Assembly: GCF_963924715.1 (NCBI RefSeq)
Contig: NC_089527.1
Location: 28,314,551 to 28,378,550, forward strand
Length of the DNA stretch: 64,000 nucleotides
Direction: 5' to 3'
DNA from: Thunnus thynnus
Taxonomy: Eukaryota
Shown: one piece after another, positions 1 to 64,000 of the stretch
Position numbering within the stretch: position 1 is the first letter of the stretch
Layout: each line of letters opens with the position of its first letter
Notes under the pieces: model-generated
Seen by the model: only the letters and a program-made list of their open reading frames with translations
What the model was told of the DNA's origin: nothing
Databases searched by the model: none
Position numbers and translations under genes: made by a program

Positions 1-2881
1 TTCACTACCATTGCCTTATCCTCCGCACCTCCCGAAAGAAACAAATATAAACAAATGTAACATATACTAGCAGCTAAATGCACGTAAATGCCGTTTAGCC
101 ACCTCTCAAATTCAGAAATAGTGTTTACACAAACTTTAATGACTTTACAACTGTTAGCTCAGACTGGCTTCCTACCGCAGTTTGTTACTGTTAACATTGA
201 CCAACAAAGCACCATGAGCTCCTGCTACGCAGGTGTTCAAAACAAACAAACCCTCCGCGTTGAAGCTAGCAGGCAGACTGGAGCTGCTTTCATGAGACAG
301 ACGAATGAATCAGAGTTCAGAAGATCATATATGACATTAACATGTGCGGCATCAAATAATAATAGTTAAAGTTGTGCTTCATGCTCTGTCAGATTTTTAA
401 AAGGAAGTTTTTAATATTTCCAGAGTGAGTGAAGGAATCAGGAGAGAGGAGACAGAAGTGAGGAAGCAGGATGTAAAGTTAAAGGTGTTGAAAGAAAAAC
501 AAGGAGAAAGTAAAGAACTGATTCAAGAAGGAAGAAGGTGCAACTGTTTCAAGATGTAAAGAAAAAGTTTAAGGAGGAAAGAGAAACACATAAAAGCAGC
601 CCAGGCATCAGGTGATGGAGAGACATGAACACATTCAAAGCAGGAGGCAGAAAAAACTAGTAAGGTCTAGATGAATGACTGTTCTGGTAAATATTTTTAA
701 AAACACAATCTGTTATCCAAACTAAAGGACATCCTAACAAACAAAAGTCAAAGTACAAGATTAAACCCTGCTATAAAAGGACTCACAGATCTTTAATACA
801 GGTAACGTTACTAACACCACACAACAGCTCTATTAACATGATGTTTTCCTAAGCTGTTAAAAGGTTGTTGACCTCAGTAACTCTTGTAAACACAGCACTA
901 AAACTAACAGATAGTTTCAGTTATTAGTCAACAAAATGCTGATTCATTGTTCATCTGACTGATTCATCTATCAGTCAAACTGTTGTCTTTAGGTTTGAGC
1001 AAATGAATTCCCCATAAGTCAGTTTTGTTATTTTGTTATATTTCAAAAACTGATCTGTATTCAGGACCATATACACCGTGTGAGAATCCAGATTTGTTTT
1101 TAAGATCAAGACTGATCGGTCCATCTATCCATCCATAAAGCCTCTATTTATTTATGTGTTGTAAATAAATATTGTTAATATTTAAAAATTAGGTAAATAA
1201 ATATTGTTGATATTTATTTACCTAATTTTTGTGCACTTGTTTCATTTCAAGGCGGGAAGTAATGGCTTCAATAAAATTCATAAATTGAATTATTCATATG
1301 TTGACACTGTTTGCTGTCAACTGTTTGTTCATCTGAATTCTGCGTTCTGCATTTGCAAACAAAATGAAAAAAGTAAATTATAGCCATTTTTACCTTGACA
1401 AGTGACTTTCGTGCAACTGAAAGGTAAATTTACTTGTCCGATGGACAAGTGCCTCAGGAGGTTAATGTCAAGCCCTGCCTCATTGAAATGACTAAAAGCA
1501 GAGGCTTCAGAATTTGTCAAGACAGAGTGGGTCAAGGCAGGCAGGACTCAATTTTCATGAAAAAGGTAATGCAGTCAAGGCTGACTCACCTTGGTATTTT
1601 CATGGCCAGAGGGAGTAGAAAGAACCCATTATCATAAACTATCATGTACATTATAGGTAGGTTGGTTTCAGAGGTTGGTGACAGTCGTGGCTAATCACAT
1701 TCACATTCACCCTTTTTGTCCAATTTAAAAGCAGGGCTCTCCCTGACATGATGCAGTGTTTTCTAGGAGATAACCTCAACTCATACTCTTACCCAGGATG
1801 ATTTTCATCGGACTGTCTAATGTTTCTACAAAAAGCAGCATATGCCATCATTTGAAATATACTATATCTGCATAAAAGTCTACACATAAGGGCTTAAAGT
1901 TGAATTTCTGGATATTGAAAACAAGATGGTCAACATGATGCACCGTTTGACTTAAAATCACAATCATAGACGCACTATCCACATTTGCAGTTACAAATCC
2001 TACTGTAACGCATATAAATAAAACTAAAATTAAAAACATCATTACTATACTGTAGATTGTATTATCTTGTTTTCTTTTTTTTAATTTATCATTATTGTTT
2101 ACATTTAGTTCTTTTTATTTAGATGCAGCTGTTTTCACATGCAAAAAGAAATACTGGGAACAATAAAATTGCCTTTTCAATTCTACTTTCCATTAATTGG
2201 CAATTATCATAATGATCTTTTGCAATCCACAAAATGCAGATTTTATTTTTTCGGTCATATCATTATAAATTTTAACCATCAGTGCTATGTGAACAATTAT
2301 CATTCTATTTCACTTCATCATGCTGGTCAAAGCAGCCCCATGTCTATTTGCCCAGATTTTGCCCAACTCATTTAAATGAAGAGTATAAAGAATAAACCAA
2401 GGATCACTATAATTAGTCTCTGATGCTATTTCACTTGTGCTCACATCATCCGCCTGCTGCTCTGACTCCAGGGCGGCTGCTGTGTCTTCTTCCCTTTCCT
2501 CTCCAGCACAGCTAGCCTCTCCCACTCCACTTATCTTCAGGCTGGGTCTCTCCTCCTCCCTGACACAGCTACTTCCATCTCCAGACTCAGCTGCTTCTGT
2601 CAGGACATGTTGTGTTAGATTTTAAACAAGCTAATAATTGGATGTTAAAGTTAAAGCTAGGTGGTAGCTATTAGTGGCTGTGTTTGTAGTGGCTAGATGT
2701 TAAACCAGTATGTCAAGGAAAATTATGAAGATAAAAGATAACAAGCTTTTATGTGACTCACAAATACTATATAAAGTTTTCACAAATATGTACTTTTAAA
2801 AATTAGTCCAGCAGATTATTTATTATTTATTTTATTCAGAAAAATGCATACTGTACTTTTTTGAATAATATATATAATTGG

Positions 2882-2882
<1 letters not shown>

Positions 2883-2910
<28 letters not shown>
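2883..2910. repeat. (TA)n microsatellite.
   Basis: tatatatata... 14 units. Confidence 0.9.
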
Positions 2911-2916
<6 letters not shown>

Positions 2917-3059
2917 GCCATCTCCAGAAGAAATCGCACAGTCTATGTCTGCCTTAACCAAACTACCTATAAGCCTAATCATACTAAATCAGACATGGCG
3001 AGCCCAGCCACGTCTGAATCCTAAAGTTGAAGAGACCTCTTTGAGAACCTGGAATCAGT

Positions 3060-3700
3060 GTTGGGGTATATGACTGAAGAGTTGGTGCCTGGCTTTGCAA
3101 CTCAGCTGAAAGAGAAGCTGCACGACTACAGGAAGGGGACAAAACCCTTTGACAGCAACTTGAACAGGCTTTAGCCAGAGCAGAAGCGCCGCAGGCTCAA
3201 TGTAATGCACCAGATGAGGGTGCTAGTGAGCCTCCAGAAGAAGGAGGGAAAGCTGAGTTGAAGGGAAAGAGCGAAAGGCTAGAACAATCCCTCCGAGAAT
3301 GTAATCATGAGCTCGCCACAACAATAGATCGACTTGACAGGCCTGATAACCTCCTTAAGTGGGCAGTAGAGGAAATAAAAGAACTGAAAGCTAAGGTCGG
3401 AGTCTATGCCAAATTTAGAGAAGCTGACCATAAGTACATACGAGACATACGATAGCAACCACAGATAGCCAGGGACAGAGCTAAGGTGTCCCATCAGCAA
3501 CCTGAAACCAAAGAGGAAGAATTGGTAGATGTTAAAGGAGAACTACAACATTCTTTTGAATAAGGTCAAAACCAACAAGAGCCTTTTAATGAAGCTTTCC
3601 ATGAGGAAAGGAAAGAGGTAAGACCCCCTAGGGGCGTTCAAGGAGGCTTGTCCTCACCACTGCTCAGTGGTGCATGAAGCCACCTGTGCGGCCCATAGAG
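3060..3700 (+). other. Decayed coiled-coil-like coding fragment of unknown origin (duplicated at 34330-34960).
   Basis: Reads ..ERLEQSLRECNHELATTIDRLDRPDNLLKWAVEEIKELKAKVGVYAKFREADHKYIRDI.., then continues in shifted frames after stops. No splice-site structure could be assigned. Confidence 0.3.
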
Positions 3701-4540
3701 CAAGCGCACTAGTGACTTACGCCGGCCGGGCTTCTGGTTTAGCCCTCTGGCTAACTTGAATGGGGATAAAATAATTCAATCGTGCAGCTCTTCTAGACTT
3801 TCAAAATGTGATTGGACCGAACGGATCAAATTATGAGAGTGAAACCAGTCATTTCACAGGAGTTGTGACGCTCAAAAAATGTATCCACTGATTTACAAAC
3901 GTCTCTCTCACAATGTTAGTCGATGGAAAAAATCTTTTTGGGCCAGTGTGCATCATGTGATGTTGCAGTTACCCGGTTTGGCCACTATGTCAAATTTACT
4001 TCAAAGCCCAGCACTCTTCCTGTATCCAGTTTGCCCAGTGTTTTCCCTCCTGTATTCTCAGCCTGCTTTTCCCTCCACTCTTCCCTTCTCACCTGCCTGC
4101 ATCATCTTCATTAGTCCTGCCCTTTTCCCAGAATTTTCCCAGCCTATCAGCTTCTTTTATGTTCTTCTGTTTCATCTCCTCAGTCCCCTCACTCAAGTTT
4201 CTCTGCCCATCTGCCCACCTGCACCTCATCTCCTCATTATTTCAGTTAGTATTTCAGTTCTGTGTTTCAGTTCAGTCTTGTTGGATCCTTTGTTCTGTAA
4301 AGTTCTGCTCTGTTCAGTCTGGTTTTGTTCTGCTGTATTAAAGAGACTTCTTTCAGTTCGGTCTAGTTGTTTTGTCCTGCATTTGGGTCCACCTGCTCTG
4401 CTACTCCTGACAGCTATTTGCTTTAAAATGATACTGGAAGCTGTAATTACTGAAAATGTACATTTTAAAAGTTTTAAAATGGTATTTGAGATAAGTGACT
4501 GAATAAACATAAATGTGACATGTCTTTTGATTTATTTCAG

Positions 4541-4687
4541 ACTCCGTTGTCATAAACAACCTGACTGAGGTTCTCCAGTACAGTAATAACAACCTTTCTT
4601 CCGTGTCTGAAGAGAGAGAACTGCTGCTTGCCAACCTCACTGAAATAACTAAAGAGATGGAAAAGCTTCAGAGTTTGTCTGTACAGA
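4541..4687 (+). CDS. Gene A neck (coiled-coil) exon 1, 147 nt, phase 1/1.
   Basis: AG acceptor tttatttcag|ac, donor caga|gtaagt. Encodes DSVVINNLTEVLQYSNNNLSSVSEERELLLANLTEITKEMEKLQSLSVQ with heptad leucines and NLT glycosylation sites. The minus-strand ORF in the track is its antisense artefact. Confidence 0.7.
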
Positions 4688-5303
4688 GTAAGTGACATCT
4701 GTGGCTATACAGTACTGCCCAGCACTGTTCCTGTATCCAGATCTCTTTATACATCCATGGGAGCTACCAGCTTGAGTTTGCCCTGTGTGTTTCCTCCTGT
4801 ATTCTCAGCCTGCTTTTCCTTCCACTCTTCCCTTCTCACCTGCCTGCATCATCCTCATTAGCCCTGTCCTTTTCCCAGTGTTTTCCCAGCTTATCAGCTT
4901 CTTTTCCGTTCTTCTGTTTCATCTCTTAATTTCCCTCACCCATCTGCCCATCTGCACCTCGTCTCCTCATTATTTCAGTTAGTATTTCAGTCCTGTGTTT
5001 CAGTTCAGTCTTGTTGGATCCTTTGTTCTGTTAAGTTCTGCTCTGTTCAGTCTGGTTTTGTTTTGTTCCATTTTGCTGTGCCTGCACACCTGTATCCTTC
5101 TTAAAGAGACTTCTTTCAGTTCGGTCTGGCTGTTTTGTCCTGCATTTGGGTCCACCTGCTCCACTACTCCTGACAGCTATTTGCTTTAAAATGATACTGG
5201 AAGCTGTAATAACTAAAAATGTTCATTTTAAAAGTTTTAAAATGGTATTTGAGATAAGTGACTGAATAAACATAAATGTGACATGTCTTTTGGTTTATTT
5301 CAG

Positions 5304-5450
5304 ATTCTGTTGTCATAAACAACCTGACTGAGCGTCTCCAGGACAGTAATAACAAGCTTTCTTCCATGTCTGAAGAGAGAGACCTGCTGCTTGCCAACCT
5401 CACTGAAAAGACTAAAGAGATGGAAAAGCTTCAGAGTTTGTCTGTACAGA
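5304..5450 (+). CDS. Gene A neck exon 2, 147 nt, phase 1/1.
   Basis: Tandem copy of the exon-plus-upstream-intron module at 3990-4690. Acceptor tttatttcag|at, donor caga|gtgagt. Encodes ..SVVINNLTERLQDSNNKLSSMSEERDLLLANLTEKTKEMEKLQSLSVQ. Confidence 0.7.
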
Positions 5451-5689
5451 GTGAGTGACATCTGTGGCTATACAGTACTGCACACACATTGTAGAAGAGC
5501 AACTGCAGAGAACACTATGCTGAAAATAGAAGATGTTGTGGCAATCTGTCCTATTAATTATACAAATGATCTTCAATCAACAAGTTTGTTGTAACTTGTT
5601 GATTGTAACTGTAAAATAACTTTGTGGATTTGTTCGTGTATTTACTCCGCTTCAAACATTTTAAAATTTTTGTCATCAGGAAATTCCAA

Positions 5690-6180
5690 ACACCGTCAAC
5701 ATTTAGCATGTTAGCATTCTAACCAATAATATCATGCTAACATGCTAAATGTGACTTTTGTAACACGCTACAGTAAGTTTAGCATGTTACAATGCAAAAT
5801 GTGGTAACACTTGATATGACGCCCATGATTATAATACATTATAAACATACTTGTAATGCAGTGTAATCTGCTTATAGCACTGTATAATTATAGTTCTAAG
5901 CACTCATAAATATTCATAATGCTTTATAAGAATAATCATAACACATTATTATGTATTCTATAATTACTTATAAGACTAAGTATCATAATACTTCATAATT
6001 GCTGATCACTCACTGACCTTTTTTTTTCATAGTGATCATAGTGTATTATAATTCTCATAGTTGTAATGCATTATAAAATGATTATAATGTCTCAATAACC
6101 ACTGTTATGAAGCATTAAAATGTGATTGTAAGTTACTCTAAGTGGTTATTGTTTGCTTGTTAAGTCAAGTAAAAAATAAA
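5690..6180. repeat. Unclassified AT-rich interspersed repeat (the 'cattataa' family). It is the left arm of an inverted pair whose right arm is 7850-8300.
   Basis: Starts with the palindromic catgttagcat...atgctaacatg. The body 5820-6180 is the reverse complement of 7850-8300. Family members also occur at 6770-6960, 14520-15000, 37090-37500, 39130-39560, 49560-50070 and 60640-60960. Confidence 0.7.
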
Positions 6181-7849
6181 ATCATTAAATCTATGCAAAA
6201 ACACTCAGGACCCTATTTTAACGATCTAAGCTCACGGTCTGAAGGTTTTAATTGCTGAAAGTATGGAAACCTGATCACTGTAATCTCAAAAATGTTAAAG
6301 ATTATTTGTTAAATATTGTCCAAAAATTAAAACATTAATTTTAATCATATAGAAAATCATCATACACAGTTGTCAGGACTTGATCAGCTCTCCCAGGTGC
6401 TGATCCTGCTGCTGGCAGCAGCTAAGAGCTGTGCACCATTCTTTCCTTCTTTAGATTAATCATTGTTTTCACTTAATTTATTTCCCCATGTGTTCCTCAT
6501 GTCCTCATGTATTGATGAGCAGGAAATCCATGTCTGATTCGTTGTTGAAATCCGTTTGCTGGGTCTGACACACACCGTCAACCTGACAGGTTTGTTTAAA
6601 TACCTCCGTGTGTTGCCAAGATATGGTCAAATAATTAGACAATTTCGTCCGTCATTATTGCAATTAATTAATTCTGATAAATATTAGGACTAACCATTAT
6701 GACATGTATTTTTTCAAATATGCTAATGTACACAACAATATTCTTTCACAATATAATCCTTTCTGTGCATTATAAAATGATTATAATGTCTCAATAATCA
6801 CTGTTATGATGCATTAAAATGTGATTGTAAGTTACTTTAAGTGGTTATTGTTTGCTTGTTAAGTCAAGTAAAGAAAATATCATTAAATCTATGCAAAAAC
6901 ACTCAGGACCCTATTTTAACGATCTAAGCGCACGGTCTGAAGGTTTTAATTGCTGAAAGTATGGAAACCTGATCACTGTAATCTCAAAAATGTTAAAGAT
7001 TATTTGTTAAATATTGTCCAAAAATTAATTAAAATTAAAATTAATTAATTCTGATAAATATTAGGACTAACCATTATGACATGTATTTTTTAAAATATGT
7101 TAATGTACACAACAATATTCTTTCACAATATAATCCTTTCTGTGATCTTTGCATGTTTGGGCGCTGCTGTGTGTCTGTGTGTGTATGCGTGTTGTTCACC
7201 TGCCTATGTAGGCATATTACTGTCTTGATAATGCGCCTTAAAAATAACAGTGAAATACTGTACCATCGACCAGGTTTTTGTTGCTCAATAACGAAATCGA
7301 TTTCTGCTGCTTCAAGATAGCAATGCACCAACAATGCGCCCGACCACACCTCATTTTAAGACCAACACGCCCATGGGCACTGAGATGGGCACAAGTGGTA
7401 GTGCTATTTAAACTACGTGGGTGCCTAAACTAGCAAAGACTTACCGGGTGTAAGATGGGGCCCAAAATGTTGTAAAATTAAGTTGTCATCACTTCATTGT
7501 GTCATAACACACAATGAAGTGAGTACTCCCGTTTGACAATGAACAACTGAATGATGGACATTTACAATTCACTAATGTAAGTGAGAAATACTGCCTACAC
7601 TCATAATTTGAAAATTAGCTATATTGGCTCAAAAAAACAAGTAACTTTGACTCAGAAAAATATATTACATAGAATAATATTACTGTATTGTTTGTTTATA
7701 TTTCATAAGTGTTATATTTAGACTTGGTCCTCAAAATGAGTTGAAGTGAATGAGGAGCCTGACACCTGGGAGGAATGGTGGTGTTGACAGCAGATGACAG
7801 GGACAGTAGTGGACAAATAAATTAATTTTACAATGTTTTGTGTTCTTGC

Positions 7850-8300
7850 ATAGATGTAATGGTATTTTTCACTTAAAGCAAACAATGACCACTTATAGTG
7901 ACTTATAACCAGCTTGTAATGTATTATATCTACCTATTCCTCAGGAATTTCATAACTTCACTTAAAACACCCAATGACCACTTAGAGTAACTTATAATCA
8001 CATTTTAATGCATTATAACAGTGATGTTAATGCATTATAAAATGATTATAATGTATCACAACTATGAGAATTATAAAACACTATGACCCTTGCAAAAAAT
8101 GTCAGCGTGTGACCAGCAATGAAGTATTATGATACTTGGCGTTATAAGTCATTATAAAATGCTTTATAATGTGTTATGATTATTGTTATAAAGCATTATG
8201 AATATTTGAGTGCTTATAACATAATTATACAGCTATAAGCAGATTATAATGCATTATAAATATGTTTAAAGTGTTACTCAAATAGTTATGTGTATCACAT
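7850..8300. repeat. Inverted copy of the 5820-6180 repeat.
   Basis: The reverse complement aligns collinearly with 5820-6180. Confidence 0.7.
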
Positions 8301-10009
8301 GTAATTAACTTTGTTCAACCCTGAAAATTGCCACTAAAATGATCCTGAAACAAATGTTTCCACATCACTCTGAGGTAATTCATCACTTGACCAGGATTAG
8401 CTTCCAAACTACTTGTGATGTCACAAATCATGCTGGTAAACTCAGATTTAAGGTGAGAAGGTGAGCACAGAGAGACTTTCCCCTTCAGATGATGAATGTG
8501 AAAACAAACTGCACATACATCATTCAGCACAGTAAAGCACAGACAGTACAGTTAGTACAGTAGACGTCTAGAAAAGTTTTACTTTTTAACCAAATATACA
8601 AAAGATCTGACTTCAAAGTGAACATAAAGTGGCTTGTATATCATTAGTTATATCATAAATTCAAGCACCTTATTTGATCCGAGTCATCAGGACATAAGTA
8701 GTGAAGTATCCTACTTCAGTATCTCGGAGTTAACTACTTACTTAACTATTTGTGTTTTAAGACAGCATCCCCAAATGTTAAGGTGCCTTACAGGTTGTCA
8801 TATTTTTGGTCTGTAGCCAAAAATCACATAACAAATTATGCTGATTGAAAACTAGTTTTTATGGAAGATCAATATGCTGTGTATCAATATGTTGTGTACA
8901 ATAACAAAACTATGATTGTAGTGGGTAGTTTAATATATTTAAAGAAATAGCTAAGATATTTTTATTTTATTTAAAACAAAGAATTACTGATCTAGTGTAT
9001 ACTTTTATTGAAGAAGGATGCTTCCTCTTCCACTGGTCCAACGTTACTCAGAAGTACTTCAGACAATCTCTGGTTGTCTTATTCAAAACAAAGCACTCAC
9101 AAGTCCAGTTTTAGAGACCTGCACCTGACTTGACCTGTTAATGTAACATGAAACCTGACCTATAATCAACAGACTACACACTCAGTTAACAACACTTTAT
9201 TTGTTACTTTCACATGACCAAAAAACAAGTCAGGTTAGCCTTAACTAGGATAAACAGATGTTTGCTTAATAACACAAAGATCCCTGGTTTAACTGTAGGC
9301 TGATTTAAAGTTTTATAAAAGGATTAAAGGATTGATGATTTTTTGAGCAACCTGGTGCAAGACTCTGACTCAAATGTAATGTTAGTGGTGGTATTACATG
9401 AAATTTTGTTGATTTAAATTTTACTTTCATCTGGTGGTGTGAAAGCTGAGCTTTGTGAGATCCTTGTATGATGATTTAAAACATGTTGTGATTGGAGACA
9501 CAAAGCTTTTGCCACTCGCTTTGGAAAAACTGCTGAGAATGGTTTCAAAGCATTTTATACATTCAAAGGGAGGCATCTGCTGGCCAAACCTTGGTATTGA
9601 GCTCATGATCCAACAGTGAGTCAAACTAGCTGTCAAAGAAAGGGAGCGGGAGATTTTGAGATTTGAGATTTTGATAAATCCATGTGTTTATTTCTGTGGT
9701 GTCATCCAGTGTTAGTATCCCACCTCAAAATCTGACATGGAGACACAGAAAGAATGAGCTGAAATCAACAGTTTGATCCATTATCTTCAAATAAAAACTG
9801 ATGTCATCAAAATAATTTGAAAGATGCAATAATCACAAAAATTGTATGCATACCACAGAACTGCAGCTAAAAATCAGCACCAGAAATGCTCCATAGTTGG
9901 TAGAATATCAACAAGTCAACTCTAGTCACATGTTATGTTGTTTTAACCCTCATACTCTGGAAACAGACAGACTTGATTCTTGTCTAATTTCTAATGTTGT
10001 GTGTTACAG

Positions 10010-10152
10010 AGAAAACTTGTCCTGCAGGATGGAGGATGTTCGGCTGTTCCTGTTATTTCCTCTCCAGTGAGTCTGGTTCCTGGTCAAGAGGCAGACAGGA
10101 CTGCAGAGAGAAAGGAGCAGATCTGGTGGTTATAGACAGCACTAAAGAACAG
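10010..10152 (+). CDS. Gene A CTLD exon 1.
   Basis: Acceptor tgttacag|ag, donor cag|gtacag. Encodes (K)KTCPAGWRMFGCSCYFLSSESGSWSRGRQDCREKGADLVVIDSTKEQ, with the CPxGW and WxxxxxxC..GAxLxxIxS hallmarks of C-type lectin domains. Confidence 0.8.
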
Positions 10153-10675
10153 GTACAGAGTGTTTGTTTGTATGCTTGCAAAGAAACTGCCTAATTGCAA
10201 TCTTCCTGTACCTTGAAAAAAGCTAAAATACTTAATTATTAATTAAGTAATTAATTGATTTATATGGATCATTGGTGTTCAACACCTTAACAACAATAAT
10301 TCAAATGATTTGAATGAACTTGTGCTGCTCTGTAGCATGTTTTGCTGGTATTCTTGAATTTGCACATTTGCCTTAAAATCAAAGTATTTCATTTCATCTT
10401 TAGCAAGCTAGCTAACATTCTTTTAACCTTTCACTATGTTTTAATCAAACTCCAGAAGCAGTCACTTATACACTGTAAGTATTTAATCAATACAGATCTG
10501 TGTATCAGTTTAAGAAAAAACATGATGATGTCATTAAATATTAAAGGAGTAAAGAAGGACTGTGCAGATGAGATTCTAAACAAAACAAAAGGGCACGCCA
10601 AAAAAGTTTTTTAAAAAAATCTAAAATTTAAATTTATCAAGAAAAAAAAATATGATCTTGTTATTAGTATATTTC

Positions 10676-10676
<1 letters not shown>

Positions 10677-10748
<72 letters not shown>
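10677..10748. repeat. (AAT)n microsatellite in CTLD intron 1 of gene A.
   Basis: About 23 units. The homologous position in B and C has only a short remnant. Confidence 0.9.
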
Positions 10749-10752
<4 letters not shown>

Positions 10753-10855
10753 TAGCTTAATTCATTATTATCAAATATGTTCAGAGTAATCCTATGTAAA
10801 CTGCATATTGTTGTTATAAATAGTATGACTTTTTTCCCTTCTTGATTGAAAACAG

Positions 10856-10965
10856 ACATTCTTGACTACCTTCACTGACGAAGAAACTTGGAGTTGGATT
10901 GGTTTGACTGACAGAGACAAAGAGGGAACCTGGAAATGGATTGATGGAACACCACTGACTTCAAG
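10856..10965 (+). CDS. Gene A CTLD exon 2.
   Basis: Acceptor aaaacag|ac, donor caag|gtttgg. Encodes TFLTTFTDEETWSWIGLTDRDKEGTWKWIDGTPLTS (WIGLxD...EGxWxWxDG motif). Confidence 0.8.
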
Positions 10966-11602
10966 GTTTGGCTTCAGTTGGTTGTTTATTGACAACATAC
11001 ACAATCACTGCTGTATATTAGAGGTTGGTGATATGTATTACATCTTCTATCACAGACAATGTGAGGTGACTGGCAGTTCCAGGTTGGTCTGAAGCTTTTC
11101 TGGTTAAATCATCAGTGCAAAATGATAATTATGAGAAAAAATCAAACCAAACTACCATTTCATGGTGTATCTGAGACGGAGTTTCTGGTCCACAGTCAAG
11201 TTTTACACTTCACCAAACATAAATTATAATAGATAAAAATGTCATAAATCAGTTTACTTTTCGATTCTTGAGCAATCTGGTAGAATTCAACATCTATGGT
11301 GGAACTAAAACTTTTACACAGTACTGTAACTGATGACCAGAACACTATGGGGGTCTTTATTTATACAGGAGGATCCTTTGTTGCTATTTGATGACTGCAA
11401 ATTTACATTTAGGAAAAATACTACAGTGAACCTGCAGCACTGTTCAATTTGCTACTTTATGGCTCAAAACTATACTAAGGCACATCATGCAAGATAAAAG
11501 AAATTCCATTCTGTGATGTTTGTGAAGAAATATTATTTGTGTGAAGGACTGTGTTCATGTCAGAGATTAAGTGTCACGATTCTCTTGTTCACTGACCTGT
11601 AG

Positions 11603-11753
11603 GTACTGGGAAACAAATGAGCCTAATAATGGAGGTGTCGGTGAAGAGGACTGTGCACATATCAGGACTGGCAAGAAAACTGAAGACAACTGGAATGATC
11701 TGTCATGTGATGCTTCTCTGCGGTGGATCTGTGAGAAAAATGCTGGTGTATAA
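11603..11753 (+). CDS. Gene A CTLD exon 3 with stop. Carries an EPN Ca/sugar-site motif.
   Basis: Acceptor ctgtag|g. Encodes (R)YWETNEPNNGGVGEEDCAHIRTGKKTEDNWNDLSCDASLRWICEKNAGV* with EPN, WND and three conserved Cys. TAA at 11751-11753. Confidence 0.8.
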
Positions 11754-13105
11754 TATGTAAAAATGCTTTTTCAAAGCAAACTATGATTTTGCAAAAGGCA
11801 AATCAGTTTGTATGTGTGTGAAATTAAAACTTTTCTCTGCTGTGCTGATGACCTTTTGCTTCTGTTCTGCCTTTTTAAAGAGATTTCTATAAATTAGATG
11901 TTTACAGCTTTTGCCAGAAGAGCTTCATTAACCAATTTCCAATGTTTCAAACAACTAAAAGAAGCAGACAGATAAAACAAAACCAAACCTCTGCAAAATG
12001 CAACAGATTCATAAAAACCTTTATTTTGATTTATGTCTTAGCTAAAGATTTCATGATAGTTGAAAGTTGCAAAAAACCTGATTGAGACCATTTCTTATGA
12101 CATCCCTCATATCATAATTAAACAATGTAATATAGATTTTGTGTAATTATGTCTTATTATATCATTAAATGACGCTTTCCTGAAAATAATTTTTAAATGA
12201 AGTCTGTTCAGCAGCTGACAGATCTCTTTAGCAGAGGCCATCAGTGTTTGTGAATTTTACTTGATAATTAGTGGTTTCACTCAGGAAACACTTGCTGTTG
12301 TGAGAGAATTATCAAATTATTTTAGATGAAATGTAAACCAAAACTATTCAACAGATGAGTCAATATAAAGTCAGTCAATTACAACATATCAGCACTGTAC
12401 TGGAGTCAGACGTTTGTCATGATGTCCTTTGTAATGCTGGTAGCTGATACTGGTTGTGGCTTTTTATGTAATTATGAAAACAATTAAAATCTTTTTAAAA
12501 ATTGAATATTTTTCAGTGTCTTTATGTTTCTTTTATCATCATTAATAGTGCAGAAAAACCCTGTTCTACTGGGATGTGAGAGGTCAGCTACAGATGGGGA
12601 TTTCATTCATTCAAAACTGAACTTGGTTAAAAGATGATCTGTCTTTTCACCACACTCTCATGCTGTATTCAACAGGCACTAAGTGAAGAAAACAACTCTA
12701 ACAATGAAACAGAACATCCTGTATCTCAATCTAGACAATCTACTGGATGAGATCTGAGACTGTCTTCACCAGAAAAATAAAAGCACTGGTTGTTTGTACA
12801 AGTGACTTGAGGAAGAGTTCAGGTGGACAGGTGGGTCAGCAAACCATGTGGCTTTGACATGAGAGATGGCTGTTCTTTTGTTTACTTAACTAAAACTACT
12901 TGCTTGGAGTTGAGGAAGGATTGTCTTCATGGTTCAAAGTAACCAACGTTGACTGTTAGACAGGACCATTTGTACACCTACCATCCATCACAACCTCCAC
13001 CTCCAAGCATTAAGGTTCCCCAGAACTGTCTTTTGTGTCTATAGACCAGCTGCATGTGGACTTAATTGTCAAATGTAATATTGCGCTTTATGACACAATG
13101 TAGAT

Positions 13106-14515
13106 CAGGGGTCTCAAATTCAAATTACCTGGGGGCTGCTGGAGGCAGAATCTGGGTGAGGCTGGGCCGCATCAGGTATTCCACAAAAGCTTAGCGGGCG
13201 CAGGCTAGGATAGTAGGCGCAAAAAAGGCGACTACTACCGGGTTGTTCATTACCCGCCGTGCTTTTGTTGTTGTAAACGTCGTCATAGAAACAAGTGAAA
13301 CAAATGGCATCATAAAGAAATATCTTATAATGTTTATTGTGCAAGGCATTTACTATGGAGTAAAATGTTTTGAGGAATAAATCTCTTTCCGCAAATGATT
13401 CAGTACATTTCATTCACCCAAAAGATGTTTTCAAATAATTTGTCCATGAATGTCACATCATTGCAGAGCAAACGTGGAGAACATGAAGCCGGGACAGTGG
13501 GACACCATTATGCCATGGTTTGCACCTCCATGGCTGCAAACCATGGGATGCAGCCATGGAGGTGTTATTTATTGGCTTTTATTTCCTATAATAACTCCAT
13601 GGATGCAGCGGGCGCTGTGAAGCTAGCAGCGTTGTCAAATCAAATATGACGTGTGGCACAGCAGCATCAGCTGTACGGTGTTTTGTTACACTCTGTATTT
13701 ATGATCTCTGACGGATAAACATAAGTGTGTTCATGGAAACGCATGTATTAACTTTTAGTTCACTTCACAACGTGGCATTATGTGACAGAAATATGCACAT
13801 ACATTATTATCTGCCAGACTTATAAAGACGCAGATACACCTGGTTCTGTTTTTTTAATGTCACACACTGTGGAATCACATGCACGAGCCTCATTTGCCGT
13901 CACAGTGAGCCAAAAATGGATGTAAAGTTCTTTATACCTCCGTTTGTACGTCAACGGTTGTGTCCGTTCCGCTCATCAGACCTCAGTGAGAATTACGCAC
14001 AGGCTCTCCAACAGCTGATCATTACGCACGGCTGCTGTGGATATTTGAAACGACTTTACCCCTAATTCATCACATTTTTCTGCAAACCGTCACCACTGTT
14101 AAGTGTCAGTCATCATTATTAAACATCAGAAGAATGATAAATGATTTATTGATAGAGCTCCTGTTGAAACGGACTTTACAAAGTGCTTCAAAACAAAATG
14201 AAGTGATCGTTAACAGAGAGATGATGCTGAAATAAACAGAATGATGCTTTAATAAGGTTTAATAATTCACCTTTGAATTTTACTGAGAGCTGTTCTCAGC
14301 GCACATTCTTCCTGTATAAATAGCATAGTTGTTGTGAAACAGCCATATACCCCTGTGATTGGCAGGTTCGTTCAGCTACAGCTTGTGCAATAAAGGGACC
14401 TTCCACACACCACACAGTAAAGTGCCATTCATATAAAACTCGCGGGCCGCACTAACATTAAACTTTCATATCAAGGTGGGGGCCACAAAATATCAGCCCG
14501 AGATTGAGACCCATG
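13106..14515. mobile_element. Non-autonomous hAT-like DNA transposon, copy 1.
   Basis: Terminal inverted repeats CAGGGGTCTCAAATTC ... GATTGAGACCCATG. No transposase ORF. About 1.4 kb. Internal palindromes are present. Confidence 0.6.
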
Positions 14516-14519
14516 CGTT

Positions 14520-16160
14520 AGTAACACGCTACAGTAAGTTTAGCATGTTACAATGCAAAATGTGCCAAAATCACTTTACTTAGAGCAAACAACCACCTAT
14601 AGTGACTTACAACCAGCTTGTAATGTATTATATCTACCTATTCCTCGGGAATTTCATTACTCCACTTAAAGCACTCAGTGACCAGTTAGAGTAGCTTATA
14701 CTCACATTATAATGCATTACAAGATGATTATAATGTATTCCAACTATGAGAATTTAAAACACTATGACCCTTGCACAAAAAATGTCAGCATGTGACCAGT
14801 TATGAAGTATTATGATACTTAACCTTATTTTTTGTGTTATGATTATTGTTATAAAGCATTATGAATATTTATGAGTACTTATAACTATAATTATACAGTG
14901 CTATAAGCAGAGTATAATGCATTATGAATATGTTTATAATGCATTATAGACATTGGTGTCAAAGAAGTGTTACCCAAAAGGTTATGTGTGTCACACATAA
15001 TCAACTTTGTTCAACCCTGAAAATTGCCACTAAAATGATCTTGAAACAAAAGTTTCCACATCACTCTCAGGTAACTGCACACTTGACCAGGATTGGCTTC
15101 TAAACTACTTGTGATGTCACAGATCATGCTGGCAGGTTTCTCACCTTTAACTCAGATTTAAGGTGAGAAGCACAAACATCCAAATGAAGCAACAATAAGC
15201 AAAACACATTTTTGATTGGAGAGGGATTTTAATGTTAATAAATAAACTAGTTACATTTACAGTAGACTTTTAGAAAAGTTTTACTTCTCAACCAAATATA
15301 CAAAAGATCTTAGCCTGGACACTTTTAACATTCACACACATGCAGCTGATATCATATTTAATGCTGATGTTTTGCACAAAGTACCACGTAAAATAACCAT
15401 TAATATCACTGATGTAAAAGTGAATGCACATAAACACTGATGTTTGTCCAAGTGCTCATTTTTCTGATAAGTTTGTTTTTAATTAGTTATTTGACTATAT
15501 AAAAAGGGGTTGTGACAGCCACACTCAAACCTCTGTCAGGCAGTGGAACAGCTGAGTGGGCGTGTCCCACGGGCTGTCATCTCGCCTCCCAACCATAGAC
15601 GGTAAAAAAACATGGATGTAGTCATCATGACGTCACCGATTGGTTTGTGGACTGCCGTTTTGAAACCTTGTGTTTAGCGATTTGACACTGAGTGGTCACT
15701 CGTGGTATTGCAGCAAAAAAAATCCCCTGCAGCCTAAAAAGTATTTTCCCCATAGACCACCATTGTAAAAGAGGCAACTGTAAAACTGTTAGCAGGACAC
15801 TTTGAACTGCAAACAAGATCAATTATGTATCTTTCTATTATGAATTTTTGATCCATGGAGGTTTTTCATTTGTAAAAATTTACTTGAGCCAAGGAAAGCC
15901 ATATAAAAATTGGTGACATCGTCACAATGTAAAGTCTATATTCAGTGGGCTGCACAACATGGAAGGGTGCCATTTTTGGTCTGGTAGCTCTTATAATACA
16001 TCCATGCTTGCTCCTGACTCTACTACACAGACTCGAGCTCCAAATGACCTCACACAAGCAAGATGGCAGCTCCCTGAAAGGAGATATATTGGCTTCACTT
16101 TTGCATAGAAGTAGGAAGTGGAGACACATCATAATGCAGCTTCTTTGCACTATTTTTGCT
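14520..16160. repeat. Composite unclassified repeat block. It recurs at 60640-62161, and in part at 49560-50400.
   Basis: Near-identical stretches (for example ggttgtgacagccacactcaaacctctgtcagg at 15510 and 61510) contain the short palindromes gtgacatcgtcac and gacgtcaccg. Confidence 0.6.
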
Positions 16161-16471
16161 TAAGACTATTTTTATACTGCCCTCCTTGTTCTGATGGGTG
16201 TCATGTGAAATAATAAGTAACTACTAATTTGTGGTAGTACTGGCAGTACTTGTAGACTGTGAGGAATCATTAGATGAAGCATTAGTCTGGGTTTGATGAC
16301 ACAATTTTATCCTGCTCTTGGTTAAGGCTGTTTGGATTCATCCTCCATTGTATAAATTATGCACATTAGGGGTTCATGCACTGAAAACAGTTTTTGAAAC
16401 CAGATATTGACAAATAGAAGGACATAAGCTGTGTCTACTCTTTAATGTCTCTTGTTTAACATGTTTTACAG

Positions 16472-16613
16472 AGAAAACTTGTCCCGCAGGATGACGTATG
16501 TTCAGTTTTACTTGTTATCTCATCTCCACTAAATCTGGTTCTTGGAAAAAGGCAGAAAAGACTGCAGAGCCAGAGGAGCAGATCTGGTGGTCATAGACAG
16601 TTATGAAGAACAG
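16472..16613 (+). pseudogene. Gene A' pseudo CTLD exon 1.
   Basis: Homologous to 10010-10152 but TGG is changed to TGA (CPAG*RMF), there is a 1-nt deletion, and a downstream in-frame TAG. Splice sites retained. Confidence 0.7.
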
Positions 16614-16621
16614 GTATTCTG

Positions 16622-16623
<2 letters not shown>

Positions 16624-16672
<49 letters not shown>

Positions 16673-16673
16673 G
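16624..16673. repeat. (TG)n microsatellite immediately after the A' pseudo-exon 1 donor.
   Basis: tgtgtg... about 22 units. The D homolog (62640-62670) is interrupted and imperfect. Confidence 0.9.
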
Positions 16674-16798
16674 CTGATAATGTTGACTGTCTACCCTAGA
16701 CTGTAATTAGACATGTATGTCCTGGAAGAGGGTTCCCTCCTTTGCTGCTCTTTATTTAGGTTTCTCATGTGTTTTTTTCTTTCCTTCACATTGAACAG

Positions 16799-16902
16799 GA
16801 ATTCCTCACTAATATTACAAAGCAAGAAAGTTGGATTGGTTTGAGTGACAGAGAAAAAGAGGGAACCTGGAAATGGACAGATGGAACTCCACTGACTCAG
16901 GC
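16799..16902 (+). pseudogene. Gene A' CTLD exon 2 of a second subfamily. Open frame, but part of a disrupted gene.
   Basis: Acceptor ttgaacag|ga, donor ggc|gtaagg. Encodes EFLTNITKQESWIGLSDREKEGTWKWTDGTPLTQ. Differs from the A/B/C exon 2 (TFLTTFT...). Confidence 0.6.
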
Positions 16903-17465
16903 GTAAGGCAGAAATGTTATTCACACCTACTCCAAGGTTGTTTTTGTTTGTTTGCTTATTTTGTTTGTTTTATTGGTTTGTTTGTTTGTATTATTATTAC
17001 TTTAGTATAAAAGGTGTTACTACATCATTATTTTTATATTATCTGTCACTATGATAATTATTATTCATTATTATCTATATTATTTCATATTTATTATCAA
17101 TGATGCAACAACAATCATGATGCTTGTCATTGTCATTTTCACTTATCATTCTCATTGTTATAGAAATAGTTATCATGAATGCTGTTACACATGCCATTAT
17201 TGACATCAGGAGAAGGATGATGTATATTAATATTATTATATAGACAGCTATTATTAATATTATTACACATGTTTATAGAATGATGATTATGATGTTGATA
17301 ACTGTGGATAATTTATGTAATAATGGTCTATCAATTTTTGCATAGATTATTATCAGGATGAAAAGATGATGATACTGTTATTATTATTGTCATGATTATT
17401 ATACATATTAATGGGATGATGATGACGACAACATTATTTATCTATGCTATTTTTAGAATTTGATG

Positions 17466-17501
<36 letters not shown>

Positions 17502-19130
17502 TATTATATAATATATGTTATACATATTATTATTATTGGCATTAATATTAATTTTGATATCATTTTAAGAATTAAGAAACATGTAGTATTTGGTAACAGG
17601 CCGGATTTCAGTCTGTTAAGTTCAGTTCAGTTACTGAACTCTGTTCATTTCTACCGTTTTACAAGTGTGAGAATACACAGACACCTTCAGGTTCAGACCA
17701 TACACAGACATACAATTAACAATTACACTGAACCTCCTCACTCAACAACCTACTCTATTCACCTACTTCTTCTCTTTTCTTTCTATTCTCACTCTCTTGC
17801 GTTAAATCATTTTTTATTTATCATTATTATTTATTTTATTTTTTATTAACTTGTTTGCATACTCATTTATCTATCTTTTTTTATGTTTTATTCCGTTATG
17901 TTTGAGCCAACCATATCTGAATGATGGGACCACCTCGGAGTGAGCCCTGGTGACTGGGGGGTGCTTGGGGGACTGGACTGGTTTGGGACAGCTTGGAGTC
18001 AGAGGACCTGATCCCCACTAAGCCCTTCTCCAAGTAGAAAGTTGCTCCTCAGACCCAGTTAAACAGACCCCTCCTGTAGATGTGGGGCTGATCTAAAGGG
18101 GATCTGACCTACAACAGGCCAGCCACCTCTTACAGGAGTGGTGGCAGCCTACAGACAAAGAAAGCAGGGAAGAGGAGAAGCGGAAAAGAGCTAAAAAATT
18201 AAGAATAAAAAAAGAATAAAACAAGCAAACAAAATTGAAAAGAAAAGAGACAAAGAAAGGGAAAATAAATAAATACATCAAAAATTCTGTCCTGACCTGA
18301 CCTGCCCCAGATCCACCAGATGGTGCCTGTCCTCTAAGATTGTGGCTGTGTTATTTTTTTTCTTTTTCTCTTTCTTTCTTGGGGTTAATACGGTCTCTTC
18401 CTTTTTGCTCTCTTTTTGTTCTCTCTCCCCTTTTTATCTTTCACACAGAAAACCCACCCACTCACACAAACACACACACACACACACACACACCTACCTA
18501 CACCTACCTGAGTCTAGTTCTCCCCCTTGTCTTCTGCTGTCATGTGTGTCTTCATGTTGGTCACTTGTATTGCACTATAAACAAAAAAAGATCTAAGCAG
18601 ACACAAATAAGCTGATTGTGAGCAGAAAAAAGCAGTTAGCAGTTTTACACACAATGTGTGTATTGTTGGAAAAATCACCCTAACATCATATGCCGATATA
18701 AACCTATGTGTACAGTGTATAAAAATGAGTTCTACATTAAAGCTGCATTCATTGTTTGTTTTGTTATGTTTTTTGGCTACTTGGAGAGTAGAAAATACAA
18801 TAAACAGAACACAACATATTAATTGACCTTTTAAAGTTGTTATGGTGAACTTGGCCAATGGTTGCCTATTTACACTCTCAGCGTACATTGAACAGTAGAA
18901 TTTTGTTTCTGACAAATGTTACCCCCCCCCCCAAAAAAAAGTGTTTGACTTTTTTCCTGCTGTGTTATTGTCCACAGGACAACACTGGGTGTCAGCATGG
19001 AAGGTTACAAAGTTTTACAAACTTATATTGTCTCAAAATAATCACAGTGTGTTGGCACATAACCAAAAACTACAGAAGCTGTGTTTATGACTGTGTTAAG
19101 ATTGACAATCATGATTCTCATTCTCATTAA

Positions 19131-19207
19131 CTACTGGGCGATGAAGCAGCCTGATAAAGGAGATTGAGATTCGAAATGGGGAGAAGAAGACTGTGCGACA
19201 ATCAGAG
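19131..19207 (+). pseudogene. Gene A' CTLD exon 3 remnant (5' half only). Homology ends about 110 bp before the ERV LTR.
   Basis: Reads YWAMKQPDKGD*..GEEDCATIR, homologous to YWxxNQPDNG..GEEDCVHIR. Preceded by the homologous intron end (tcatgattctc...). Homology stops at about 19207. Confidence 0.6.
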
Positions 19208-19317
19208 CTTTGGTGACAACTACAATAGTAGAGCTTAAGTCCCTTAAACTTTTTCAAGTCATTATCACTACAGATGTAATCCCACCTCCGACCACAATGT
19301 GGGTTACAATGACAGGG

Positions 19318-19500
19318 CACTGTCTCCAATGAATTTTATTTTCTACATCTTCCTCTTTACAAATATAATGCTGAACTTCCTTTAACCTTAGCTGATGAGT
19401 CTGCTGATGTTGCAGAGTTGCAGTACAAGACAGGAACAATTCATCATGATCTATGTAAAATACACACACATACACAGTGTAATCATAATTTTAATAACAT
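19318..19500 (-). repeat. ERV 3' LTR (at least its U5-side part).
   Basis: Matches 27150-27335. The U3 extent is uncertain because similarity decays beyond 19500. Confidence 0.55.
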
Positions 19501-20152
19501 GTCCTTCCTGTTTGTACTCTTAAAAAATACAAAAATACAATAGTATAAAAATTTCTTGTAAGTAGAGGAAAAGAAAAATACAATTAATTCAAACGAGAAA
19601 ACCACAAATGATTCAAATGAGTATATATGAATGATTCAAATGATTAACATAATAAATGATTACATAGTTGCATGATTCTCTTGACAACAGATGTGGAAGC
19701 AAAAAAAACCTGTCAGGCAGTTCTTTATCATTCTTTTCATTTTCGTGTGTTTCTTTCGGACAGGAAAAATTCTCCTCACAACCCCGCTGCCCCAGCGGCC
19801 ATTAATCAGTGTCAATAAGTGTTTCAATCACATTTGTATGCTTAATCACATGTCACAATTTTAGAGACTTCAATTCTGACAATAGCCATTGTATATGAAC
19901 ATTTCTTATATATTCCAAAAAAAACAAAAAAACAAAACTTGTCCTCAGTCAGGCTGATCGACTCATTGGACCCTATGTGTGGACCTTCCCCTGCCTAAGG
20001 TCCTTCTACCTGATATGTGAAAGAAATAGAAAACCTATAAATGTATATACAACATACTGTCAGTCTTTTTCTCTTAAGCATACATTACATAAGAACACTA
20101 TAACTTCCCTTCAGATTTTCTATAAGTTCGTCATTATGCTGTGGAATAAAGA

Positions 20153-21017
20153 CTAAACAGGTGTCTCATCTCCAGCAAGTGTCACATCTCCAATGTGTTC
20201 ATAGATGGACTCCTCTCTTGCTTCGAGCTGAACATACTCTCCGTAGATCTCTTCATCTCCGTGTCTAACCCCGACATGTCCTCCGACCACAACATGTCTC
20301 TCGTAATCGTTATCTGTGGAGACAGGCTGATACAATAGCTGTTGCCACGTTAGTGTAGTAGTAATCAATTTTTGCATTAATTCTCTCAGACATGGAATGC
20401 AACAACAAGTAACTAGAAAGGCAAGCATGATTCCCACAGACAATATTATGGCTTTAAAGGTGTTTTCCCATTTCCTAAACATGTCCTCCAGCCACCCAGT
20501 GAAAGGATCTGTGATACCTGAATTCTCCGCAGTACCACCACGTATCTGAACATTCATATTCGTGATTGGTAACCAAGTCATCAGTAATCCTATTGCGATT
20601 CTTACTCACTGCAACTGTAGTGCCACAACCTGTCAGATCTCCCATTTCTTGTCCTCCATTCAATCCACGTGTTCTGGACAGGCAGATATAATTCCCCTTG
20701 TATGGCATAAACCATGGTGGAATAACCTTAGTGGAGACAGCTGGAAACAGATACTTGAGAGTGGTACAGTTATTTCTAGGAGAGTCAGTTTTATGTAGAC
20801 TGAGCATACACTTGAATCCTTGAAGATCATTGTGAGGATTAAGTGGAAAAGGAACTGTTCCCAATGATGGTCTTGCAGCTGCACAAACTATGCAATCAGT
20901 TGCTAGTCCGGAACCCTTAGTGGTGAAAGAAATCCATTGTAACCATAGCTGTTTCTTACTCCAGGCGAGCAAAGCTCTTCCTCCTGGAGTCTGATGAACT
21001 GGTACACGGTTTAACAC
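20153..21017 (-). pseudogene. ERV env (SU plus TM), frameshifted.
   Basis: The SU part is Cys-rich and includes a CIVC (CXXC) motif. The TM part has a membrane anchor AIILSVGIMLAFLVTCCCIPC followed by a cytoplasmic tail. Two ORFs overlap at 20475-20581. Confidence 0.6.
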
Positions 21018-21067
21018 TACAAATGTGTAATCTTCAGCAGTTGTCGTTGACTTGTTTATATTGTTTA

Positions 21068-22084
21068 TTACTTATCTGTAGGTATTGGTGCTCGTTTACA
21101 GTGTGTCAGGTGTAGCCACGTCATTCTCTCAGCTATGCGCACTGCTGTGGGTGTTGCGAGTAGCACTTGGAATGGGCCTTCCCACCTTGGAGAGCTCCAG
21201 TTCTTCCTTTTGAGCATTTTGGTGAAAACCCAGTCTCCTGGCTTCACAGGTGTCGTTTGGTCAGAGACTGGCTCTGTGGGTGAGAGGACTGTAGACATAG
21301 TCTCTTTGTTTTTCAACATCCTGCTCATATAATCTACAATCGTTTCTGTTAATTCTGTGTCATCTCCCTTTAAGTTAATCAAAGGTACTCTGTAGGGTCT
21401 ACCATATAGGATTTCAAAAGGTGATTGTCCTGTATTGTTAGGCTGTATGTGAAGGCTTAACATTACTGCTGGCAAACAGGTTATCCGTCCTTTCCCTGTG
21501 TCTTCCATGGCTTTCCTGAGTTTAGCCTTGATTGTACCATTTGCTCTTTCCACTAATCCTGCTGACTGTGGATGATAAGAACAATGATATTTCATTTTCA
21601 TGGAAAATATTTCACTTAGTTTAGCAATTACATCATTTCTGAAATGAGGTCCATTATCACTATATATAATTTCTAGAAACCCAAATCTCGGTGCAATATG
21701 TGTTACTAGAGCTTTCACTACTGTTATTGCATCACTTCTTACTGTTGAAATGACTTCAATCAATTTTGAATATAAGTCTATGATTACTAAGCAGTATTTT
21801 TTGTTTTCACATTTATTCAATTCAATGAAATCCATGCGTACTGTGTGAAATGGGATTTGTGCATTGGGTATCCTGCCTGATCTTGGTTTCAATTTACCTT
21901 GAACATTCTGTTTTCCACACACTACACATGATGCACAAAAAATTTTTGCATAATTTTGGAATCCATAGGTTGTATATATTTTGTTTATTAGTTCATACAT
22001 ACCTCCAGTTGATGTATGGATCAACCCATTCATCAATACTGCTGCAAATCGAAATAAATTCTTTGGAAGAATGTACTTTCCCAC
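21068..22084 (-). pseudogene. ERV integrase.
   Basis: A 338-aa ORF containing an HHCC-type zinc finger (..HTSTG..C..C), the catalytic-core residues (VRMDFIEL, YSDNGPHF) and a C-terminal SH3-like region. Confidence 0.8.
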
Positions 22085-22262
22085 TAGTCATTTCCATAAT
22101 TCATATTCAGATAATTTCACCCCTTTCTTTGCCCAAAACTGTCTCTTTGAGTCAGGTGAGCTATGTTTTATGTCTTTTAAAATGTCATGATCAATGTGTG
22201 AAATTTGCTCAGCTGTGTATATGTCTTGGTTTTCTTGTCTAGCAGCAGCTGCTTTCGCTTCC

Positions 22263-23208
22263 TCATCCGCCTTCCTGTGAGATTAAGTCATCTCCTGAAG
22301 TGTGAGCAGCACACTTACATACTTCTATCTGCAGTGGCAATTGTACAGCCTCTAATAAGGCTGAAATCAAATCAGTGTGTAAAATTGGCTTTCCAGTGGA
22401 CGTAATCATACCTATTTTTCCACTGTTGTGCGAAAATATGTAAGGTGTTAAGAGCATATGCACTATCAGTATAGACAGTTACTCTCTTTCCTGCTCCTAA
22501 CTTGCATGCTTCAGTTAGTGCAATCAGCTCTGCTGCTTGAGCTGAGAAATGGGGTGCAAGTGCTTTTGATCACAGTACTTTGTCTATAGTTACCACTGCA
22601 TAACCACTACTATTTGTTCCGTCCGGATTCTTTTTGCATGAGCCATCTACAAACATCACTACGTCTGGGTTTTGTAACGCCACATCAGTTAGATCTGCTC
22701 TAGGTAATACTTTTTTCGTTGCTTCAGCCACACAATCATGTTTGGTGCCTTCTGTTTCGTTTGGAAGTAGTGTTGCCGAATTTAGAGTTGTACACCTGTC
22801 AATAGTTAGGTGAGGCTGAGAGAGTAGAATGGTCATGCAGTTAAGATGTCGAGCTACAGCGTGTGACACTTTCAGTGTTAATGGATGAAATAAGATGATT
22901 GTGGCTGAACTTTGTATTGCTAGGGCTGCTGCTTGTACAGCTTGCAAACACTGCAGCATCGCTCTAGCTATTGGATCTAGTTTAGATGAATAATATGCCA
23001 CAGGTCTAAGTTTCCCTCTTAATGGCTGGGTTAACACACTGGTTATAAACCCACCTCTAGCATCACATGTTTGTACAAAAACTTTCCTATAATCTTGAAG
23101 TGCCAGTATTGCTGAACTCACAAACAGTTGTTTTATTTGCAAAAATGCATGTTCTCCCTCTGGAGTCCGTGATAACATCATTGGCGGCCATGGGTCATAG
23201 ATAAGCAT
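22263..23208 (-). pseudogene. ERV RT connection / RNase H.
   Basis: VMFVDGSC...GYAVVT at the RNase H N-terminus, with a C-terminal CKCAAHTSG. A frameshift lies between the two ORFs. Confidence 0.65.
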
Positions 23209-23400
23209 TTGAAGTTGGTGTGTTACTTCAGCATAGTTTGCAATCCACGCTCTTCAGAAGTTAGTCATCCCTAGAAATTACATAATTTGTCTTTTTGTCT
23301 GCGGTTTGGGTGCTTGTAATATTGCTGTTTTCCTATTTTCATCTAGGTGTTTGCTTTCAAAAAAGATATTAAAACCTAAATATTTCACTGTCTTTTTCCA

Positions 23401-24075
23401 TTATTGTAATTTGTTCTTGCTTACTTTATGGCCCTGTTCTGCCAAATATTTTAATAGCGCAATAGTATCAATTTTACAATCCTGTTCATTTCCTGACGCG
23501 AGTAAAATGTCATCAACATATAATAACAGTTGGCTCCCCCTTAGGGAAGTGAATTGTGCTAAGTTGGATGACATTGCCATTGAAAAGATCGTCGGGCTTT
23601 CACAATGTCCTTGTGGGAGTCTTGTGAATGTATACTTTTTACCCCTGTATTGAAATGCAAACCAAAATTGATCTTCCTTATGGAGCAGAACAGAGAAAAA
23701 TGCATTAGCTAAATCTATCACTGTTAAGTATTTAGCTTATGGATTACATTCATTTAACAGCGTGTGTGGGTCTGGAACGAGGGGAGCACGTGGTATTACT
23801 GCTTTATTTACTGCCTGTAAATCCTTTACCATCCTCCATCCTGTTGATGGGGCTGCCTTTTTTACGGGGAACAGGGGGCTATTGCATGCTGCATCTGGGC
23901 ACTCCCTGATAACTCCTACACTTTGTAGATCTTGTATTATCGGTGCAATCCCCTCTTCCGCCTCTAGTTTAAGTGGATACTGTCTCTGATATGGCCTGTA
24001 AGAGCCTTTTGGAGTTTTTTTAACTGGTTGTATTCCTTTAATAAGTCCTACATCAGCTGATCCTTTGGACCACAA
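23401..24075 (-). pseudogene. ERV reverse transcriptase.
   Basis: RQYPLKLEAEEGIAPIIQDLQSVGVIRECPDAACNSPLFPVKKAAPSTGWRMVKDLQAVNK, followed by LLYVDDILLAS (YVDD box) in the next ORF. This is MLV-like RT architecture. Confidence 0.85.
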
Positions 24076-25244
24076 CTTTTGAGGTACACTGTTTAGGTCT
24101 AACTCTTCTTTGTCAGTGTCATGGGTTCACCATCTTAGTGACTATTTTTCATGTTGTTCACCTGCCTGATCTCTAACTCTCCTGTCATTGCAGATCCTGC
24201 CACACCCATCTGCCCTGCAATCACCTCATTCCCCTCACCTGAGTTTCCACACCCATCTCCTCACCTGGATTCCATTAGGCTCATCAGTCATTCCTTATAT
24301 ATACTGGTCCATATTCACATGCTCCTTGCCAGATTGTTTGCCTAGCTTTCCAGCATTTCTATATCTACCTGTTCGCTCGCCTGTTACCTGAGATCCTGCC
24401 TGTTTCCCGGTCTTGAGATTTGCCTAGTCCTTTTGAGTTGTCTGCCTGATCTGCCTGTCTGCCTGGTTTGTGACCCCTGCTTGGTTTTTTTTTTTTGGAC
24501 TGATTAAAGAATATTGGACTCTGCTCCTGTCTCTGAGGATGTGCTTTTGGGTTCTGAGGTTCTGAGTCGTTACAGTCAGTTAGATTGAATCAGGCAGTGG
24601 TAAAGTCTAGGCTGGTTTCTCCACTGAGGTGAACCGCTTGTACCGTTTGTGTTACCCAGTTCAGGTGGGTACAGTACACATTTAATTTGGGTGCAAATAA
24701 CACTCTCTCTCTCACCTCCTGCCACTCACAGTTTGATCTCTCTATTTTTGAAACAAACTCGCCTAAATCTTTCCACTGCATCTCTTGGGTTTGTAAACAG
24801 GAAATGTGCGGTGTCAGGCTTCCTCAATAGTTTTGCCTTTGCTTTTCGGAGGCTCACCGCGCAAGCACAGTTTCCTTTTTGGTCCCAATACAGTTTGGTG
24901 ATAGTCATTTTGCAGCTGGATTCTTTAAAGAACTTTTCATGATATTCTCTGTCTTGTTCATTTTGATGTGGAAAGTACATTGTGCAATGTAACTCTTCGG
25001 GTGTGTGCGCTTCAATATTTTTTATTTCAGCTGGAGGAATGCGGTCTTTTACCAATTTCATTAGCTCCTGAGTTATACTTCCTGGCCCAGTTTGAACTAA
25101 ATCCAAACTGTACCAGTAATTTAACGTCAGTCCTTCGCACACAAATGTTTCTGTGTCGTCCTCTTCATCACTGTCGGTTGTTTTTAGGTTAACTTGGCAG
25201 GCTTTAGTACCAGAGCCATTTTGATCTGGTACTCCAGCTATCCC

Positions 25245-25420
25245 TAATTTCGTCATCAAATCTCTTCCTAAGAGCTTAACGGGACACATTTGTGATATTA
25301 CCACTGAGGCATATATGTTTTTGTTTGTTTTGGGATCTTTTTATTTTAGAAGTTCAGTTAATGGTTCAATAGTCACATGTCCTGTGGCTGATCTAACCCT
25401 TAAACCGCCGTTTGGTTTTA
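25245..25420 (-). pseudogene. ERV protease remnant.
   Basis: LCDSGAC (D-S-G active-site motif) at about 25420, and a C-terminal LLGRDLMTKLG motif at about 25277-25245. Interrupted by a stop. Confidence 0.5.
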
Positions 25421-25867
25421 GGGTAAAATCTGTCCCTGTTTAATTACGTCGCACAACTGTTCAGCAAGCTCCAGAATCACATAAGAATGTTATTGATTTA
25501 CCCCGTACCTTTAATACTATCTATGGTTTAGTCCCTTCCTGTGATAGTAAAATTTCAGCTGTTTGTAATGATAGGATTTCATCTACCTCTGTCTCCCTAT
25601 CTGCTAGTGTGTGTGTGTGTGTGTCGGTGTTCCGGAGCCAGTCATACAGAGTAGTTTCTTTCCTGTTCTTCTTGTCTGGGTTTCGCTCCTCCGCTCCCTC
25701 CTTTCCCCCGTCCTCCTCCTCTCTCGCCTCCTAATTTCTTTGGAGCTCTGCAGTCTTGTGCATACTGTCAAGGTTTGCCACAATTACATTTATATTTTTC
25801 ATTTAGCAGATGCTTTTATCCAAAGCGACGTACATATGAGACTGATACAACACAAGCAAGGATCTAG

Positions 25868-26807
25868 TCAGGAGACAACAACACAAGTAAGTGCCATAAA
25901 GCTTAAGTTTGGGCCCGATAGGATGTAGATGCCAACAGGCAGTGCAACAAGGCAATGATTAGAGTGCATAGAAGTATGTTTTTTTGTTGTTGTTGTTTTG
26001 GGGTTTTTTTGTTTTGGGTTTTGTTTTTTTTCTATCCTAGTGTCATCATTATCATGCAAGAATGTATCTACAACCTTTCTTTTCTTTTTCTTTGCTTCAA
26101 TCATTTCTTCTGCATGGGTTGCATAATCAATGGTTCTCTGCAACCCTGCATTTTTCCAGGCAATCAGATGTTTGGCCACAAATTGGCTGATTTCTGGTCT
26201 AAATCCAATCATTTTTTAATTGCATACTGTATGGACTATGTCAGTTTCTCATTCATGTGTACAGTATGTAAGTAGCTGTATACTGTACCACTTCGTGTAC
26301 TCCGAAGAAACTGAGGATCTTGTGAATGCGTCTCTCCTTTCCGTGGTGTGATGTCAACCTTCGTGAAGGGGTTGTGGGGTGAGAAGGCAGGAGGTGGAGC
26401 AGTCAGCAGTGGAGGAGGAGGAGGTGGTCAAGGTTCGGGGTAAGGCGGAGGATCCGGACGGGACCCACATGGCACGTAGCTGTCATCATTCTGCCAGTCT
26501 TGTTGTCTAGCAACCCTTTCTTCTTTCTTTTCTGAAAACCAGTTCATCTGGCTCTTGCTTCTGTCAGCCATGACTTGGCCTGTAGCAGACCTTCTTTCTT
26601 TGACTTCCCCTTTTTCCCTTTCGTTCCTTCTGAAATTGCCTTTACTAATTCTTCGCAAGCTTCTACGTCTAGTTTTCCTACAATGTCATACTTTTCCTGC
26701 CATATCTTGAGATATTTAACATAATCAGGATGGAGTAGTTTCATGCGTTTGGCGTCTCTACCATATTTCTCTGCTTGTGGTATTTTACAGCTACAACAGT
26801 TACCCAT
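25868..26807 (-). pseudogene. ERV gag (fragmented).
   Basis: Gag begins MGNCCSCK at ATG 26807-26805 (myristoylation-type N-terminus). A PPPY late-domain motif lies at about 26451-26440 in a shifted frame. Basic KKKRK tracts are present. Confidence 0.65.
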
Positions 26808-27149
26808 TGTAGAGGCCTCTTTTTTTTCTCTTTTCTTTTTTTCTCTTTTTTTGTATGTGGTAAGGCTATTTAATTTCCTTGTTTTCCCCTTAACAGCCAA
26901 CCAGTTTGTATGGAGTTCACCTGAGCAACTGGTCTGATCAGTGAAATTGTGTTCTTGTAAGGCCTTTCTCAGGTCCATTGCCTTTTGAGGACCTAACACT
27001 GAGTGCCAAAATGTTAAAAGAATTTCTTCGTAATGACCATTAAACAATAGAGACTGGAACTGAAGTATCAAAATTCAGTAGAATTTATTTTCTTGCACAA
27101 GAATGAGCGTTTCAGGATGAGATAACAAAGAAAAGATAACTTGTCTCAC

Positions 27150-27335
27150 CCTGTCTCCAACGAATTTTATTTTCTACATCTTCCTCTTTACAAAAATAAT
27201 ACTGAACTTCCTTCAACCTTATCTGATGAGTCTGCTGATGTTGCAGTACAATACAGGAACAATTCATCATGATCTATGTAAAATAGTAACACACATACAC
27301 AGTGCATTCATAACTTTTATAACAACCTAAAACCA
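27150..27335 (-). repeat. ERV 5' LTR (at least its U5-side part).
   Basis: Matches 19318-19500. The adjacent PBS-like sequence reads TGGAGACAGGGTGAGACA on the minus strand. Confidence 0.55.
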
Positions 27336-27905
27336 TTAAGACATACTTTAATGAGTAAATGAATATGCTAGAAAAGAAGGCATCAAACATGTCTGTATAA
27401 AATTCTTGTATTATCATTTTTGAAATATCATAAAAAATATAACCATATAATGTAACATTAAAAAGGAATTGATTCATTTAAAACATCTGTAGCAATCTCT
27501 CCCTCAGTGTGTGGAAAGTTTTGGCTTTTGGCCTTGCGGTTGACAGATGTGTGTGTTTGTGCAGATAGTGTTCTACCTGACCGAAGTTCCTGTTGTTTCT
27601 GAGTCTCACGTTTTACCTGCAAGACTTGTGTTTTAATGCTGTTGTTCATCATTTGTGATGAGAAAACATCGGAGAAATAAAAAGTTTGTGCCCTGGTTTT
27701 AGCCTCTCCTGCCGGCTGCTGACAGCGCTGTCAGCTGGAGAGTCACTCACACTGGACGGTAGAGGAGGAGACACAGAGGAATTAGTACACGTCAGTTTAG
27801 TCAACTTCACTGTATTTAACATCGGAGCTGAGAGCATCAGAACTCAGAGCAGGAAACACAGTCACTCTGCATCACACTACTGCTGTCCTCTGATTCCATC
27901 ATCAG

Positions 27906-27910
27906 CCAAT
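27906..27910 (+). promoter_or_regulatory. CCAAT box upstream of gene B.
   Basis: agCCAATgagg, about 95 bp upstream of the TATA box. Confidence 0.4.
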
Positions 27911-27948
27911 GAGGAAACTCTGACACTCAGTCGGCCGACCAGTGGTGT

Positions 27949-27993
27949 AACTTCATCACTCACTCACTCACTCACTCACTCACTCACTCACTC
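27949..27993. repeat. (TCAC)n microsatellite directly upstream of the gene B TATA box.
   Basis: cactcactcactcactcactcactcactcactcactca. Confidence 0.9.
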
Positions 27994-28002
27994 AACCGTG
28001 GT

Positions 28003-28009
28003 TATATAG
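28003..28009 (+). promoter_or_regulatory. TATA box of gene B.
   Basis: ggtTATATAGggc, 125 bp upstream of the first in-frame ATG (28134). A (TCAC)n tract lies immediately upstream. Confidence 0.45.
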
Positions 28010-28133
28010 GGCTGGTCTGTGGCTGGTCCAGCCAAACACTGACAGAGAGACAGTGTCATCTTCTGCAGTACATGTACAGCAGCCAGTGCTACACAGCTGT
28101 CCTTTTAGAAAATATCGTAGTTGCTTTTCAACA

Positions 28134-28179
28134 ATGGAAGAAATCTATGTTGATACCAAACATTCAACAATTCAGACAG
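28134..28179 (+). CDS. Gene B exon 1 (start codon, cytoplasmic tail).
   Basis: ATG at 28134 preceded by an in-frame TAG at 28107. Encodes MEEIYVDTKHSTIQT. Donor cag|gtaaga. Ends in phase 1. Confidence 0.6.
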
Positions 28180-28280
28180 GTAAGAATATTCAGTCAGACA
28201 GAGAGGCTGACAGACTGAGCTGTGAATAGTATGTTTTAATTGTATGATTGATTGGATTCACTGGTCTTTTCTCTGTTCAG

Positions 28281-28382
28281 GTCCGAAGACTTCAGAGAGG
28301 AGATTTCATGGAGCTGTTCTTGTCTTTCTGGGGCTGCTGAGTGTTTTCCTGCTGGCTGGACTCATCGGCCTCAGAGTCTACT
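28281..28382 (+). CDS. Gene B transmembrane exon.
   Basis: Acceptor ctctgttcag|gt, donor tact|gtgagt. Encodes GPKTSERRFHGAVLVFLGLLSVFLLAGLIGLRVY. One 22-residue hydrophobic helix following a basic RR, which fits type II membrane topology. Confidence 0.75.
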
Positions 28383-29527
28383 GTGAGTCTGGTTAACATT
28401 CAGAAGTTTAAGTCAGACTGAACTCATGATTATAGGAGCTGATTATTCTACTCTGAAAGATGATGTCCTGACTTTGTTCTGGTTTGCGTTGGTCTTAATT
28501 ACTGTTTAAATTTGTTAAGGTGTCATAAAAATACAACATTGACTACAATATACACATTTTTAAATAGATGAGATAAAAAGATTTTCCTGAGGAATGTGAC
28601 TTTTTTTCAAATATTTTAACAACAATTCACATCTTGGAGAGAAGGAACAATTCTTTTCTCTCCAAGATGTGAATTGAGTGATTGTACAATTTGTATTTTG
28701 TCATTGTTCACTGTAAATGTACATTACCATAAATTTGTTTATTTGTTTGTTTAATAAGTTTGTTGGCAAACTAATGAATGAATGAATGCTCCATAGTACT
28801 GTGGTAATAATAGAAAATGACCTACTGTGTGTCAGAGTTGCACCAGAGATAGAGAGAGAGATATTTAATAGACTAATTTAAAATCATCAGCGTCAGCTGT
28901 CGTCATGGGGCAAAATTAGGAAACAATTTGACTTGTGTTGATATTGTGTCATATTACATGATGTGAATTTGTAAGGTATTTGCTGTTTCACAGACATGTC
29001 ATGACATTTCAAAGACATGCCTCATTCAGGGTTGACAGGCTTGTCAGGGACAAGTGAGTTGAGTGGAAGAGAAATTTAGTTGCTCCACTGGACAAGTTAA
29101 AGTCATTTAAAAAATGTGTCTCCATGTTATGTGCAGTGTTTCCACTACCATTGCCTTATCCCCCGCACCTCCCGAAAGAAACAAATATAAACAAATGTAA
29201 CGTATACTCACAGCTGAGCGCGCGTAAATGCCGTTTAGCCACCTCTCAAATTCAGAAATAGCATTTATGCAAACTTTAATGACTTTACAACTGTTAGCTC
29301 AGACTGGCTTCCTACTGCAGCTTGTTACTGTTAACATTGACCAACAAAGCACCATGAGCTCCTGCTACGCAGGTGTTCAAAACAAACGAACCCTCCGCGT
29401 TGAAGCTAGCAGGCAGACTGGAGCCACTTTCATGAGACAGACGAATGAATCAGAGTTCAGAAGATCATATATGACATTAACATGTGCGGCATCAAATAAT
29501 AATGTCAGACAAAAGACAACAAAGTAA

Positions 29528-30690
29528 GTAGTTAGAAAAGCTCTTCAATGAAACAGAAGTTTTTTAAATTGACATTAATGTTGTTTTAACTGTCCAGTTT
29601 ATCTGGTGTTGCTTTACTCCTGGGACACACTAGATGCGTGAACAGCGCGTGTACGTCGCGGAACTTCTTGCTTTTCGTGTCGGCGCCCATGTTAACAGGT
29701 TAGAGCAGCCACACTGCCCGTGTGAGACGCATGAGGCTGCTGCGTCGCTTCATCTAGAGATTTGAGGTCTCGCCTATTTTCTCCGAGTGATGCGTGCGGT
29801 TCTCAGCAGAAATAGACAGGGAAAACGAGAAAGATAGGGCTGCCAGTGGCAGAAGCGCCGCAGCAGACACGCTTCCAGTGTGGACGCTGCAAGAGTGAGA
29901 GACGCAACAGTTCAGCAACGCACACGCACTGCTGAGGTTCACGCATCCAGTGTGTTCCAGGCGTTACCCCTGAATTCCACCAGGCATGTGTGCGCCGCGT
30001 TCCGGCTCCGATGCAGAGAAGCATTTCAGAAGCGGCTCTCCGCTCTGCTGCACTGAAGATAGGTGTCTCATCTATACTTTACGGAGGCCGCGTCAAGCAG
30101 CACAGAGCAGATCGAGCTGGGCAGGAAGTCAGACACAGAAACAGCATTCAGCATCCGGTCAGTTTTCAAAATAAAACACCCCGTGCAGACTCCTGGTCGT
30201 ATATCAACAATAAACGCAATTAAAACAGATGAATAAAGAAACCATTTAACTACATAGCCTACTTAACCATAGCAGAAGCACAAAAATCAAGGAAAATGAC
30301 CAAATCAACGAAAGCTGAGCAAGTTAACAAAATTGGGCAGTTTAGTTGCCCTGCTACTGCAGTAATTACGGTAGCCTTAAGGGACTTTATCAGCTTTGAC
30401 TAAGCTGCTGTAATTACTGTAGTAGGAGTGCAACTGACTTTTAACAGTGGAAGGCTTCCCCACAGCGAAGACGCTCCGCTTCTGACACGCTCCCGGTGGA
30501 ATAGGGCGCTGTGCAGAGAATGGAGCAAAACCGTGTCGGAGCTGGAACGTGGCGCACATGCACCCGGTGGAATCCTGGGGTTACAGTAATGTTAATGTAA
30601 CGTTAGCTTGATAGTTTGGAGAACTTGACTGCTTATGCATTCCCACCGTGTGTAGTTTGTCTACAATTACTGTAATTAACACCACACCAG
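29528..30690. repeat. 1.16-kb GC-rich block present only in duplication copy 2 (insertion in B or deletion in A).
   Basis: Copy 1 joins aataataat|agttaaag at 360-370. Copy 2 has this block in between. The block contains internal inverted repeats (ctgcagtaattacggtag / ctgtaattactgtagtag). Confidence 0.5.
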
Positions 30691-31003
30691 TTAAAGTTGT
30701 GCTTCATGCTCTGTCAGATTTTTAAAAGGAAGTTTTTTATATTTGTGTGAGTGAGTGAAGGAATCAGGAGAGAGGAGACAGAATTGAGGAAGCAGGATGT
30801 AAAGTTAAAGGTGTTGAAAGAAAAATGAGGAGAAAATAAAGAACTGATTCAAGAAGGAAGAAGGTGCAACTGTTTCAAGATGTAAAGTAGTAGAAAAAGG
30901 AGAGAGAAAGAAAGAGAAACAAAAAAGCAGCCCAGGCGTCAGGTGATGGAGAGACTTGAACACATTCAAAGCAGGAGGCAGAAAAAACTAGTAAGGTCTA
31001 GAT

Positions 31004-32217
31004 CAGGGGTCTCAAACTCAAATTACCTGGGGGTCGCTGGAGGCAGAGTCTGGGTGAGGCTGGGCCGCATCACGTATTCCACAAAAAAGGCGATGACTAC
31101 CGGGTTGTTCATTACCCGCCGTGCTTTTGTTGTTGTAAACGTCGTCATAGAAACAAGTGAAACAAATGGCATCACAAAGAAATATCCTAATGTTTATTGT
31201 GCAAGGCATTTACTATGGAGTAAAATGTTTTGAGGAATATATCTCTTTCTGCAAATGATTCAGTACATTCCATTCACTCAAAAGATTTTTTCGAATAATT
31301 TGTCCGTGAATGTCACATCATTGCAGAGCAAACGTGGAGAACATGAAGCCGGGACAGTGGGACACCATTATCCCATGGTTTGCACCTCTATGGCTGCAAA
31401 CCATGGGATGCAGCCATGGAGGTGTTATTCATTGGCTTTTATTTTCTGAAATATGCACAGACATTATTATCTGCCAGACTTATAAAGACGCAGATACACC
31501 TGGTTCTGTTTTTTTAATGTCACACACTGTGGAATCACATGAACGAGCCTCATTTGCTGTCACAGTGAGCCAAAAATGGATGTAAAGGTCTTTAAACCTC
31601 CGTTTGTACGTCAACAGTTGTGTCCATTCTGCTCATCAGACCTCAGTGAGAATTATGCACAGGCTCTCCAACAGCTAATCATTACACACGGCTGCTGTGG
31701 ATATTTGAAACGACTTTATCCCTAATTCATCACATTTTTCTGCAAACCGTCACCACTGTAAAGTGTCAGTCATCATTATTAAACATCAGAAGAATGATAA
31801 ATGATTTATTGATAGAGCTCGTGTTAAAACGGACTTTACAAAGTGCTTCAAAACAAAATGAAGTGATTGTTAACAGAGAGATGATGCTGAAATAAACAGA
31901 ATGATGCTTTAATAAGGTTTAATAATTCACCTTTGAATTTTACTGAAAGCTGTGTAGCAAAATAAAGACATAATCTAGCGTGAGGTTATTCACATTCTCA
32001 GCGCACATTCTTCCTGTATAAATAGCATAGTTGTTGTGAAACAGCCATATACCCCTGTGATTGGCAGGTTCGTTCAGCTCCAGCTTGTGCAATAAAGGGA
32101 CCTTCCACACACAACACAGTAAAGTGCCATTCATATAAAACTCGCTGGCCGCACTAACATTAAATTTTCATATCAAGGTGGGGGCCACAAAATATCAGCC
32201 CGAGATTGAGATCCATG
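31004..32217. mobile_element. Non-autonomous hAT-like DNA transposon, copy 2, with 8-bp TSD.
   Basis: Flanked by GTCTAGAT (30996-31003) and ATCTAGAT (32218-32225). The paralogous empty site at about 668-676 has a single GTCTAGAT. The TIRs are the same as in copy 1. Confidence 0.75.
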
Positions 32218-35200
32218 ATCTAGATGAATGACTGTTCTGGTAAATATTTTTAAAAACACAATCTGTTATCCAAACTAAAGGACATCCTAACAAACAAAAG
32301 TCAAAGTACAAGATTAAACCCTGCTATAAAAGGACTCACAGATCTTTAATACAGGTAACGTTACTAACACCACACAACAGCTCTATTAACATGATGTTTT
32401 CCTAAGCTGTTAAAAGGTTGTTGACCTCAGTAACTGTTGTAAACACAGCACTAAAACTAACAGATAGTTTCAGTTATTAGTCAACAAAATGCTGATTCAT
32501 TGTTCATCAGACTGATTCATCTATCAGTCAAACTGTTGTCTTGATTTGGCTTTAGGTTTGAGCAAATTAATTCCCCATAAGTCAGTTTTGTTATTTTGTT
32601 ATATTTCAAAAACTGATCTGTATTCAGGACCATATACACCGTGTGAGAATCCAGATTTGTTTTTAAGATCAAGACTGATCGGTCCATCTATCCATCCATA
32701 AAGCCTCCATTTATTTATGTGTTGTAAATAAATATTGTTAATATTTAAAAATTAGGTAAATAAATATTGTTGATGTTTATTTACCTAATTTTTGTGCACT
32801 TGTTTCATTTCAAGGAGGGAAGTAATGGCTTCAATAAAATTCATAAATTGAATTATTCATATGTTGACACTGTTTGCTGTCAACTGTTTGTTCATCTGAA
32901 TTCTGCGTTCTGCATTTGCAAACAAAGTGAAAAAAGTAAATTGACAGGTGACTTTTGTGCCTGGACAAGTGAAAGGTAAATTTACTTGTCCGATGGACAA
33001 GTGCCTCAGGAGGTTAATGTCAAGCCCTGCCTCATGAAATGACTAAAAAGCAGAGGCTTCAGAATTTCTTCATGTGAAATTTTCAGAATTCTCAATTTTC
33101 ATGAAAAAGGTAATGCAGTCAAGGCTGACTCACCTTGGTATTTTCATGGCCAGAGGGAGTAGAAAGAACCCATTATCATAAACTATCATGTACATTATAG
33201 GTAGGTTGGTTTCAGAGGCTGGTGACAGTTGTGGCTAATCACATTCACATTCACCCTTTTTGTCCAATTTAAAAGCAGGGCTCTCCCTGACATGATGCAG
33301 TGTTTTCTAGGAGATAACCTCAACTCATACTCTTACCCAGGAAGATTTTCATCGGACTGTCTAATGTTTCTACAAAAAGCCGCGTATGCCATCATTTGAA
33401 ATATACTATATCTGCATAAAAGTCTACACATAAGGGCTTTACGTTGAATTTCTGGATATTGAAAATAAGATGGTCAACATGATGCACCATTTGACTTAAA
33501 ATCACAATCACCCACACACTATCCACACTTGCAGTTACAAATCCTACTGTAACGCATATAAATAAAACTAAAATTAAAAACATCATTACTATACTGTAGA
33601 TTGTATTATCTTGTTTTCTTTTCTTTGATTATTATTATTTTTTACATTTAGTTCTTTTTATTTAGATGCAGCTGTTTTCACATGCAAAAAGAAATACTGG
33701 GAACAATAAAATTGCCTTTTCAATTCTACTTTCCATTAATTGGCAATTATCATAATGATCTTTTGCAATCCACAAAATGCGGATTTTATTTTTTCGGTTA
33801 TATCATTATAAATTTTAACCATCAGTGCTATGTGAACAATTATCATTTTATTTCACTTCATCATGCTGGTCAAAGCAGCCCCATGTCTATTTGCCCAGAT
33901 TTTGCCCAACTCATTTAAATGAAGAGTATAAAGAATAAACCAAGGATCACTATAATTAGTCTCTGATGCTATTTCACTTGTGCTCGCGTCATCCGCCTGC
34001 TGCTCTGACTCCAGGGCGGCTGCTGTGTCTTCTTTCCTTTCCTCTCCAGCACAGCTAGCCTCTCCCACTCCACTTATCTTCAAGCTGGGTCTCTCCTCCT
34101 CCCTGACACAGCTACTTCCATCTCCAGACTCAGCTGCTTCTGTCAGGACATGTTGTGTTAGATTTTAAACAAGCTAATAATTGGATGTTAAAGTCAAAGC
34201 TAGGTGGTAGCTTCAATAACTTCGTTGTCTGCCTTAACCAAACTACCTATAAGCCTAATCATACTAAATCAGACATGGCGAGTCCAGCCACATCTGAATC
34301 CTAAAGTTGAAGAGACCTCTTTGAGAACCTGGACTCAGTGTTGGGGTATATGACTGAAGAGTTGGTGCCTGGCTTTGCAACTCAGATGAAAGAGAAGCTG
34401 CACGACTACAGGAAGGGGACAAAACCCTTTGACAGCAACTTGAACAGGCTTTAGCCAGAGCAGAAGCGCTGCAGGCTCAATGTTGAGGGTGCTAGTGAGC
34501 CTCCAGAAGAAGAAGGGAAAGCTGAGTTGAAGGGAAAGAGCGAAAGGCTAGAACAATCCCTCCAAGAATGTAATCATGAGCTCGCCACAACAATAGATCG
34601 ACTTGACAGGCCTGATAACCTCCTTAAGTGGGCAGTAGAGGAAATAAAAGAACTGAAAGCTAAGGTCGGAGTCTATGCCAAATTTAGAGAAGCTGACCAA
34701 AAGTACATACGAGACATACAATAGCAACTACAGATAGCCAGGGACAGAGCTAAGGTGTCCCATCAGCAACCTGAAACCAAAGAGGAAGAATTGGTAGATG
34801 TTAAAGGAGAACTACAACATTCTTTTGAATCAGGTCAAAGCCAACAAGAGCCTTTAAATGAAGCTTTCCATGAGGAAAGGAAAGAGGTAAGACCCCCTAG
34901 GGGCGTTCAAGGAGGCTTGTCCTCACCACTGCTCAGTGGTGCATGAAGCCACCTGTGTGGCCCATAGAGCAAGCGCACTAGTGACTTAGGCCGGCCGGGC
35001 CGGCTACTTCTGGTTTAGCCCTCTGGCTAACTTGAATGGGGATAAAATAATTCAATCGTGTAGCTCTTCTAGACTTTCAAAATGTGATTGGACCGAACGG
35101 ATCAAATTATGAGAGTGAAACCAGTCATTTCACAGGGGTTGTGACGCTCAAAAAATGTATCCACTGATTTACAAACGTCTCTCTCACAATGTTAGTCGAT

Positions 35201-35852
35201 GGAAAAAATCTTTTTGGGCCAGTGTGCATCATGTGATGTTGCAGTTACCCGGTTTGGCCACTATGTCAAATTTACTTCAAAGCCCAGCACTCTTCCTGTA
35301 TCCAGATCTCTTTATACATCCATGGGAGCTACCAGCTTGAGTTTGCCCTGTGTGTTTCCTCCTGTGTTCTCAGCCTGCTTTTCCCTCCACTCTTCCCTCC
35401 TCACCTGCCTGAATCATCTTCATTAGTCCTGCCCTTTTCCCAGAATTTTCCCAGCCTATCAGCTTCTTTTACGTTCTTCTGTTTCATCTCCTCAGTCCCC
35501 TCACTCGAGTTTCTCTGCCCATCTGCCCACCTGCACCTCATCTCCTCATTATTTCAGTTAGTATTTCAGTCCTGTGTTTCAGTTCAGTCTTGTTGGATCC
35601 TTTGTTCTGTTAAGTTCTGCTCTGTTCAGTCTGGTTTTGTTCTGCTGTATTAAAGAGACTTCTTTCAGTGTATTCTGGCTGTTTTGTCCTGCATTTGGGT
35701 CCACCTGCTCCGTTACTCCTGACAGCTATTTGCGTTAAAATGATACTGGAAGCTGTAATTACTAAAAATGTACATTTTAAAAGTTTTAAAATGGTATTTG
35801 AGATAAGTGACTGAATAAACATAAATTTGACCTGTCTTTTGATTTATTTCAG

Positions 35853-36020
35853 ACCACAGTGTGCGCAGTTCAGCTGAAGATATCATAAACAACCTGACTG
35901 AGCATCTCCAGGACAGTAATAACAACCTTTCTCCCATGTCTGAAGAGAGAGACCTGCTGTTTGCCAACCTCACTGAAATAACTAAAGAGATGGAAAAGCT
36001 TCAGAGTTTGTCTGTACACA
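35853..36020 (+). CDS. Gene B neck exon 1 (168-nt variant).
   Basis: Acceptor tttatttcag|ac, donor caca|gtgagt. Encodes (Y)HSVRSSAEDIINNLTEHLQDSNNNLSPMSEERDLLFANLTEITKEMEKLQSLSVH. Confidence 0.7.
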
Positions 36021-36632
36021 GTGAGTGACATCTGTGGCTATACAGTACTGCCCAGCACTGTTCCTGTATCCAGATCTCTTTATACATCCATGGGAGCTAC
36101 CAGCTTGAGTTTGCCCTGTGTGTTTCCTCCTGTATTCTCAGCCTGCTTTTCCCTCCACTCTTCCCTCCTCACCTGCCTGCATCATCTTCATTAGTCCTGT
36201 CCTTTTCCCAGTGTTTTCCCAGCCTATCAGCTTCTTTTCCGTTCTTCTGTTTCATCTCCTCATTCCCCTCACCCATCTGCCCATCTGCACCTCATCTCCT
36301 CGTTATTTCAGTTAGTATTTCAGTCCTGTGTTTCAGTTCAGTCTTGTTGGATCCTTTGTTCTGTAAAGTTCTGCTCTGTTCAGTCTGGTTTTGTTTTGTT
36401 CCATTTTGCTGTGCCTGCACACCTGTATCCTTCTTAAAGAGACTTCTTTCAGTTCGGTCTGGCTGTTTTGTCCTGCATTTGGGTCCACCTGCTCCACTAC
36501 TCCTGACAGCTATTTGCTTTAAAATGATACTGGAAGCTGTAATTACTGAAAATGTTCATTTTAAAAGTTTTAAAATGGTATTTGAGATAAGTGACTACAT
36601 ATACATAAATGTGACATGTCTTTTGATTTCAG

Positions 36633-36779
36633 ACTCCGTTATCATAAACAACCTGATTGAGCGTCTCCAGGACAGTAATAACAAGCTTTCTTCCGTGTCT
36701 GAAGAGAGAGACCTGCTGCTTGCCAACCTCACTGAAATAACTAAAGAGATGGAAAAGCTTCAGAGTTTGTCTGTACAGA
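36633..36779 (+). CDS. Gene B neck exon 2 (147 nt).
   Basis: Acceptor tttgatttcag|ac, donor caga|gtgagt. Encodes ..SVIINNLIERLQDSNNKLSSVSEERDLLLANLTEITKEMEKLQSLSVQ. Confidence 0.7.
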
Positions 36780-39700
36780 GTGAGTGACATCTGTGGCTAT
36801 ACAGTACTGCACACACATTGTAGAAGAGCACCTACAGAGAACACTATGCTGAAAATAGAAGATGATGTGGGAATCTGTCTAATCTTTTAATTATACAAAT
36901 GATCTTCAATCAACAATCAATGTTGTAACTTGTTGATTGTAACTGTAAAAAACTTTGTGGATTCGTTCTTGTATTTACTCATCTTCAAACATTTTAAAAT
37001 TTTTGTCATCAGGAAATTCCAAACACCGTCAACATTTAGCATGTTAGCATTCTAACCAATAATATCATGCTAACATGCTAAATGTGACTTTTGTAACACG
37101 CTACAGTAAGTTTAGCATGTTACAATGCAAAATGTGGTAACACTTGCTATGACGCCTATGATTATAATACATTATAAACATACTTGTAATGCAGTGTGAT
37201 CTGCTTATAGCATTGTATAATTATAGTTCTAAGCACTCATAAATATTCATAATGCTTTATAAGAATAATCATAACACATTATGATGTATTCTATAATGAC
37301 TTATAAGGCCAAGTATCATAATACTTCATAATTGCTGATCACTCACTGACCTTTTTTTTCATAGTGATCACAGTGTATTATAATTCTCATAGTTGTAATG
37401 CATTATAAAATGATTATAATGTCTCAATAATCACTGTTATGATGCATTAAAATGTGATTGTAAGTTACTCTAAGTGGTTATTGTTTGCTTGTTAAGTCAA
37501 GTAAAGAAAATATCATTAAATCTATGCAAAAACACTCAGGACCCTATTTTAACGATCTAAGCGCACGGTCTGAAGGTTTTAATTGCTGAAAGTATGGAAA
37601 CCTGATCACTGTAATCTCAAAAATGTTAAAGATTATTTGTTAAATATTGTCCAAAAATTAAAACATTAATTTTAATCATATAAAAAATCATCATACACAG
37701 TTGTCAGGACTTGATCAGCTCTCCGAGGTGCTGATCCTGCTGCTGGCAGCAGCTAAGAGCTGTGCACCATTCTTTCCTTCTTTAGATTAATCATTGTTTT
37801 CACTTAATTTATTTCCCCATGTGTTCCTCATGTCCTCATGTATTGATGGGCAGGAAATCCATGTCTGATTCGTTGTTGAAATCCGTTTGCTGGGTCTGAC
37901 ACACACCGTCAACCTGACAGGTTTGTTTAAATACCTCTGTGTATTGCCACGATATGGTCAAATAATTAGACAATTTCGTCCGTCATTACTGCAATTAATT
38001 AATTCTGATAAATATTAGGACTAAACATTATGACATGTATTTTTTAAAATATGTTAATGTACACAACAATATTCTTTCACAATATAATCCTTTCTGTGAT
38101 CTTTGCATGTTTGTGTGCTGCTGTGTGTCTGTGTGTGTATGCGCGTTGTTCACCTGCCTATGTAGGCATATTACTGTCTTGATAATGCGCCTTAAAAATA
38201 ACAGTGAAATACTGTACCATCAACCTCAGACCAGGTTTTTGTTGCTCAATAACGAAATCGATTTCCGCTGCCTCAATATAGCAATGCACCAACAATGCGC
38301 CCGACCACACCTCATTTTAAGACCAACACGCCCATGGGCACTGAGATGGGCACAAGTGGTAGTGCTATTTAAACTACGTGGGTGCTTAAACTAGCAAAGA
38401 CTTTGTACCGGGTGTAAGATAGGGCCCAAAATGTTGTAAAATTAATTTGTTCAAAGAGTCATAACACACAATGAAGTGAGTACTCCCATTTGACAACGAA
38501 CAACTGAATGATGGACATTTACAATTCACTAATGTAAGTGAGAAATACTGCCTACACTCATAATTTGAAAATTAGCTATATTGGCTCAAAAAAACAAGTA
38601 ACTTTAACTTTAACTAAAATATATTACATAGAATAATATTGCTGTATTGTTTGTTTATATTTCATAAGTATTATATTTAGACTTGGTCCTCAAAATGAGT
38701 TGAAGTGAATGAGGAGCCTGACACCTGGGAGGAATGGTGGTGTTGACGGCGGATGACGGGGACAGTAGTGGACACTAGCTTATTAGTAGATGACTTTGGA
38801 CAGAGGTAAGACTGCTGATTTTTGACAAGTTCTACTAAAGTGAAGTGTTAACACCAGTGCTATTTTTTTTAAGGAGTCACTTTTGTTGATCAAACGTTTA
38901 CATAAAAGTAAAGTATACAGCTACAGGTAAAGTATCATTGTTTCAGGTATTGTCTATCATTTGAGTCAATTTAGTGAGTTCTTTGGGGAAACATTACATT
39001 AGTCAAATGTAAATGTCCATCATTCAGTTGTTCATCATCAAAAAGTTGTGTCACATTGGAGTACTCAATTTCTGTTATGACACTTTAAACAAATAAATGA
39101 ATTTTACAATGTTTTGTGTTCTTGCATAGATTTAATATTTTTCACTCAAAGCAAACAATGACCACTTATAATGACTTATAACCAGCGTGTAATGTATTAT
39201 ATCTGCCCATACCTCGAGAATTTCATTACTTCACTTAAAACACCCAATGACCACCTAGAGTAACTTATAATCACATTTTAATGCATTATAACAATGATTA
39301 TATTTTTTTACAACTATGAGAATTATAAAACACTATGACCCTTGCAAAAAATGTCAGCGTGTGACCAGCAATGAAGTATTATGATACTTGGCCTTATAAG
39401 TCATTATAAAATGCTTTATAATGTGTTATGATTATTGTTATAAAGCATTATGAATATTTGAGTGCTTATAACATAATTATACAGCTATAAGCAGATTATA
39501 ATGCATTATAAATATGTTTATAATACATTATAAACATGGGTGTCAAAGAAGTGTTACTCAAATAGTTATGTGTATCACATGTAATTAACTTTGTTCAACC
39601 CTGAAAATTGCCACTAAAATGATCTTGAAACAAATGTTTCCACATCACTCTGAGGTAATTCGTCACTTGACCAGGATTAGCTTCCGAACTACTTGTGATG

Positions 39701-41303
39701 TCATAAATCATGCTGGTAAACTCAGATTTAAGGTGAGCACAGAGAGACTTTCCCCTTCAGATGATGAATGTGAAAACAAACTGCACATACATCATTCAGA
39801 ACAGTAAAGCACAGACAGTACAGTTAGTACAGTAGACGTCTAGAAAAGTTTTACTTTTTAACCAAATATACAAAAGATCTGACTTCAAAGTGAACATAAA
39901 GTGGCTTGTATATCATTAGTTATATCATAAGTTCAAGCACCTTATTTGATCCGAGTCATCAGGACATAAGTAGTGAAGTATCCCACTTCAGTATCTCGGA
40001 GTTAACTACTTATTTAACTATTTGTGTTTTAAGACAGCATCCCCAAATGTTAAGGTGGCTTTCAGGTTGTCATATTTTTGGTCTGTAGCCAAAAATCACA
40101 TAACAAATGATGCTGATTGAAAACTAGTTTTTATGGAAGATCAATATGCTGTGTATCAATATGTTGTGTACAATAAGAAAACTATGATTATAGTGGGAAG
40201 GTTAACATTTTTTCTTACATTTAATAGATATAATCTAAGGAAATAGCTAAGATATTTTTATTTTATTAAAAACAAAGAATTACTGATTTACAATATACTT
40301 TTATTGAAGAAGGATGCTTTCTCTTCCACTGGTCCAACGTTACTCAGAAGTACTTCAGACAATCTCTGGTTGTCTTATTCAAAACAAAGCACTCACAAGT
40401 CCAGTTTTAGAGACCTGCACCTGACTTGACCTGTTAATGTAACATGAAACCTGACCTATAATCAACAGACTACACACTCAGTTAACAACACTTTATTTGT
40501 TACTTTCACATGACCAAAAAACAAGTCAGGTTAGCCTTAACTAGGATAAACAGATGTTTGCTTAATAACACAAAGATCACTGGTTTAACTGTAGGCTGAT
40601 TTAAAGTTTTATAAAAGGATTAAAGGATTGATGATTTTTTGAGCTACCTGGTGCAAGACTCTGACTCAAATGTAATGGTAGTGGTGGTATTACATGAATT
40701 TTTGTTTATTCAAATTTTACTTTCATCTGGTGGTGTGAAAGCTGAGCTTTGTGAGATCCTTGTATGGTGATTTAAAGCATGTTGTGATTGGAGACACAAA
40801 GCTTTTGCCACTCGCTTTGGAAGAACTGCTGAGAATGGTTTCAAAGCATTTTATACATTCAAAAGGAAGGCATCTGCTGGCCAAACCTTGGTATTGAGCT
40901 CATGATCAAACTGTGAATCAAACTAGCTGTCAAAGAAAGTGAGCGCAGTTATTTTTGAGATTTTTATGAACCCATATGTGTTTATTTCTGTGGTGTCATC
41001 CAGTATTAGTATCCCACCTCAAAATCTGACATGGAGACACAGAAAGAATGAGCTAAAATCAACAGTTTGTTCCATTATCTTCAAATAAAAACTGATGTCA
41101 TCAAAATAATTTGAAAGATGCAATAATCACAAAAATTGTATTCATACCACAGAACTGCAGCTAAAAATCAGCACCAGAAATGCTCCATAGTTGGTAGAAT
41201 ATCAACAAGTCAACTCTAGTCACATGTTATGTTGTTTTAACCCTCATACTCTGGAAACAGACAGACTTGATTCTTGTCTAATTTCTAATGTTGTGTGTTA
41301 CAG

Positions 41304-41446
41304 AGAAAACTTGTCCTGCAGGATGGAGGATGTTCAGACGTTCCTGTTATCTCCTCTCCAGTGAGTCTGGTCCCTGGTCAAGAGGCAGACAGGACTGCCG
41401 AGAGAAAGGAGCAGATCTGGTGGTTATAGACAGCACTGAAGAACAG
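41304..41446 (+). CDS. Gene B CTLD exon 1.
   Basis: Encodes (K)KTCPAGWRMFRRSCYLLSSESGPWSRGRQDCREKGADLVVIDSTEEQ. Acceptor gttacag|ag, donor cag|gtacag. Confidence 0.8.
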
Positions 41447-43075
41447 GTACAGACTGTTTGTTTCTATGCTTGTAAAGAAACTATGCCTAATTGCAATCTT
41501 CCTGTACCTTTAAAAAAGCTAAAATACTTATTTATTTATTTTTATGGATCATTGGTGTTCAACACCTTGACAACAATAATTCAAATGATTTGAATGAACT
41601 TGTGCTGCTCTGTAGCATGTTTTGCTGGTACTCTTAAGTTTGCACATTTGCCTTAAAATCAAAGTATTTCATTGCATCTTTAGCAAGCTAGCTAACATTC
41701 TTTTAACCTTTCACTATGTTTTAATCAAACTCCAGAAGCAGTCACTTATACACTGCAAGTATTTAATCAGTACAAATCTGTGTATCAGTTTAAGAAAAAA
41801 CATGATGATGTCTGGCAACAGGACTTCTGTATACAGTAATTTATGCACAATTTAATGACATTTCTTATTCCCTGATTCTTGAGAAAGATGAAGTTTATAA
41901 ATAAAAATAGTTATTAATAAGTATTCAAATAGTGCTAACACTAGCAGTCACTACGTAAATGTGCTTGTAAATGAGGACAAATACAGGTCAGTCTGGGGGA
42001 ATCAGTTCCCACCAGGGGTGCAACAGATCACAAAACTCACAGTTCAGATCGTATCATGGTTTTGAGTCACGGATCGGATCATTTTTCGGGAAAGGAGAAA
42101 AAAGAAAAAGGAGACAAATATAACTTTGCTTTCCATTTATTCTGTAAAAGACTTAAAGCAAGGAACTTTTGCCAGTGGTCTTCTGTGAAAATATTCAAAA
42201 TCTCCAATGTTTAAATAAAACCTTAAAATATATCAAATATTCAGTACGAAATTGTTAAATTAAAATGCAATATGAGGCATGATACCTTTTTCTTTTAAAC
42301 ATGGTAGTGAATGAAAAAATAGCCTGTGTCCACATCATCAAAACTTGATGATAACTTACAAACATGAGCACACGTCTTGTTTTGCAGTTTAGCTTGTTGA
42401 ATGAGCCACCAAACAAACATTCACCAGGGAAAAGTGCACCGTTAATGTCAGTCAGCAGCTAGATCACTAATTAGCTGCTCAGCTGCAGCACATTAAACAT
42501 CATGTTAACATAGCTGCAGATGTCACTACGGACCCACTAGATGCTGGTTTGGTTGTTGCTCTTCAAAATCCTGTTAGTGACACGCTGTCTGTCCATGACT
42601 TGTAGCTACATCAGTTTGTTTACTTTGTCTCCAATGAGACATTACATTTTGCAGTTTATCCGCGGTTCACATTCATGCTGAACTGTGGGAGGCGATTCAT
42701 ACAGATCACAGATCAACTACGTTCCGTTACACCACTAGCTTCTACTAAGCTTTGTGCTGTCAATATTTTTTTTGTTTTGTTTTTTTTTCTTTAGTTTATC
42801 TATTTGTACAAATAACAAGACACAACAACCCATAATGCATTAAAGGATTAAAGAAGGACTGTGCAAGTGAGATTCTGAAAAAACAAAAGGGCACCTCAAA
42901 AAAGTTTTTTTAAATAAATCTAAAATTTAAGTTTATCAAACAAGAAAAAAATATGATGATAATGATTATATTATTATTATATTTCAATAATAATAATGTA
43001 ATCCTATGTAAACTGCATATTGTTGTTCAAAAAACAATATAAATAATATGGCTTTTTTCCCTTTTTTGAAAACAG

Positions 43076-43179
43076 ACATTCTTGTCTACCTTCACTGAGG
43101 TAGAAACTTGGATTGGTTTGACTGACAGAGACGAAGAGGGAACCTGGAAATGGATTGATGGAACACCACTGACTTTAAG
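43076..43179 (+). CDS. Gene B CTLD exon 2.
   Basis: Encodes TFLSTFTEVETWIGLTDRDEEGTWKWIDGTPLTL. Donor aag|gtttgg. Confidence 0.8.
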
Positions 43180-43790
43180 GTTTGGCTTCAGTTGGTTGTT
43201 TATTGACAACATACACAAACACTGCTGTATATTAGAGGTTGGTGATATGTATTAAATCTTCTATCACAGACAATGTGAGGTGACTGGCAGTTCCAGGTTG
43301 GTCTGAAGCTTTTCTGGTTAAATCATCAGTGCAAAATGATAATTATGAGAAAAAATCAAACCAAACTACCGTTTAATGGTGCATCTGAGACGGAGTTTCT
43401 GGTCCACAGTCAAGTTTTACACTTCACCAACTGTACAGTACTGTAACTGATGACCAGAACACTATGGGGGTGTTTATTTATACAGGAGGCTCCTTTGTTG
43501 CTATTTGATGACTGCAAATTTATATTTAGGAAAAATACTACAGTGAACCTGCAGCCCTGTTCAATTTGCTACTTTATAGCTCAAAACTATACTAAGGCAC
43601 ATCATGCAAGATAGAATAAATTCCATTCTGTGATGTTTGTGAAGAAATATTATTTACAACCCTACTTTTTGCCAGGAAGAATAAGTACAATGAATAGAAT
43701 GAGACACATTCAGTTTTCTTATGTTCCAGTGAAGGACTGTGTTCATGTCAGAGATTAAGTGTCACGATTCTCTTGTTCACTGACCTGTAG

Positions 43791-43953
43791 GTACTGGAGG
43801 TCAAATCAGCCTGATAATGGAAATGGAGATCCGCAGTGGGGTGAAGAGGACTGTGTACATATCAGGGCTGAGGGGAAAACTGGAGACAACTGGAATGATC
43901 TGTCATGTGATACTTCTCTGCAGTGGATCTGTGAGAAAAATGCTGGTGTATAA
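43791..43953 (+). CDS. Gene B CTLD exon 3 with stop. Carries a QPD motif.
   Basis: Encodes (R)YWRSNQPDNGNGDPQWGEEDCVHIRAEGKTGDNWNDLSCDTSLQWICEKNAGV*. TAA at 43951-43953. Confidence 0.8.
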
Positions 43954-46358
43954 TATGTAAAAATGCTTTTTCAAAGCAAACTATGATTTTGCAAAAGGCA
44001 AATTAGTTTGTATGTGTGTGAATTTGAAACTTTTCTCTGCTGTGCTGATGACCTTTTGCTTCTGCTCTGCCTTTTTAAAGAGATTTCTATAAATTAGATG
44101 TTTACAGCTTTTGCCAGAAGAGCTTCATTAACCAATTTCCAATGTTTCAAACAACTAAAAGAAGCAAACAGATAAAACAAATCAAACCTCTGCAAAATGC
44201 AAGATTCATAAAAACCTTTATTTTGATTAATGTCTTAGCTAAAGATTTCATGATAGTTGAAAGTTGCAAAAAACCTGACTGAGACCATTTCTTATGACAT
44301 CCCTCATATCATAATTAAACAATGTAATATAGATTTTGTGTAATTATGTCTTACTATATCATCAAATGACACTTTTCTGAAAATAATTTTTAAATGAAGT
44401 CTATTCAGCAGCTGACAGATCTCTTTAGCAGAGGCCATCAGTGTTTGTGAATTTTACTTGATAATTAGTGGTTTCACTCAGGAAACACTTGCTGTTGTGA
44501 GAAAATTATCAAATTATTTTAGAAGAATTGTAAACCAAAACTATTCAACAGATGAGTCAATATAAAGTCAGTCAATTACAACATATAAGCACTGTACTGG
44601 AGTCAGACGTTTGTCATGATGTCCTTTGTAATGCTGGTAGCTGATACTGGTTGTGGCTTTTTGTGTAATTATGAAAACAATTAAAATCTTTTTAATTAAT
44701 TTGTTTTCAGTGTCTTTATTTTTATTCTATCATCATTAATTGTGCAGAAAAACTCTGTTCTACTGGGATGTGAGAGGTCAGCTACAGATGGGGATTTCAT
44801 TCATTCAAAACTGAACTTGGTTAAAAGATGATCTGTCTTTTCACCACACTCTCATGCTGTATTCAACAGGCACTAAGTGAAGAAAACAACTCTAACAATG
44901 AAACAGAACATCCTGTATCTCAATCTAGACAATCTACTGGATGAGATCTGAGACTGTCTTCACCAGAAAAATAAAAGCACTGGTTGTTTGTACAAGTGAC
45001 TTGAGGAAGAGTTCAGGTGGACAGGTGGGTCAGCAAACCATGTGGCTTTGACATGAGAGATGGCTGTTCTTTTGTTTACTTAACTAAAACTACTTGGTTG
45101 GAGTTGAGGAAGGATTGTCTTCATGGTTCAAAGGAACCAACGTTGACTGTTAGACAGAACCGTTGTACACCTACCATCCATCACAACCTCCACCTCCAAG
45201 CATTAAGGTTCCCCAGAACTGTCTTTTGTGTCTATAGACCAGATGCATGGGGACTTAATTGTAGAATGTAATATTGAGCTTTATGACACAAAGTAGATCA
45301 TATTGTATATTATGTATCCTGCTGGACTTCAGTCTAAAGCAATATGACATCTTTAATGTGTATTGTGTATATAATTAGACTTTTGTGTTGTGGTTCCTAC
45401 ACCTGCTGTATACACCAATACATATGATCTGTGTTGTGGGCTTGAAACAAAAGATGGTGCAGGTGTGATGTCACTATCACTAATCCTAACTATCTCACTC
45501 CTTATGCCTTGGCATAGGCACCCCATTAGATGGCCATCTATCATTAGACTGCTGTAATTCCTTATAAATTGGTCTTAGTCAGTCTTCCATATCCCGCATG
45601 CCACTTATTTAAAATGCTGCTGCTCCTCCGTCACTCCTGTGTTGGCCTTTCTTCACTAGTTTCCTGTTCAGCATAGAATTAATGACAACATCTCACTGTT
45701 TCTCCTTATATTTCTGACTTTTAAACCTTCCAACTGCTCTGGGTCTTTGAAGTCTTCTGATTTAAACCCATAAGTGCCGCCATAAACACTGTTACACTGT
45801 GATATTAGTATGTTATATGGGCTGCTAGGTGATACTGCTACATCAGTGTTGCTTGTTCTTACACAGCTGATTTTTTACATTGGTGACAGTGGTGTCATGG
45901 ACACAAATACCACAAGGCTTTGCCTTAACTTATCTACTTCCTCAAAAAATCCCCTGTTGCCACTGTTCTGTGGAACAAATGTATTAGAGAGCAGTTTACA
46001 GACATGTAAAACATAAACATTCTGTGTAAGAATGACAAAAAAACAACAGCCATTATTGGTATTATGAAAAACAATATGAATATTTTCTCTACGCGCAAGA
46101 AATGAAAATCTCCTTCCAATGAGCTTACTACCAAACAGCATCCATATGTTGATTTCTGTTTAAAAAGTAAAACAAGACAAGAGACTCATAGAGTTTTTGA
46201 CAGTTCCTGTTTCAAGTTATTACCACAGATTGTATCTATTTTTAGTATATTTGTGTGAGAAACTGAACCCAACAAGAGTTTCATCATATGCTATACATGC
46301 GTTGTAGCTTGTGCTTCAGAGCTGACCCTTTAGAAAATAGTTGGCATCCTTAAGAGCG

Positions 46359-46410
46359 ATGGAGGCAATTTATGCAAATGTTGACTCAATAACTTCAACA
46401 AAACAGACAG
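46359..46410 (+). CDS. Gene C exon 1 (start codon, cytoplasmic tail).
   Basis: ATG at 46359 preceded by an in-frame TAG at 46338. Encodes MEAIYANVDSITSTKQT. Donor cag|gtaaaa. Confidence 0.6.
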
Positions 46411-46489
46411 GTAAAAATGTTGCACAAAGATCTAAATTATCATCTGTTCTTTTGTTGTATCATTGACTATTCACTGTTTCTCTGTTCAG

Positions 46490-46591
46490 GTCTGGGGAGC
46501 TCACAGAGGAGATTTCATGGAGCTCTTCTTGTCTTTCTGGGGCTGCTGAGTGTTTTCCTGCTGGCTGGACTCATCGGCCTCGGTGTCCACT
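46490..46591 (+). CDS. Gene C transmembrane exon.
   Basis: Encodes GLGSSQRRFHGALLVFLGLLSVFLLAGLIGLGVH. Acceptor ctctgttcag|gt, donor cact|gtgagt. Confidence 0.75.
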
Positions 46592-47515
46592 GTGAGTCTG
46601 TTTCACATTCAGAAGTTTAAGTCAGACTGAATTTAGGAGGAACATTCTACAGCAAGATGTCTATTTTTCTTTTCCATTTATGTTGTACTGCTCTGCTTAT
46701 TCTCAGCCAAACTCTGCAGGTAGAGGTCTGGATGAACATGAGCATCACCTCAACTTTCTCCTTGGTGCCATATTTTAAACCATGTTTGAATGCTGGTGTA
46801 GGTCATATGTGTCATGTCTTTGATCTCTGGACACCTGCATGGACTTGTTTCAATGATGTTTCATAAAACTACATTAATAACAGGGAAAATATTCTCCCAT
46901 GTATCTGTATGTAAACGCCATTTTGCAGGTGAAAAAAAAAAAACCTTTAAGGTTACTATGTGGGACAATACTTCAAATCTAAAAACATTCAGTTTGCTTG
47001 TAAAATTGTACTGGCACGGATACATGTCACGCTTTATTTTTATTTTTTTACTAGGGCTAAATGTTGGTGAACCTGTTGTGAGAAAACATCAGGGTGGCAT
47101 AGTATTTACAACATGTGCTGTATGTGCTGGGCTGCTCAGTGTCAAACACCAGGACTGCTTTTATGTCGTAGTCAAGGCTGGATGAAATCTGGAAAAAACT
47201 TGCTTAGATGCTTAGAATAACTTCTTGAGATCTGGATCCTTTGCTCTGTAAAGTTCTGCTCTGTTCAGACTGGTTTTGTTTTGTTCCATTTTGCTGTGCC
47301 TGCACACCTTTATTACAGAGACTTTCTTCTGTTCATTCTGGCTGTTTTGTCCTACATTTGGGTTCACCTGCTCCACTACTCCTGACAGCTATTTGCTTTA
47401 AAATGATACTGGAAGCTGTAATTACTAAAAATGTACATTTTAAAAGTTTTAAAATGGTATTTGAGATAAGTGACTGAATAAACATAAATTTGACCTGTCT
47501 TTTGATTTATTTCAG

Positions 47516-47683
47516 ACCACAGTGTGCGCAGTTCAGCTGAAGATGTCATAGACAACCTGACTGAGCGTCTCCAGGACAGTAATAACAACCTTTCTTCCGT
47601 GTCTGAAGAGAGAGACCTGCTGCTTGCCAACCTCACTGAAATAGCTAAAGAGATGGAAAAGCTTCAGAGTTTGTCAGTACAGA
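47516..47683 (+). CDS. Gene C neck exon (168 nt, single copy).
   Basis: Encodes (Y)HSVRSSAEDVIDNLTERLQDSNNNLSSVSEERDLLLANLTEIAKEMEKLQSLSVQ. Acceptor tttatttcag|ac, donor caga|gtgagt. Confidence 0.7.
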
Positions 47684-48081
47684 GTGAGTGACATCTGTGG
47701 CTATACAGTACTGCACACACATTGTAGAAGAGCACCTACAGAGAACACTATGCTGAAAATTGACTGAAAGATTGATTGATTTATTTATTGACTGGGACAG
47801 TGTGCAATTTGAAACATTAAAGATGCACTGCACCAGAGTTAGCTTGAAGCTAATTTGCATCTGTAGTCCCCGACAAAAAACATACAACAGCACAACAATA
47901 AACAGTAGAAAGCAAAAAAAAAAAAAAACCCCACACAGAACACACCATACAAAATACAAAGCTACACACAACAGCACATCACATACACCCACAATGTCAA
48001 TTAGAAATTAATAATATAAACTTGTCAAATTAAAAGCAAGACTACCTGCGCTAATGAGAAGACCATAGATGGAGTTCAGAG

Positions 48082-49265
48082 TCAGTGGTCACACAGCTGA
48101 TTGGTCTTTAGTATATTTTTTAATTTGGCCTTGAATGTATTGATTGAACTACAGTTCTTCATATCATCAGGTAGGGCATTCCACTGAGTTGTGGCTTTCA
48201 CAGAGAAAGCTGACTGCCCAAATGCAGTGTGATGAAATGGTATGGTACAATCTTGTGTAGAGGATATTCTGGAGGATCTAATAGAATTTACTGAGCAAGT
48301 GGACACAAAGTCACATAGTAGAGGAGGGGCCAAACAATTTAAAATTTTTATAAACTAGGCACAAATTTGAGAATAATCTAAAATTCTCAAAGCCCAGTAA
48401 ATTGTATTTCTCCAGTACCCTACAGTGATGGAAATGCATTGGCTTTTTGTCCAGAGTTTTTAGAGTTTGTTTGTATAAGGACTGAAGAGGTCTTATGGCT
48501 GTTTCTCCAGCCTGCCCCCAACATGTGATGCAGTAAGACATATGGGAAACGATCATAGCATGCATAAATATCTTGGCTGCGTTTAAAATTTGCTAAATTG
48601 TACTTTATGGTTTAAACCATAACATGTTTCTTAAAGTTTAAATTTGGATCCAGTGTCACACCAAGATATTTAAAATCAGTAACTATGTAAATTTTTTCAC
48701 CTTTGATGAAAATATCAGTGTTAGGAAGTTGTACCATAGTCTTAGAGAAAAACATGCCCTTTGTCTTGTTTACATTTAGACTCAGACATGATTGATCAAG
48801 CAAATATGTGATCCTTTCCAATGCAATTGTTAGCTTAGCAGCAGCTAACTCAGCTGTTTTTGCATGTGTGTACACAACTGTGTCATCTGCATACATTTGT
48901 AGTTCTGCATCATGACACTGTTGAGGGAGATCATTAATATACAGGCTAAATAATAGAGGACCTAACACTGACTCTTGTGGTACACCCATTGTGCACTTCA
49001 TGTTACTGGACAGTGAGTCACCAACTTAAACACATTGTCTCCTGTTAGATAAATATGAAGACACCCATGCCAGTGCTCTAGATGAGAAGTTAAATTTAGA
49101 GAGTTTTGATATTAAAACATCATGATTGACAGTGTTGAATGCTTTACGCACATCTAAAAATACAGCACCAACTACTCCCCCTTTGTCAAGTCTTGATTTA
49201 ATTTGCTCTATTAAGTGCAAGGTAGCATTTTCGGTGGAATGATTTGCTCTAAAGCCAAATTGCAT
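48082..49265 (-). mobile_element. LINE (non-LTR) reverse-transcriptase fragment.
   Basis: FGFRANHST..FLDVRKAFNTV, GVPQESVLGPLLFSLYIND and YADD motifs across four consecutive frameshifted minus-strand ORFs. Lies in the large intron of gene C. Confidence 0.75.
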
Positions 49266-52075
49266 ACCATGTAGACCAAAATTGCTTCTCTTAGCTCTTG
49301 GATAACTTTGTTCCTTAAACCTTTATAAATCAGCATGTCAGTGTCTCTTGTAGTTTTAATTGCCTGTCCTTAATTGCCTGAAATCTGTCCTCTTAATTAT
49401 ACAAATTATCTTCAATCAAGAAGTTTGTTGTAACTTTATGTGGAAACGTTCTTGTATTTACTCATCTTCAAACATTTTAAAATATTTTTTGTCATCAGGA
49501 AATTCCAAACACAATCAACATTTAACATGTTAGCATTCTAACCAATAATAGCATGCTAACATGCTAAATGTGACATTAGTAACACGCTACAGTAAGTTTA
49601 GCATGTTACAATGCAAAATGTGCCAAAATCACTTTACTTAAAGCAAGCAACCACCTATAGTGACTCATAACCAGCTTGTAATGTATTATATCTACCTATT
49701 CCTCAGGAATTTCATTACTCCACTTAAAGCACCCAGTGACCACTTAGAGTAGTTTACAATCACATTATAATGCATTACAAGATGATTATAATGTATTCCA
49801 ACTATGAGAATTATAAAACACTGTGACCCTTGCAAAAAAATGTCAGCGTGTGACCAGCAATGAAGTATTATGATACTTAACCTTATAGATTATAATAAAT
49901 TGCTTTATGTTATGATTATTAATATAAAGCTTTATGACATTTATGAGTGCTTACACCTATAATTATACACTGCTATAAGCAGAGTATAATGCATTTTAAG
50001 TATGTTTATGATGCATTATAGACATTGGTGTCAAAGAAGTGTTACCCAAATAGTTATGTATATCACATATAATCAACTTTGTTCAACCCTGAAAATTGCC
50101 ACTAAAATTGCCTTAAACTCAGATTTAAGGTGAGAAGCACAAACATCCAAATGATGCAACAATAAGCACAACATATTTTTGTTTGGAGGCAGATTTTAAT
50201 GTTAATACATAAACTAGTTACATTTACAGTGACTTTTAGAAAAGTTTCACTTTTCAACCAAATATCAAAACAAAAGATCTTAGCCTGGACACTTTTAACC
50301 TTCACACATATTCAACCAATATTGTATTTAATGCTGATGTTTTGCACAAAGTACCACGTAAAATAAAAATCTATATCACTCCTTTGAGTATTTTCTGCAC
50401 TTTGATCAAATGATGGTGTTTTTTTCTCTGACACTCAACCCACATTTACCTTTATTTTACCCAGCTACATTTAGCTATTTAAAAAAAAAAAAACAATCTA
50501 TGAAGTTTTCGATCATGCTCCATGGTAGGTGTATATGCAGTGAAAAATAATCTGTACTAGTGTGCTGCACTTCCGGCCAACCCAAATGAGGGTTCAAGCT
50601 GACTTAAAAGTGAATTCGCATAAACTGGCTTGTATATCATTAGTTATATCATACGTTCAAGCACCTTATTTGATCCATGTCATCAGGACATAGTTCAATT
50701 AAACAACAACAACTAAACAGTTAATGTTAAGCAATGTTGTGTAACTTTCAAAGTGCTTAGTAAGTATCCTACTTCAGTATCACGGAATTAACTTCTTACT
50801 TAACTATTTGTGTTTTAAGACAGCATCCCCAAATGTTAAGGCACCTTTCAGGTTGTCATATTTTTGGTCTGTAGCCAAAAATCATAACAAATGATCCTGA
50901 TTGAAAACTAGTTTTTATGGAAGATCAATATGTTGTGTATCAATATGTTGTGTACAATAATAAAACTATGATTGTAGTGGGAAGGTTAACATTTTTTCTT
51001 GCGTTTAATATATGTGAAGAAATAGCTAAGATATTTTTATTTTATTAAAAACAAAGAATTACTGATCTAGTGTATACTTTTATTGAAGAAGGATGCTTTC
51101 TCTTCCACTGGTCCAACGTTACTTCAGACAATCTCTGGTTGTCTTATTCAAAACAAAGCACTCACAAGTCCAGTTTTAGAGACCTGCACCTGACTTGACC
51201 TGTTAATGTAACATGAAACCTGATCTATAATCAACAGACTACACACTCAGTTAACAACACTTTATTTGTTACTTTCACATGACCAAAAAACAAGTCAGGT
51301 TAGCCTTAACTAGGATAAACAGATGTTTGCTTAATAGCACAAAGATCCCTGGTTTAACTGTAGGCTGATTTAAAGTTTTATAAAAGGATTAAAGGATTGA
51401 TGATTTTTTGAGCTACCTGGTGCAAGACTCTGACTCAAATGTAATGTTAGTGGTGGTATTACATGAATTTTTGTTGATTCAAATTTTACTTTCATCTGGT
51501 GGTGTGAAAGCTGAGCTTTGTGAGATCCCTGTATGATGATTTAAAACATGTTGTGATTGGAGACACAAAGCTTTTGCCACTCGCTTTGGAAGAACTGCTG
51601 AGAATGGTTTCAAAGCATTTTATACATTCAAAGGGAGGCATCTGCTGGCCAAACCTTGGTATTGAGCTCATGATCCAACAGTGAGTCAAACTAGCTGTCA
51701 GAGAAAGTGAGCGGGAGATTTTGAGATTTGAGATTTTGATAAACCTTTATGTGTTTATTTCTGTGGTGTCATCCAGTATTAGTATCCCGTCTCAAAATCT
51801 GACATGGAGACACAGAAAGAATGTGCTGAAATCAACAGTTTGATCCATTATCTTCAAATAAAAACTGATGTCATCAAAATAATTTGAAAGATGCAATAAT
51901 CACAAAAATTGTATTCATACATTCAACTGCAGCTAAAAATCCGCACCAGAAATGCTCCATAGTTGGTAGAATATCAATAAGTCAACTCTAGTCACATGTT
52001 ATGTTGTTTTAACCCTCATACTTTGGAAACAGACAGACTTGATTCTTGTCTAATTTCTAATGTTGTGTGTTACAG

Positions 52076-52218
52076 AGAAAACTTGTCCTGCAGGATGGAG
52101 GATGTTCAGATGTTCCTGTTATTTCCTCTCCAGTGAGTCTGGTTCCTGGTCAAGAGGTAGACAGGACTGCAGAGAGAAAGGAGCAGATCTGGTGGTTATA
52201 GACAGCACTGAAGAACAG
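52076..52218 (+). CDS. Gene C CTLD exon 1.
   Basis: Encodes (K)KTCPAGWRMFRCSCYFLSSESGSWSRGRQDCREKGADLVVIDSTEEQ. Confidence 0.8.
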
Positions 52219-53890
52219 GTACAGAGTGTTTGTTTGTATGCTTGCAAAGAAGCTATGCCTAATTGCAATCTTCCTGTACCTTGAAAAAAGCTAAAATACT
52301 TACTTATTAATTAAGTAATTAATTGATTTATATGGATCATTGGTGTTCAACACCTTGACAACAATAATTCAAATGATTTGAATGAACTTGTGCTGCTCTG
52401 TAGCATGTTTTGCTGGTATTCTTAAGTTTGCACATTTGCCTTAAAATCAAAGTATTTCATTGCATCTTTAGCAAGCTAGCTAACATTCTTTTAACCTTTC
52501 ACTATGTTTTAATCAAACTCCAGAAGCAATCACTCATACACTGCAAGTATTTAATCAGTACAAATCTGTGTATCAGTTTAAGAAAAAACATGATGATGTC
52601 TGGCAACAGGACTTCTGTATACAGTAATTTATGCACAATTTAATGACATTTCTTATTCCCTGATTCTTGAGAAAGATGAAGTTTATAAATAAAAATAGTT
52701 ATTAATAAGAATTCAAATAGTGCTAACACTAGCAGTCACTACATAAATGTGCTTGTAAATGAGGACAAATACAGGTCAGTCTGGGGGAATCAGTTCCCAC
52801 CAGGGGTGCAACAGATCACAAAACTCACAGTTCAGATCGTATCATGGTTTTGAGTCACGGATCGGATCATTTTTCGGGAAAGGAGAAAAAAGAAAAAGGA
52901 GACAAATATAACTTTGCTTTCCATTTATTCTGTAAAAGACTTAAAGCAAGGAACTTTTGCCAGTGGTCTTCTGTGAAAATATTCAAAATCTCCAATATTT
53001 AAATAAAACCTTAAAATATATCAAATATTCAGTACGAAATTGTTAAATTAAAATGCAATATGAGGCATGATACCTTTTTCTTTTAATCATGGTAGTGAAT
53101 GAAAAAATAGCCTGTGTCCACATCATCAAAACTTGATGATAACTTACAAACATGAGCACACGTCTTGTTTTGCAGTTTAGCTTGTTGAATGAGCCACCAA
53201 ACAAACATTCACCAGGGAAAAGTGCACCGCTAATGTCAGTCAGCAGCTAGATCACTAATTAGCTGCTCAGCTGCAGCACATTAAACATCATGTTAACATA
53301 GCTGCAGATGTCACTAAGGACCCACTAGATGCTGGTTTGGTTGTTGTTCTTCAAAATCCTGTTAGTGGCACGCTGTCTGTCCATGACTTGTAGCTACATC
53401 AGTTTGTTGACTTTGTCTCCAATGAGACATTACATTTTGCAGTTTATCCGCGGTTCACATTCATGCTGAACTGTGGGAGGCGATTCATACAGATCACAGA
53501 TCAACTACGTTCCATTACACCACTAGCTTCTACTAAGCTTTGTGCTGTCAATATTTTTTTTGTTTTGTTTTGTTTTCATTTAGTTTATCTATTTGTACAA
53601 ATAACAAGACACAACAACCCATAATGCATTAAAGGATTAAAGAAGGACTGTACAAGTGAGATTTTGAAAAAAACAAAAGGGCACCTCAAAAAAGTTTTTT
53701 TAAATGAATCTAAAATTTAAGTTTATCAAACAAGAAAAAAATATGATAATGATTATATTATTATATTTCAATAATAATAATGTTAAATGGATTCTTATCA
53801 AATATGTTCAGAGTAATCCTATGTAAACTGCATATTGTTGTTCAAACAACAATATAAATAATATGACTTTTTTCCCTTTTTTGAAAACAG

Positions 53891-53994
53891 ACATTCTTGT
53901 CTACCTTCACTGAGGTAGAAACTTGGATTGGTTTGACTGACAGAGACGAAGAGGGAACCTGGAAATGGATTGATGGAACACCACTGACTTTAAG
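53891..53994 (+). CDS. Gene C CTLD exon 2.
   Basis: Encodes TFLSTFTEVETWIGLTDRDEEGTWKWIDGTPLTL. Confidence 0.8.
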
Positions 53995-54606
53995 GTTTGG
54001 CTTCAGTTGGTTGTTTATTGACAACATACACAATCACTGCTGTATATTAGAGGTTGGTGATATGTATTAAATCTTCTATCACAGACAATGTGAGGTGACT
54101 GGCAGTTCCAGGTTGGTCTGAAGCTTTTCTGGTTAAATCATCAGTGCAAAATGATAATCATGAGAAAAAAATCAAACCAAACTACCATTTCATGGTGTAT
54201 CTGAGACGGAGTTTCTGGTCCACAGTCAAGTTTTACACTTCACCAACTGTACAGTACTGTAACTGATGACCAGAACACTATGGGGGTGTTTATTTATACA
54301 GGAGGCTCCTTTGTTGCTATTTGATGACTGCAAATTTATATTTAGGAAAAATACTACAGTGAACCTGCAGCCCTGTTCAATTTGCTACTTTATAGCTCAA
54401 AACTATACTAAGGCACATCATGCAAGATAGAATAAATTCCATTCTGTGATGTTTGTGAAGAAATATTATTTACAACCCTACTTCTTGCCAGGAAGAATAA
54501 GTACAATGAATAGTATGAGACACATTCAGTTTTCTTATGTTCCAGTGAAGGACTGTGTTCATGTCAGAGATTAAGTGTCACGATTCTCTTGTTCACTGAC
54601 ATGTAG

Positions 54607-54769
54607 TTACTGGGCAACAAATCAGCCTGATAATGGAAATGGAGTTCCGAAGGTCGGTGAAGAGGACTGTGTACATATCAGGTCTGGCAAGGAAACTGAA
54701 TACAACTGGAATGATCTGTCGTGTGATGCTTCTCTGCGGTGGATCTGTGAGAAAAATGCTGGTGTATAA
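54607..54769 (+). CDS. Gene C CTLD exon 3 with stop. Carries a QPD motif.
   Basis: Encodes (S)YWATNQPDNGNGVPKVGEEDCVHIRSGKETEYNWNDLSCDASLRWICEKNAGV*. TAA at 54767-54769. Confidence 0.8.
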
Positions 54770-57700
54770 TATGTAAAAATGCTTTTTCAAAGCAAACTAT
54801 GATTTTGCAAAAGGCAAATCAGTTTGTATGTGTGTGAATTTAAAACTTTTCTCTGCTGTGCTGATGACCTTTTGCTTCTGCTCTGCCTTTTTAAAGAGAT
54901 TTCTATAAATTAGATGTTTACAGCTTTTGCCAGAAGAGCTTCATTAACCAATTTCCAATGTTTCAAACAACTAAAAGAAGCAGACAGATAAAACAAATCA
55001 AACCTCTGCAAAATGCAACAGATTCATAAAAACCTTTATTTTGATTAATGTCTTAGCTAAAGATTTCATGATAGTTGAAAGTTGCAAAAAGCCTGATTGA
55101 GACCATTTATTATGACATCCCTCATATCATAATTAAACAATGTAATATGGATTTTGTGTAATTATGTCTTATTATATCATCAAATGACGCTTTCCTGAAA
55201 ATTTTTAAATGAAGTGTGTTCAGCAGCTGATAGATCTCTTTAGCAGAGGTCATCAGTGTTTGTGAATTTTTCTTGATAATTAGTGGTTTCACTCAGGAAA
55301 CACTTGCTGTTGTGAGAAAATTATCAAATTATTTTAGATGAATTGTAAATTAAAACTATTCAACAGTTGAGTCAATATAAAGTCAGTCAATTACAACATA
55401 TAAGCACTGTACTGGAGTCAGATGTTTGTCATGATGTCCTTTGTAATGCTGGTAGCTGATACTGGTTGTGGCTTTTTATGTAATTATGAAAACAATTAAA
55501 ATCTTTTTAAAAATTGAATTGAAAAGAAGTTAATGATATGATTTAAAGGTAGATTTGAGGATTGCTGTGGCTCTATAATGAAACCCTTGAGTTGAATCAC
55601 CCACAACAATTAAAATCTTTTTAAACAATTAATTTTTTTCAGTGTTTGTTTCTTTTATCATTAATTGTGCAGAAAAACCCTGTTCTACTGGGATGTGAGA
55701 GGTCAGCTACAGATGGGGATTTCATTCATTCAAAACTGAACTTGGTTAAAAGATGATCTGTCTTTTCACCACACTCTCATGCTGTATTCAACAGGCACTA
55801 AGTGAAGAAAACAACTCTAACAATAAAACAGAACGTCCTGTATCTCAATCTAGACAATCTACTGGATGAGATCTGAGACTGTCTTCACCAGAAAAATAAA
55901 AGCACTGGTTGTTTGTACAAGTGACTTGAGGAAGAGTTCAGGTGGACAGGTGGGTCAGCAAACCATGTGGCTTTGACATGAGGGACAGCTGTTCTTTTGT
56001 TTACTTAACTAAAACTACTTGGTTGGAGTTGAGGAAGGATTGTCTTCATGGTTCAAAGGAACCAACGTTGACTGTTAGACAGGACCGTTTGTACACCTAC
56101 CATCCATCACAACCTCCACCTCCAAGCATTAAGGTTCCCCAGAACTGTCTTTTGTGTCTATAGACCAGCTGCATGTGGACTTAATTGTCGAATGTAATAT
56201 TGGGCTTTATGACACAATGTAGATCATATTGTATATTATGTATCCTGCTGGACTTCAGTCTAAAGCAATATGACATCTTTAATGTGTATTGTGTATATAA
56301 TTAGACTTTTGTGTTGTGGTTCCTACACCTGCTGTAGGAACCAATACATATGATCTGTGTTGTTGGCTTGAAACAAAAGATGGTGCAGGTGTGATGTCAT
56401 CAGGGTAGAGTAAATATGTTTCATTCAGTATTTTTCAGAATTTTGGACCCTATTTTCAAGTGTAATTCCATAGGTCTATATTCAGTTTTCCTTTCAATTT
56501 TCTCAAAAAAAAACCCAAAAACTAACAGTCCCTGTTCTAAAAGTAGGGATCAATTTATTAAAATAAATCTCAGGTGAGCTCTGATATCACAGTGAAATAT
56601 CTAGCCATGACTTCAGGACTTGAATGGAAAATAATACAAGAAGTTTATGATATGATTTAAAGGTAGGTTTGAGGATTGCTGTGACTCTATAATGAAAGCC
56701 TTGAGTTGGATCACCCAAATCAACAAACTGAAAGGAGCTCCAGAATCTCAGGTGCTTTGAAAACCTTACAGCAGATAGTTGGTTTAAACAGTATACAGGT
56801 TATTATATATTCATTTTTTATAGTTGTTAAATCTATCATATGTCAGTTTTAAATATGAATTTTTGTCCCAGATTTAATTTTTAAAAAGTAAAATCCATTT
56901 CAAATCAGAAAATGTCATGATATAAGTTAAATCATATTCAAAGTAAACTTTGTGCAGTCAGGCTCTTTATGTGGTTGCACACGTGTGCATATGAAAGAGA
57001 AAAGAGATAGAGAGCAAGTGCACATACACAACTGTTTATTTTTTTCGTCTGACAAAATAAAGCCTGTCAAGTTAAAACCATATCTACACACTTGGGGGAA
57101 AGAGTCCTCGCTGGAGAAGTATGAGGGTAAAGTCACTCTAGGAGGATCTGCAGCAGTGGCTCCGTTGTGTGTGTCTGTGTGCAGGCCTGGTCAACTGCCT
57201 TATTTTTTTTCCTACCCGCATTCTGACCTGCCCCTACTCTGCCTCTGATTGGCTCTGATGCTGATATTCTTACCCTAACCATCTCACTCCTTATGCCTTG
57301 GCATAGGCACCCCATTAGATGGCCATCTATCATTAGACTGCTGTAATTCCTTATAAGTTGGTCTTAGTCAGTCTTCCATATCCCGCATGCCACTTATTTA
57401 AAATGCTGCTGCTCCTCCGTCACTCCTGTGTTGGCCTTTCTTCACTAGTTTCCTGTTCAGCATAGAATTAATGACAACATCTCACTGTTTCTCCTTATAT
57501 TTCTGACTTTTAAACCTTCCAACTGCTCTGGGTCTTTGAAGTCTTCTGATTTAAACCCATAAGTGCCACCATAAACACTGTTTTTTCCATTACACTGTGA
57601 TATTAGTATGTTATATGGGCTGCTAGGTGATACTGCTACATCAGTGTTGCTTGTTCTTACACAGCTGATTTTTTACATTGATGACAGTGGTGTCATGGAC

Positions 57701-58050
57701 ACAAGTACCACAAGGCTTTGCTTTAACTTATCTACTTCCTCAATGATACCCCTGTTGCCACTGTTCTGTGGAACAAATGTATTAGAGAGCAGTTTACAGA
57801 CATGTAAAATATGAACATTCTGTGTAAGAATGACAAAAAACATAAGCAGCCATTATTGGTATTATGAAAAACAATATGAATATTTTCTCTACGAGCGACA
57901 AATGAAAATCTCCTTCCAATGAGCTTACTACCAAACAGCATCCATATGTTTATTTCTGTTTAAAAAGTAAAACAAGACAAGAGACTTATGAAGTAAAATT
58001 TTACTCAAAACAATTTTTGTCTCCTGTAATTCTTGTGACTCAACAATCAG

Positions 58051-58109
58051 CAAATCTAGAGCTTATGCTTATGCAAATGTTGATTCAAGAACTTCAACAA
58101 AACAGACAG
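58051..58109 (+). pseudogene. Gene D exon 1 homolog lacking an in-frame ATG.
   Basis: Aligns to 46359-46410, but ATGGAGGCA is replaced by AGAGCTTAT. The frame reads ..SRAYAYANVDSRTSTKQT. Donor cag|gtaaaa retained. Confidence 0.5.
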
Positions 58110-58191
58110 GTAAAAATGTTGCACAAAGATCTCAATTATCATCTGTTCTTTTTACTGTATCATTGACTGTATTGACTGTTTCTCTGTTCAG

Positions 58192-58293
58192 GTCTGGGGA
58201 GCTCACAGGGGAGATTTCATGGAGCCCTTCTTGTCTTTCTGGGGCTGCTGAGTGTTTTCCTGCTGGCTGGACTCATCGGCCTCAGTGTCCACT
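58192..58293 (+). pseudogene. Gene D TM exon (intact frame).
   Basis: Encodes GLGSSQGRFHGALLVFLGLLSVFLLAGLIGLSVH. Confidence 0.6.
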
Positions 58294-60177
58294 GTGAGTC
58301 TGTTTCACATTCAGAAGTTTAAGTCAGACTGAATTTAGGAGGAACATTCTACAGCAAGATGCCTATTTTTCTTTTTCATTTATGTTGTACTGCTCTGCTT
58401 ATTCTCAGCCAAACTCTGCAGGTAGAGGTCTGGATGAACACGAGCATCACCTCAACTTTCTCCTTGGTGCCATATTTTAAACCATGTTTGAATGCTGGTG
58501 TAGGTCATATGTGTCATGTCTTTGATCTCTGGACACCTGCATGGACTTGTTTCAATGATGTTTCATAAAACTACATTAATAACAGGGAAAATATTCTCCC
58601 ATGTATCTGTATGTAAACGCCATTTTGCAGGTGAAAAAAAATACCTTTAAGGTTACTATGTGGGACAATACTTCAAATCTAAAAACATTAAGTTTGCCTG
58701 TAAAATAGTAACGGTACGGATACGTGTCACACTTCTTTGGTTTTTTTTACTAAGGTTAAATGCCCCCCTCTTTCTTTCTCTCTCAACCCAACTGGTCAAA
58801 GCAGATGGCCGCCCACAAAGAACCGAGTTCTGCTTGAGATTTCTACCCATTAAAGGGGAGTTTTTCCTTGCCGCTGACACCAAATGCTTAATCACGGGGG
58901 TTGTTGGGTCTCTGTAAATTAAAGAGTACAGTCTAGACCTGCTCTATGTGAAAAGTGCCCTGAGATGACTTTTGTTGTGATTTGGCGCCATATAAATAAA
59001 AATTGATTGATTGATAAAATTGAAATGTTATTGAACCTGTTGTGAGAAAACATCAGGGTGGCATAATATTTACAACATGCGCTGTATGTGCTGGGCTGCT
59101 CAGTGTCAAACACCAGGACTGCTTTTATGTCGCAGTCAAAGCTGGATGAAAATCTGAAAAAAAACTTGCTTTGAATAACTTCTAGAGATCTGGGAACGCG
59201 GTGATATTTTTTCTACTACAGTGGTTTGTTGTGGACAGAAATCCTTAGCTATTGTCATGGTTCTGTCCCAGTCTGGCTCTATGTCCTTACACCAGTCCAC
59301 CAGGTGCCCTCAGACTTTTTCCCTGTTTGTTGAACTGGACTGAGTGGCAGTAAGCCCTGGAAGTTGATATTGAAGTTTGCTTTCACTAGTTGTTCTCTTA
59401 AGGAAATGTGACTGAGGACTGTTGCTTGCTACACACTGACCCTCGTAGATACTATGTGCAAAAGTGAACTGAAAGTCAGAGCAACAGTTGCCTTTTTGTT
59501 GTTACATGCAGGCCACTCCACTTGACAAACTTATTATTTCATGTTTATGTCAACAGCAATGTATGTTTGAGTTGTTTAAAGACTCTAAGGTTATCAGTCT
59601 TATGTTGAGGTGTGTTTGCCGTTTCTGCTCAGTGTGACTTGTGTATTTAACTTATATTCATGTGTATGCTGGGTTTTTGGTTTTCAGTTTGCCCTGTGTT
59701 TTTCCTCCTGTATTCTCAGCCTGCTTTTCCTTCCACTCTTCCCTCCTCACCTGCCTGAACCATCTTCTTTAGCCCTGCTCTTTTCCCAGTGTTTTCCCAG
59801 CCTATCAGCCTCTTTTCCGTTCTTCTGTCTCATCTCCTCATTCCCCTCATCTGCTCACCTGCATCTCATCTCCTCATTATTTCAGTTAGTATTTCAGTCC
59901 TGTGTTTCAATTCAGTCTTGTTGGATCCTTTGTTCTGTAAAGTTCTGCTCTGTTTAGTCCGGTTTCTTTTTGCTCCATTTTGCTGTGCCTGCTCACCTTT
60001 TACTACAGAGACTTTCTTCAGTTCATTCTCGTTGTTTTGTCCTGCATTTGAGTCCACCTGCTCCGCTACTCCTGACAGCTATTTGCTTTAAAATGATACT
60101 GGAAGCTGTAATTAATGAATGTACATTTTAAGTGACTAAATAAACATAAATGTGACATGTCTTTTGATTTATTTCAG

Positions 60178-60354
60178 ACTACTATGTGTGCAGTTAAGCT
60201 GAAGATATCTCCATTATCACAGACAACCTGACTGAGCGTCTCCAGGACAGTAGTAACAACCTTTCTTCCATGTCTGAAAAGAGAGACCTGCTGCTTGCCA
60301 ACCTCACTGAAATAACTATAGAGATGGAAAAGCTTCAGAGTTTGTCTGTACAGA
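60178..60354 (+). pseudogene. Gene D neck exon with an in-frame TAA.
   Basis: Homolog of 47516-47683 with a 9-nt insertion and TCA changed to TAA (..YYVCS*AEDISIITDNLTERLQDSSNNLSSMSEKRDLLLANLTEITIEMEKLQSLSVQ). Confidence 0.55.
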
Positions 60355-62482
60355 GTGAGTGACATCTGTGGCTATACAGTACTGCACACACATTGTAGAA
60401 GAGCACTATGCTGAAAATAGAAGATGATGTGGCAATCTGTCCTATTAATTATATAAATTATCTTCAATCAACAAGTTTGTTGTAACTTGTTGATTGTAAC
60501 TGTAAAAAAACTTTGTGGATTCGTTCTTGTATTTACTCAACTTCAAACATTTTAAAATATTTTTTGTCATCAGGAAATTCCAAACACCGTCAACATTTAG
60601 CATGTTAGCATTCTAACCAATAATATCATGCTAATATGCTAAATGTGACTTTTGTAACACGCTACAGTAAGTTTAGCATGTTACAATGCAAAATGTGCCA
60701 AAATCACTTTACTTAGAGCAAACAACCACTTCTAGTGACTCATAACCAGCTTGTAATGTATTATCTCTACCTATTCCTCAAGAATTTCATTACTCCACTT
60801 AAAGCACCCAATGACCGGTTAGAGTAGCTTATAATCACATTATAATGCATTACAAAAATGATGACTATTTATGAGTACTTATAACTATAATTATACAGTG
60901 CTATAAGCAGATTATAATGCATTATGAATATGTTTATAATGCATTACAGACATTGGTGTCAAAGAAGTGTTACCCAAAAGGTTATGTGTATCACACGTAA
61001 TCAACTTTGTTCAACCCTGAAAATTGCCACTAAAATGATCTTGAAACAAAAGTTTCCACATCACTCTCAGGTAACTGCACACTTGACCAGGATTGGCTTC
61101 TAAACTACTTGTGATGTCACAGATCATGCTGGCAGGTTTCTCACCTTTAACTCAGATTTAAGGTGAGAAGCACAAACATCCAAATGAAGCAACAATAAGC
61201 AAAACACATTTTTGATTGGAGAGGGATTTTAATGTTAATAAATAAACTAGTTACATTTACAGTAGACTTTTAGAAAAGTTTTACTTCTCAACCAAATATA
61301 CAAAAGATCTTAGCCTGGACACTTTTAACATTCACACACATGCAGCTGATATCATATTTAATGCTGATGTTTTGCACAAAGTACCACATAAAATAATCAT
61401 TAATATCACTCCTTCAAGCTGATGTAAAAGTGAATGCACATAAACGCTGATGTTTGTCCAAGTGCTCATTTTTCTGATAAGTTTGTTTTTAATTATTTAT
61501 TTGACTATATAAAAAGGGGTTGTGACAGCCACACTCAAACCTCTGTCAGGCAGTGGAACAGCTGAGTGGGTGTGTCCCACGGGCTGTCATCTCGCCTCCC
61601 AACCATAGACGGTAAAAAAACATGGATGTAGTCATCATGACGTCACCGATTGGTTTGTGGACTGCCGGTTTGAAACCTTGTGTTTAGCGATTTGACACTG
61701 AGTGGTCACTTGTGGTATTGCAGCAAAAAAAAATCCCCTGCAGCCTAAAACGTATTTTCCCCATAGACCACCATTGTAAAAGAGGCAACTGTAAAACTGT
61801 TAGCAGGACACTTTGAACTGCAAACAAGGTCAATTATGTATCTTTCTATTATGAATTTTTGATCCATGGAGGTTTTTCATTTGTAAAAATTTTCTTGAGC
61901 CAAGGAAAGCCATATAAAAATCGGTGACATCGTCACAATGTAAAGTCTATATTCAGTGGGCTGCACAACATGGAAGGGTGCCATTTTTGGTCCGGTAGCT
62001 CTTATAATACATCCATGCTTGCTCCTGACTCTACTACACAGACTCGAGCTCCAAATTACTTCACACAAGCAAGATGGCAGCTCCCTGAAATGAGATATTT
62101 TGGCTTCACTTTTGCATAGAAGTAGGAAGCGGAGACACATCATAATGCAGCTTCTTTGCACTATTTTTGCTTAAGACTATTTTTATACTGCCCTCCTTGT
62201 TCTGATGGGTGTCATGTGAAATAATAAGTAACTACTAATTTGTGGTAGTACTGGCAGTACTTGTAGACTGTGAGGAATCATTAGATGAAGCATTAGTCTG
62301 GGTTTGATGACACAATTTTATCCTGCTCTTGGTTAAGGCTGTTTGGATTCATCCTCCATTGTATAAATTATGCACATTAGGGGTTCATGCACTGAAAACA
62401 GTTTTTGAAACCAGATATTGACAAAGAGAAGGACATAAGCTGTGTCTACTCTTTAATGTCTCTTGTTTAACATGTTTTACAG

Positions 62483-62625
62483 AGAAAACTTGTCCAGCAG
62501 GATGACGTATGTTCAGTTTTACTTGTTATCTCATCTCCACTAAATCTGGTTCTTGGGAAAAAGGCAGAAAAGACTGCAGAGCCAGAGGAGCAGATCTGGT
62601 GGTCATAGACAGTTATGAAGAACAG
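62483..62625 (+). pseudogene. Gene D pseudo CTLD exon 1 (TGA shared with 16472-16613).
   Basis: CPAG*RMFSFTCYLISTKSGSWEKGRKDCRARGADLVVIDSYEEQ. The same TGG-to-TGA change as in A', but without the 1-nt deletion. Confidence 0.65.
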
Positions 62626-62970
62626 GTACTCTGCGTGTGTATGTGTGTGTGTGTTTGTGTATGTGTGTGCTGATAATGTTGACTGTCTACCCTGTACTGT
62701 ACATAAGACATGTATGTCCTGGAAGAGGGTTCCCTCCTTTGCTGCTCTTTATTTAGTTTTCTCATGTGTTTTTTTGTCATCCATCAGTGTTTAGCCTCCT
62801 AACCCTCCCTATTGCTTTATGCACAAATTCCAAAAGAAAAAGGTTTTTCAAGTTTTTTTTTTAAATGAATCCTTATCATAATTGTTCATATTAATCCCTG
62901 TAAATTACCTTTATAATATGGTTGAAACTAAATATAAATACAGTGGCTTTCTTTCCTTCACATTGAACAG

Positions 62971-63074
62971 GAATTCCTCACTAATATTACAAAGCAAGAA
63001 AGTTGGATTGGTTTGAGTGACAGAGAAAAAGAGGGAACCTGGAAATGGACAGAAGGAACTCCACTGACTCAGGC
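62971..63074 (+). pseudogene. Gene D CTLD exon 2 (subfamily 2). The downstream exon 3 was not found before the window end.
   Basis: Encodes EFLTNITKQESWIGLSDREKEGTWKWTEGTPLTQ. Donor ggc|gtaagg. Confidence 0.55.
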
Positions 63075-63646
63075 GTAAGGCAGAAATTTTATTCACACCT
63101 ACTCCAAGGTTGTTTTTGTTTGTTTGCTTATTTTGTTTGTTTTATTGGTTTGTTTGTTTGTATTATTATTACTTTAGTATAAAAGGTGTTACTACATCAT
63201 TATTTTTATATTATCTGTCACTATGATAATTATTATTCATTATTATCTATATTATTTCATATTTATTATCAATGATGCAACAACAATCATGATGCTTGTC
63301 ATTGTCATTTTCACTTATCATTCTCATTGTTATAGAAATAGTTATCATGAATGCTGTTACACATGCCATTATTGACATCAGGAGAAGGATGATGTATATT
63401 AATATTATTATATAGACAGCTATTATTAATATTAGTACACATGTTTATAGAATGATGATTATGATGTTGATTACTGTGGATAATTTATGTAATAATGGTC
63501 TATCAATTTTTGCATAGATTATTATCAGGATGAAAAGATGATGATACTACTATTATTATGATTATTATTGTCATGATTATTATACATATTAATGGGATGA
63601 TGATGACAACAATATTATTTATCTATGCTTTTTATAGAATTTGATG

Positions 63647-63647
<1 letters not shown>

Positions 63648-63700
<53 letters not shown>

Positions 63701-63712
63701 GGCATTCATATT
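63648..63712. repeat. (ATT)n microsatellite (a shorter tract at the homologous site 17466-17500).
   Basis: ttattattatt... more than 20 units. Confidence 0.9.
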
Positions 63713-64000
63713 AATTTTGATATCATTTTAAGAATTAAGAAACATGTAGTATTTGGTAACAGGCCGGATTTCAGTTCAGTTACTGAACTCTGTTCATTTC
63801 TACCGTTTTACAAGTGTGAGAATACACAGACACCTTCAGGTTCAGACCATACACAGACATACAATTAACAATTACACTGAACCTCCTCACTCAACAACCT
63901 ACTCTATTCACCTACTTCTTCTCTTTTCTTTCTATTCTCACTCTCTTGCGTTAAATTATTTTTTATTTATCATTATTATTTGTTATTTTATTTTTATTAA

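Follow-up and report, generated by a model that had tools for sequence, protein, structure and literature searches.

Among the known systems, the one from which the tuna locus differs in nothing essential is the teleost "DC-SIGN subgroup", represented by Fugu DC-SIGN-F1 to F8. Like the tuna units, these are type II membrane proteins in which a neck carries a single Ca2+-type lectin domain at the C-terminus, and they lie in tandem, lineage-specific clusters, as here, that lack a 1:1 ortholog in tetrapods (PMC514892). What sets the tuna locus apart is its Thunnus-specific copies, along with a copy number, pseudogenes and inserted transposons that are peculiar to it. Percomorph genes annotated in RefSeq as "CD209 antigen-like", "CLEC4E-like" and "CLEC10A-like" also belong here, and one of the units described below is itself such a gene.

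Several mammalian receptors are comparable. Human DC-SIGN and DC-SIGNR (CD209/CLEC4M) share the group II architecture, a helical neck of variable length and the arrangement in a paralog cluster with the tuna genes. The DC-SIGN neck is built from 23-residue repeats and its tail carries di-leucine and tri-acidic motifs. ASGR1/ASGR2 and CLEC10A (MGL) have a similar coiled-coil stalk and a QPD, galactose-type site. CLEC10A needs Tyr5 of its YENF motif both to internalise and to signal, and the matching motif in the ASGR1 tail is YQDL (PMC7404283).

Here, a window of 64,000 nucleotides from a Thunnus thynnus chromosome was analysed. Very probably it belongs to a large cluster in which group II (type II transmembrane) C-type lectin receptor genes are arrayed in tandem, a confidence that applies jointly to the layout, mode of action and evolution proposed below. 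Five type II transmembrane C-type lectin units, A, A', B, C and D, lie head-to-tail on the + strand, of which A, B and C are apparently working genes and A' and D are dead. An earlier note, made from the sequence, had described such a tandem array with three intact-looking units and two pseudo-units. The five + strand units, the Lectin_C matches of A, B and C and the RefSeq identity of unit C confirm the array nearly to the base, and the count is right, with the caveats that the window edge cuts A and that the tail of B is atypical. The motifs listed in that note were each found, on the + strand and at the positions given. A search returned 709 homologs, the best being Thunnus CD209-like, CLEC4E-like and CLEC10A-like proteins.

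The units share a layout consisting of an exon for a short cytosolic tail, a signal-anchor span exon, at least one neck exon and three exons for the lectin domain (CTLD). In A to C, the end phase is 1 for exon 1, the transmembrane exon and all neck exons, 0 for CTLD exon 1 and 2 for CTLD exon 2. The neck exons are phase-1/phase-1, so each adds whole heptads, and they number 2/2/1/1 in A/B/C/D. All 15 introns between the exons of A, B and C are GT...AG and the phases agree, as had been read earlier; the phase 1 end of exon 1 was found for the B and C models. The introns are rich in transposons and are 95–98% identical between A, B and C, and the units differ in 5' exon types and transposon content. 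The junctions of A to C rest on one RefSeq model, that of unit C, and on homology.

Unit C (46359–54769) is intact, as claimed. Its exons splice into an uninterrupted frame of 243 amino acids, and the hand-spliced protein equals RefSeq XP_067460381.1 from Thunnus thynnus, residue for residue, which independently confirms the junctions of this unit. Exon 1 (46359–46410; MEAIYANVDSITSTKQT) encodes Tyr5-x-Asn7-Val8, as placed by the family alignment, and is followed by the transmembrane exon (46490–46591), a single neck exon of 168 nt (47516–47683) and CTLD exons 1 (52076–52218), 2 (53891–53994) and 3 (54607–54769), the last with QPD, WND, WIC and the stop codon. All six come from the exon model and match the RefSeq protein. 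The name given to it in RefSeq, "CLEC4E-like", is an automatic similarity label only.

Unit B (28134–43953) was likewise called intact-looking and, in the exon model, has an open frame of 290 amino acids with all splice sites intact. It begins with exon 1 (28134–28179; MEEIYVDTKHSTIQT; phase 1 end) and the transmembrane exon (28281–28382; RRFHGAVLVFLGLLSVFLLAGLIGL). These are followed by two neck exons in heptad register, one of 168 nt, or 56 residues in 8 heptads (35853–36020), and one of 147 nt (36633–36779). CTLD exon 1 (41304–41446), exon 2 (43076–43179) and exon 3 (43791–43953) complete the unit. Exon 3 carries QPD, WND, WIC and the stop codon, and divergence marks its first ~110 nt as hypervariable. 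The tail of B has an 8-residue deletion, which by the family alignment takes out Asn7, a residue invariant in 65/65 relatives. No RefSeq protein was found equal to any of five other exon combinations (two variants that skip exons within B, and three B/C chimeras). Because Asn7 is lost and none of the splice combinations tried has an identical public protein, unit B may be impaired, or the gene may be modelled differently.

Unit A was claimed as an intact unit at 4541–11753, which holds from the neck exons on; the first two exons lie beyond the left edge. Exon 1 and the transmembrane exon would sit ~1 kb left of the window, as placed by the A/B alignment and the Thunnus maccoyii ortholog. Over the visible exons the frame is intact. 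Neck exon 1 (4541–4687) has 147 nt, equal to 49 residues or 7 heptads, in phase 1-1, and was defined by AG/GT sites, translation and tblastn to Thunnus proteins. Neck exon 2 (5304–5450), also of 147 nt and defined by AG/GT sites and translation, sits within a ~750-bp genomic tandem duplicate of 4028–4725. From the exon model, CTLD exon 1 (10010–10152; KTCPAGW...) and exon 2 (10856–10965; WSWIGLTDRDKEGTWKWIDG) precede exon 3 (11603–11753), which has EPN, a loop shorter by 12 nt, WND, WIC and the stop codon; its first ~98 aligned nt, loop deletion included, are matched exactly by the T. maccoyii ortholog.

A' and D are genuine pseudogenes, in line with their earlier description as pseudo-units, with a common TGG-to-TGA stop in the CPAGW codon plus further lesions. 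In A', CTLD exon 1 (16472–16613) has this stop and a 1-nt deletion, and exon 2 (16799–16902; WIGLSDREKEGTWKWTDG) is open. The exon 3 remnant (19132–19205) has lost its acceptor AG, contains an in-frame TGA, lacks the 3' half (WND..WIC) and stops just short of a retroviral element. Unit D had been started at 58051; its exon-1 homolog lies instead at 58058–58109 and has lost its ATG, with no in-frame ATG upstream as far as the stop at 57989. Its transmembrane exon (58192–58293) still has an open frame, its 177-nt neck exon (60178–60354) has an in-frame TAA, CTLD exon 1 (62483–62625) has the same TGG-to-TGA change as A', CTLD exon 2 (62971–63074) is open and the position of CTLD exon 3 is past the right edge. 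The T. maccoyii A' has the same stop, which would be older than the duplication of A' and D and older than the split of the two species.

Synteny bears on whether the array is real and whether it is alive. Positions 3–16780 are collinear, at 97–98% identity, with the locus in T. maccoyii; in that genome A is likewise followed by A', also at 97–98%. Units that are 95–98% identical across kilobases, in a tandem array of the kind that is difficult to assemble, could be haplotypes or collapsed reads of one real gene laid out as false duplicates. The chance of this is close to negligible: the independent T. maccoyii assembly has the same A-A' order, loop deletion and TGA, a divergence of 2–5% is well above the heterozygosity that would be expected within a species, and the units differ in structure (necks 2/2/1/1, EPN versus QPD, the 12-nt loop deletion, 5' exon types, transposon content). 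It is also very unlikely that the whole array is decaying, with A, B and C non-working and their frames open only through the youth of the duplicates. In its favour, two of the five units are dead, an invariant tail residue is missing from B and transposons fill the introns; against it, the frames of B and C run unbroken through 290 and 243 codons, every splice site is intact, and the dead copies gathered multiple lesions over comparable time, which is the picture of unconstrained decay. In addition, the sugar-site part of A exon 3 has 0/98 differences from the T. maccoyii ortholog Tm_2, the 12-nt loop deletion included, where the flanks have 5/583, although only ~1 difference would be expected in 98 nt. 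A, B and C would be expressed.

The spliced translations match Pfam Lectin_C with E-values of 5.2e-25 (A), 7.7e-24 (B) and 7.4e-24 (C), far beyond chance; this check had been proposed in the earlier note. The domain is the long, Ca2+-type form with six cysteines. Across 65 aligned family sequences, no variation occurs in WND, in the Glu-Glu of GEEDC or in cysteines C111, C211, C229 and C237, and C122 and C139 are at least 90% conserved. The sugar-site motif is QPD in 57 and EPN in 5 sequences. An AlphaFold2 model of the receptor has a mean pLDDT of 80.9, with a single helix over residues 27–107 (membrane span and neck) and values mostly from the high 80s to mid 90s in the lectin domain. Hydrophobic residues occupy 20/30 a/d positions of the neck in one continuous register, matched by 0/10,000 shuffles, and this bears out the heptad repeats read earlier.

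Foldseek matched the lectin domains of Mincle, DC-SIGN(R), SRCL, MGL, ASGR and CD23, mostly with TM-scores of 0.8–0.9 (normalised by target length) and rmsd of 1.5–2.8 Å. The nearest solved domains are all ~35–42% identical and none is outstanding. Mincle (CLEC4E) gave the top matches (cow, human and mouse, 40–42% identity, rmsd 1.6–2.1 Å; Takifugu rubripes, PDB 9kpl, 42%), compared with 35–42% and mostly 1.5–2.0 Å for DC-SIGN/DC-SIGNR and 37–42% and ~2.4–2.6 Å for ASGR/MGL. Together with the Lectin_C matches, the XP_067460381.1 identity and the T. maccoyii A-A' order, these structures uphold the proposed CD209/DC-SIGN, CLEC4 or ASGR-like architecture. Receptors of the NK type (group V, KLR-like), whose ligand is a protein rather than a sugar, share the type II topology and also form clusters, such as KLR/Ly49, of paralogs whose ectodomains evolve fast, and some trees have placed fish "cKLR" genes close to this subgroup (PMC514892). 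Such an identity is extremely unlikely for the tuna genes, since the Ca2+ site 2 residues missing in group V are conserved (EPN/QPD, the GEEDC Glu, WND in 65/65), the domain is long-form and has six cysteines, and the best structural matches are group II sugar-binding domains.

As group II receptors, the tuna proteins would be oligomerised by the neck and would use Ca2+ site 2 to bind glycans. Unit A, with EPNN..GEEDC..WND as in DC-SIGN, is predicted to be mannose/GlcNAc/fucose-type from its EPN, and B and C galactose/GalNAc-type from their QPD, motifs that predict sugar class only roughly. The tail starts with M-[E/D]-[E/D]-I-Tyr5-x-Asn7-[V/I], where 63/65 sequences have Tyr5 and 65/65 have Asn7; the tuna form M-E-E/A-I-Y-x-N-V compares with the Y-x-[N/D]-hydrophobic motif at position 5 of CLEC10A and ASGR1 (PMC7404283). 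By analogy with the CLEC10A/MGL YENF, uptake would be clathrin-mediated and driven by Tyr5, which may also drive signalling of the Src/Syk type. The putative signalling or endocytic tyrosine is in the receptor's own tail, unlike Mincle, and the hydrophobic membrane span lacks the charged residue for FcR-gamma pairing; B and C also have QPD instead of EPN. In contrast to DC-SIGN, the neck units have 49 or 56 residues with one exon each, the tail is without di-leucine and tri-acidic motifs and the family is mostly QPD. There is no orthology with ASGR/MGL either: the tuna domain resembles Mincle and DC-SIGN just as much, EPN is found in unit A and the neck comes from duplicable 49/56-residue exons. 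The family has no 1:1 ortholog among mammalian genes, and by its tail motif and QPD majority it resembles ASGR/MGL more closely than DC-SIGN.

The last lectin exon differs between paralogs 5–7 times more than its flanks. Between B and C, CTLD exon 3 has 21/163 differences compared with 29/1345 in the flanks (Fisher p = 6e-9); all 21 fall in the 5' three-quarters and 18 within the first 110 nt. In the variable part dN is 0.21, against an intron divergence of 0.013–0.03, and the first 34 codons have 15 nonsynonymous and 2 synonymous changes. As exon 3 has only 2–3 synonymous changes, positive selection is not proved by the dN/dS ratio on its own. Several exon-3 sequences of the B type are also present in other T. 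thynnus paralogs, beside different upstream exons, which points to recombination or gene conversion behind at least part of the pattern.

It is a real possibility, at somewhat less than an even chance, that the excess divergence reflects old, already divergent exon-3 types shuffled between units by gene conversion or unequal crossing-over, with the flanks homogenised and no new adaptive point substitutions. Relationships change with the region: the closest pair is B-C in intron b (8/611; A-C has 15/540) but A-C in exon 3 (11/151; B-C has 21/163). The B-type hairpin "HIRAEGKTGDNWNDLSCDTSLQWIC" is also found in T. thynnus P0017, P0123 and P0125, whose exon 1-2 sequences are different, and synonymous divergence within the exon is raised too (dS ~0.10). 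On the other side, nonsynonymous changes dominate in the first 34 codons and no donor copy for C exon 3 was identified. Selection must preserve the differences under either route, so shuffling concerns the route and not the outcome.

The cluster is correctly identified yet ordinary, its genes being already annotated in the T. thynnus genome. Such lectin clusters have been known from fish since 2004, and the lineage-specific expanding clusters that the earlier note expected in fish are documented for this subgroup, which expands there in tandem (PMC514892). In the tuna, the cluster would grow and decay through unequal crossing-over, and the sugar-site part of the last exon would be kept or made different among paralogs while its surroundings stay nearly identical.

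The window is AT-rich (GC 0.32–0.45), and its long ORFs belong to transposon remnants only. Self-comparison returned three sets of long direct repeats on the + strand, 95–97% identical, which pair units A and B (1–13107 with 29143–45300), B and C (39971–47063 with 50758–58762), and A' and D (14858–17849 with 60858–64000) of the five head-to-tail type II transmembrane C-type lectin units. Exon models, likewise on the + strand, were obtained by reading the sequence around motifs. The exons of unit A lie at 4541–4687, 5304–5450, 10010–10152, 10856–10965 and 11603–11753; those of unit B at 28134–28179, 28281–28382, 35853–36020, 36633–36779, 41304–41446, 43076–43179 and 43791–43953; and those of unit C at 46359–46410, 46490–46591, 47516–47683, 52076–52218, 53891–53994 and 54607–54769. 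The introns that separate these exons all begin with GT and end with AG, their acceptors are rich in pyrimidines, and the phase at the exon end is 1 for exon 1, the transmembrane (TM) exon and the neck exons, 0 for CTLD exon 1 and 2 for CTLD exon 2. The canonical splice sites and consistent phases described in an earlier note on this DNA therefore hold for A, B and C, and the motifs it named are all on the + strand where it placed them. Its starts and ends of A, A', B and C were exact; unit D, which it began at 58051, has its exon-1 homolog at 58058–58109.

Translation is uninterrupted for B (290 residues) and C (243 residues), and the reading frame of A is open from the first neck exon to the stop. 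A' and D are pseudogenes, and a reading in which the whole array has decayed is unlikely. The hand-spliced protein of unit C is identical across 243/243 residues to RefSeq XP_067460381.1, named 'C-type lectin domain family 4 member E-like [Thunnus thynnus]', so that its exon boundaries agree with an independent public gene model. Correct multi-exon gene models can thus be recovered from raw sequence. For unit B, no equal public protein was found with any of six forms (the full model, either neck exon skipped, and three chimeras of B 5' and C 3' exons). By the A/B alignment, the first two exons of A, exon 1 and the TM exon, would sit about 1 kb beyond the left edge of the window. In Thunnus maccoyii, positions 3–16780 of the window (A and A') are collinear with OU343201.1 at 97–98% identity, and an exon 1/TM block of the A ortholog lies directly upstream of this region; on these alignments, the 5' exons of A are not biologically missing.

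All three spliced translations match the Lectin_C profile (Pfam PF00059), the check that had been proposed for them, with scores of 88.7 bits for A (E = 5.2e-25), 84.9 for B (E = 7.7e-24) and 85 for C (E = 7.4e-24) against a gathering cut-off of 22.6 bits. The conceptual A'/D domain scores 62.7 bits. A database search returned 709 relatives, the best being Thunnus proteins of 84–97% identity that are named CD209 antigen-like, CLEC4E-like, CLEC10A-like or hepatic lectin-like. An AlphaFold2 model of unit C, built on the 65-sequence family alignment, has a mean pLDDT of 80.9. Here, a disordered tail (residues 1–24) is followed by a single long helix (27–107) comprising the membrane span and neck, and then by one CTLD, most of which has values from the high 80s to the mid 90s, with the variable loop at residues 201–210 the least confident part of the model. 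Foldseek comparison of this model with the PDB gave a probability of 1.00 and target-length-normalised TM-scores mostly of 0.8–0.9 to many solved CTLDs, including Mincle, DC-SIGN/DC-SIGNR, SRCL, MGL, ASGR1/2, SIGN-R1, CLEC4F, CD23 and fugu Mincle. These are approximately 29–42% identical with no one family prominent, and the sequence search gives the same picture.

The long-form domain and its calcium site are preserved throughout the family alignment. Four cysteines are invariant (C111, C211, C229 and C237) and two more (C122 and C139) reach at least 90% conservation; together, the six make up the three disulfides of the long-form CTLD. The Ca2+ site 2 ligands are EPN...GEEDC...WND in A and QPD...GEEDC...WND in both B and C. 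Among the 65 sequences, WND, the Glu-Glu of GEEDC and the Pro of the xPx triplet are each found in 65/65, and the triplet is QPD in 57 and EPN in 5. That the units form an NK-receptor-like family which does not bind sugar is unlikely. It is an established rule that EPN predicts mannose-type and QPD galactose-type ligands, and fish proteins of this lectin class show Ca2+-dependent binding of microbial glycans and agglutination of bacteria (PMC7080814, PMC11084180). Judged by the triplets, the predicted ligands are mannose-type for A and galactose-type for B and C.

The overall layout is that of group II: an N-terminal cytosolic tail of approximately 17–25 residues, a single signal-anchor span without a signal peptide, and one C-terminal CTLD. 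The basic Arg-Arg pair lies N-terminal to a hydrophobic stretch of approximately 22 residues (ALLVFLGLLSVFLLAGLIGLGV), and type II topology was deduced from the positive-inside rule. The CD209/CLEC4/ASGR-like architecture suggested earlier is thus borne out at the level of group II, with structural matches that span these families and none standing out. In sequence search, Mincle (E ~2e-29) and DC-SIGN (4e-27) are slightly better than ASGR2 (1e-25) and CLEC10A (5e-24), with identities of approximately 35–42% for all four, and sequence comparison does not favour orthology to ASGR/CLEC10A over other group II genes.

The tuna proteins were also compared with individual group II receptors. DC-SIGN proper has tandem 23-residue neck repeats, di-leucine and tri-acidic motifs in its tail, and EPN. 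In contrast, the tuna neck units are 49 or 56 residues with one exon each, the tail of unit C (MEAIYANVDSITSTKQTGLGSSQRR) is without LL or EEE, and EPN is present in unit A only, B and C having QPD; these are not DC-SIGN (CD209) proper. CTLD exon 3 of A (11603–11753) carries an in-frame 12-nt deletion, which leaves 4 residues instead of 8 in the loop from EPN to GEEDC, nearer to the spacing of 2 residues in human DC-SIGN. Mincle (CLEC4E) proper has a positive residue in its membrane span for FcR-gamma coupling and an EPN site. The hydrophobic span of the tuna proteins is without a charged residue, the Arg-Arg lying three residues ahead at the cytosolic edge, and unit C, the one named CLEC4E-like, has QPD and not EPN. 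This fish subgroup of lectin genes has no identifiable tetrapod orthologs (PMC514892).

The start of the cytosolic tail is conserved across percomorph fishes as M-[E/D]-[E/D]-I-Y-x-N-[V/I]; of the 65 aligned sequences, 63 have Tyr5 and all have Asn7. Y-x-N is the Grb2 SH2 consensus and E-E-I-Y a preferred Src substrate. The QPD unit C begins M-E-A-I-Y5-A-N-V8, a Tyr5-based Y-x-x-hydrophobic motif that is predicted to be endocytic. The other QPD unit, B, has Y5-V-D-T, where the +3 residue is not hydrophobic; its exon 1 (28134–28179) encodes MEEIYVDT and its close relatives have MEEIYVNTEDMKYVDT. B has lost 24 nt in frame between two YV repeats, a deletion that takes out the eight residues NTEDMKYV between MEEIYV and DT, Asn7 among them, and makes B unusual. 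The tail-coding exon of A, the EPN unit, lies outside the window. In mammals, both internalisation and Src/Syk-type signalling by CLEC10A need Tyr5 of its motif YENF, and the N-terminus of ASGR1 bears the Tyr5 motif YQDL (PMC7404283); the fish tail motif parallels both. Literature searches gave nothing specific on hemITAM motifs in teleost lectins or on tail motifs of fish CD209-like genes. Because of the EPN/QPD sites and the Tyr5 tail motif, A, B and C are read as probable glycan receptors of the ASGR/MGL/DC-SIGN kind, which would be oligomeric, endocytic and possibly signalling.

The heptad repeats previously seen in the neck exons hold in B, where 15 heptads make up a neck of 105 residues and one register continues unbroken across the junction of its two exons; 20/30 a/d positions are hydrophobic, 0/10,000 shuffles were as good, and the AlphaFold2 model of C is helical over the neck. 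The repeated neck exon is 147 nt with phase 1/1, equal to 49 residues or exactly 7 heptads, so that a copy can be gained or lost without disturbing either the reading frame or the register of the coiled coil. In B and C, the neck exon next to the membrane has 168 nt, giving 8 heptads; its counterpart in D and in some further paralogs has 177 nt. A broader rule, that every neck exon is a multiple of seven residues, is broken by the 177-nt form and was dropped, limiting the claim to the 147-nt module. Each neck exon sits in a genomic repeat of approximately 750 bp (4028–5487, 35340–36816, 47233–47760 and 59683–60400), which occurs as a tandem pair in A and B and as a single copy in C and D. A T. 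maccoyii gene model has four neck copies. The repeat is pyrimidine-rich, with a GC skew of -0.17 and an AT skew of -0.18 at 4–6 kb, and a long ORF at 3879–4502 is spurious, being the repeat itself.

The lectin domains of A, B and C do not diverge evenly. In gap-free comparison of these regions, the three units are 94–98.7% identical in introns and downstream flanks, 95–100% in CTLD exons 1 and 2, and 87–93% in CTLD exon 3. Between B and C, exon 3 differs at 21/163 nt compared with 29/1345 nt in the flanks (Fisher p = 6e-9), and A and B have a similar exon-3 excess over flanks (p = 7e-7). The differences are confined to the 5' three-quarters of the exon (18/21 in the first 110 nt for B and C), and the sugar-binding surface is encoded in this variable part, which takes in YW-xx-N, the EPN/QPD triplet and, ahead of GEEDC and WND respectively, a loop and a hairpin. 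An assembly artefact as the source of the tandem units is unlikely. A and its T. maccoyii ortholog have 0/98 differences in the variable part of exon 3 and 5/583 in the flanks, and the 12-nt loop deletion is common to both; it is therefore real and not an assembly error. dN in the variable part is 0.14–0.22 vs an intron divergence of 0.013–0.03, and the exon may have diverged by rapid adaptive substitution. Alternatively, conversion may have shuffled old exon types: the closest pair changes by region, being B–C in introns and A–C in exon 3, and B-type exon-3 sequence is also found in further T. thynnus paralogs whose upstream exons differ. By either route, the sugar site is kept different between copies, as is well known from families of immune receptors.

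The pseudo-units A' and D are 95–97% identical to one another and form a more divergent subtype, with CTLD exons approximately 55–70% identical to those of A–C at the protein level. The Trp codon of CPAGW is changed from TGG to TGA in A', in D and in the T. maccoyii counterpart of A'; the gene had therefore died before both the duplication that gave A' and D and the T. thynnus/T. maccoyii split. A' has, in addition, a 1-nt deletion in CTLD exon 1 and an exon 3 that has lost its acceptor AG, contains a TGA and is without its WND...WIC half, and it has no exon 1, TM exon or neck exons. Use of its lectin exons as alternative 3' exons of gene A was considered and rejected, since they contain a stop and a frameshift and an acceptor is lost. 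In D, the stretch from the upstream stop (57989) to the end of exon 1 contains no in-frame ATG and the 177-nt neck exon has a TAA; the unit continues past the right edge of the window. A (GT)n run directly follows CTLD exon 1 of A' (16620–16660) and of D.

Between A' and B lies a degenerate retrovirus-like element on the - strand (19320–27324), with a reverse transcriptase (23401–23721, -), an RNase H (22570–23208, -), an integrase core plus MLV-type integrase C-terminal domain (21068–22084, -), and direct repeats of approximately 180 nt at its ends (19320–19499 and 27151–27324, 88% identical). In T. maccoyii, the element is absent from the spacer between A' and the next unit, where approximately 1.75 kb, including the remainder of A' exon 3, is found instead; a 94–98% similar element lies there upstream of another B-type unit. 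Nested within it is a UnaL2 LINE 3' element (25793–25846, -; 57.8 bits, gathering score 55), beyond which Rfam gave no match at gathering thresholds in the whole window. An RVT_1 fragment of a non-LTR retrotransposon (48612–49265, -) is found in unit C, within the 4.4 kb of intron that separate its neck exon from CTLD exon 1, and is missing from the equivalent intron of A and B. Repeated ORF-bearing blocks (88–369/29228–29527, 3258–3455/34527–34724 and 13120–13649/31018–31449), located in A and B within the long intron that joins the TM exon to the neck, and in A downstream of the unit as well, were matched by nothing in Pfam; they are probably remnants of unclassified transposons. ORFs of introns and spacers gave no credible Pfam family (88–369, 2310–2525, 3258–3455, 13395–13649, 15866–16150, 30943–31233, 34755–34946, 45017–45271 and 48082–48565), and no non-lectin host gene was detected by Pfam among the ORFs of introns and spacers in the window. 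Simple repeats comprise (AAT)26 in the A intron that follows CTLD exon 1 (10676–10754), (TTA)18 in D (63648–63700), and a short tandem repeat at 27950–28009, read as THSLTHSLTHS, approximately 130 bp upstream of the B start codon.

Comparison with two T. maccoyii loci, L001 and L002, shows that unit order and number differ between the species outside A–A'; the record positions of these loci put the length of the T. maccoyii cluster at 270 kb or more. One T. maccoyii model (L001, 10001–74885) covers 65 kb over several units with a separately annotated gene inside, and T. albacares XP_044222472.1, with 502 residues and four membrane spans in series, is clearly an annotation artefact. Public gene models of these arrays fuse neighbouring units and are unreliable unless transcripts back them. 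Two RefSeq isoforms of one T. maccoyii CD209-like gene, X1 and X2, are identical except for the last exon, CTLD exon 3, with X2 taking that of the next unit, 18 kb downstream, which changes QPD to EPN (L002, 18307–18477 vs 36672–36842). As exon phases are identical in all units, splicing between units stays in frame, and every B/C chimera assembled from window exons has an open frame. It is conceivable, if improbable, that the array is a combinatorial cassette system, where a read-through transcript joins its own 5' exons to the sugar-site exon of a downstream paralog. Such a receptor would combine its own tail, span, neck and first two lectin exons with a downstream hypervariable exon, for instance exchanging QPD for EPN. 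The isoform pair, the open chimeras and the fact that exon 3 alone is kept divergent from unit to unit give this indirect support; the X1/X2 exon swap may equally be an annotation artefact.

The genes of the window are already in RefSeq, and literature searches gave nothing specific on lectin expansion in tuna; the finding is known and ordinary, and opens no new question. The array is one more teleost case of a fast-turnover innate immune receptor cluster, in which mannose-type and galactose-type paralogs, as predicted, are adjacent, neck length is changed by exon duplication, and the sugar-site exon is divergent in otherwise near-identical copies. It may be of interest for fish immunity, for health in tuna aquaculture, and for annotators of tandem arrays where automatic models fuse units.

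Follow-up and report, generated by a model that had tools for sequence, protein, structure and literature searches.

Among the closest described systems are human DC-SIGN and L-SIGN (CD209 and CLEC4M), type II C-type lectins whose stalk length and oligomerization are set by a repeated helical neck that lies between the transmembrane segment (TM) and the CRD. The human neck repeats are a VNTR inside exon 4, and the repeat number of the CLEC4M neck varies from 4 to 9 (PMC3261175, PMC6272597). In fish, the DC-SIGN-F cluster of Fugu represents a lineage-specific, clustered expansion of DC-SIGN-like group II lectins, and one-to-one mammalian orthologues of the fish DC-SIGN-like genes are not evident (PMC514892), while tongue sole CsCD209 has a single coiled-coil of ~58 aa (residues 65 to 122) before its CRD (PMC5618497). 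The stalk of CD23 (FCER2), also a type II C-type lectin, is a coiled coil built of heptad repeats (PMC6791321). More generally, an exon can be duplicated or skipped in frame only if the introns on its two sides share a phase, so that its length is divisible by 3, and class 1-1 exons predominate in the extracellular parts of metazoan proteins (PMC8001218).

The lectin locus of Thunnus thynnus described here resembles the human DC-SIGN/L-SIGN system in topology and in having a repeated helical neck. However, human repeats of 23 aa (69 bp) lie together in one exon, whereas each tuna unit of 49 to 56 aa is an exon of its own with its intron, and tuna copy number changes by duplication of an exon-plus-intron segment of ~0.7 kb. 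Because the human repeats are a VNTR inside exon 4, the tuna layout does differ from the single-exon human arrangement, as the preliminary description of this DNA had held; TRF finds no intra-exonic array in the tuna neck. One repeat per exon has a precedent among type II lectins in CD23, in which, according to gene-structure papers, each 21-aa stalk repeat is reportedly a separate 63-bp exon, with three such repeats said to be present in human and four in mouse. CD23 thus shares with the tuna genes a heptad stalk and a heptad-quantized layout of one unit per exon, but its unit is 21 aa (3 heptads) rather than 49 to 56 aa (7 to 8 heptads), and the neck units are unrelated in sequence. The tuna neck and TM exons are both class 1-1, like the symmetric modules of Patthy; in contrast with the classic examples, which are autonomously folding and mostly beta domains, the tuna unit is a piece of a continuous alpha-helical coiled coil. 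The ~58-aa coiled-coil of CsCD209 matches one tuna neck exon of 168 nt. No description of neck-exon duplication in teleost CD209/DC-SIGN-like lectins was found in a literature search or in the Fugu and CsCD209 papers.

A cluster of five lectin paralogs

The window, which is the whole 64,000-nt stretch that we analyzed, is a T. thynnus cluster of five CD209/CLEC4E-like type II C-type lectin paralogs, A to E. Genes A, B, and C are intact, and D and E are pseudogenes. There are two neck exons in A, two in B, one in C, one in D, and none in E. The exons outside the neck are as follows.

Upstream of the window: gene A TM and first exons
10010-10152, + strand: gene A CTLD exon 1 (Pfam Lectin_C)
10856-10965, + strand: gene A CTLD exon 2 (WIGL)
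11603-11753, + strand: gene A CTLD exon 3 (EPN, WND, stop codon; 12-nt deletion relative to B and C)
16472-19206, + strand: pseudogene E, CTLD exon remnants only, with no TM and no neck exon (16472-16616, same TGA as D plus a frameshift; 16793-16897; 19120-19206, stop)
28134-28179, + strand: gene B exon 1 (ATG, ends in phase 1)
28281-28382, + strand: gene B transmembrane exon, 102 nt, phase 1/1
41304-41446, + strand: gene B CTLD exon 1
43076-43179, + strand: gene B CTLD exon 2
43791-43953, + strand: gene B CTLD exon 3 (QPD, WND, stop codon)
46359-46410, + strand: gene C exon 1 (assembled protein identical to XP_067460381.1)
46490-46591, + strand: gene C transmembrane exon, 102 nt, phase 1/1 (XP_067460381.1 match)
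52076-52218, 53891-53994, and 54607-54769, + strand: gene C CTLD exons (XP_067460381.1 match)
58192-58293, + strand: pseudogene D transmembrane exon (in-frame ATG of the preceding exon 1 lost)
62483-62625, + strand: pseudogene D CTLD exon 1 (in-frame TGA, CPAG*RMF)

Our model of gene C matches RefSeq protein XP_067460381.1 exactly. Gene B assembles into an intact protein of 290 aa, and the C-terminal 231 aa of gene A were assembled intact; both contain Pfam Lectin_C (E = 8e-24 in B and 5e-25 in A), and the WIGL motif and conserved cysteines of DC-SIGN/CD209-like group II C-type lectins are present. The Ca2+/sugar-binding motifs are EPN...WND in A and QPD...WND in B and C. An N terminus of ~25 aa in B and C is followed by a putative signal-anchor TM, AVLVFLGLLSVFLLAGLIGL, which is consistent with type II topology, and the TM segment is helical in the AF2 model of a homologue. 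The CD209 names of these fish genes come from automated annotation. Paralog D is a pseudogene, with no in-frame ATG, a TAA in its neck exon, and a TGA in CTLD exon 1. The minus-strand and alternative ORFs of positions 3900 to 5550 are of low complexity only, and an Rfam scan of the module region gave no match. TE-like ORFs at 2900 to 3900 contain stop codons.

Structure of the neck exons

The neck exons are as follows.

4541-4687, + strand: neck exon A1, 147 nt, phase 1/1, 49 aa or 7 heptads (AG/GT boundaries, single open frame, heptad register)
5304-5450, + strand: neck exon A2, 147 nt, phase 1/1
35853-36020, + strand: neck exon B1, 168 nt, 56 aa or 8 heptads (same acceptor as the 147-nt form)
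36633-36779, + strand: neck exon B2, 147 nt
47516-47683, + strand: gene C neck exon, 168 nt (RefSeq protein identity confirms the boundaries)
60178-60354, + strand: pseudogene D neck exon, 177-nt form, in-frame TAA

Exons A1 and A2 are preceded by tttatttcag and followed by gtaagt or gtgagt. Their sole open frame begins at exon nucleotide 3, so that both ends are in phase 1; the splice boundaries and the single open frame bear out the earlier assignment of these two stretches as 147-nt, phase 1/1 exons. All copies have identical polypyrimidine tracts and AG acceptors and have GTAAGT or GTGAGT donors, as judged by consensus, and the spliced coding sequences of B and C are open with phase 1/1 exons of 147 and 168 nt.

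The 168-nt variant had been taken for an exon with a 21-nt extension, but in B1 and C the difference is instead an in-frame indel behind the same acceptor. An origin of this form through an upstream acceptor is ruled out by the alignment, in which the 21 additional nt fall immediately within the exon. The 147- and 168-nt forms are both contained in the 177-nt form, from which they appear to derive by nested in-frame deletion. The 5' end of B1 is identical to that of C (a conversion tract).

Tandem modules in genes A and B

Positions 4028 to 4721 and 4775 to 5484 of gene A are direct repeats with 88.3% identity over 724 aligned bp (E = 0). The complete modules are as follows.

4008-4718, + strand: module A1, 711 bp, pyrimidine-rich intron, neck exon, and 31 nt of downstream intron (boundary motifs CCAGCACTNTTCCTGTATCCAG and ATACAGTACTGC, repeats, alignment)
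4719-5481, + strand: module A2, 763 bp (repeats, alignment, junction motifs)
35284-36051, + strand: module B1
36052-36810, + strand: module B2
47233-47714, + strand: gene C single module (homology to the 3' ~485 bp only; pyrimidine-rich 5' part absent)
59685-60385, + strand: pseudogene D single module

These results confirm that A1 and A2 are a tandem exon duplication of a symmetric (class 1-1) module, with its flanking intron co-duplicated. The preliminary description had placed the tandem copies at 3990 to 4690 and 4745 to 5455, and these limits are close, although they cut the repeat at an arbitrary phase. It had also described each unit as a pyrimidine-rich intron, which is accurate for the 5' ~400 nt (67 to 78% pyrimidine) but not for the last ~130 nt of the intron. 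The counts of two modules in B and one each in C and D agree with the alignment, except that the module of C is only the 3' ~485 bp and D is a pseudogene. A dispersed repeat or TE as the source of the pyrimidine-rich intron was rejected, since this material is confined to the module copies (in the window and in L001) and is absent at other fish loci.

Independent assemblies of Thunnus maccoyii (L001 39508/40279) and Thunnus albacares (L006 7885/8635) contain the same two-module array, and the A orthologue of T. maccoyii carries the array in a locus that is 97 to 98% identical. Tandem and segmental duplicates are error-prone in assemblies, and in the B orthologue of T. maccoyii, where an apparent three-exon array surrounds an LTR retrotransposon, this element is flanked by a suspicious repeat of 738 bp and 98% identity, as might be expected if the tandem structure were an assembly expansion artifact. 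However, the two copies are only 88% identical (~12% divergence) and differ by several indels, and the structure occurs twice in the window, in A and B, as well as in the assemblies of two other species. The likelihood of such an artifact is negligible, and the tandem structure withstands the check that had been proposed for it. The two-module array is real and is older than tuna speciation.

Origin of the two-module array

A and B have exactly the same internal junction, CAGTACTGC/CCAGCACTG, and the left-boundary motif has four occurrences in the window, two in A and two in B. Modules A1 and B1 have in common a 14-nt insertion and a 30-nt deletion, for which A2 and B2 have the opposite states. 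Because A and B have an identical internal junction and the same indels, their arrays record one duplication event. In substitution comparisons, A1, A2, B1, and B2 are all similar to one another (93 to 97%), so the order of events rests on the indels and the junction, and concerted evolution blurs this order. Module number does vary among the paralogs (A, 2; B, 2; C, 1), and a unit of 3n nt and phase 1/1 was indeed duplicated in tandem with its intron, but the shared junction and indels show that the 2/2/1/1 pattern reflects one event rather than the repeated turnover that had been suggested for the evolution of the neck.

Based on these observations, the explanation that we consider likely for the locus as a whole is a single module duplication in the ancestor of A and B that gave a longer, in-frame stalk and was followed by deletions and conversion. 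One tandem duplication in this common ancestor would have copied a ~0.7-kb segment in which the complete neck exon, acceptor and donor included, lay between ~545 nt of the preceding intron and 31 nt of the following one. Both genes would have received the two-module array through the later segmental duplication that created A and B. The neck-exon copies would then have been reshaped by gene conversion between paralogs and by short in-frame deletions at the 5' end of the exon (from 177 to 168 or 147 nt).

It is very unlikely that the polarity is the reverse, with two modules ancestral and one lost by unequal crossing-over in each of C and D. In C and D, the single copy is of type 2 in both its intron indel and its 3' flank, a pattern that a deletion by recombination between copy 1 and copy 2 could leave, and a two-exon gene is found in Scomber too. 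Such a deletion, however, should retain the left boundary of copy 1, and CCAGCACTNTTCCTGTATCCAG is absent from C and D; the homology of D begins only at TTTGCCC. Furthermore, the breakpoints of the Scomber duplication differ, so that it is not the same event, and other single-neck paralogs (e.g., L001 25926) retain the long exon form.

Heptad register and the predicted stalk

The neck unit of 49 aa is 7 × 7 residues, and the heptad register is unbroken across the neck-exon junction. The hydrophobic fraction is 0.69 to 0.70 at a/d positions and 0.17 to 0.20 elsewhere, the same register is the best one in every 28-aa window spanning the junction, and a/d residues are nearly invariant between the copies. 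Between the TM and the CRD, the neck thus has a dominant single register, and in the AF2 model of a compact homologue with two neck exons it is one helix (residues 30 to 165, pLDDT ~80 to 93). Units of 150, 156, and 174 nt in other species are not heptad multiples. Since the tuna neck exon is 3n nt long, phase 1/1, and made of whole heptads, splicing of both copies would give an in-frame protein, and the stalks of two paralogs would then probably be longer by seven heptads. At ~0.15 nm per residue, one additional unit would add ~7 nm to the stalk without interrupting the hydrophobic a/d register.

Splicing of the neck exons

Isoforms of gene B with a single neck, containing either exon, are in frame and intact. 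In contrast, skipping of every neck exon creates a TAG at the TM-CTLD junction, so at least one neck exon is predicted to be obligatory. The earlier statement that module number can change without breaking the frame thus applies to one versus two exons, but not to the skipping of all of them.

It could be argued that the duplication is real but that each transcript contains one copy, the other being a silent passenger or the two being mutually exclusive, so that neck length is constant and only its sequence varies. Tandemly duplicated exons are often alternatively spliced, and the intact single-neck isoforms of B fit this reading. So does the absence of a two-neck T. thynnus protein from the collection proteins: exact look-ups among annotated T. 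thynnus proteins found no B with two necks, with neck 1 only, or with neck 2 only, and a two-neck A query had no match at ≥90% identity. Neither neck-exon copy has a signature of purifying selection, with 16 to 22 nonsynonymous variable sites versus 1 synonymous, and conservation of the neck exon does not exceed that of the adjoining intron. However, CTLD exons also have pN/pS values of 1.1 to 2.2, and the selection signal therefore cannot tell a used neck exon from an unused one. Purifying selection failed as proof that both exons are used. On the other side, both copies retain identical strong acceptors (tttatttcag) and GTAAGT/GTGAGT donors, and the ORF is open in 12 of 12 copies from functional genes of three Thunnus species, whereas the copy in pseudogene D has a stop. 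The 616-nt intron between A1 and A2 puts no steric bar on joining them, neck 1 is spliced to neck 2 in the compact T. albacares model P0003, and there are compact two-neck models in Melanotaenia, including P0048. Taken together, these points make one copy per transcript unlikely. We infer instead, from the sequence, that both neck exons are present in the mRNA of A and B and that they affect stalk length and CRD presentation.

Other fish and chimeric gene models

In Scomber and Melanotaenia, independent neck-exon duplications have breakpoints different from those of tuna, which strengthens the general idea of neck growth by module duplication; neck-exon duplication arose independently in at least three teleost lineages. 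This comparison is limited to compact loci (Melanotaenia L005, Scomber gene 1, and T. albacares P0003). Annotated multi-repeat homologues were rejected as evidence of copy number, as the following five models are chimeras across several paralogs.

T. maccoyii P0001: chimeric model, 65 kb
Sparus P0014: chimeric model, 93 kb
Scomber P0027: chimeric model, 27 kb
Sebastes P0025: chimeric model, 21 kb, covering four genes that each have a single neck exon
T. albacares P0124: chimeric model, TM-neck four times

Most multi-repeat RefSeq proteins of this lectin family are chimeric models, the largest being a 502-aa model with four TM segments. Since TM and neck exons are all phase 1/1, predictors stitch exons of neighboring paralogs into in-frame chimeras, and repeat counts from annotated fish lectin proteins are consequently unreliable unless the locus is checked.

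The multi-neck models span 21 to 93 kb and several genes, which is compatible with read-through transcripts as well as with prediction artifacts. Conceivably, the phase 1/1 TM and neck exons of the arrayed paralogs act as a shared exon pool from which read-through splicing really makes the multi-neck RefSeq proteins (such as T. maccoyii P0001, with four units), alongside recurrent heptad-quantized duplications; the recurrent teleost unit lengths of 105, 147, and 168 nt are multiples of 21. We regard this idea as quite improbable. If true, it would mean combinatorial stalk-length variation from one cluster.

A neighboring "hepatic lectin-like" paralog, T. maccoyii P0023 (L001 83066-83322), has intra-exonic neck repeats of 14 aa (42 nt). 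It belongs to the same family and cluster, and its repeat derives from the same ERDLLNA..TKE motif and equals 2 heptads. Unlike the exon duplication of tuna A and B, P0023 expands inside one exon in the style of DC-SIGN, and the family thus uses both modes of neck lengthening.

Significance

Stalk length governs the projection of the sugar-binding domain and the oligomerization of these receptors, and in human L-SIGN, polymorphism of the neck-repeat number has been investigated for links with infection. The duplicated tuna neck exon is a real and fairly ordinary example of in-frame exon duplication. With it, teleost CD209-like lectins may reach the same end as the human genes by another route, the duplication of whole exons made of integral heptads. 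The paralogs would provide a natural series, with one versus two units and EPN versus QPD CRDs, for testing stalk length against avidity. The unreliability of annotated repeat counts is a practical lesson that is perhaps more useful than the duplication itself.

The tandem neck module

Repeat detection and direct reading of window positions 3800-5700 revealed a ~0.7-kb unit in two head-to-tail copies in the neck region (the predicted coiled-coil stalk between the transmembrane [TM] segment and the CTLD [C-type lectin domain]) of gene A, one of five CD209/CLEC4E-like paralogs, A to E, in the window. When the unit was compared with the window by BLAST, it matched 4775-5484 in gene A with 88.3% identity over 724 bp (E=0), and it also matched 35340-36078 and 36108-36813 in gene B, 47233-47717 in gene C, and 59685-60388 in gene D. 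Unique boundary motifs delimit the modules of A and B as follows.

Neck modules (intron segment plus neck exon) and neck exons of gene A
4008-4718, module A1
4719-5481, module A2
35284-36051, module B1
36052-36810, module B2
4541-4687, neck exon of A1, 147 nt
5304-5450, neck exon of A2, 147 nt

Over its first 400 nt, each unit is 67 to 78% pyrimidine. Both gene A exons are flanked by tttatttcag on the 5' side and by gtaagt or gtgagt on the 3' side, and their single open frame is the one read from the third exon nucleotide, so they are phase 1 at both ends. These results bear out the preliminary description, which had placed tandem copies near 3990-5455, each a pyrimidine-rich intron ending in a 147-nt, phase 1/1 exon, with the module found twice in B and once each in C and D. 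We conclude that the gene A duplication is real and precisely delimited. A stop-free frame of 252 codons at 36029-36784, which extends through all of the B2 intron and on into its exon, is probably a noncoding by-product of pyrimidine-rich composition, since sequence with little A or G has few stop codons.

Gene models and pseudogenes

Each neck region is followed by CTLD-type exons with the motifs CPAGW.., WIGL, EPN/QPD, and WND, and protein searches matched teleost "CD209 antigen-like / CLEC4E-like / CLEC10A-like" lectins, with Thunnus species at the top. Exon boundaries were projected from splice sites read directly in the sequence.

Exons of the intact lectin genes
Gene A (intact beginning with neck exon A1; TM exon just upstream of the window start): 4541-4687, 5304-5450, 10010-10152, 10856-10965, 11603-11753
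Gene B (intact, 290 aa): 28134-28179, 28281-28382 (TM), 35853-36020, 36633-36779, 41304-41446, 43076-43179, 43791-43953
Gene C (intact, 243 aa): 46359-46410, 46490-46591, 47516-47683, 52076-52218, 53891-53994, 54607-54769

Both A and B have a Pfam Lectin_C match. The assembled C protein is identical to XP_067460381.1 (Thunnus thynnus), which independently validates the neck-exon boundaries. The sugar-specificity motif is EPN (mannose/GlcNAc type) in A (11603-11753) and QPD (galactose type) in B (43791-43953) and C (54607-54769); a 12-nt deletion in the loop after the EPN of A is shared by its T. maccoyii orthologue. Directly upstream of module 1, at ~2900-3900 in A and in the homologous stretch of B at 34226-35280, lie coiled-coil-like open reading frame fragments full of stops that resemble a degraded transposable element; they sit within the large TM-to-neck intron, which is 7.5 kb in B versus 0.9 to 1.9 kb in C and D. 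An Rfam match to the UnaL2 LINE 3' element at 25793-25846 on the minus strand (57.8 bits versus a gathering score of 55) marks a LINE insertion between paralogs.

Gene D is a pseudogene, because it has no in-frame ATG ahead of the first upstream stop, a TAA in its neck exon, and a TGA in CTLD exon 1. The remaining copy, E (16.4-19.2 kb), has the TGA of D plus an extra frameshift and lacks the TM exon, the neck exon, and any 5' exons. The TGG>TGA stop (CPAG*RMF) common to D (62483-62625) and E (16472-16616), together with flanks that are ~97% identical (14858-16778 versus 60858-62775), indicates that the dead gene copy was itself duplicated. In both, a (TG)n microsatellite starts a few bases at most from the donor of CTLD exon 1 (E, 16624-16673; D, ~62632-62670).

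Origin of the two-module state

Gene A (1-10.5 kb) is collinear with gene B (32.2-41.8 kb) at ~95% identity. The internal module junction, ...CAGTACTGC|CCAGCACTG..., is the same in both, and the left-boundary motif occurs exactly 4 times in the window, with none in C or D. In addition, A1 and B1 have in common a 14-nt intron insertion and a 30-nt intron deletion, for which A2, B2, C, and D have the opposite states. Based on these three observations, the two-module state had a single origin, which predates the duplication that gave A and B. The suggestion that module number varies among paralogs stands as a count (2/2/1/1), but what the count records is a single event that was then inherited. 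Substitution distances among A1, A2, B1, and B2 are all 93 to 97%, compatible either with events in quick succession or with concerted evolution.

Across the acceptor (AAATTTGACCTG), T. thynnus B1 (35790-35880) and C (47450-47545) have derived bases in common, and the first 27 nt of the exon are identical in the two. This derived state is absent from all other copies, including those of T. maccoyii B, and shows a short inter-paralog gene-conversion tract between B1 and C. The same tract also sets the exon length form of B1.

A 168-nt neck exon had been read as carrying a 21-nt extension, a reading that does not hold, as all neck-exon copies use one and the same acceptor. A 177-nt form, which D shares with the functional proteins P0010 and P0125 (...HSVRSSAEDISVIIDNL...), contains both of the others: deleting 30 nt directly behind the acceptor yields 147 nt, and deleting 9 nt yields 168 nt. 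The 147- and 168-nt forms are thus better described as nested in-frame deletions of the juxtamembrane linker.

Phase, heptads, and selection

Phase 1/1 is common to the 102-nt TM exon and every neck exon. The junction codon is T+AC (Tyr) from TM to neck, A+AC or A+AT (Asn) from neck to neck, and A+AG (Lys) from neck to CTLD. Module number had been proposed to change without breaking the frame. This is true of one versus two neck exons, but omission of all neck exons creates T+AG, a TAG stop, and a transcript must therefore keep one or more of them.

Heptads divide the units evenly, with exactly 7 in the 49-aa unit and 8 in the 56-aa unit. In one heptad register, a/d positions are 69 to 70% hydrophobic versus 17 to 20% elsewhere, and the same register is best in every 28-aa window over the exon junction in A and B. 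Amino acid differences between copies fall mostly outside a/d, the exception being I35K in A2. An AlphaFold2 model of P0048, a compact two-neck-exon homologue from Melanotaenia, is a single helix from 30 to 165 (pLDDT ~80-93), unbroken at the exon junction. The duplication is most likely to add a predicted seven heptads to the stalk of A and B.

The purifying selection expected on the neck-exon copies was not found: variable states are 16 to 22 nonsynonymous versus 1 synonymous (binomial p 0.03-0.09 against a 22% expectation), and conservation of the neck exon does not exceed that of the flanking intron. Since CTLD exons likewise have pN/pS of 1.1 to 2.2 between A, B, and C, the neck pattern is uninformative on the use of either neck exon; relaxed or diversifying evolution is a family-wide pattern. 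N-glycosylation sequons number 3 in A1, 2 in A2, 3 in B1, 1 in B2, and 3 in C, and several of the nonsynonymous differences (T8I and N17K) destroy them.

Neck-exon duplication in other fish

The T. maccoyii locus of the A orthologue is 97 to 98% identical to the window and has both modules. In T. albacares, two neck exons lie 750 bp apart, and the compact model P0003 joins neck 1, neck 2, and CTLD in that order. The T. maccoyii B orthologue (locus L001, 61142-68251) has three neck-exon copies, at 61685, 67338, and 68073. The extra copy is part of a 738-bp repeat, 98% identical, on both sides of a 4.9-kb LTR-retrotransposon-like insert with gag zinc knuckle and integrase open reading frames on the minus strand, and copy-1 and copy-2 states form a mosaic across the intron and exon types. 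The third copy may be a real 2-versus-3 species difference or an assembly problem.

Scomber gene 1 has two 105-nt, phase 1/1 neck exons (35 aa, or 5 heptads), and the stretch that was duplicated there comprises the exon and ~800 nt of the intron downstream of it. In Melanotaenia, the left breakpoint is inside the exon, where a once-coding GCAG became the new acceptor, and the exons are 174 and 150 nt. The breakpoints are different in every case, which indicates that the duplications in Thunnus, Scomber, and Melanotaenia are separate events. Units of 150, 156, 174, and 177 nt are not heptad multiples; preservation of register is thus a tendency and not a rule. A neighboring "hepatic lectin-like" paralog, P0023 (L001, 83066-83322 and 84524-84701), has its neck lengthened by 42-nt tandem repeats inside one exon (14 aa, two heptads, from the motif ERDLLNA..TKE), and T. 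thynnus P0033 and P0087 are similar to it, so that a VNTR mode and an exon-duplication mode are both present in the cluster.

Several annotated RefSeq/Gnomon models join paralogs. The best match, T. maccoyii P0001, has four neck units in a model that spans 65 kb, with TM exon, neck exons, and CTLD drawn from at least three paralogs. Sparus P0014 (93 kb) and Scomber P0027 (27 kb) likewise combine several paralogs, Sebastes P0025 (21 kb) runs across four single-neck genes, and T. albacares P0124 is a fourfold TM-neck chimera with four TM segments. All five are in frame because of phase 1/1 symmetry, and they may be prediction artefacts or real read-through transcripts.

Relation to known lectins

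In CD23, the 21-aa stalk repeats are encoded one per exon. The tuna neck layout is similar to that of this stalk, a coiled coil built on heptads (PMC6791321). It is different from the necks of human DC-SIGN and L-SIGN, as the preliminary description had said of DC-SIGN, since the human 23-aa repeats are a VNTR inside exon 4 (PMC3261175, PMC6272597). Fish DC-SIGN-like clusters, and single coiled-coil necks, have already been described (PMC514892, PMC5618497); our literature search found no description of neck-exon duplication in these fish lectins. The tuna duplication is a textbook class 1-1 symmetric-module duplication (PMC8001218). Of practical value are the findings that neck-exon duplication is recurrent in teleosts and that many annotated multi-repeat lectins of the CD209-like family are chimeric models.

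What the first reader, a model, noticed from the sequence alone, without database searches (positions are those of the whole stretch)
11603..54769. Paralogs differ at the primary sugar-binding tripeptide: EPN in gene A versus QPD in genes B, C and the A' remnant
Exon 3 of gene A encodes ..TNEPNNGG.. with WND. This is the EPN motif that is established to confer mannose/GlcNAc/fucose specificity in C-type lectins. The otherwise near-identical exon 3 of B (43791-43953) and C (54607-54769) encodes ..NQPDNGNG.. and the A' fragment reads ..KQPDKGD.. (19131-19207); QPD is the classic galactose/GalNAc-type motif. B and C also carry a 4-codon insertion next to the motif. Tandem duplicates in one locus therefore appear to have diverged in predicted ligand class.
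Basis: partly seen in the sequence, partly recalled or inferred. Interest (0 to 1): 0.65.

Follow-up and report, generated by a model that had tools for sequence, protein, structure and literature searches.

The report
Tuna lectin paralogs with different sugar motifs
A tandem array of tuna immune lectin-receptor genes really does contain one copy with the mannose-type EPN motif next to copies with the galactose-type QPD motif, but motif switching like this is common in this fish gene family, so the finding is real and fairly ordinary.

Summary
The window is a tuna tandem array, about 1.3% diverged from Thunnus maccoyii. It encodes CD209-like/CLEC4-like type II membrane C-type lectin receptors. 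Gene A's last exon encodes EPN...WND. Genes B and C, and the A' pseudogene, encode QPD. All calcium-site-2 ligands are intact.

- "Exon 3" is the last of 6-7 exons.
- The 4-codon difference is a deletion in A, not an insertion in B and C. QPD with a 10-residue loop is the family majority (150 of 181 QPD domains) and the inferred root state.
- The exon is not "otherwise near-identical". It is the most diverged part of the repeat. Nonsynonymous divergence is 8-15%, against about 3% in flanking non-coding DNA (p from 5e-3 to 7e-8).

The T. maccoyii ortholog of gene A has a nucleotide-identical last exon, which rules out sequencing error. Among about 105 homologs, QPD and EPN switched at least 12 times. 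EPN copies tend to lose the loop tryptophan and shorten the loop, as gene A did.

Verdict: genuine binding-site diversification, probably driven by selection, in a known kind of immune gene cluster. The ligand classes are predicted, not shown.

The parts
4541..4687 (+). Gene A, neck exon 1 (147 nt; SVVINNLTEVLQYSNNNLSSVSEERELL...). The cytoplasmic and TM exons of A lie 5' of the window.
   Evidence: tblastn with Thunnus proteins; AG/GT boundaries read; unit homology with B places the TM exon upstream of position 1.
5304..5450 (+). Gene A, neck exon 2 (147 nt tandem duplicate of the neck exon).
10010..10152 (+). Gene A, CTLD exon 1 (KTCPAGWRMFGCSCYF...STKEQ).
   Evidence: canonical AG/GT.
10856..10965 (+). 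Gene A, CTLD exon 2 (TFLTTFTDEETWSWIGLTDRDKEGTWKWIDGTPLTS). It carries a 6-nt 'WS' insertion relative to B and C.
   Evidence: 110/110 nt identical in T. maccoyii.
11603..11753 (+). Gene A, last exon. EPN is at 11619-11627. The 12-nt deletion point is about 11634-11640 (loop NGGV). The Glu of E-D-C is intact. WND is at 11691-11699. The stop codon is at 11751-11753.
   Evidence: 151/151 nt identical in the T. maccoyii ortholog.
16472..16613 (+). A' pseudogene, CTLD exon 1 (CPAG*RMF: TGG to TGA stop, plus a frameshift).
16793..16897 (+). A' pseudogene, CTLD exon 2.
19132..19222 (+). A' pseudogene, 5' part of the last exon. QPD is at 19147-19155 and an in-frame TGA at 19165-19167. The exon is cut off at about 19223 by a retroelement insertion.
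   Evidence: The T. maccoyii A' ortholog (L005 53118) shares the stop but keeps ...DNWNDLSC. The window matches L005 only up to 19224.
19223..27600 (-). Degenerate LTR retroelement (integrase and RT/RNase H ORFs) inserted between A' and B. The 3' limit is approximate.
   Evidence: ORFs. Window 19223-22512 is 97.6% identical to a copy elsewhere in the T. maccoyii array. The element is absent at the orthologous site in L005.
28134..28382 (+). Gene B, cytoplasmic exon (28134-28179, MEEIYVDTKHSTIQT) and TM exon (28281-28382).
35853..36779 (+). Gene B, two neck exons (35853-36020 and 36633-36779).
   Evidence: the intact 290-aa ORF model.
41304..41446 (+). Gene B, CTLD exon 1.
43076..43179 (+). Gene B, CTLD exon 2.
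43791..43953 (+). Gene B, last exon. QPD is at 43807-43815, followed by the 10-residue loop NGNGDPQWGE (with Trp). WND is at 43891-43899.
   Evidence: The peptide of exons 2+3 is 100% identical to T. thynnus P0135.
46359..47683 (+). Gene C, cytoplasmic exon (46359-46410, MEAIYANV...), TM exon (46490-46591) and neck exon (47516-47683).
   Evidence: the intact 243-aa ORF model.
52076..52218 (+). Gene C, CTLD exon 1.
53891..53994 (+). Gene C, CTLD exon 2 (identical peptide to B).
54607..54769 (+). Gene C, last exon. QPD is at 54623-54631, followed by the 10-residue loop NGNGVPKVGE (no Trp). WND is at 54707-54715.
   Evidence: The same loop occurs in T. albacares P0007.
58070..64000 (+). C', a fifth copy of the A' type. 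Cytoplasmic exon at about 58070, TM exon 58188-58292, neck exon 60207-60353, CTLD exon 1 at 62483-62625 with the same CPAG* stop, exon 2 at 62965-63069. The last exon lies beyond the window.

Best explanation
The window holds part of a large tuna tandem array. The array spans at least 310 kb in T. maccoyii. It encodes the teleost-specific CD209-like/CLEC4-like receptors, which are type II membrane proteins. Each has a short cytoplasmic tail, a TM helix, a repeated coiled-coil neck and one C-terminal calcium-dependent carbohydrate-recognition domain.

The ancestral binding site of this family is QPD followed by a 10-residue Gly-rich loop that usually carries a Trp (QPDNGGGDPxWGEEDC). This is galactose-type by the EPN/QPD rule. 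Gene B keeps that state. Gene C keeps QPD and the loop length but has lost the Trp.

Gene A has changed in three ways:
- Q to E and D to N, by two single-base changes (CAG to GAG, GAT to AAT).
- The loop Trp is lost.
- Four loop codons are deleted, giving EPNNGGVGEEDC.
This is a compact site, closer to the loop length I recall for DC-SIGN. It is predicted to coordinate the equatorial 3- and 4-OH groups of Man, GlcNAc, Glc or Fuc through calcium site 2.

The paralogs arose before the split from T. maccoyii. Since then each copy has been conserved. Between copies, the loops around the sugar site have diverged several-fold faster than neutral DNA. The likely cause is diversifying selection for a broader repertoire of glycan (pathogen) recognition. 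Cassette-like exchange of CTLD exons among array members may also have contributed.

Shown here: the sequences, gene models, orthology, substitution excess and family-wide pattern. Inferred: the ligand classes, the immune role and selection as the cause.
For: - Motifs and intact site-2 and site-1 residues. Family-wide invariance of P91, E99, C101, W114 and D116.
- Domain identity: Pfam Lectin_C, E from 1e-24 to 2e-25.
- Structure: AF2 models have pLDDT 90-91. Best structural matches are Mincle, DC-SIGN/DC-SIGNR, SRCL and MGL CRDs. A fits the compact Mincle CRD better than B does (TM-score, normalised by query length, 0.91 at rmsd 1.4 against 0.82 at rmsd 2.4).
- Gene models: intact type II receptor ORFs for B (290 aa) and C (243 aa).
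- Tandem repeat structure.
- Ancestral state: 181 QPD against 28 EPN among 209 homologous CTLDs, with 150/181 QPD domains carrying the 10-residue loop. Fitch reconstruction on an NJ tree with motif and loop masked gives a QPD root and 12 switches, 12-14 in bootstraps. The older A' paralog is QPD with the long spacing.
- Coupled changes: loop Trp is present in 112/181 QPD domains but 4/28 EPN domains (p = 2e-6). The full-length loop is present in 150/181 against 15/28 (p = 2e-3).
- Focused divergence in the last exon: pN is 15.0% (A-B), 8.4% (A-C) and 13.9% (B-C), against 2.8-3.1% in flanking non-coding DNA (p = 1e-7, 5e-3, 7e-8). pS is not significantly raised. dN/dS is 1.6-2.65. Variable sites are packed into 11603-11722.
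- Orthology and conservation: window 3-16780 is collinear with L005 34854-51766 at 97.1-98.3% identity. Gene A's exon 2 (110/110 nt) and last exon (151/151 nt) are identical there, while non-coding mismatch is 1.28%.
- Literature: tandem expansion of the DC-SIGN subgroup in fish (PMC514892). EPN is not conserved among fish Mincle-like proteins, with QPD and EPD variants (PMC11929736). Converting a mannose-type CRD to galactose binding needed QPD, Trp and a 5-residue Gly-rich loop (PMC2704901).
Against: - No binding data exist for any of these proteins.
- The EPN/QPD rule has exceptions. CEL-IV has EPN but binds galactose through a stacking Trp.
- The fish loop Trp lies 8 residues after QPD. 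In CLEC4F it directly follows QPDN (QPDNW), and from memory ASGR1 and SRCL are similar.
- Thunnus also has EPN copies that keep the long loop and the Trp (P0124, P0127), so the coupling is a tendency and not a rule.
- dN/dS above 1 is not significant on its own, because there are only 1-3 synonymous differences per exon. The selection argument rests on the comparison with flanking non-coding DNA.
- B-C pS in the last exon is 3.2 times the neutral rate (p = 0.07), so some imported (gene-converted) sequence is possible.
- Gene A's 5' exons are outside the window, so its full ORF was not checked here.
- The association tests are not corrected for phylogeny.
Confidence: 0.75

Rival explanations
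1. The motif difference is real but does not change ligand class. All copies would bind overlapping glycans or non-carbohydrate ligands, with specificity set by secondary sites, the neck or oligomerisation. On this reading the EPN/QPD switch is nearly neutral within the family.
For: Documented exceptions to the motif rule (CEL-IV). Frequent toggling (at least 12 switches) could mean the change is cheap. Thunnus EPN copies with an otherwise QPD-type loop (P0124, P0127) differ from QPD neighbours (P0001) by little else.
Against: In mutagenesis of MBP-A the tripeptide swap changes monosaccharide preference (Drickamer 1992, from my own knowledge; GalMBP summary). EPN copies preferentially lose the loop Trp and shorten the loop (p = 2e-6 and 2e-3), which is not expected if the switch were neutral. 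Gene A's exon is nucleotide-identical between species.
Confidence: 0.17
2. The clustered differences come mainly from gene conversion or exon-cassette exchange with more divergent array members. No positive selection on point mutations would be needed, and the high apparent dN would be imported divergence.
For: The array is a mosaic. B and C have 5' modules only 75% identical but CTLD regions about 95% identical. T. thynnus P0135 carries B's exact exon 2+3 peptide behind an unrelated neck. The positional ortholog of B in T. maccoyii differs at 11 of 45 residues of the last exon. Which pair of copies is closest changes along the unit. B-C pS in the last exon is mildly raised.
Against: Imported tracts should raise synonymous and nonsynonymous differences equally, but pN exceeds pS in all three pairs. 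The differences stop sharply at the coding loops, and the 3' end of the exon and the adjacent UTR are invariant. Conversion also does not explain why binding-site variants are retained while flanks are homogenised, which itself implies selection.
Confidence: 0.07
3. Artefact or decay: the EPN and deletion are an assembly or sequencing error, or gene A is a degenerating copy under relaxed constraint.
For: Tandem repeats about 95% identical are prone to mis-assembly. Gene A's first exons are not in the window. Two neighbouring copies (A', C') are pseudogenes.
Against: An identical exon (151/151 nt), with identical exon 2, is present at the collinear position in an independent T. maccoyii assembly, while surrounding non-coding DNA differs by 1.28%. 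All of A's CTLD exons are open with canonical splice sites. Relaxed constraint cannot push pN to 3-5 times the neutral rate.
Confidence: 0.01

Closest known systems
Teleost 'DC-SIGN subgroup' of group II C-type lectin receptors, annotated CD209 antigen-like A/C/E or CLEC4E/CLEC4M/CLEC10A-like (Fugu DC-SIGN-F1 to F8; Zelensky & Gready 2004, PMC514892)
   Same: Type II topology, a single C-terminal CRD encoded by three exons, tandem clustering and lineage-specific expansion. CTLD identity is 55-92%, and Thunnus proteins are the nearest.
   Different: No difference in kind. This array simply has its own copy content. Gene A's 6-residue loop (NGGVGE) is a tuna-specific length variant.
Fish Mincle-like protein (T. 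rubripes trMincle, PDB 9kpl; PMC11929736)
   Same: An EPN...WND calcium site in a protein annotated CD209-like. About 40% identity, and a structural match to models A and B. That paper already notes that EPN is replaced by QPD or EPD in other fish.
   Different: Mincle identity needs a hydrophobic groove and FcR-gamma coupling. Neither was tested here, and gene A's TM exon is outside the window.
Mammalian CLEC4 / ASGR-MGL / CD209 receptors (DC-SIGN and Mincle with EPN; ASGR1/2, MGL/CLEC10A, CLEC4F and SRCL with QPD)
   Same: The same fold and site-2 chemistry. The pairing resembles what I recall of these receptors: EPN with a short loop and QPD with a long Gly-rich loop. From memory, B and C have the same QPD-to-EDC spacing (10 residues) as ASGR1.
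   Different: Only about 36-42% identity, and no one-to-one orthology. One search shows CLEC4F with the Trp directly after QPDN (QPDNW), whereas the fish Trp sits at loop position 8. In mammals the EPN and QPD receptors are old, well separated genes. They are not 95%-identical neighbours.
Engineered GalMBP (MBP-A mutant QPDWG; Iobst & Drickamer 1994, as summarised in PMC2704901)
   Same: Changing sugar class took the tripeptide swap, a Trp and a 5-residue Gly-rich loop. Gene A shows the natural reverse of this: QPD to EPN, Trp lost, 4 loop residues deleted.
   Different: GalMBP is a laboratory construct in a collectin scaffold. The direction of change is opposite, and no binding data exist for the tuna proteins.

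Membership tests
C-type lectin-like domain (Pfam PF00059) | Significant match to the Lectin_C profile over the whole domain | tested here: met
   A 90.1 bits, B 87.4 bits, C 87.0 bits, against a cut-off of 22.6; profile positions 3-107 of 107.
C-type lectin-like domain (Pfam PF00059) | CTLD fold with conserved Cys framework and WIGL core | tested here: met
   C3, C14, C31, C101, C119 and C127 plus WIGL are present. AF2 pLDDT is 90-91, and Foldseek TM-scores to Mincle, DC-SIGN and SRCL CRDs are about 0.8-0.9.
Calcium-dependent carbohydrate-recognition domain (sugar-binding CTLD) | Complete calcium-site-2 ligand set: E/Q-P-N/D, the Glu of E-D/N-C, and the Asn-Asp of WND | tested here: met
   A: E90-P-N92, E99, N115-D116. 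B and C: Q-P-D, E, N-D. These columns are invariant or nearly so in 53 homologs. The calcium-ligand assignments come from my own knowledge of MBP-A and DC-SIGN numbering.
Calcium-dependent carbohydrate-recognition domain (sugar-binding CTLD) | Demonstrated calcium-dependent sugar binding | not testable with these tools
   Needs recombinant protein.
Group II type II transmembrane C-type lectin receptors (DC-SIGN/CLEC4 subgroup, teleost expansion) | N-terminal cytoplasmic tail, single TM segment, neck, and one C-terminal CRD encoded by three exons | tested here: met
   Spliced models of B (290 aa) and C (243 aa) are open and have a 23-residue hydrophobic segment, GALLVFLGLLSVFLLAGLIGLGV. For A only the neck and CTLD exons are in the window.
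Group II type II transmembrane C-type lectin receptors (DC-SIGN/CLEC4 subgroup, teleost expansion) | Closest relatives are other members of that subgroup | tested here: met
   All 230 retrieved homologs are teleost CD209-like, CLEC4E/M-like or CLEC10A-like proteins.
True CD209 (DC-SIGN) ortholog | One-to-one orthology with mammalian CD209 | tested here: inconclusive
   Mincle, DC-SIGN, DC-SIGNR and SIGN-R1 all score alike at about 40% identity. The literature finds no clear tetrapod ortholog for this fish subgroup.
Mannose-type CRD (gene A) | EPN tripeptide with WND | tested here: met
   conserved in T. maccoyii.
Galactose-type CRD (genes B and C) | QPD tripeptide with WND | tested here: met
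Galactose-type CRD (genes B and C) | Aromatic residue positioned to stack on the apolar face of galactose (Trp after QPD in ASGR1, CLEC4F, SRCL) | tested here: inconclusive
   B has a Trp at loop position 8, which is not the QPDxW position (alignment to CLEC4F). C has Val there.
Mincle (CLEC4E) homolog | EPN plus hydrophobic groove plus FcR-gamma coupling | not tested
   Only EPN was seen (gene A). The groove residues were not mapped, and A's TM exon is outside the window.

The most novel reading that the evidence does not exclude
The tuna array may work as a germline 'cassette' system. On this reading, the CTLD exons that encode the sugar-binding loops are exchanged by gene conversion or unequal crossing-over among dozens of copies with different necks and tails. 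QPD and EPN would then be repeatedly re-assorted, and balancing or diversifying selection would maintain old binding-site haplotypes across species while the surrounding DNA is homogenised. Supporting hints are B's exact exon 2+3 peptide in a T. thynnus gene with an unrelated neck, the strongly different last exon of B's positional ortholog in T. maccoyii, and near-identical EPN and QPD exon contexts among Thunnus paralogs.
Probability: 0.2. Interest if true: 0.5.

Novelty: new member of a known kind. Interest (0 to 1): 0.3.

Why it matters
If binding assays confirm the prediction, these copies form a natural matched set. They are about 95% identical and differ mostly around calcium site 2. 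Gene A reproduces, in reverse, the three-part change (tripeptide, Trp, Gly-rich loop) that was needed to re-engineer a mannose-binding CRD into a galactose binder. That would make the set useful for dissecting how C-type lectin specificity evolves. It would also help in annotating fish 'CD209-like' genes, whose names say nothing about ligand. Biologically, the array adds to the picture of teleost innate immunity widening its glycan-recognition repertoire by tandem duplication and rapid binding-site change. It does not open a new kind of system.

Tried and rejected
- P0049, P0113, P0135 and P0124 are not on record in the contig index. As a result the T. thynnus gene carrying B's exon could not be examined at the DNA level.
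- I first took T. maccoyii locus L001 (28.00 Mb), which has an EPN gene with a long loop, as the ortholog of A or B. It is only 94-96% identical and is a paralogous part of the array. The true ortholog is L005 at 97-98% identity. The idea that A's deletion arose after the split from Thunnus was therefore dropped.
- The first neutral-rate estimate was inflated by a misaligned intron, because A has a large indel in the intron between CTLD exons 1 and 2. I recomputed it without that intron.
- A bootstrap script using Biopython distances timed out. It was redone with a faster distance calculation.
- From the first 120 homologs the link between EPN and absence of the Trp looked absolute, 0/16. The second search found 4 EPN domains with Trp, so the link was downgraded to a tendency.
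- AF2 model coordinates are not exposed, so distances from variable residues or the loop Trp to the calcium site could not be measured.
- Neither protein search gave an exact match, so the source species could not be named.

Full report
**What is in the window.** The sequence is AT-rich vertebrate DNA built from a tandemly repeated unit. Self-comparison shows blocks of roughly 92-97% identity linking 1-17.8 kb, 29-47 kb and 50.7-64 kb.

Translating the cited coordinates confirms the observation exactly:
- The exon at 11603-11753 encodes RYWETNEPNNGGVGEEDCAHIRTGKKTEDNWND...
- The exon at 43791-43953 encodes RYWRSNQPDNGNGDPQWGEEDCVHIRAEGKTGDNWND...
- The exon at 54607-54769 encodes SYWATNQPDNGNGVPKVGEEDCVHIRSGKETEYNWND...
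- The fragment at 19132-19222 reads NYWAMKQPDKGD*DSKWGEEDC, with an in-frame stop.

Each of these exons is preceded by two further CTLD exons with canonical splice sites. The assembled domains match Pfam Lectin_C at E-values from 1e-24 to 2e-25.

**Gene models.** tblastn with the nearest database proteins, together with reading of the junctions, shows that these are type II receptor genes of 6-7 exons. They are not three-exon genes.
- Gene B spans 28134-43953 and gives 290 aa with two neck exons.
- Gene C spans 46359-54769 and gives 243 aa with one neck exon.
- Both B and C are open from ATG to stop. Each has a short tail, a 23-residue hydrophobic segment, a heptad-like neck and one CRD.
- Gene A has two neck exons and three CTLD exons in the window. 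Its tail and TM exons lie upstream of position 1.
- A' (16472-19222) and a fifth copy, C' (58070 to the window end), belong to an older paralog type about 80% identical in the CTLD exons. Both share a TGG-to-TGA stop in CPAG*RMF.
- A' is further truncated by an LTR retroelement on the minus strand.

**Family and source.** All 230 homologs retrieved are teleost proteins annotated CD209 antigen-like, CLEC4E/M-like or CLEC10A-like. Thunnus proteins are the closest. Solved structures with the best sequence and fold matches are the Mincle, DC-SIGN/DC-SIGNR, SIGN-R1, SRCL, MGL and ASGR CRDs, at about 36-42% identity.

This is the fish-specific "DC-SIGN subgroup of group II". Zelensky and Gready described it as tandemly expanded in Fugu and without clear tetrapod orthologs (PMC514892).

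At the DNA level, window 3-16780 is collinear with T. maccoyii chromosome OU343201.1 at about 27.734-27.751 Mb (L005 34854-51766), with 97.1-98.3% identity. Non-coding mismatch there is 50/3919, or 1.28%. The source is therefore a tuna close to T. maccoyii but not identical to it. The five T. maccoyii loci I fetched place array members from 27.70 to 28.03 Mb.

**Is the difference real?** Yes. The T. maccoyii ortholog of gene A has the same EPN and the same short loop. Its last exon is 151/151 nt identical and its CTLD exon 2 is 110/110 nt identical. Exon 1 is 140/143 nt identical, while the neighbouring introns differ at 1.3%. It also suggests constraint on gene A: about 3.3 differences would be expected in those 261 nt, and none is seen.

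The A' ortholog in T. maccoyii shares the GD* stop, so that copy was already a pseudogene in the common ancestor.

**Which state is ancestral?** Among 209 CTLDs from the two searches, 181 have QPD and 28 have EPN. Of the QPD domains, 150 of 181 have exactly ten residues between QPD and the E-D-C glutamate. The consensus is QPDNGGGDPxWGEEDC.

I built an NJ tree with the motif and loop columns masked. On it, Fitch parsimony reconstructs QPD at the root and needs 12 QPD/EPN changes, 12-14 in 15 bootstrap replicates. The older A' paralog also has QPD and the long spacing.

**A recurrent syndrome.** EPN copies in this family tend to lose the conserved loop tryptophan: 4/28 keep it, against 112/181 of QPD copies (Fisher p = 2e-6). 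They also tend to have shortened loops: 13/28 against 31/181 (p = 2e-3). These tests are not phylogenetically corrected, but the EPN copies fall in about a dozen separate lineages.

Gene A shows all three changes. This mirrors, in reverse, the classical engineering result for rat MBP-A. Making that protein bind galactose required QPD, a Trp and a five-residue Gly-rich loop (PMC2704901).

The coupling is not absolute. Thunnus has EPN copies with the full loop and the Trp (P0124, P0127). Gene C is QPD without the Trp.

**Pattern of divergence.** The last exon is far from "otherwise near-identical". It is the most diverged part of the unit. There are 24 variable sites in the 120 nt from 11603 to 11722. 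The flanking intron and 3' flank run at about 3%, and the last 30 nt of the exon plus the adjacent UTR are invariant.

Nei-Gojobori counts for the last exon, against 2.8-3.1% mismatch in 3.2-4.9 kb of well-aligned flanking non-coding DNA:

| Pair | pN | pS | Fisher p (pN vs non-coding) |
|---|---|---|---|
| A-B | 15.0% | 6.7% | 1e-7 |
| A-C | 8.4% | 3.3% | 5e-3 |
| B-C | 13.9% | 9.2% | 7e-8 |

pS is not significantly above the neutral rate. dN/dS for the last exon is 1.6-2.65, but on its own this is not significant because only 1-3 synonymous differences exist.

The variable residues lie in three places:
- the two positions before the tripeptide,
- the tripeptide and the loop that follows it,
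- the beta-hairpin just before WND (IR-x-x-x-x-T-x-x-NWND).

From established CRD structures, these are the segments that surround site 2. I could not verify the distances because model coordinates are not exposed.

**Mosaicism.** The array is not a set of cleanly diverging duplicates.
- B and C have 5' modules (tail and TM exons) only about 75% identical, but CTLD regions about 95% identical.
- Which pair of copies is closest changes along the unit.
- T. thynnus P0135 has B's exact peptide for exons 2 and 3 (88 aa) behind a completely different neck.
- The positional ortholog of B in T. maccoyii is QPD but differs at 11 of 45 residues of the last exon.
- Paralog non-coding divergence (about 3%) exceeds the species divergence (1.3%), so the duplications predate the split. 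Exon exchange has evidently continued since.

This mosaicism is the basis for the gene-conversion rival and for the "cassette" reading given as the novel case.

**Structure.** AF2 models built on 53-sequence alignments are confident: A has pLDDT 90.9 and B 90.0. The lowest confidence is in the loop after the tripeptide. Both models retrieve group II CRDs. A superposes better on the compact EPN-type Mincle CRD (TMq 0.91, rmsd 1.4) than B does (TMq 0.82, rmsd 2.4). This is consistent with B's extra loop.

**Mechanism, with its status.**
- Shown: the genes encode intact calcium-type CRDs, and site-2 ligands differ only in the class-determining tripeptide.
- Established knowledge (Drickamer 1992 and later structures; my own knowledge): E/N in EPN accept and donate hydrogen bonds to equatorial 3- and 4-OH groups (Man, GlcNAc, Glc, Fuc). 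Q/D in QPD suit the axial 4-OH of Gal and GalNAc.
- Inferred: A is a Man-type receptor, B is a Gal-type receptor, and C is Gal-type with an altered secondary site. The array would broaden glycan recognition by myeloid or other immune cells.
- Exceptions to the motif rule exist (CEL-IV), so specificity must be measured.

**Novelty.** Tandem expansion of this subgroup in fish was described in 2004. A 2025 paper explicitly remarks that EPN is replaced by QPD or EPD among fish Mincle-like proteins, "implying different ligand specificity" (PMC11929736). EPN and QPD paralogs within one receptor family are textbook in mammals.

The finding is therefore a new member of a known kind. Three modest additions come from this analysis:
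- the polarity of the change (QPD to EPN, with loss of loop and Trp),
- its recurrence, at least 12 times,
- the sharp localisation of excess nonsynonymous change in a 97%-identical background.

A specialist would find these tidy, not surprising.

Noticed in passing
window 19223-~27600 (- strand): A degenerate LTR retroelement with integrase and RT/RNase H-like ORFs. It is inserted into the last exon of the A' pseudogene and removes its WND-encoding part. The element is absent at the orthologous site in T. maccoyii (L005 ~53210), but a 97.6% identical copy lies elsewhere in that species' array.
   Followed up: partly
window 16472-16613 and 62483-62625; L005 ~53118: A' and C' share the same TGG-to-TGA stop (CPAG*RMF). 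The A' ortholog in T. maccoyii shares the GD* stop in the last exon. This is an old pseudogene lineage that has been co-duplicated with the functional genes.
   Followed up: partly
window 43076-43953 vs T. thynnus protein P0135; L005 74724: Gene B's peptide for CTLD exons 2 and 3 (88 aa) is 100% identical to a T. thynnus protein with a completely different neck. B's positional ortholog in T. maccoyii differs at 11 of 45 last-exon residues. This suggests exon-cassette exchange or array rearrangement.
   Followed up: partly
window 10856-10965 vs 43076-43179 / 53891-53994: Gene A has a 6-nt insertion (Trp-Ser) immediately before the WIGL motif: ETWSWIGL against ETWIGL in B and C. The same variant occurs in several Thunnus paralogs (P0001, P0003, P0124).
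   Followed up: no
window 4541-5450, 35853-36779, 47516-47683: Neck-exon copy number and type differ between paralogs. A has two 147-nt exons, B has a 168-nt and a 147-nt exon, and C has one 168-nt exon. The predicted stalk lengths therefore differ.
   Followed up: partly
window 28134-28179 vs 46359-46410: The cytoplasmic tails differ. C (and C') begin MEAIYANV, a YxxV tyrosine motif. B begins MEEIYVDT, with no hydrophobic residue at +3. The 5' modules of B and C are only about 75% identical, although their CTLD regions are about 95% identical.
   Followed up: no
window 12706-12747, 44900-44941, 55792-55866: Downstream of each last exon lies a short segment encoding ETEHPVSQSRQSTG. This is the C-terminus of a predicted T. 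maccoyii isoform (P0049) that splices from a donor inside the last exon, just after ...EPNNGGGDPK, and so truncates the CRD. Gene A's 12-nt deletion lies next to that internal donor position.
   Followed up: no
window 10668-10757: A long AAT/ATT-type microsatellite in gene A's intron between CTLD exons 1 and 2. This intron is about 900 bp shorter in A than in B and C.
   Followed up: no

Follow-up and report, generated by a model that had tools for sequence, protein, structure and literature searches.

A decayed class I endogenous retrovirus beside a truncated C-type-lectin exon in Thunnus thynnus

The provirus and its boundaries

The window, the 64-kb stretch of Thunnus thynnus DNA used for the analysis, contains a defective provirus sitting antisense between two tandem C-type-lectin genes. 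Motif reading and Pfam domains revealed the order gag-pro-pol-env on the minus strand, with motifs in sequence from 26807 to 20153. A gamma/epsilon-like ERV with env had been predicted here, and all motifs listed in that prediction were found on the minus strand, together with Pfam matches to RVT_1, RT_RNaseH_2, rve and MLVIN_C. The features are as follows (window positions).

19132..19221, plus: truncated CTLD exon-3 remnant of the lectin paralog A' (YWAMKQPDKGD, stop, DSKWGEEDCATIRALVTT); TGA at 19165, splice acceptor gone
19224..19320, no strand: host spacer kept between LTR and deletion junction (19223/19224, 2-nt microhomology)
19321..27324, minus: provirus, defective class I (gamma/epsilon-like), with LTR, gag, protease (PR), RT, RNase H, integrase (IN), env remnant, polypurine tract (PPT) and LTR
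19321..19499, minus: 3' LTR, 179 nt, direct repeat with the 5' LTR
19500..19511, minus: PPT ACAGGAAGGACA, adjoining the 3' LTR as ACAGGAAGGACA/TGTTAT
19512..20152, minus: non-coding 3' region, env stop to PPT
20153..21067, minus: env remnant, an SU part followed by the TM membrane-proximal part, anchor and tail
21068..22087, minus: integrase, intact 339-codon frame
22266..24111, minus: RT (YVDD), connection and RNase H; one frameshift and in-frame stops break the frame
24117..24574, minus: nested 458-bp insertion, TGTAACG...CATGACA
24590..24592, minus: in-frame TGA closing the 'pro' (PR + CNPase-like) frame, with RT continuing after it in what was originally one frame
24620..25124, minus: CNPase-like 2H phosphoesterase domain with two H-motifs, fused downstream of PR
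25250..25520, minus: protease, with in-frame stops
25700..26807, minus: gag remnant
26808..27151, minus: leader, 5' LTR to gag ATG, read from the sequence
27152..27324, minus: 5' LTR, 173 nt, starting TGTTATAAAAG and ending TTGGAGACA; direct repeat with 19321-19499

The LTRs are bounded by TG..CA (TGTTAT...GGAGACA). Direct repeats of about 185 bp with 90-94% identity had been expected; the repeats are real, with lengths of 173 and 179 nt and an identity of 88.5% with two indels counted or 93.6% over aligned bases. The 5' LTR starts exactly at the PPT/TG junction of the 3' copy. This PPT/TGTTA junction also occurs in the relatives L005 and L010, and T. maccoyii, L005 and L010 all preserve the junction of PPT and 3' LTR, with a cleaner tract (AGGAGGGAAA in T. 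maccoyii and L010, AGGGGGGAAA in L005). Among the terminal signals proposed for checking, TG..CA ends and a PPT were recognised, and a primer-binding site and a target-site duplication were not. The leader holds no recognisable tRNA primer-binding site, no TGG-type site follows GGAGACA, and local alignment of the leader with the tail of L005 scored no higher than shuffles. The relative L010 has TGGTCCTTCGAGCCGGAT, which is tRNA-Tyr-like. A 4-6-bp target-site duplication is absent, the flanks being AGGT upstream and GTGC downstream (TTGT if the LTR is extended). Such a duplication is expected to be fragile at the age of the provirus, and the flank may have been rearranged at integration. Because no primer-binding site was recognised, the 3' edge of the LTR is imprecise by about 0-15 nt; the 5' LTR possibly continues for a further ~15 nt, to ~27137, and the 3' LTR to ~19310.

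The region 19512..20152 is viral and not host, because it is 84% conserved, as non-coding sequence, in L005, an independent copy. No accessory ORF was found, as neither this region nor the leader contains a sense ORF longer than 62 amino acids.

Coding remnants and their decay

Deletions in gag and env and the nested insertion were called by comparison with the related copies L002, L005 and L010. The gag remnant starts with MGNCCSC (26807-26787) and retains the PPPY late domain (26451-26440), the C terminus of CA and, in degraded form, a zinc knuckle; P0190 and L010 have matching gag sequences. Most of CA, a stretch of about 540 bp, was deleted at ~26237-26241, where positions 463-1004 of L005, which has a CA ORF, are without counterpart in the window. 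The protease shows the active site FLCDSGAC (DSGA at 25478-25467) and LLGRDLM (25274-25254), and by tblastn it matches the RVP-bearing protein P0190 and the PR_X ORF of L010.

The nested insertion is flanked by a 5-bp duplication, CTGAC (24579-24575 and 24116-24112), and resembles a solo LTR from a different element, foreign to the ERV. It is missing from L002, which reads seamlessly ...AACTGAC/AAAGAAG, and the X-to-RT spacing is short in Takifugu and L010. Analysis of the RT region identified RQYPL (23985-23971), NSPLFPVKK (23883-23857), WRMVKDL (23838-23818) and LLYVDDILL (23526-23500), with Pfam matches to RVT_1 and RT_RNaseH_2 and 55-63% identity to L010 (tblastn). Among solved structures XMRV/MoMLV RT comes nearest (E 2e-47), versus 1e-31 for foamy and 1e-17 for HIV. 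Both RT and IN translations match retroviral Pol, in agreement with the prediction, IN through rve and MLVIN_C (E 1.5e-13).

The integrase possesses the CxxC (21937-21917), the DDE core and an MLV-type C-terminal domain. An HHCC motif and frameshift-riddled ORFs had been described for the element; the CxxC, the DDE core and broken ORFs are present, but asparagine occupies the first histidine position of HHCC and the 339-codon IN frame is unbroken. The same frame is open in T. maccoyii, where it is annotated as a protein (LOC121906607, 96% identical), and relatives carry the name 'NYNRIN-like', as might be expected if the host had co-opted the element or its intact integrase. Comparison of the two fish nevertheless gave a dN/dS of 0.89 (14.5 non-synonymous and 4.5 synonymous changes), the zinc motif has lost its first histidine, all other genes of the provirus are broken, and an open frame of this length would not be improbable at ~3% decay per lineage. 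Co-option is thus highly improbable, and on these substitution counts IN appears to be evolving neutrally.

The predicted Env, with a CXXC-containing SU and an anchored TM, survives as a remnant only, in which CIVC and the anchor are present. Its SU part runs from CIVC (CIVCAAARP, 20894-20868) through DTWWYCG (20526) and is joined directly, out of frame, to a TM part at 20524-20153 with the anchor at 20452-20390. The gap of ~547 bp (L005 positions 3408-3954, without counterpart in the window) has removed the furin site, fusion peptide, heptad region and CX6CC, and the N-terminal ~265 residues are also missing. What is kept corresponds to about residues 266-453 and 638-702 of a relative with 742 aa (L010 Env by tblastn; related Env alignment). 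The CX6CC region deleted here is found in P0208, P0210, P0212 and the L010 Env. The Env relatives are gamma-type/TLV_coat, and TM of the closest relative, P0208, matches Pfam TLV_coat.

All of the decay lesions, namely the gag and env deletions, the phosphoesterase frameshift, the stops and the nested insertion, are common to T. thynnus and T. maccoyii, as are 9 of the 11 differences between the LTRs. The LTR-LTR distance (K2P 0.067) is about 3-4 times the divergence between the two species, and the insertion, which had been predicted to be old and which is present in both fish, is about 3-4 times older than their split.

The provirus and the truncated lectin exon

The original prediction held that insertion with an associated deletion had killed, or helped kill, paralog A'. 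Two observations fit an integration in or near A' exon 3 that removed the rest of the exon: homology to exon 3 of the paralog stops at ~19222, 98 bp from the LTR end (a real break, at a distance given earlier as about 110 bp), and the missing 3' half, which had been reported as not lying beyond the provirus, is found nowhere in the 64-kb window. The lack of a target-site duplication could also fit a deletion at integration. Comparison with the T. maccoyii locus L001, about 2% diverged, speaks against it. L001 is colinear over both flanks and the entire provirus (K2P 0.016-0.021); provirus and flanks are the same, 97-98% identical, and a full CTLD exon 3 (NYWAMKQPDKGD, stop, DSKWGEEDCATIRALVTTTDNWISLSCDASMQSICEK) lies about 0.8 kb past the 3' LTR. 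The related-species site, proposed as a check for an empty site, is occupied, and beside a complete exon. The 98 bp of flank next to the LTR are kept in both fish, and therefore the breakpoint was not at the LTR. The exon also carries defects common to both fish, an in-frame TGA and a splice acceptor removed by a loss of 7 bp, and in CTLD exon 1 of A' a W codon has become a stop (CPAG-stop), as it has in the sister paralog p5, next to a frameshift that is particular to A'. The breakpoint is thus off the provirus end, the truncation is not present in all carriers of the ERV, and the gene is not otherwise intact. An integration-linked deletion that inactivated A' is hardly credible.

What the window lacks is exactly L001 12795-13563 (769 bp), which includes the 3' half of exon 3; in L001 this half follows the 5' half without a break and in the same frame. 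Because L001 has both the provirus and the full exon and the window is without the 769 bp, the insertion and the truncation are separate events, the deletion being the younger. This order would be reversed if T. maccoyii had gained the 769 bp by insertion or gene conversion, leaving the window as the ancestral state with an exon truncated at or before ERV integration. Conversion does occur in tandem lectin arrays, and immediately upstream of the remnant the two fish have different structures. The extra segment, however, extends the exon in frame from the common 5' half, shows subfamily-level divergence (82-85%) from every other candidate donor exon 3, and leaves 713 bp without a match elsewhere in either locus, and the window junction has the simple 2-nt microhomology typical of deletion. 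A gain in T. maccoyii is accordingly very unlikely. The 769-bp change would be a deletion in the window lineage, its direction being inferred from the contiguous exon in T. maccoyii. Upstream of window position 18930 the array structure differs between the fish (L001 13878+ matches window 47904-46189); L001 could be a paralogous duplicate and not a strict orthologue, in which case the order of events would still hold.

Overall, we assign a probability of about 0.85 to the reading that window 19321-27324 is a single old, replication-dead provirus of a teleost class I (epsilon-like, MLV-related) ERV lineage, with the following order of events. The ERV integrated antisense ~0.8 kb downstream of CTLD exon 3 before the two species separated. 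It then decayed neutrally, through the gag and env deletions, the phosphoesterase frameshift, stop codons and the nested solo-LTR-like insertion. Later, and in the window lineage only, a microhomology-flanked deletion of 769 bp would have taken LTR-adjacent spacer and the 3' half of exon 3. Judged from the shared defects, the exon-3 fragment was non-functional already in the common ancestor of both fish, and A' was a pseudogene for reasons independent of the ERV, dead before the 769-bp deletion; its death may have come before or after the arrival of the ERV.

The phosphoesterase and the retroviral lineage

The family genome runs from LTR through gag, a stop, pro (protease and CNPase-like 2H phosphoesterase) and another stop to pol (RT, RNase H, IN), gamma-type env, PPT and LTR. 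Analysis of the phosphoesterase domain identified two H-x-T/S-x motifs spaced as in the 2H superfamily, where about 60-80 residues separate them (LHCTMYF at 24992-24972 and PHISCL at 24811-24794), and its fold is a 2H fold with the CNPase catalytic domain as the nearest. Among 36 sequences H107 is invariant, and H46, T48 and S109 are conserved in at least 90%. In the window the domain is split by one frameshift at ~24823, the same as in T. maccoyii. Homologues occur in Takifugu, Siniperca, Labrus, Mastacembelus, Melanotaenia and Ophioblennius. Its activity is likely to be 2',3'-cyclic or 2'-5' phosphodiester hydrolysis, as predicted from fold and motifs.

The TGA ending the 'pro' frame is also present in L002 and in the intact relative L010, and 31 of 40 family representatives terminate 0-15 residues past the domain. 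In this lineage an in-frame stop codon stands at either end of the frame, and therefore RT-IN would need two successive read-throughs. In the live virus, the phosphoesterase would be made within the Gag-Pro precursor and then cut out by PR. LTRs of about 175-190 nt are unusually short for a retrovirus; this retroviral lineage combines such an LTR with a PR-CNPase fusion, a conserved in-frame stop and membership of a scombrid sub-lineage.

A CNPase gene was reportedly noted in some fish ERVs by Basta and colleagues in 2009, and the searchable part of the literature contains no characterisation of the fish-retrovirus phosphoesterase past that remark. Epsilon-like ERVs of ray-finned fish are described in summary as carrying CNPase ORFs (PMC4977317, Naville & Volff 2016, citing Basta et al. 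2009, J Virol 83:10152). Going by that summary description, they resemble the provirus in teleost host, class I Pol and an extra coding region like 2',3'-cyclic-nucleotide-3'-phosphodiesterase, whereas the window copy is defective.

Comparison with exogenous epsilonretroviruses showed that WDSV and WEHV likewise have fish hosts, and the WEHV-1 and WDSV polyproteins are the best viral structural matches of the phosphoesterase domain (TM 0.72-0.74, E 2e-8 to 8e-7). The likeness is a structural one, and in those viruses annotation places the matching region within Env, whereas it lies in Pro/Pol in the present lineage. Their LTRs are long and they carry accessory ORFs of the cyclin type, in contrast to a provirus without a detectable accessory ORF. 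MoMLV and XMRV have the most similar RT, and IN shares the MLV-type C-terminal domain. Gammaretroviruses are alike in the gamma-type Env, with CXXC in SU and, in relatives of the window provirus, CX6CC in TM, and in having gag and pol in a single frame with a separating stop. Unlike them, this family adds the phosphoesterase domain, followed by a second in-frame stop, has a much shorter LTR and a fish host, and shows moderate RT identity. The placement as epsilon-like over gamma-like comes from the literature label and the structural matches to WDSV/WEHV proteins, not from a phylogeny. In comparison with vertebrate CNPase and the goldfish RICH catalytic domain, the viral domain has 13-15% identity and ~170 versus ~210 residues, has neither the P-loop N-terminal domain nor the membrane anchor, and is encoded in a retroviral polyprotein.

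The provirus is an ordinary old ERV, a fresh example of an already known type. It adds one decayed ERV to a fast-evolving tandem lectin array, the proposed link to paralog loss not being supported, and provides a dated marker for the history of this scombrid locus. It is also a clean case of why an 'ERV beside a broken exon' seen in a single genome needs a second genome. By analogy with coronavirus ns2, rotavirus VP3 and phage Acb1, the phosphoesterase could act as an antagonist of nucleotide-based or RNA-cleavage-based host defence. That the domain, integral to the 'pro' frame, is an ancestral virion-delivered enzyme of fish retroviruses, and maybe such an antagonist, is a speculative and rather doubtful proposal. 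If true, a predicted cyclic or 2'-5' phosphodiesterase would be an ancestral enzyme carried into cells by fish retroviruses, an interest that concerns the retroviral lineage represented here and not the relic in the window.

Identity of the provirus and its locus in two fish

C-type-lectin (CTLD) genes on the plus strand form a tandem array across the window, in which large blocks are 93-97% identical to one another and only 17850-28230 is not repeated elsewhere in the array. This unique part contains the provirus (19321-27324, minus strand). All motifs quoted in the original prediction were found on the minus strand and follow the order gag, protease (PR), reverse transcriptase (RT), RNase H, integrase (IN) and env. 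The identification of retroviral Pol is borne out by Pfam calls for RVT_1 (E 1.6e-19), RT_RNaseH_2, rve and MLVIN_C. The nearest solved enzymes to the RT are those of XMRV/MoMLV (E 2e-47), with foamy (1e-31) and HIV (1e-17) enzymes far behind. The element is a genuine, old and defective class I (probably epsilon-like) endogenous retrovirus (ERV), and the observation as first made holds with small numerical corrections.

In a database search the integrase matched Thunnus maccoyii LOC121906607 best (96% identity). Comparison of the window with the matching T. maccoyii locus (L001, OU343201.1) revealed the same provirus within the same flanks, colinear at ~98% identity (~2% divergence). The site in this related species, where an empty site had been envisaged, is filled by the same provirus.

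Colinear blocks between the T. maccoyii locus and the window
L001 2152-9136: window 29819-22854
L001 9177-12794: window 22855-19223
L001 13563-13856: window 19224-18930

Upstream of window 18930 the array structure differs between the two fish, L001 from 13878 onward corresponding to window 47904-46189. Window 17850-18930 and L001 13857-17200, both upstream of the exon-3 remnant, are not colinear: the T. maccoyii sequence matches window 47904-46189 at 95%, and the window has instead a unique stretch of ~1.1 kb that includes a (CA)n tract at about 18460-18490. On these alignments, the array appears to be rearranged upstream of the remnant in one fish relative to the other, with no direction assigned. 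In the T. maccoyii annotation (L001 1-17192, minus strand of the locus) a 410-aa gene model spans the whole provirus, which places the ERV inside a predicted intron of this lectin gene model, possibly a chimeric one. The 5' LTR and the next lectin gene are arranged head-to-head, and a short spacer of ~0.73 kb (27325-28053) separates the LTR from the first coding exon of that gene (28053).

Truncation of lectin exon 3

The break in exon-3 homology beside the LTR was confirmed, at a distance of 98 bp and not ~110 bp.

19132-19221, plus strand: CTLD exon-3 remnant; homology to exon 3 of other paralogs ends at ~19222

As predicted, the absent half of the exon has no other copy within the window. 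It had been proposed that the insertion, with an associated deletion, killed or helped kill the lectin paralog A'. Between the last two colinear blocks, 769 bp of the T. maccoyii locus (L001 12795-13563) are absent from the window, and the far end of this segment is the exon-3 3' half that the window lacks, which continues the shared 5' half without a gap and in the same frame. In gene orientation the T. maccoyii exon reads NYWAMKQPDKGD*DSKWGEEDCATIRALVTTTDNWISLSCDASMQSICEK.... Provirus and full-length exon thus coexist in T. maccoyii, ~0.8 kb apart. Furthermore, the 98 bp adjoining the LTR are the same host spacer in both fish, and hence the window breakpoint lies away from the end of the provirus; the window junction (19223/19224) shows 2-nt microhomology. 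The simplest reading of this sequence comparison is that the truncation would be a later deletion in the window lineage, and the proposal of insertion-associated gene killing is, on the same comparison, refuted by the second genome.

The lectin copy with the exon-3 fragment would be dead in any case, ERV aside, judging from its lesions. An in-frame TGA (19165) interrupts the fragment, and 7 bp that included the splice acceptor are gone; both lesions are also present in T. maccoyii. In A', CTLD exon 1 (about 16470-16600, plus strand) reads CPAG*RMF; this Trp-to-stop change is common to the sister paralog p5 (62480-62620, plus strand), and a frameshift further disrupts A'. The A'/p5 subfamily as a whole seems to consist of pseudogenes. 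No link was found between the ERV and the lesions of A' or the exon-3 fragment. The array structure differs upstream of 18930, and the fragment may be an orphan exon and not part of A'.

Terminal repeats, age and decay of the provirus

The sole long direct repeat around the element pairs 27324-27152 (173 nt) with 19499-19321 (179 nt). The flanking repeats predicted at ~185 bp are therefore present at slightly shorter lengths; they run TGTTAT...GGAGACA and are 93.6% identical over aligned bases, with 11 substitutions and two indels (K2P 0.067). A purine tract, ACAGGAAGGACA in the window and AGGAGGGAAA in T. maccoyii, directly precedes the 3' LTR. The homology of the 5' LTR starts at the same base as the PPT/TG junction of the 3' copy, and the PPT/TGTTA junction recurs in two independent relatives, L005 (84-89% nucleotide identity) and the nearly intact L010 (IN 53% amino acid identity). 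The 5' edge of the LTR thus appears solid at the sequence level, and the 3' edge is less certain, lying 0-15 nt past GGAGACA.

The 650 bp that separate the env stop from the repeat are non-coding and 84% conserved in L005. In an alternative with a longer LTR, these 650 bp would be U3: the 3' LTR would begin close to the env stop, and the 5' copy would be truncated. This model was rejected because the 5' repeat starts exactly at PPT/TG and the junction is conserved in L005 and L010. LTRs of ~175-190 nt are short for a retrovirus, and such short LTRs seem to be a trait of this ERV family. The Takifugu provirus L004 was dropped as an LTR and env reference, owing to its degenerate env and LTRs full of simple repeats.

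Among the expected boundary features, the 5' edge and PPT were located, but no recognisable primer-binding site (PBS) lies next to the window 5' LTR and no target-site duplication was found (flanks AGGT vs GTGC). L010 1-60 comprises 40 nt followed by TGGTCCTTCGAGCCGGAT, which we take to be complementary to the 3' end of tRNA-Tyr. Nothing like it lies beside the window LTR, and a weak look-alike, TGGTCATTACGAAG, occurs at 27033. A model of ~115 nt of U5 followed by a Tyr-like PBS at 27033 was not adopted, the L005 tail resembling the window leader only to the level of shuffled sequence; a MAFFT alignment of the leaders was uninformative.

Nine of the 11 LTR-LTR differences are common to both fish. 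At 0.067, the LTRs have diverged 3-4 times as much as the two fish have from each other (0.016-0.021), indicating insertion long before the two fish split. Converted to years, this gives roughly 2-13 Myr, according to which fish rate is used: slower percomorph rates give ~10 Myr or more. A rate of 1.46e-8 (PMC8672886) gives 2.3 Myr.

The open reading frames had been described as riddled with frameshifts. Frameshifts are present, but the damage far exceeds them, and the integrase frame is open over 339 codons. Its dN/dS of 0.89 between the two fish indicates neutral evolution. Compared with L005, gag has lost ~540 bp, most of CA, at 26237-26241, and env ~547 bp at ~20525. Measured against related Env proteins and the 742-aa L010 Env, the surviving parts are residues ~266-453 (SU, CIVC...DTWWYCG) and 638-702 (membrane-proximal region, anchor and tail); the furin site, fusion peptide, heptad region, CX6CC and N-terminal third are absent. 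The TM regions of the relatives match TLV_coat, which suggests that this env is gamma-type. A nested element separates the domain described below from RT:

24574-24117, minus strand: nested 458-bp element with TGT...ACA termini; CTGAC duplication at 24575-24579 / 24112-24116

This insertion, without counterpart in the related copy L002, resembles a solo LTR that came from an unrelated element. The gag, env and nested-insertion lesions are all common to T. maccoyii.

A predicted phosphoesterase domain in a proposed pro frame

Our analysis identified ~0.5 kb of conserved coding sequence, missed in the original prediction, which shares the PR frame and lies between LLGRDLM of the protease (25274) and RT (24111).

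24620-25124, minus strand: CNPase-like 2H phosphoesterase domain (predicted); H-x-T/S motifs LHCTMYF and PHISCL
24592-24590, minus strand (L010 3215-3217; L002 about 848-850): in-frame TGA after the domain

A frameshift at ~24823 splits the two motifs in window and T. maccoyii alike; P0121, a marine-metagenome copy of 79% identity, encodes both in a single frame. A HMMER scan of 1.8 billion representatives revealed 79 homologues; wherever a homologue is long enough to show the context, the domain is located between RVP and RVT_1. Such homologues include a 1682-aa Takifugu rubripes Gag-Pol and proteins from Labrus, Siniperca, Mastacembelus, Melanotaenia and Ophioblennius. No Pfam model exists for the domain, and about 80 fish ERV proteins conserve it. 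Across 36 aligned sequences the second His never varies, and conservation is at least 90% for the first His, its Thr, and the Ser.

The single-domain sequence found no match in Pfam or PDB. Structure prediction gave a pLDDT of 35 from the single sequence (AF2) and 95.1 with the 36-sequence alignment (AlphaFold). The top 42 Foldseek matches in PDB are all CNPase catalytic domains, and the best PDB match of the sequence profile is goldfish RICH, a CNPase homologue. Taken together, motifs, predicted fold, Foldseek and profile matches identify the domain, at the level of structural modelling, as a CNPase-like 2H phosphoesterase; a first guess of an AKAP7/ns2-type phosphodiesterase was refined to this by the fold searches. 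The domain is not new in kind, since Naville & Volff (PMC4977317), citing Basta et al. 2009, record CNPase in some epsilon-like ERVs of ray-finned fish. The other ERV surveys examined do not mention CNPase. The best viral structure matches in BFVD are Q9WHI8, A4GTG3 and Q2VF30_1 (TM 0.72-0.79). The matching WEHV-1 and WDSV polyproteins are annotated as 'Envelope polyprotein', and Q2VF30 is an unnamed protein. These modelled matches suggest a 2H-like domain in exogenous epsilonretroviruses; no paper tying WDSV to a phosphoesterase was found in the searchable literature.

In L010, gag, PR plus phosphoesterase, RT-RNase H and IN form one frame, in which four TGA codons are the sole interruptions. 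The one before IN occupies the same position in L010 and the window (22087-22085), five codons before ILPKNLF. Family members ending 0-15 residues past the last conserved His of the domain account for 31 of the 40 representatives. This arrangement suggests a distinct 'pro' frame (PR plus phosphoesterase) that ends at a stop of its own; pol would then be expressed through a further read-through. The recurring TGAs in the L010 and window frame possibly reflect either multiple read-through or recurrent CGA-to-TGA decay.

The provirus is a further example of an already known ERV type, and the locus itself is of low interest; unlike the locus, the phosphoesterase-bearing pro gene of this lineage merits separate attention.

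Follow-up and report, generated by a model that had tools for sequence, protein, structure and literature searches.

Two non-autonomous hAT insertions of probable Buster/Charlie type in a duplicated fish C-type lectin region, one of them at a deletion junction

The window (the whole stretch of DNA that was analyzed, 64,000 nucleotides of the Thunnus thynnus genome) contains a duplicated C-type lectin region, the paralogs of which are called copies 1, 2, and 3 here. The preliminary description had drawn a two-copy duplication, a picture that was too simple, since a further tandem duplication of 39971-50758 was found. Unequal crossing-over between two R2 repeats was considered as the origin of the tandem-duplication junction and was rejected because the switch point lay outside the aligned homology. 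Two insertions of one element family, A in copy 2 and B in copy 1, were identified, and self-BLAST together with a terminus scan showed that they were the only copies of the family within the 64-kb window. Other near-matches to the TIR (24467, 39535, and 51519) were isolated, had no family context, and were discarded. The features of A, including its target-site duplication (TSD), and of the empty paralogous site were as follows:

31004..32217, + strand: element A, 1214 bp, a putative non-autonomous Charlie/Buster-type hAT element, bounded by comparison of the filled and empty sites
30996..31003, + strand: left TSD of element A, GTCTAGAT, the same as the single 8-mer of the empty paralogous site
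32218..32225, + strand: right TSD of element A, ATCTAGAT, a 7/8 match to the left TSD
31004..31015, + strand: left TIR of element A, CAGGGGTCTCAA, which is also the TIR sequence of L004-L008 (autonomous elements described below)
32206..32217, - strand: right TIR of element A, reading CATGGATCTCAA on the minus strand, 10/12 against the left TIR
665..672, + strand: empty paralogous site in copy 1, one GTCTAGAT with neither footprint nor element

In the filled site, AGTAAG is followed by GTCTAGAT, element A (CAGGGGTCTCAAAC...GATTGAGATCCATG), ATCTAGAT, and GAATGAC, whereas in the empty site of copy 1 AGTAAG is followed by a single GTCTAGAT and then directly by GAATGAC. Comparison of the two layouts thus gives a surplus of exactly 1214 + 8 bases in the filled copy, in exact agreement with the 1214-bp element with TIRs and an 8-bp TSD that had been proposed at 30996-32225. 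The single GTCTAGAT without an element was also found in copy 1 as described, at 665-672 rather than at about 668-676. Self-BLAST of the window aligned the paralogous flanks, pairing 364-672 with 30689-31003 and 666-2669 with 32219-34212, the latter at 95.7%. The 12-bp TIRs were imperfect, pairing at 10/12 in A and at 11/12 in B, and in autonomous relatives the end equivalent to the left end of A is the one downstream of the transposase gene.

The features of element B were as follows:

13106..14515, + strand: element B, 1410 bp, same family as A, with both termini intact, no TSD, and a deletion junction
13098..13105, + strand: left flank of element B, ATGTAGAT, the presumed original target site, which fits the family target preference
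14516..14523, + strand: right flank of element B, CGTTAGTA, which does not repeat the left flank; its homologs are 49574-49581 (copy 2) and 60649-60656 (copy 3)

The second, longer copy reported earlier was therefore found where it had been placed. The preliminary description had expected boundaries and 8-bp TSDs to be consistent among copies; within the window, the boundaries of A and B coincided at both ends, with the termini of B intact to the final base, and the 8-bp TSD was present at A but not at B. Three indels distinguished the two elements (34 and 200 bp extra in B, 42 bp extra in A), and both carried a CAG-to-CAT variant at the right end that departs from the canonical end.

The clean empty site in copy 1, devoid of any footprint, supports the earlier conclusion that the insertion of A postdates the segmental duplication. 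B was likewise confined to one paralog, being missing from copies 2 and 3.

The TIRs of hAT elements are short (10-25 bp) and start with CAG, and A and B both have short CAG-type TIRs. Elements with the same ends were sought, and intact autonomous relatives were found in five fish genomes of other species (L004-L008), as the proposed search for an autonomous hAT relative had anticipated. Each carries an ORF for a 606-644-aa "GTF2IRD2-like" Charlie/Buster-type hAT transposase between a left and a right TIR of the CAGGGGTCTCAAAC type and is flanked by 8-bp TSDs, which were perfect in L004 (TTCTAGAG), L005 (GTGTAGAA), L007 (CCCTAGAG), and L008 (GTTTAGGG) and matched at 7/8 in L006 (CTCTACAC/CTCTAGAC). 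The TIR match of L004 was perfect over 14 bp; at one end, L005-L008 differed from the 14-mer by 1-4 bases. Pfam searches assigned zf-C2H2-SPIN-DOC, DUF4371, FAM200-ZBED5_RNase-like, and FAM200-GTF2IRD2-like to all five transposases and Dimer_Tnp_hAT to four of them (L005, more weakly L004 and L007, and faintly L006; none was recorded for L008). The similarity extended inward from the TIRs: about 80-120 bp at each end of A and B aligned to L005 (Oryzias javanicus) and L007 (Merluccius polli), with matches to L005 of 81-93 bp (85%) on one side and of 81 bp together with the TIR (81-84%) on the opposite side.

The terminus was also sought in a metagenome scan, which yielded L001, a MITE of 71 bp whose 15-bp TIRs (CAGGGGTCTCAAACT) and TSD (GCATAGAC) are both perfect, and L002, where some 600 bp separate the terminus from a transposase fragment. 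The L002 ORF itself had no Pfam match, and homologs of the fragment have DUF4371 and FAM200-ZBED5_RNase-like domains. In that scan, the shared terminus was all that was matched; L003, a contig with a decayed transposase, had no clear TIR; terminus scans of viral contigs and of prokaryotic genome contigs gave 0 matches; and a literature search with the TIR string returned PCR primers only. Across nine target sites (A, the left flank of B, L001, L002, and L004-L008), position 4 was T and position 5 was A in every case. The Buster target-site consensus is nnnTAnnn (PMC3517528), the hAT superfamily is defined by an 8-bp target-site duplication (PMC8961557), and the fish proteins named "GTF2IRD2-like" are in fact hAT/Charlie transposons that were misannotated (PMC10641963). 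The TSD, the CAG-type TIRs, and the hAT Pfam domains of the autonomous relatives support membership of A and B in the hAT superfamily, in line with the original call. The Pfam families, the source names "GTF2IRD2-like," and the published reannotation (PMC10641963) point to the Buster/Charlie lineage, so that the assignment can probably be narrowed from hAT to Buster/Charlie-type. The fish elements of this kind (hAT-6-like, PMC10641963) resemble A and B in their CAGGGGTCTCAAAC TIR and in their 8-bp TSD with a central TA; unlike them, A and B have no transposase, an unrelated interior of ~1 kb, and a right TIR that reads CAT rather than CAG.

The ORFs of the elements had no Pfam match, and when concatenated (844 aa) they had no homolog among 5.8 billion proteins. 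Searching the 64-kb window with the five transposases by tblastn detected no transposase coding sequence, and Rfam returned only sub-threshold hairpin matches on B, which came from an internal palindrome. The ~1-kb interior of A and B is unrelated to the autonomous elements and encodes nothing recognizable. Since A and B are non-coding and keep only the autonomous ends, their mobilization in trans would have depended on a GTF2IRD2-like hAT transposase, a partner presumably encoded elsewhere in the same genome. Typical MITEs are smaller than ~600-800 bp. The label "MITE" given to the family earlier therefore holds for its lack of coding capacity and for its TIRs and TSD, but at 1214 and 1410 bp the elements are too long for the strict sense of the term. 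Mar of Drosophila willistoni, a Buster hAT MITE (PMC3517528), is likewise non-coding, retains only Buster-type ends, and has an nnnTAnnn TSD, and L001 is a similar non-coding derivative with Buster-type ends and an 8-bp TSD; A and B, at 1.2-1.4 kb, differ from both in being well above the usual MITE size.

The corresponding sites in the other paralogs showed what is missing beside B:

45291..45298, + strand: unoccupied homolog of the left site of B in copy 2, AAGTAGAT
56217..56224, + strand: unoccupied homolog of the left site of B in copy 3, ATGTAGAT
45299..49573, + strand: interval absent from copy 1 at the right end of B, 4275 bp in copy 2 (copy-3 counterpart, 56225-60648)

The sequences flanking B lie ~4.3 kb apart in both other paralogs, and therefore B marks a deletion that is flush with its right terminus. 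About 2.4 kb of the interval is common to copies 2 and 3, and the copy-2 interval includes a LINE fragment found in that copy only. The right terminus (...GACCCATG) is joined directly to CGTTAGTA, with neither microhomology nor filler at the junction. The lack of a TSD at B is accordingly explained by this deletion at its right terminus, and not by B being a non-hAT element. Its position at a deletion junction without a TSD is the new point relative to the earlier reading, in which the missing TSD had been overlooked.

These observations can be explained jointly by a non-autonomous Buster/Charlie-type hAT family, with A and B inserted after the duplication and a later deletion at the right end of B, a reading to which we assign a probability of roughly 0.9, with the family judged on two copies and its autonomous relatives all coming from other species. 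After the C-type lectin region had been duplicated, A would have been cut and pasted into GTCTAGAT of copy 2, with duplication of 8 bp, and B would likewise have been pasted into ATGTAGAT of copy 1. A second event at the right terminus of B would then have removed the right TSD and the adjoining sequence (~4.3 kb in the present copies 2 and 3), joining the intact terminus to CGTTAGTA. Candidate routes for this deletion are sister-chromatid or hybrid-element alternative transposition and recombination between two insertions.

A transposase-mediated event is the most likely cause of the deletion, although the sequence at B does not distinguish between the possible mechanisms of deletion. Alternative transposition of hAT elements is documented to give flanking deletions that end at the element terminus (PMC3744419), and at B the deletion endpoint coincides with the intact terminus, with the TSD lost on the right side. 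The 8-mer CGTTAGTA has a TA center, which at a chance of ~0.1 is weak evidence for a transposase-made junction, and its fit to the fuller target preference (C3/G6/A7) is poorer than that of the other sites. We tentatively suggest that B may record an ancient alternative transposition (sister-chromatid or hybrid-element) that a Charlie-type hAT of a vertebrate underwent, in which a few kb beside a C-type lectin gene would have been deleted by transposase. Such events in maize Ac/Ds (sister-chromatid and reversed-ends; PMC3744419) resemble B in that the deletion ends at the terminus, the TSD is lost on one side, and the element is kept; they differ in that the maize events were seen arising with reciprocal products, whereas B is an old end product only, whose structure is given equally by recombination between two copies.

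Such recombination, which is possible but which we do not favor, would have involved two direct copies of the element inserted at ATGTAGAT and CGTTAGTA a few kb apart, and the resulting hybrid would be flanked on the left by the TSD of the first copy and on the right by that of the second. It predicts precisely the intact ends and non-matching flanks observed, as well as the TA center expected of a real target site at CGTTAGTA, but the poorer fit of this 8-mer to C3/G6/A7 argues against it, and it needs two independent insertions into copy 1 followed by recombination in a family that has just two copies in the 64-kb window. Simple double-strand-break repair, in which a cut at the right end by transposase or by chance was followed by resection and end joining with no second integration, would also leave a deletion flush with the terminus. 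A hAT transposase cuts DNA exactly where the element ends. Nevertheless, one-ended cleavage with the element left in place is not a normal hAT reaction, and both the junction without microhomology or filler and the resemblance of the right 8-mer to a target site make this route improbable. More doubtful still is an assembly artefact: the region is rich in repeats and in paralogs that are nearly identical, where two element copies could be collapsed or reads misjoined, but the sequences flanking B differ from the other paralogs by 3-4% and are continuous with copy 1 on both sides, and the junctions are base-exact at both termini.

Returning to the order of events, the divergence between A and B (K2P 0.037, 3.7%) is similar to that between the paralogs (about 0.03-0.037, ~3.3%), so that the insertions can be dated only as later than the duplication and the age of the elements does not independently bear out the order of events. 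This equality, which makes the family about as old as the duplication, would also fit an insertion of A before the duplication followed by its precise loss from copy 1 through excision with perfect repair, TSD-TSD deletion, or gene conversion from an empty allele. We consider this very improbable, as hAT excision normally leaves footprints and the empty site is one exact GTCTAGAT with none, B shows the same one-paralog-only pattern, and one more event is required than for a simple later insertion. Another superfamily with 8-bp TSDs (P, Mutator-like, or Zisupton) was rejected as having almost no likelihood: an 8-bp TSD by itself is not unique to hAT and the right end reads CATG, as P element ends do, but autonomous elements with the same termini, and with subterminal homology too, encode only hAT-type (Dimer_Tnp_hAT, DUF4371, and FAM200-ZBED5 RNase-like) proteins.

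A and B are thus an ordinary, known kind of element, as they had been called before. Both hAT insertions and the LINE insertion postdate the duplication of the fish C-type lectin cluster and provide a clean dating marker, and a hAT family, probably of Charlie type, that has intact relatives in several teleosts was active in this lineage. The deletion at B raises no new question; B is a naturally occurring case, in a vertebrate immune-gene array, of a flanking deletion associated with a transposon, useful for studies of cluster remodeling. If alternative transposition did occur at B, hAT-driven rearrangement would have contributed to the present form of this tandem immune-gene cluster, and possibly to its duplications as well. 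Hybrid element insertion of P elements (PMC3744419) offers a further parallel to B, with a flanking deletion at the exact terminus, loss of the TSD there, and retention of the element.

Self-BLAST of the window, whose sequence resembles fish DNA (37% G+C), revealed three related segments, which differ from one another by ~3-3.7% substitutions and carry C-type lectin exons:

~1-17849, copy 1
~29143-50380, copy 2
50758 to ~61545, copy 3, a tandem repeat of 39971-50758
41282-41590, plus strand, first exon of a CLEC4/CD209-like C-type lectin domain (domain match), with paralogues near 10000 and 52066

This domain match points to a lectin receptor gene as the duplicated unit. The tandem duplication inside copy 2 (39971-50758; 50758 to ~61545) spans ~10.8 kb with units ~3% diverged, and its junction (~50380-50760) adjoins copies of the dispersed repeat R2, the switch point lying outside the aligned homology.

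The preliminary description had placed an element with TIRs and an 8-bp TSD in copy 2, at a site empty in its paralogue, and comparison of the two sites bore this out. The filled site reads AGTAAG GTCTAGAT [CAGGGGTCTCAAAC...GATTGAGATCCATG] ATCTAGAT GAATGAC, the bracketed part being element A (31004-32217), and the empty site (665-672) reads AGTAAG GTCTAGAT GAATGAC without a footprint, the surplus in the filled copy being exactly 1214 + 8 bases. The TSD agrees at seven of eight bases, and the 12-bp TIRs pair at 10 of 12. The second, longer copy reported there, element B (13106-14515, 1410 bp), was likewise confirmed: it begins and ends with the same bases as A, its TIRs pair at 11 of 12 positions, and three indels and 3.6% substitutions separate it from A. 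Beyond A and B, no copy or fragment of the family was found within the 64-kb window. Both elements contain a near-perfect overlapping palindrome (13510-13564 in B, 31370-31435 in A; CCATGGTTTGCA...TGCAAACCATGG and CCTCCATGGCTGCA...TGCAGCCATGGAGG), for which Rfam returned only sub-threshold hairpin matches.

A metagenome scan using the 24-base element terminus as query matched two loci. One is a textbook 71-bp MITE with perfect 15-bp TIRs (CAGGGGTCTCAAACT) and a perfect 8-bp TSD (GCATAGAC); in the other (L002), the terminus adjoins GTATAGAT and an ORF fragment lies ~600 bp inward, whose homologues have DUF4371 and FAM200-ZBED5_RNase-like domains. Full-length transposases (~606-644 aa), reached via a decayed transposase on a further locus (L003), bear the source name "GTF2IRD2-like" and contain zf-SPIN-DOC, DUF4371, FAM200-ZBED5 RNase-like and FAM200-GTF2IRD2-like domains, with Dimer_Tnp_hAT (hAT dimerisation) present in most but not all of them. 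Flanking DNA was taken for five of these proteins, and in every case the ORF lay between CAGGGGTCTCAAAC-type TIRs with a flanking 8-bp duplication:

L004, GCA_977066305.1, element of 2489 bp, TSD TTCTAGAG
L005, Oryzias javanicus, element of 3330 bp, TSD GTGTAGAA
L006, Carassius auratus, element of 2409 bp, TSD CTCTACAC/CTCTAGAC
L007, Merluccius polli, element of 3372 bp, TSD CCCTAGAG
L008, Labrus bergylta, element of 2367 bp, TSD GTTTAGGG

The proposed check for an autonomous relative with a hAT transposase yielded five elements from other genomes with matching TIRs and 8-bp TSDs, and these autonomous relatives uphold the earlier hAT assignment beyond the hallmarks alone. One end of A and B aligns with that of the O. 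javanicus element over 81-93 bp (85%) and the other over 81 bp plus the TIR (81-84%), with similar aligned spans for the M. polli element; the interiors of A and B matched nothing. In window orientation, A and B have on the left the counterpart of the end downstream of the transposase gene. TA occupies target-site positions 4-5 in all nine sites compared (A, the left flank of B, the two metagenome loci and the five autonomous elements), with a tendency to C at position 3 and G at position 6, a pattern that matches the consensus nnnTAnnn of the Buster family (PMC3517528). Published work defines hAT elements by 8-bp TSDs together with 10-25-bp TIRs (PMC8961557), notes a resemblance between Buster elements and proteins of the TFII-I family (PMC3517528), and identifies "GTF2IRD2-like" fish gene models as misannotated hAT/Charlie transposons (PMC10641963). 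Since the ORFs of the elements had no Pfam match and no homologue among 5.8 billion proteins, and no transposase coding sequence was found in the window, A and B are non-autonomous derivatives of a Charlie/Buster-type hAT element. The original label "MITE" fits their non-coding, TIR-bearing structure but not their size, which at 1.2-1.4 kb places them outside the strict MITE class. The element belongs to a transposon lineage that is well known and widespread in fish, and is an ordinary example of it. At the contig end of L002 (1-140) lies a different repeat, in which AAGTA and ACTTAAGT motifs abound and which may represent one end of a further DNA transposon.

A consistent 8-bp TSD was not found at all copies: B has none (left flank, ATGTAGAT; right flank, CGTTAGTA), which the preliminary description overlooked. 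The left flank is homologous to 45291-45298 in copy 2 and 56217-56224 in copy 3, where the next bases are CATATTG..., and the right flank to 49574-49581 and 60649-60656, respectively. Copy 1 lacks the interval between these homologues (4275 bp in copy 2, 4424 bp in copy 3), of which ~2.4 kb is common to copies 2 and 3 and the remainder was inserted later in one copy or the other; a LINE reverse-transcriptase fragment in copy 2 only is one such insertion. Because the interval itself has neither TIRs nor a TSD, and because hAT entry at an existing junction would leave a TSD, the difference is a deletion in copy 1, and it begins exactly at the intact right terminus of B. The left 8-mer fully fits the family target preference, suggesting that B originally inserted there; the invariant TA also forms the centre of the right 8-mer. 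The right junction is 47 bp short of the end of a copy of repeat R, and the 8-mer there has TTAG in copies 1 and 2 and TTTTG in copy 3 and the other R copies.

A deletion abutting an intact terminus so exactly implicates the transposase. Three models all yield the structure of B, and the sequence does not separate them. Alternative transposition, of the sister-chromatid or hybrid-element type, would delete DNA flanking B; it is documented for Ac/Ds and P elements, with flanking deletions of exactly this kind (PMC3744419), and we assign a probability of roughly 0.3 to B recording such an event by a vertebrate Charlie-type hAT element. Alternatively, and tentatively, recombination between two separately inserted copies might have produced B and the deletion. 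The TA centre of the right 8-mer (chance ~0.1) slightly favours either of these models. Cleavage at the end of B followed by resection and end joining is an unlikely origin of the deletion, and assembly collapse at the junction is improbable. The location of B at a deletion junction is the only mildly unusual feature of the find.

A is missing from the sole paralogue covering its site and B from both covering its own, which supports the earlier claim of insertion after duplication; most simply, both elements inserted once the duplication had taken place. A-B divergence (K2P 0.037; 0.026 without CpG sites) is close to that between paralogues (0.03-0.037; ~0.03 without CpG), so A and B last shared a source at about the time of the duplication; these values alone cannot date the insertions more finely, which needs a family consensus. 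The value of the element is as a relative timing marker for the duplicated lectin cluster.

Other repeats in the window were as follows:

7867-8696, 14575-15410, 39140-39968, 49633-50692 and 60708-61445, R2, five copies at 80-90% identity
4772-5803, 36105-37136, 47233-47760 + 49382-49622 and 59683-60697, R, ~1 kb
47760-49432, LINE reverse-transcriptase fragment (RT ORFs 48615-49322, minus strand), copy 2 only, interrupting an R copy
~20100-27100, minus strand, gammaretrovirus-like endogenous retroviral element (integrase core, MLV IN C-terminal, RNase H and RT domains)

R2 copies occupy two paralogous positions, so both R2 insertions are older than the duplication; the LINE fragment is missing from copy 3 and is therefore younger. 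A 1185-bp block in copy 2 (29504-30688), absent from copy 1 (between 363 and 364), has a long internal inverted repeat (~29940-30010 versus ~30535-30590), and neither a TIR nor a TSD is clearly discernible at its edges; the block may be a further mobile element or may have been lost from copy 1. R is arranged partly in tandem (4028-5487 and 35282-36816) and has long ORFs of low complexity. The gammaretrovirus-like element lies in the unique sequence that separates copies 1 and 2.
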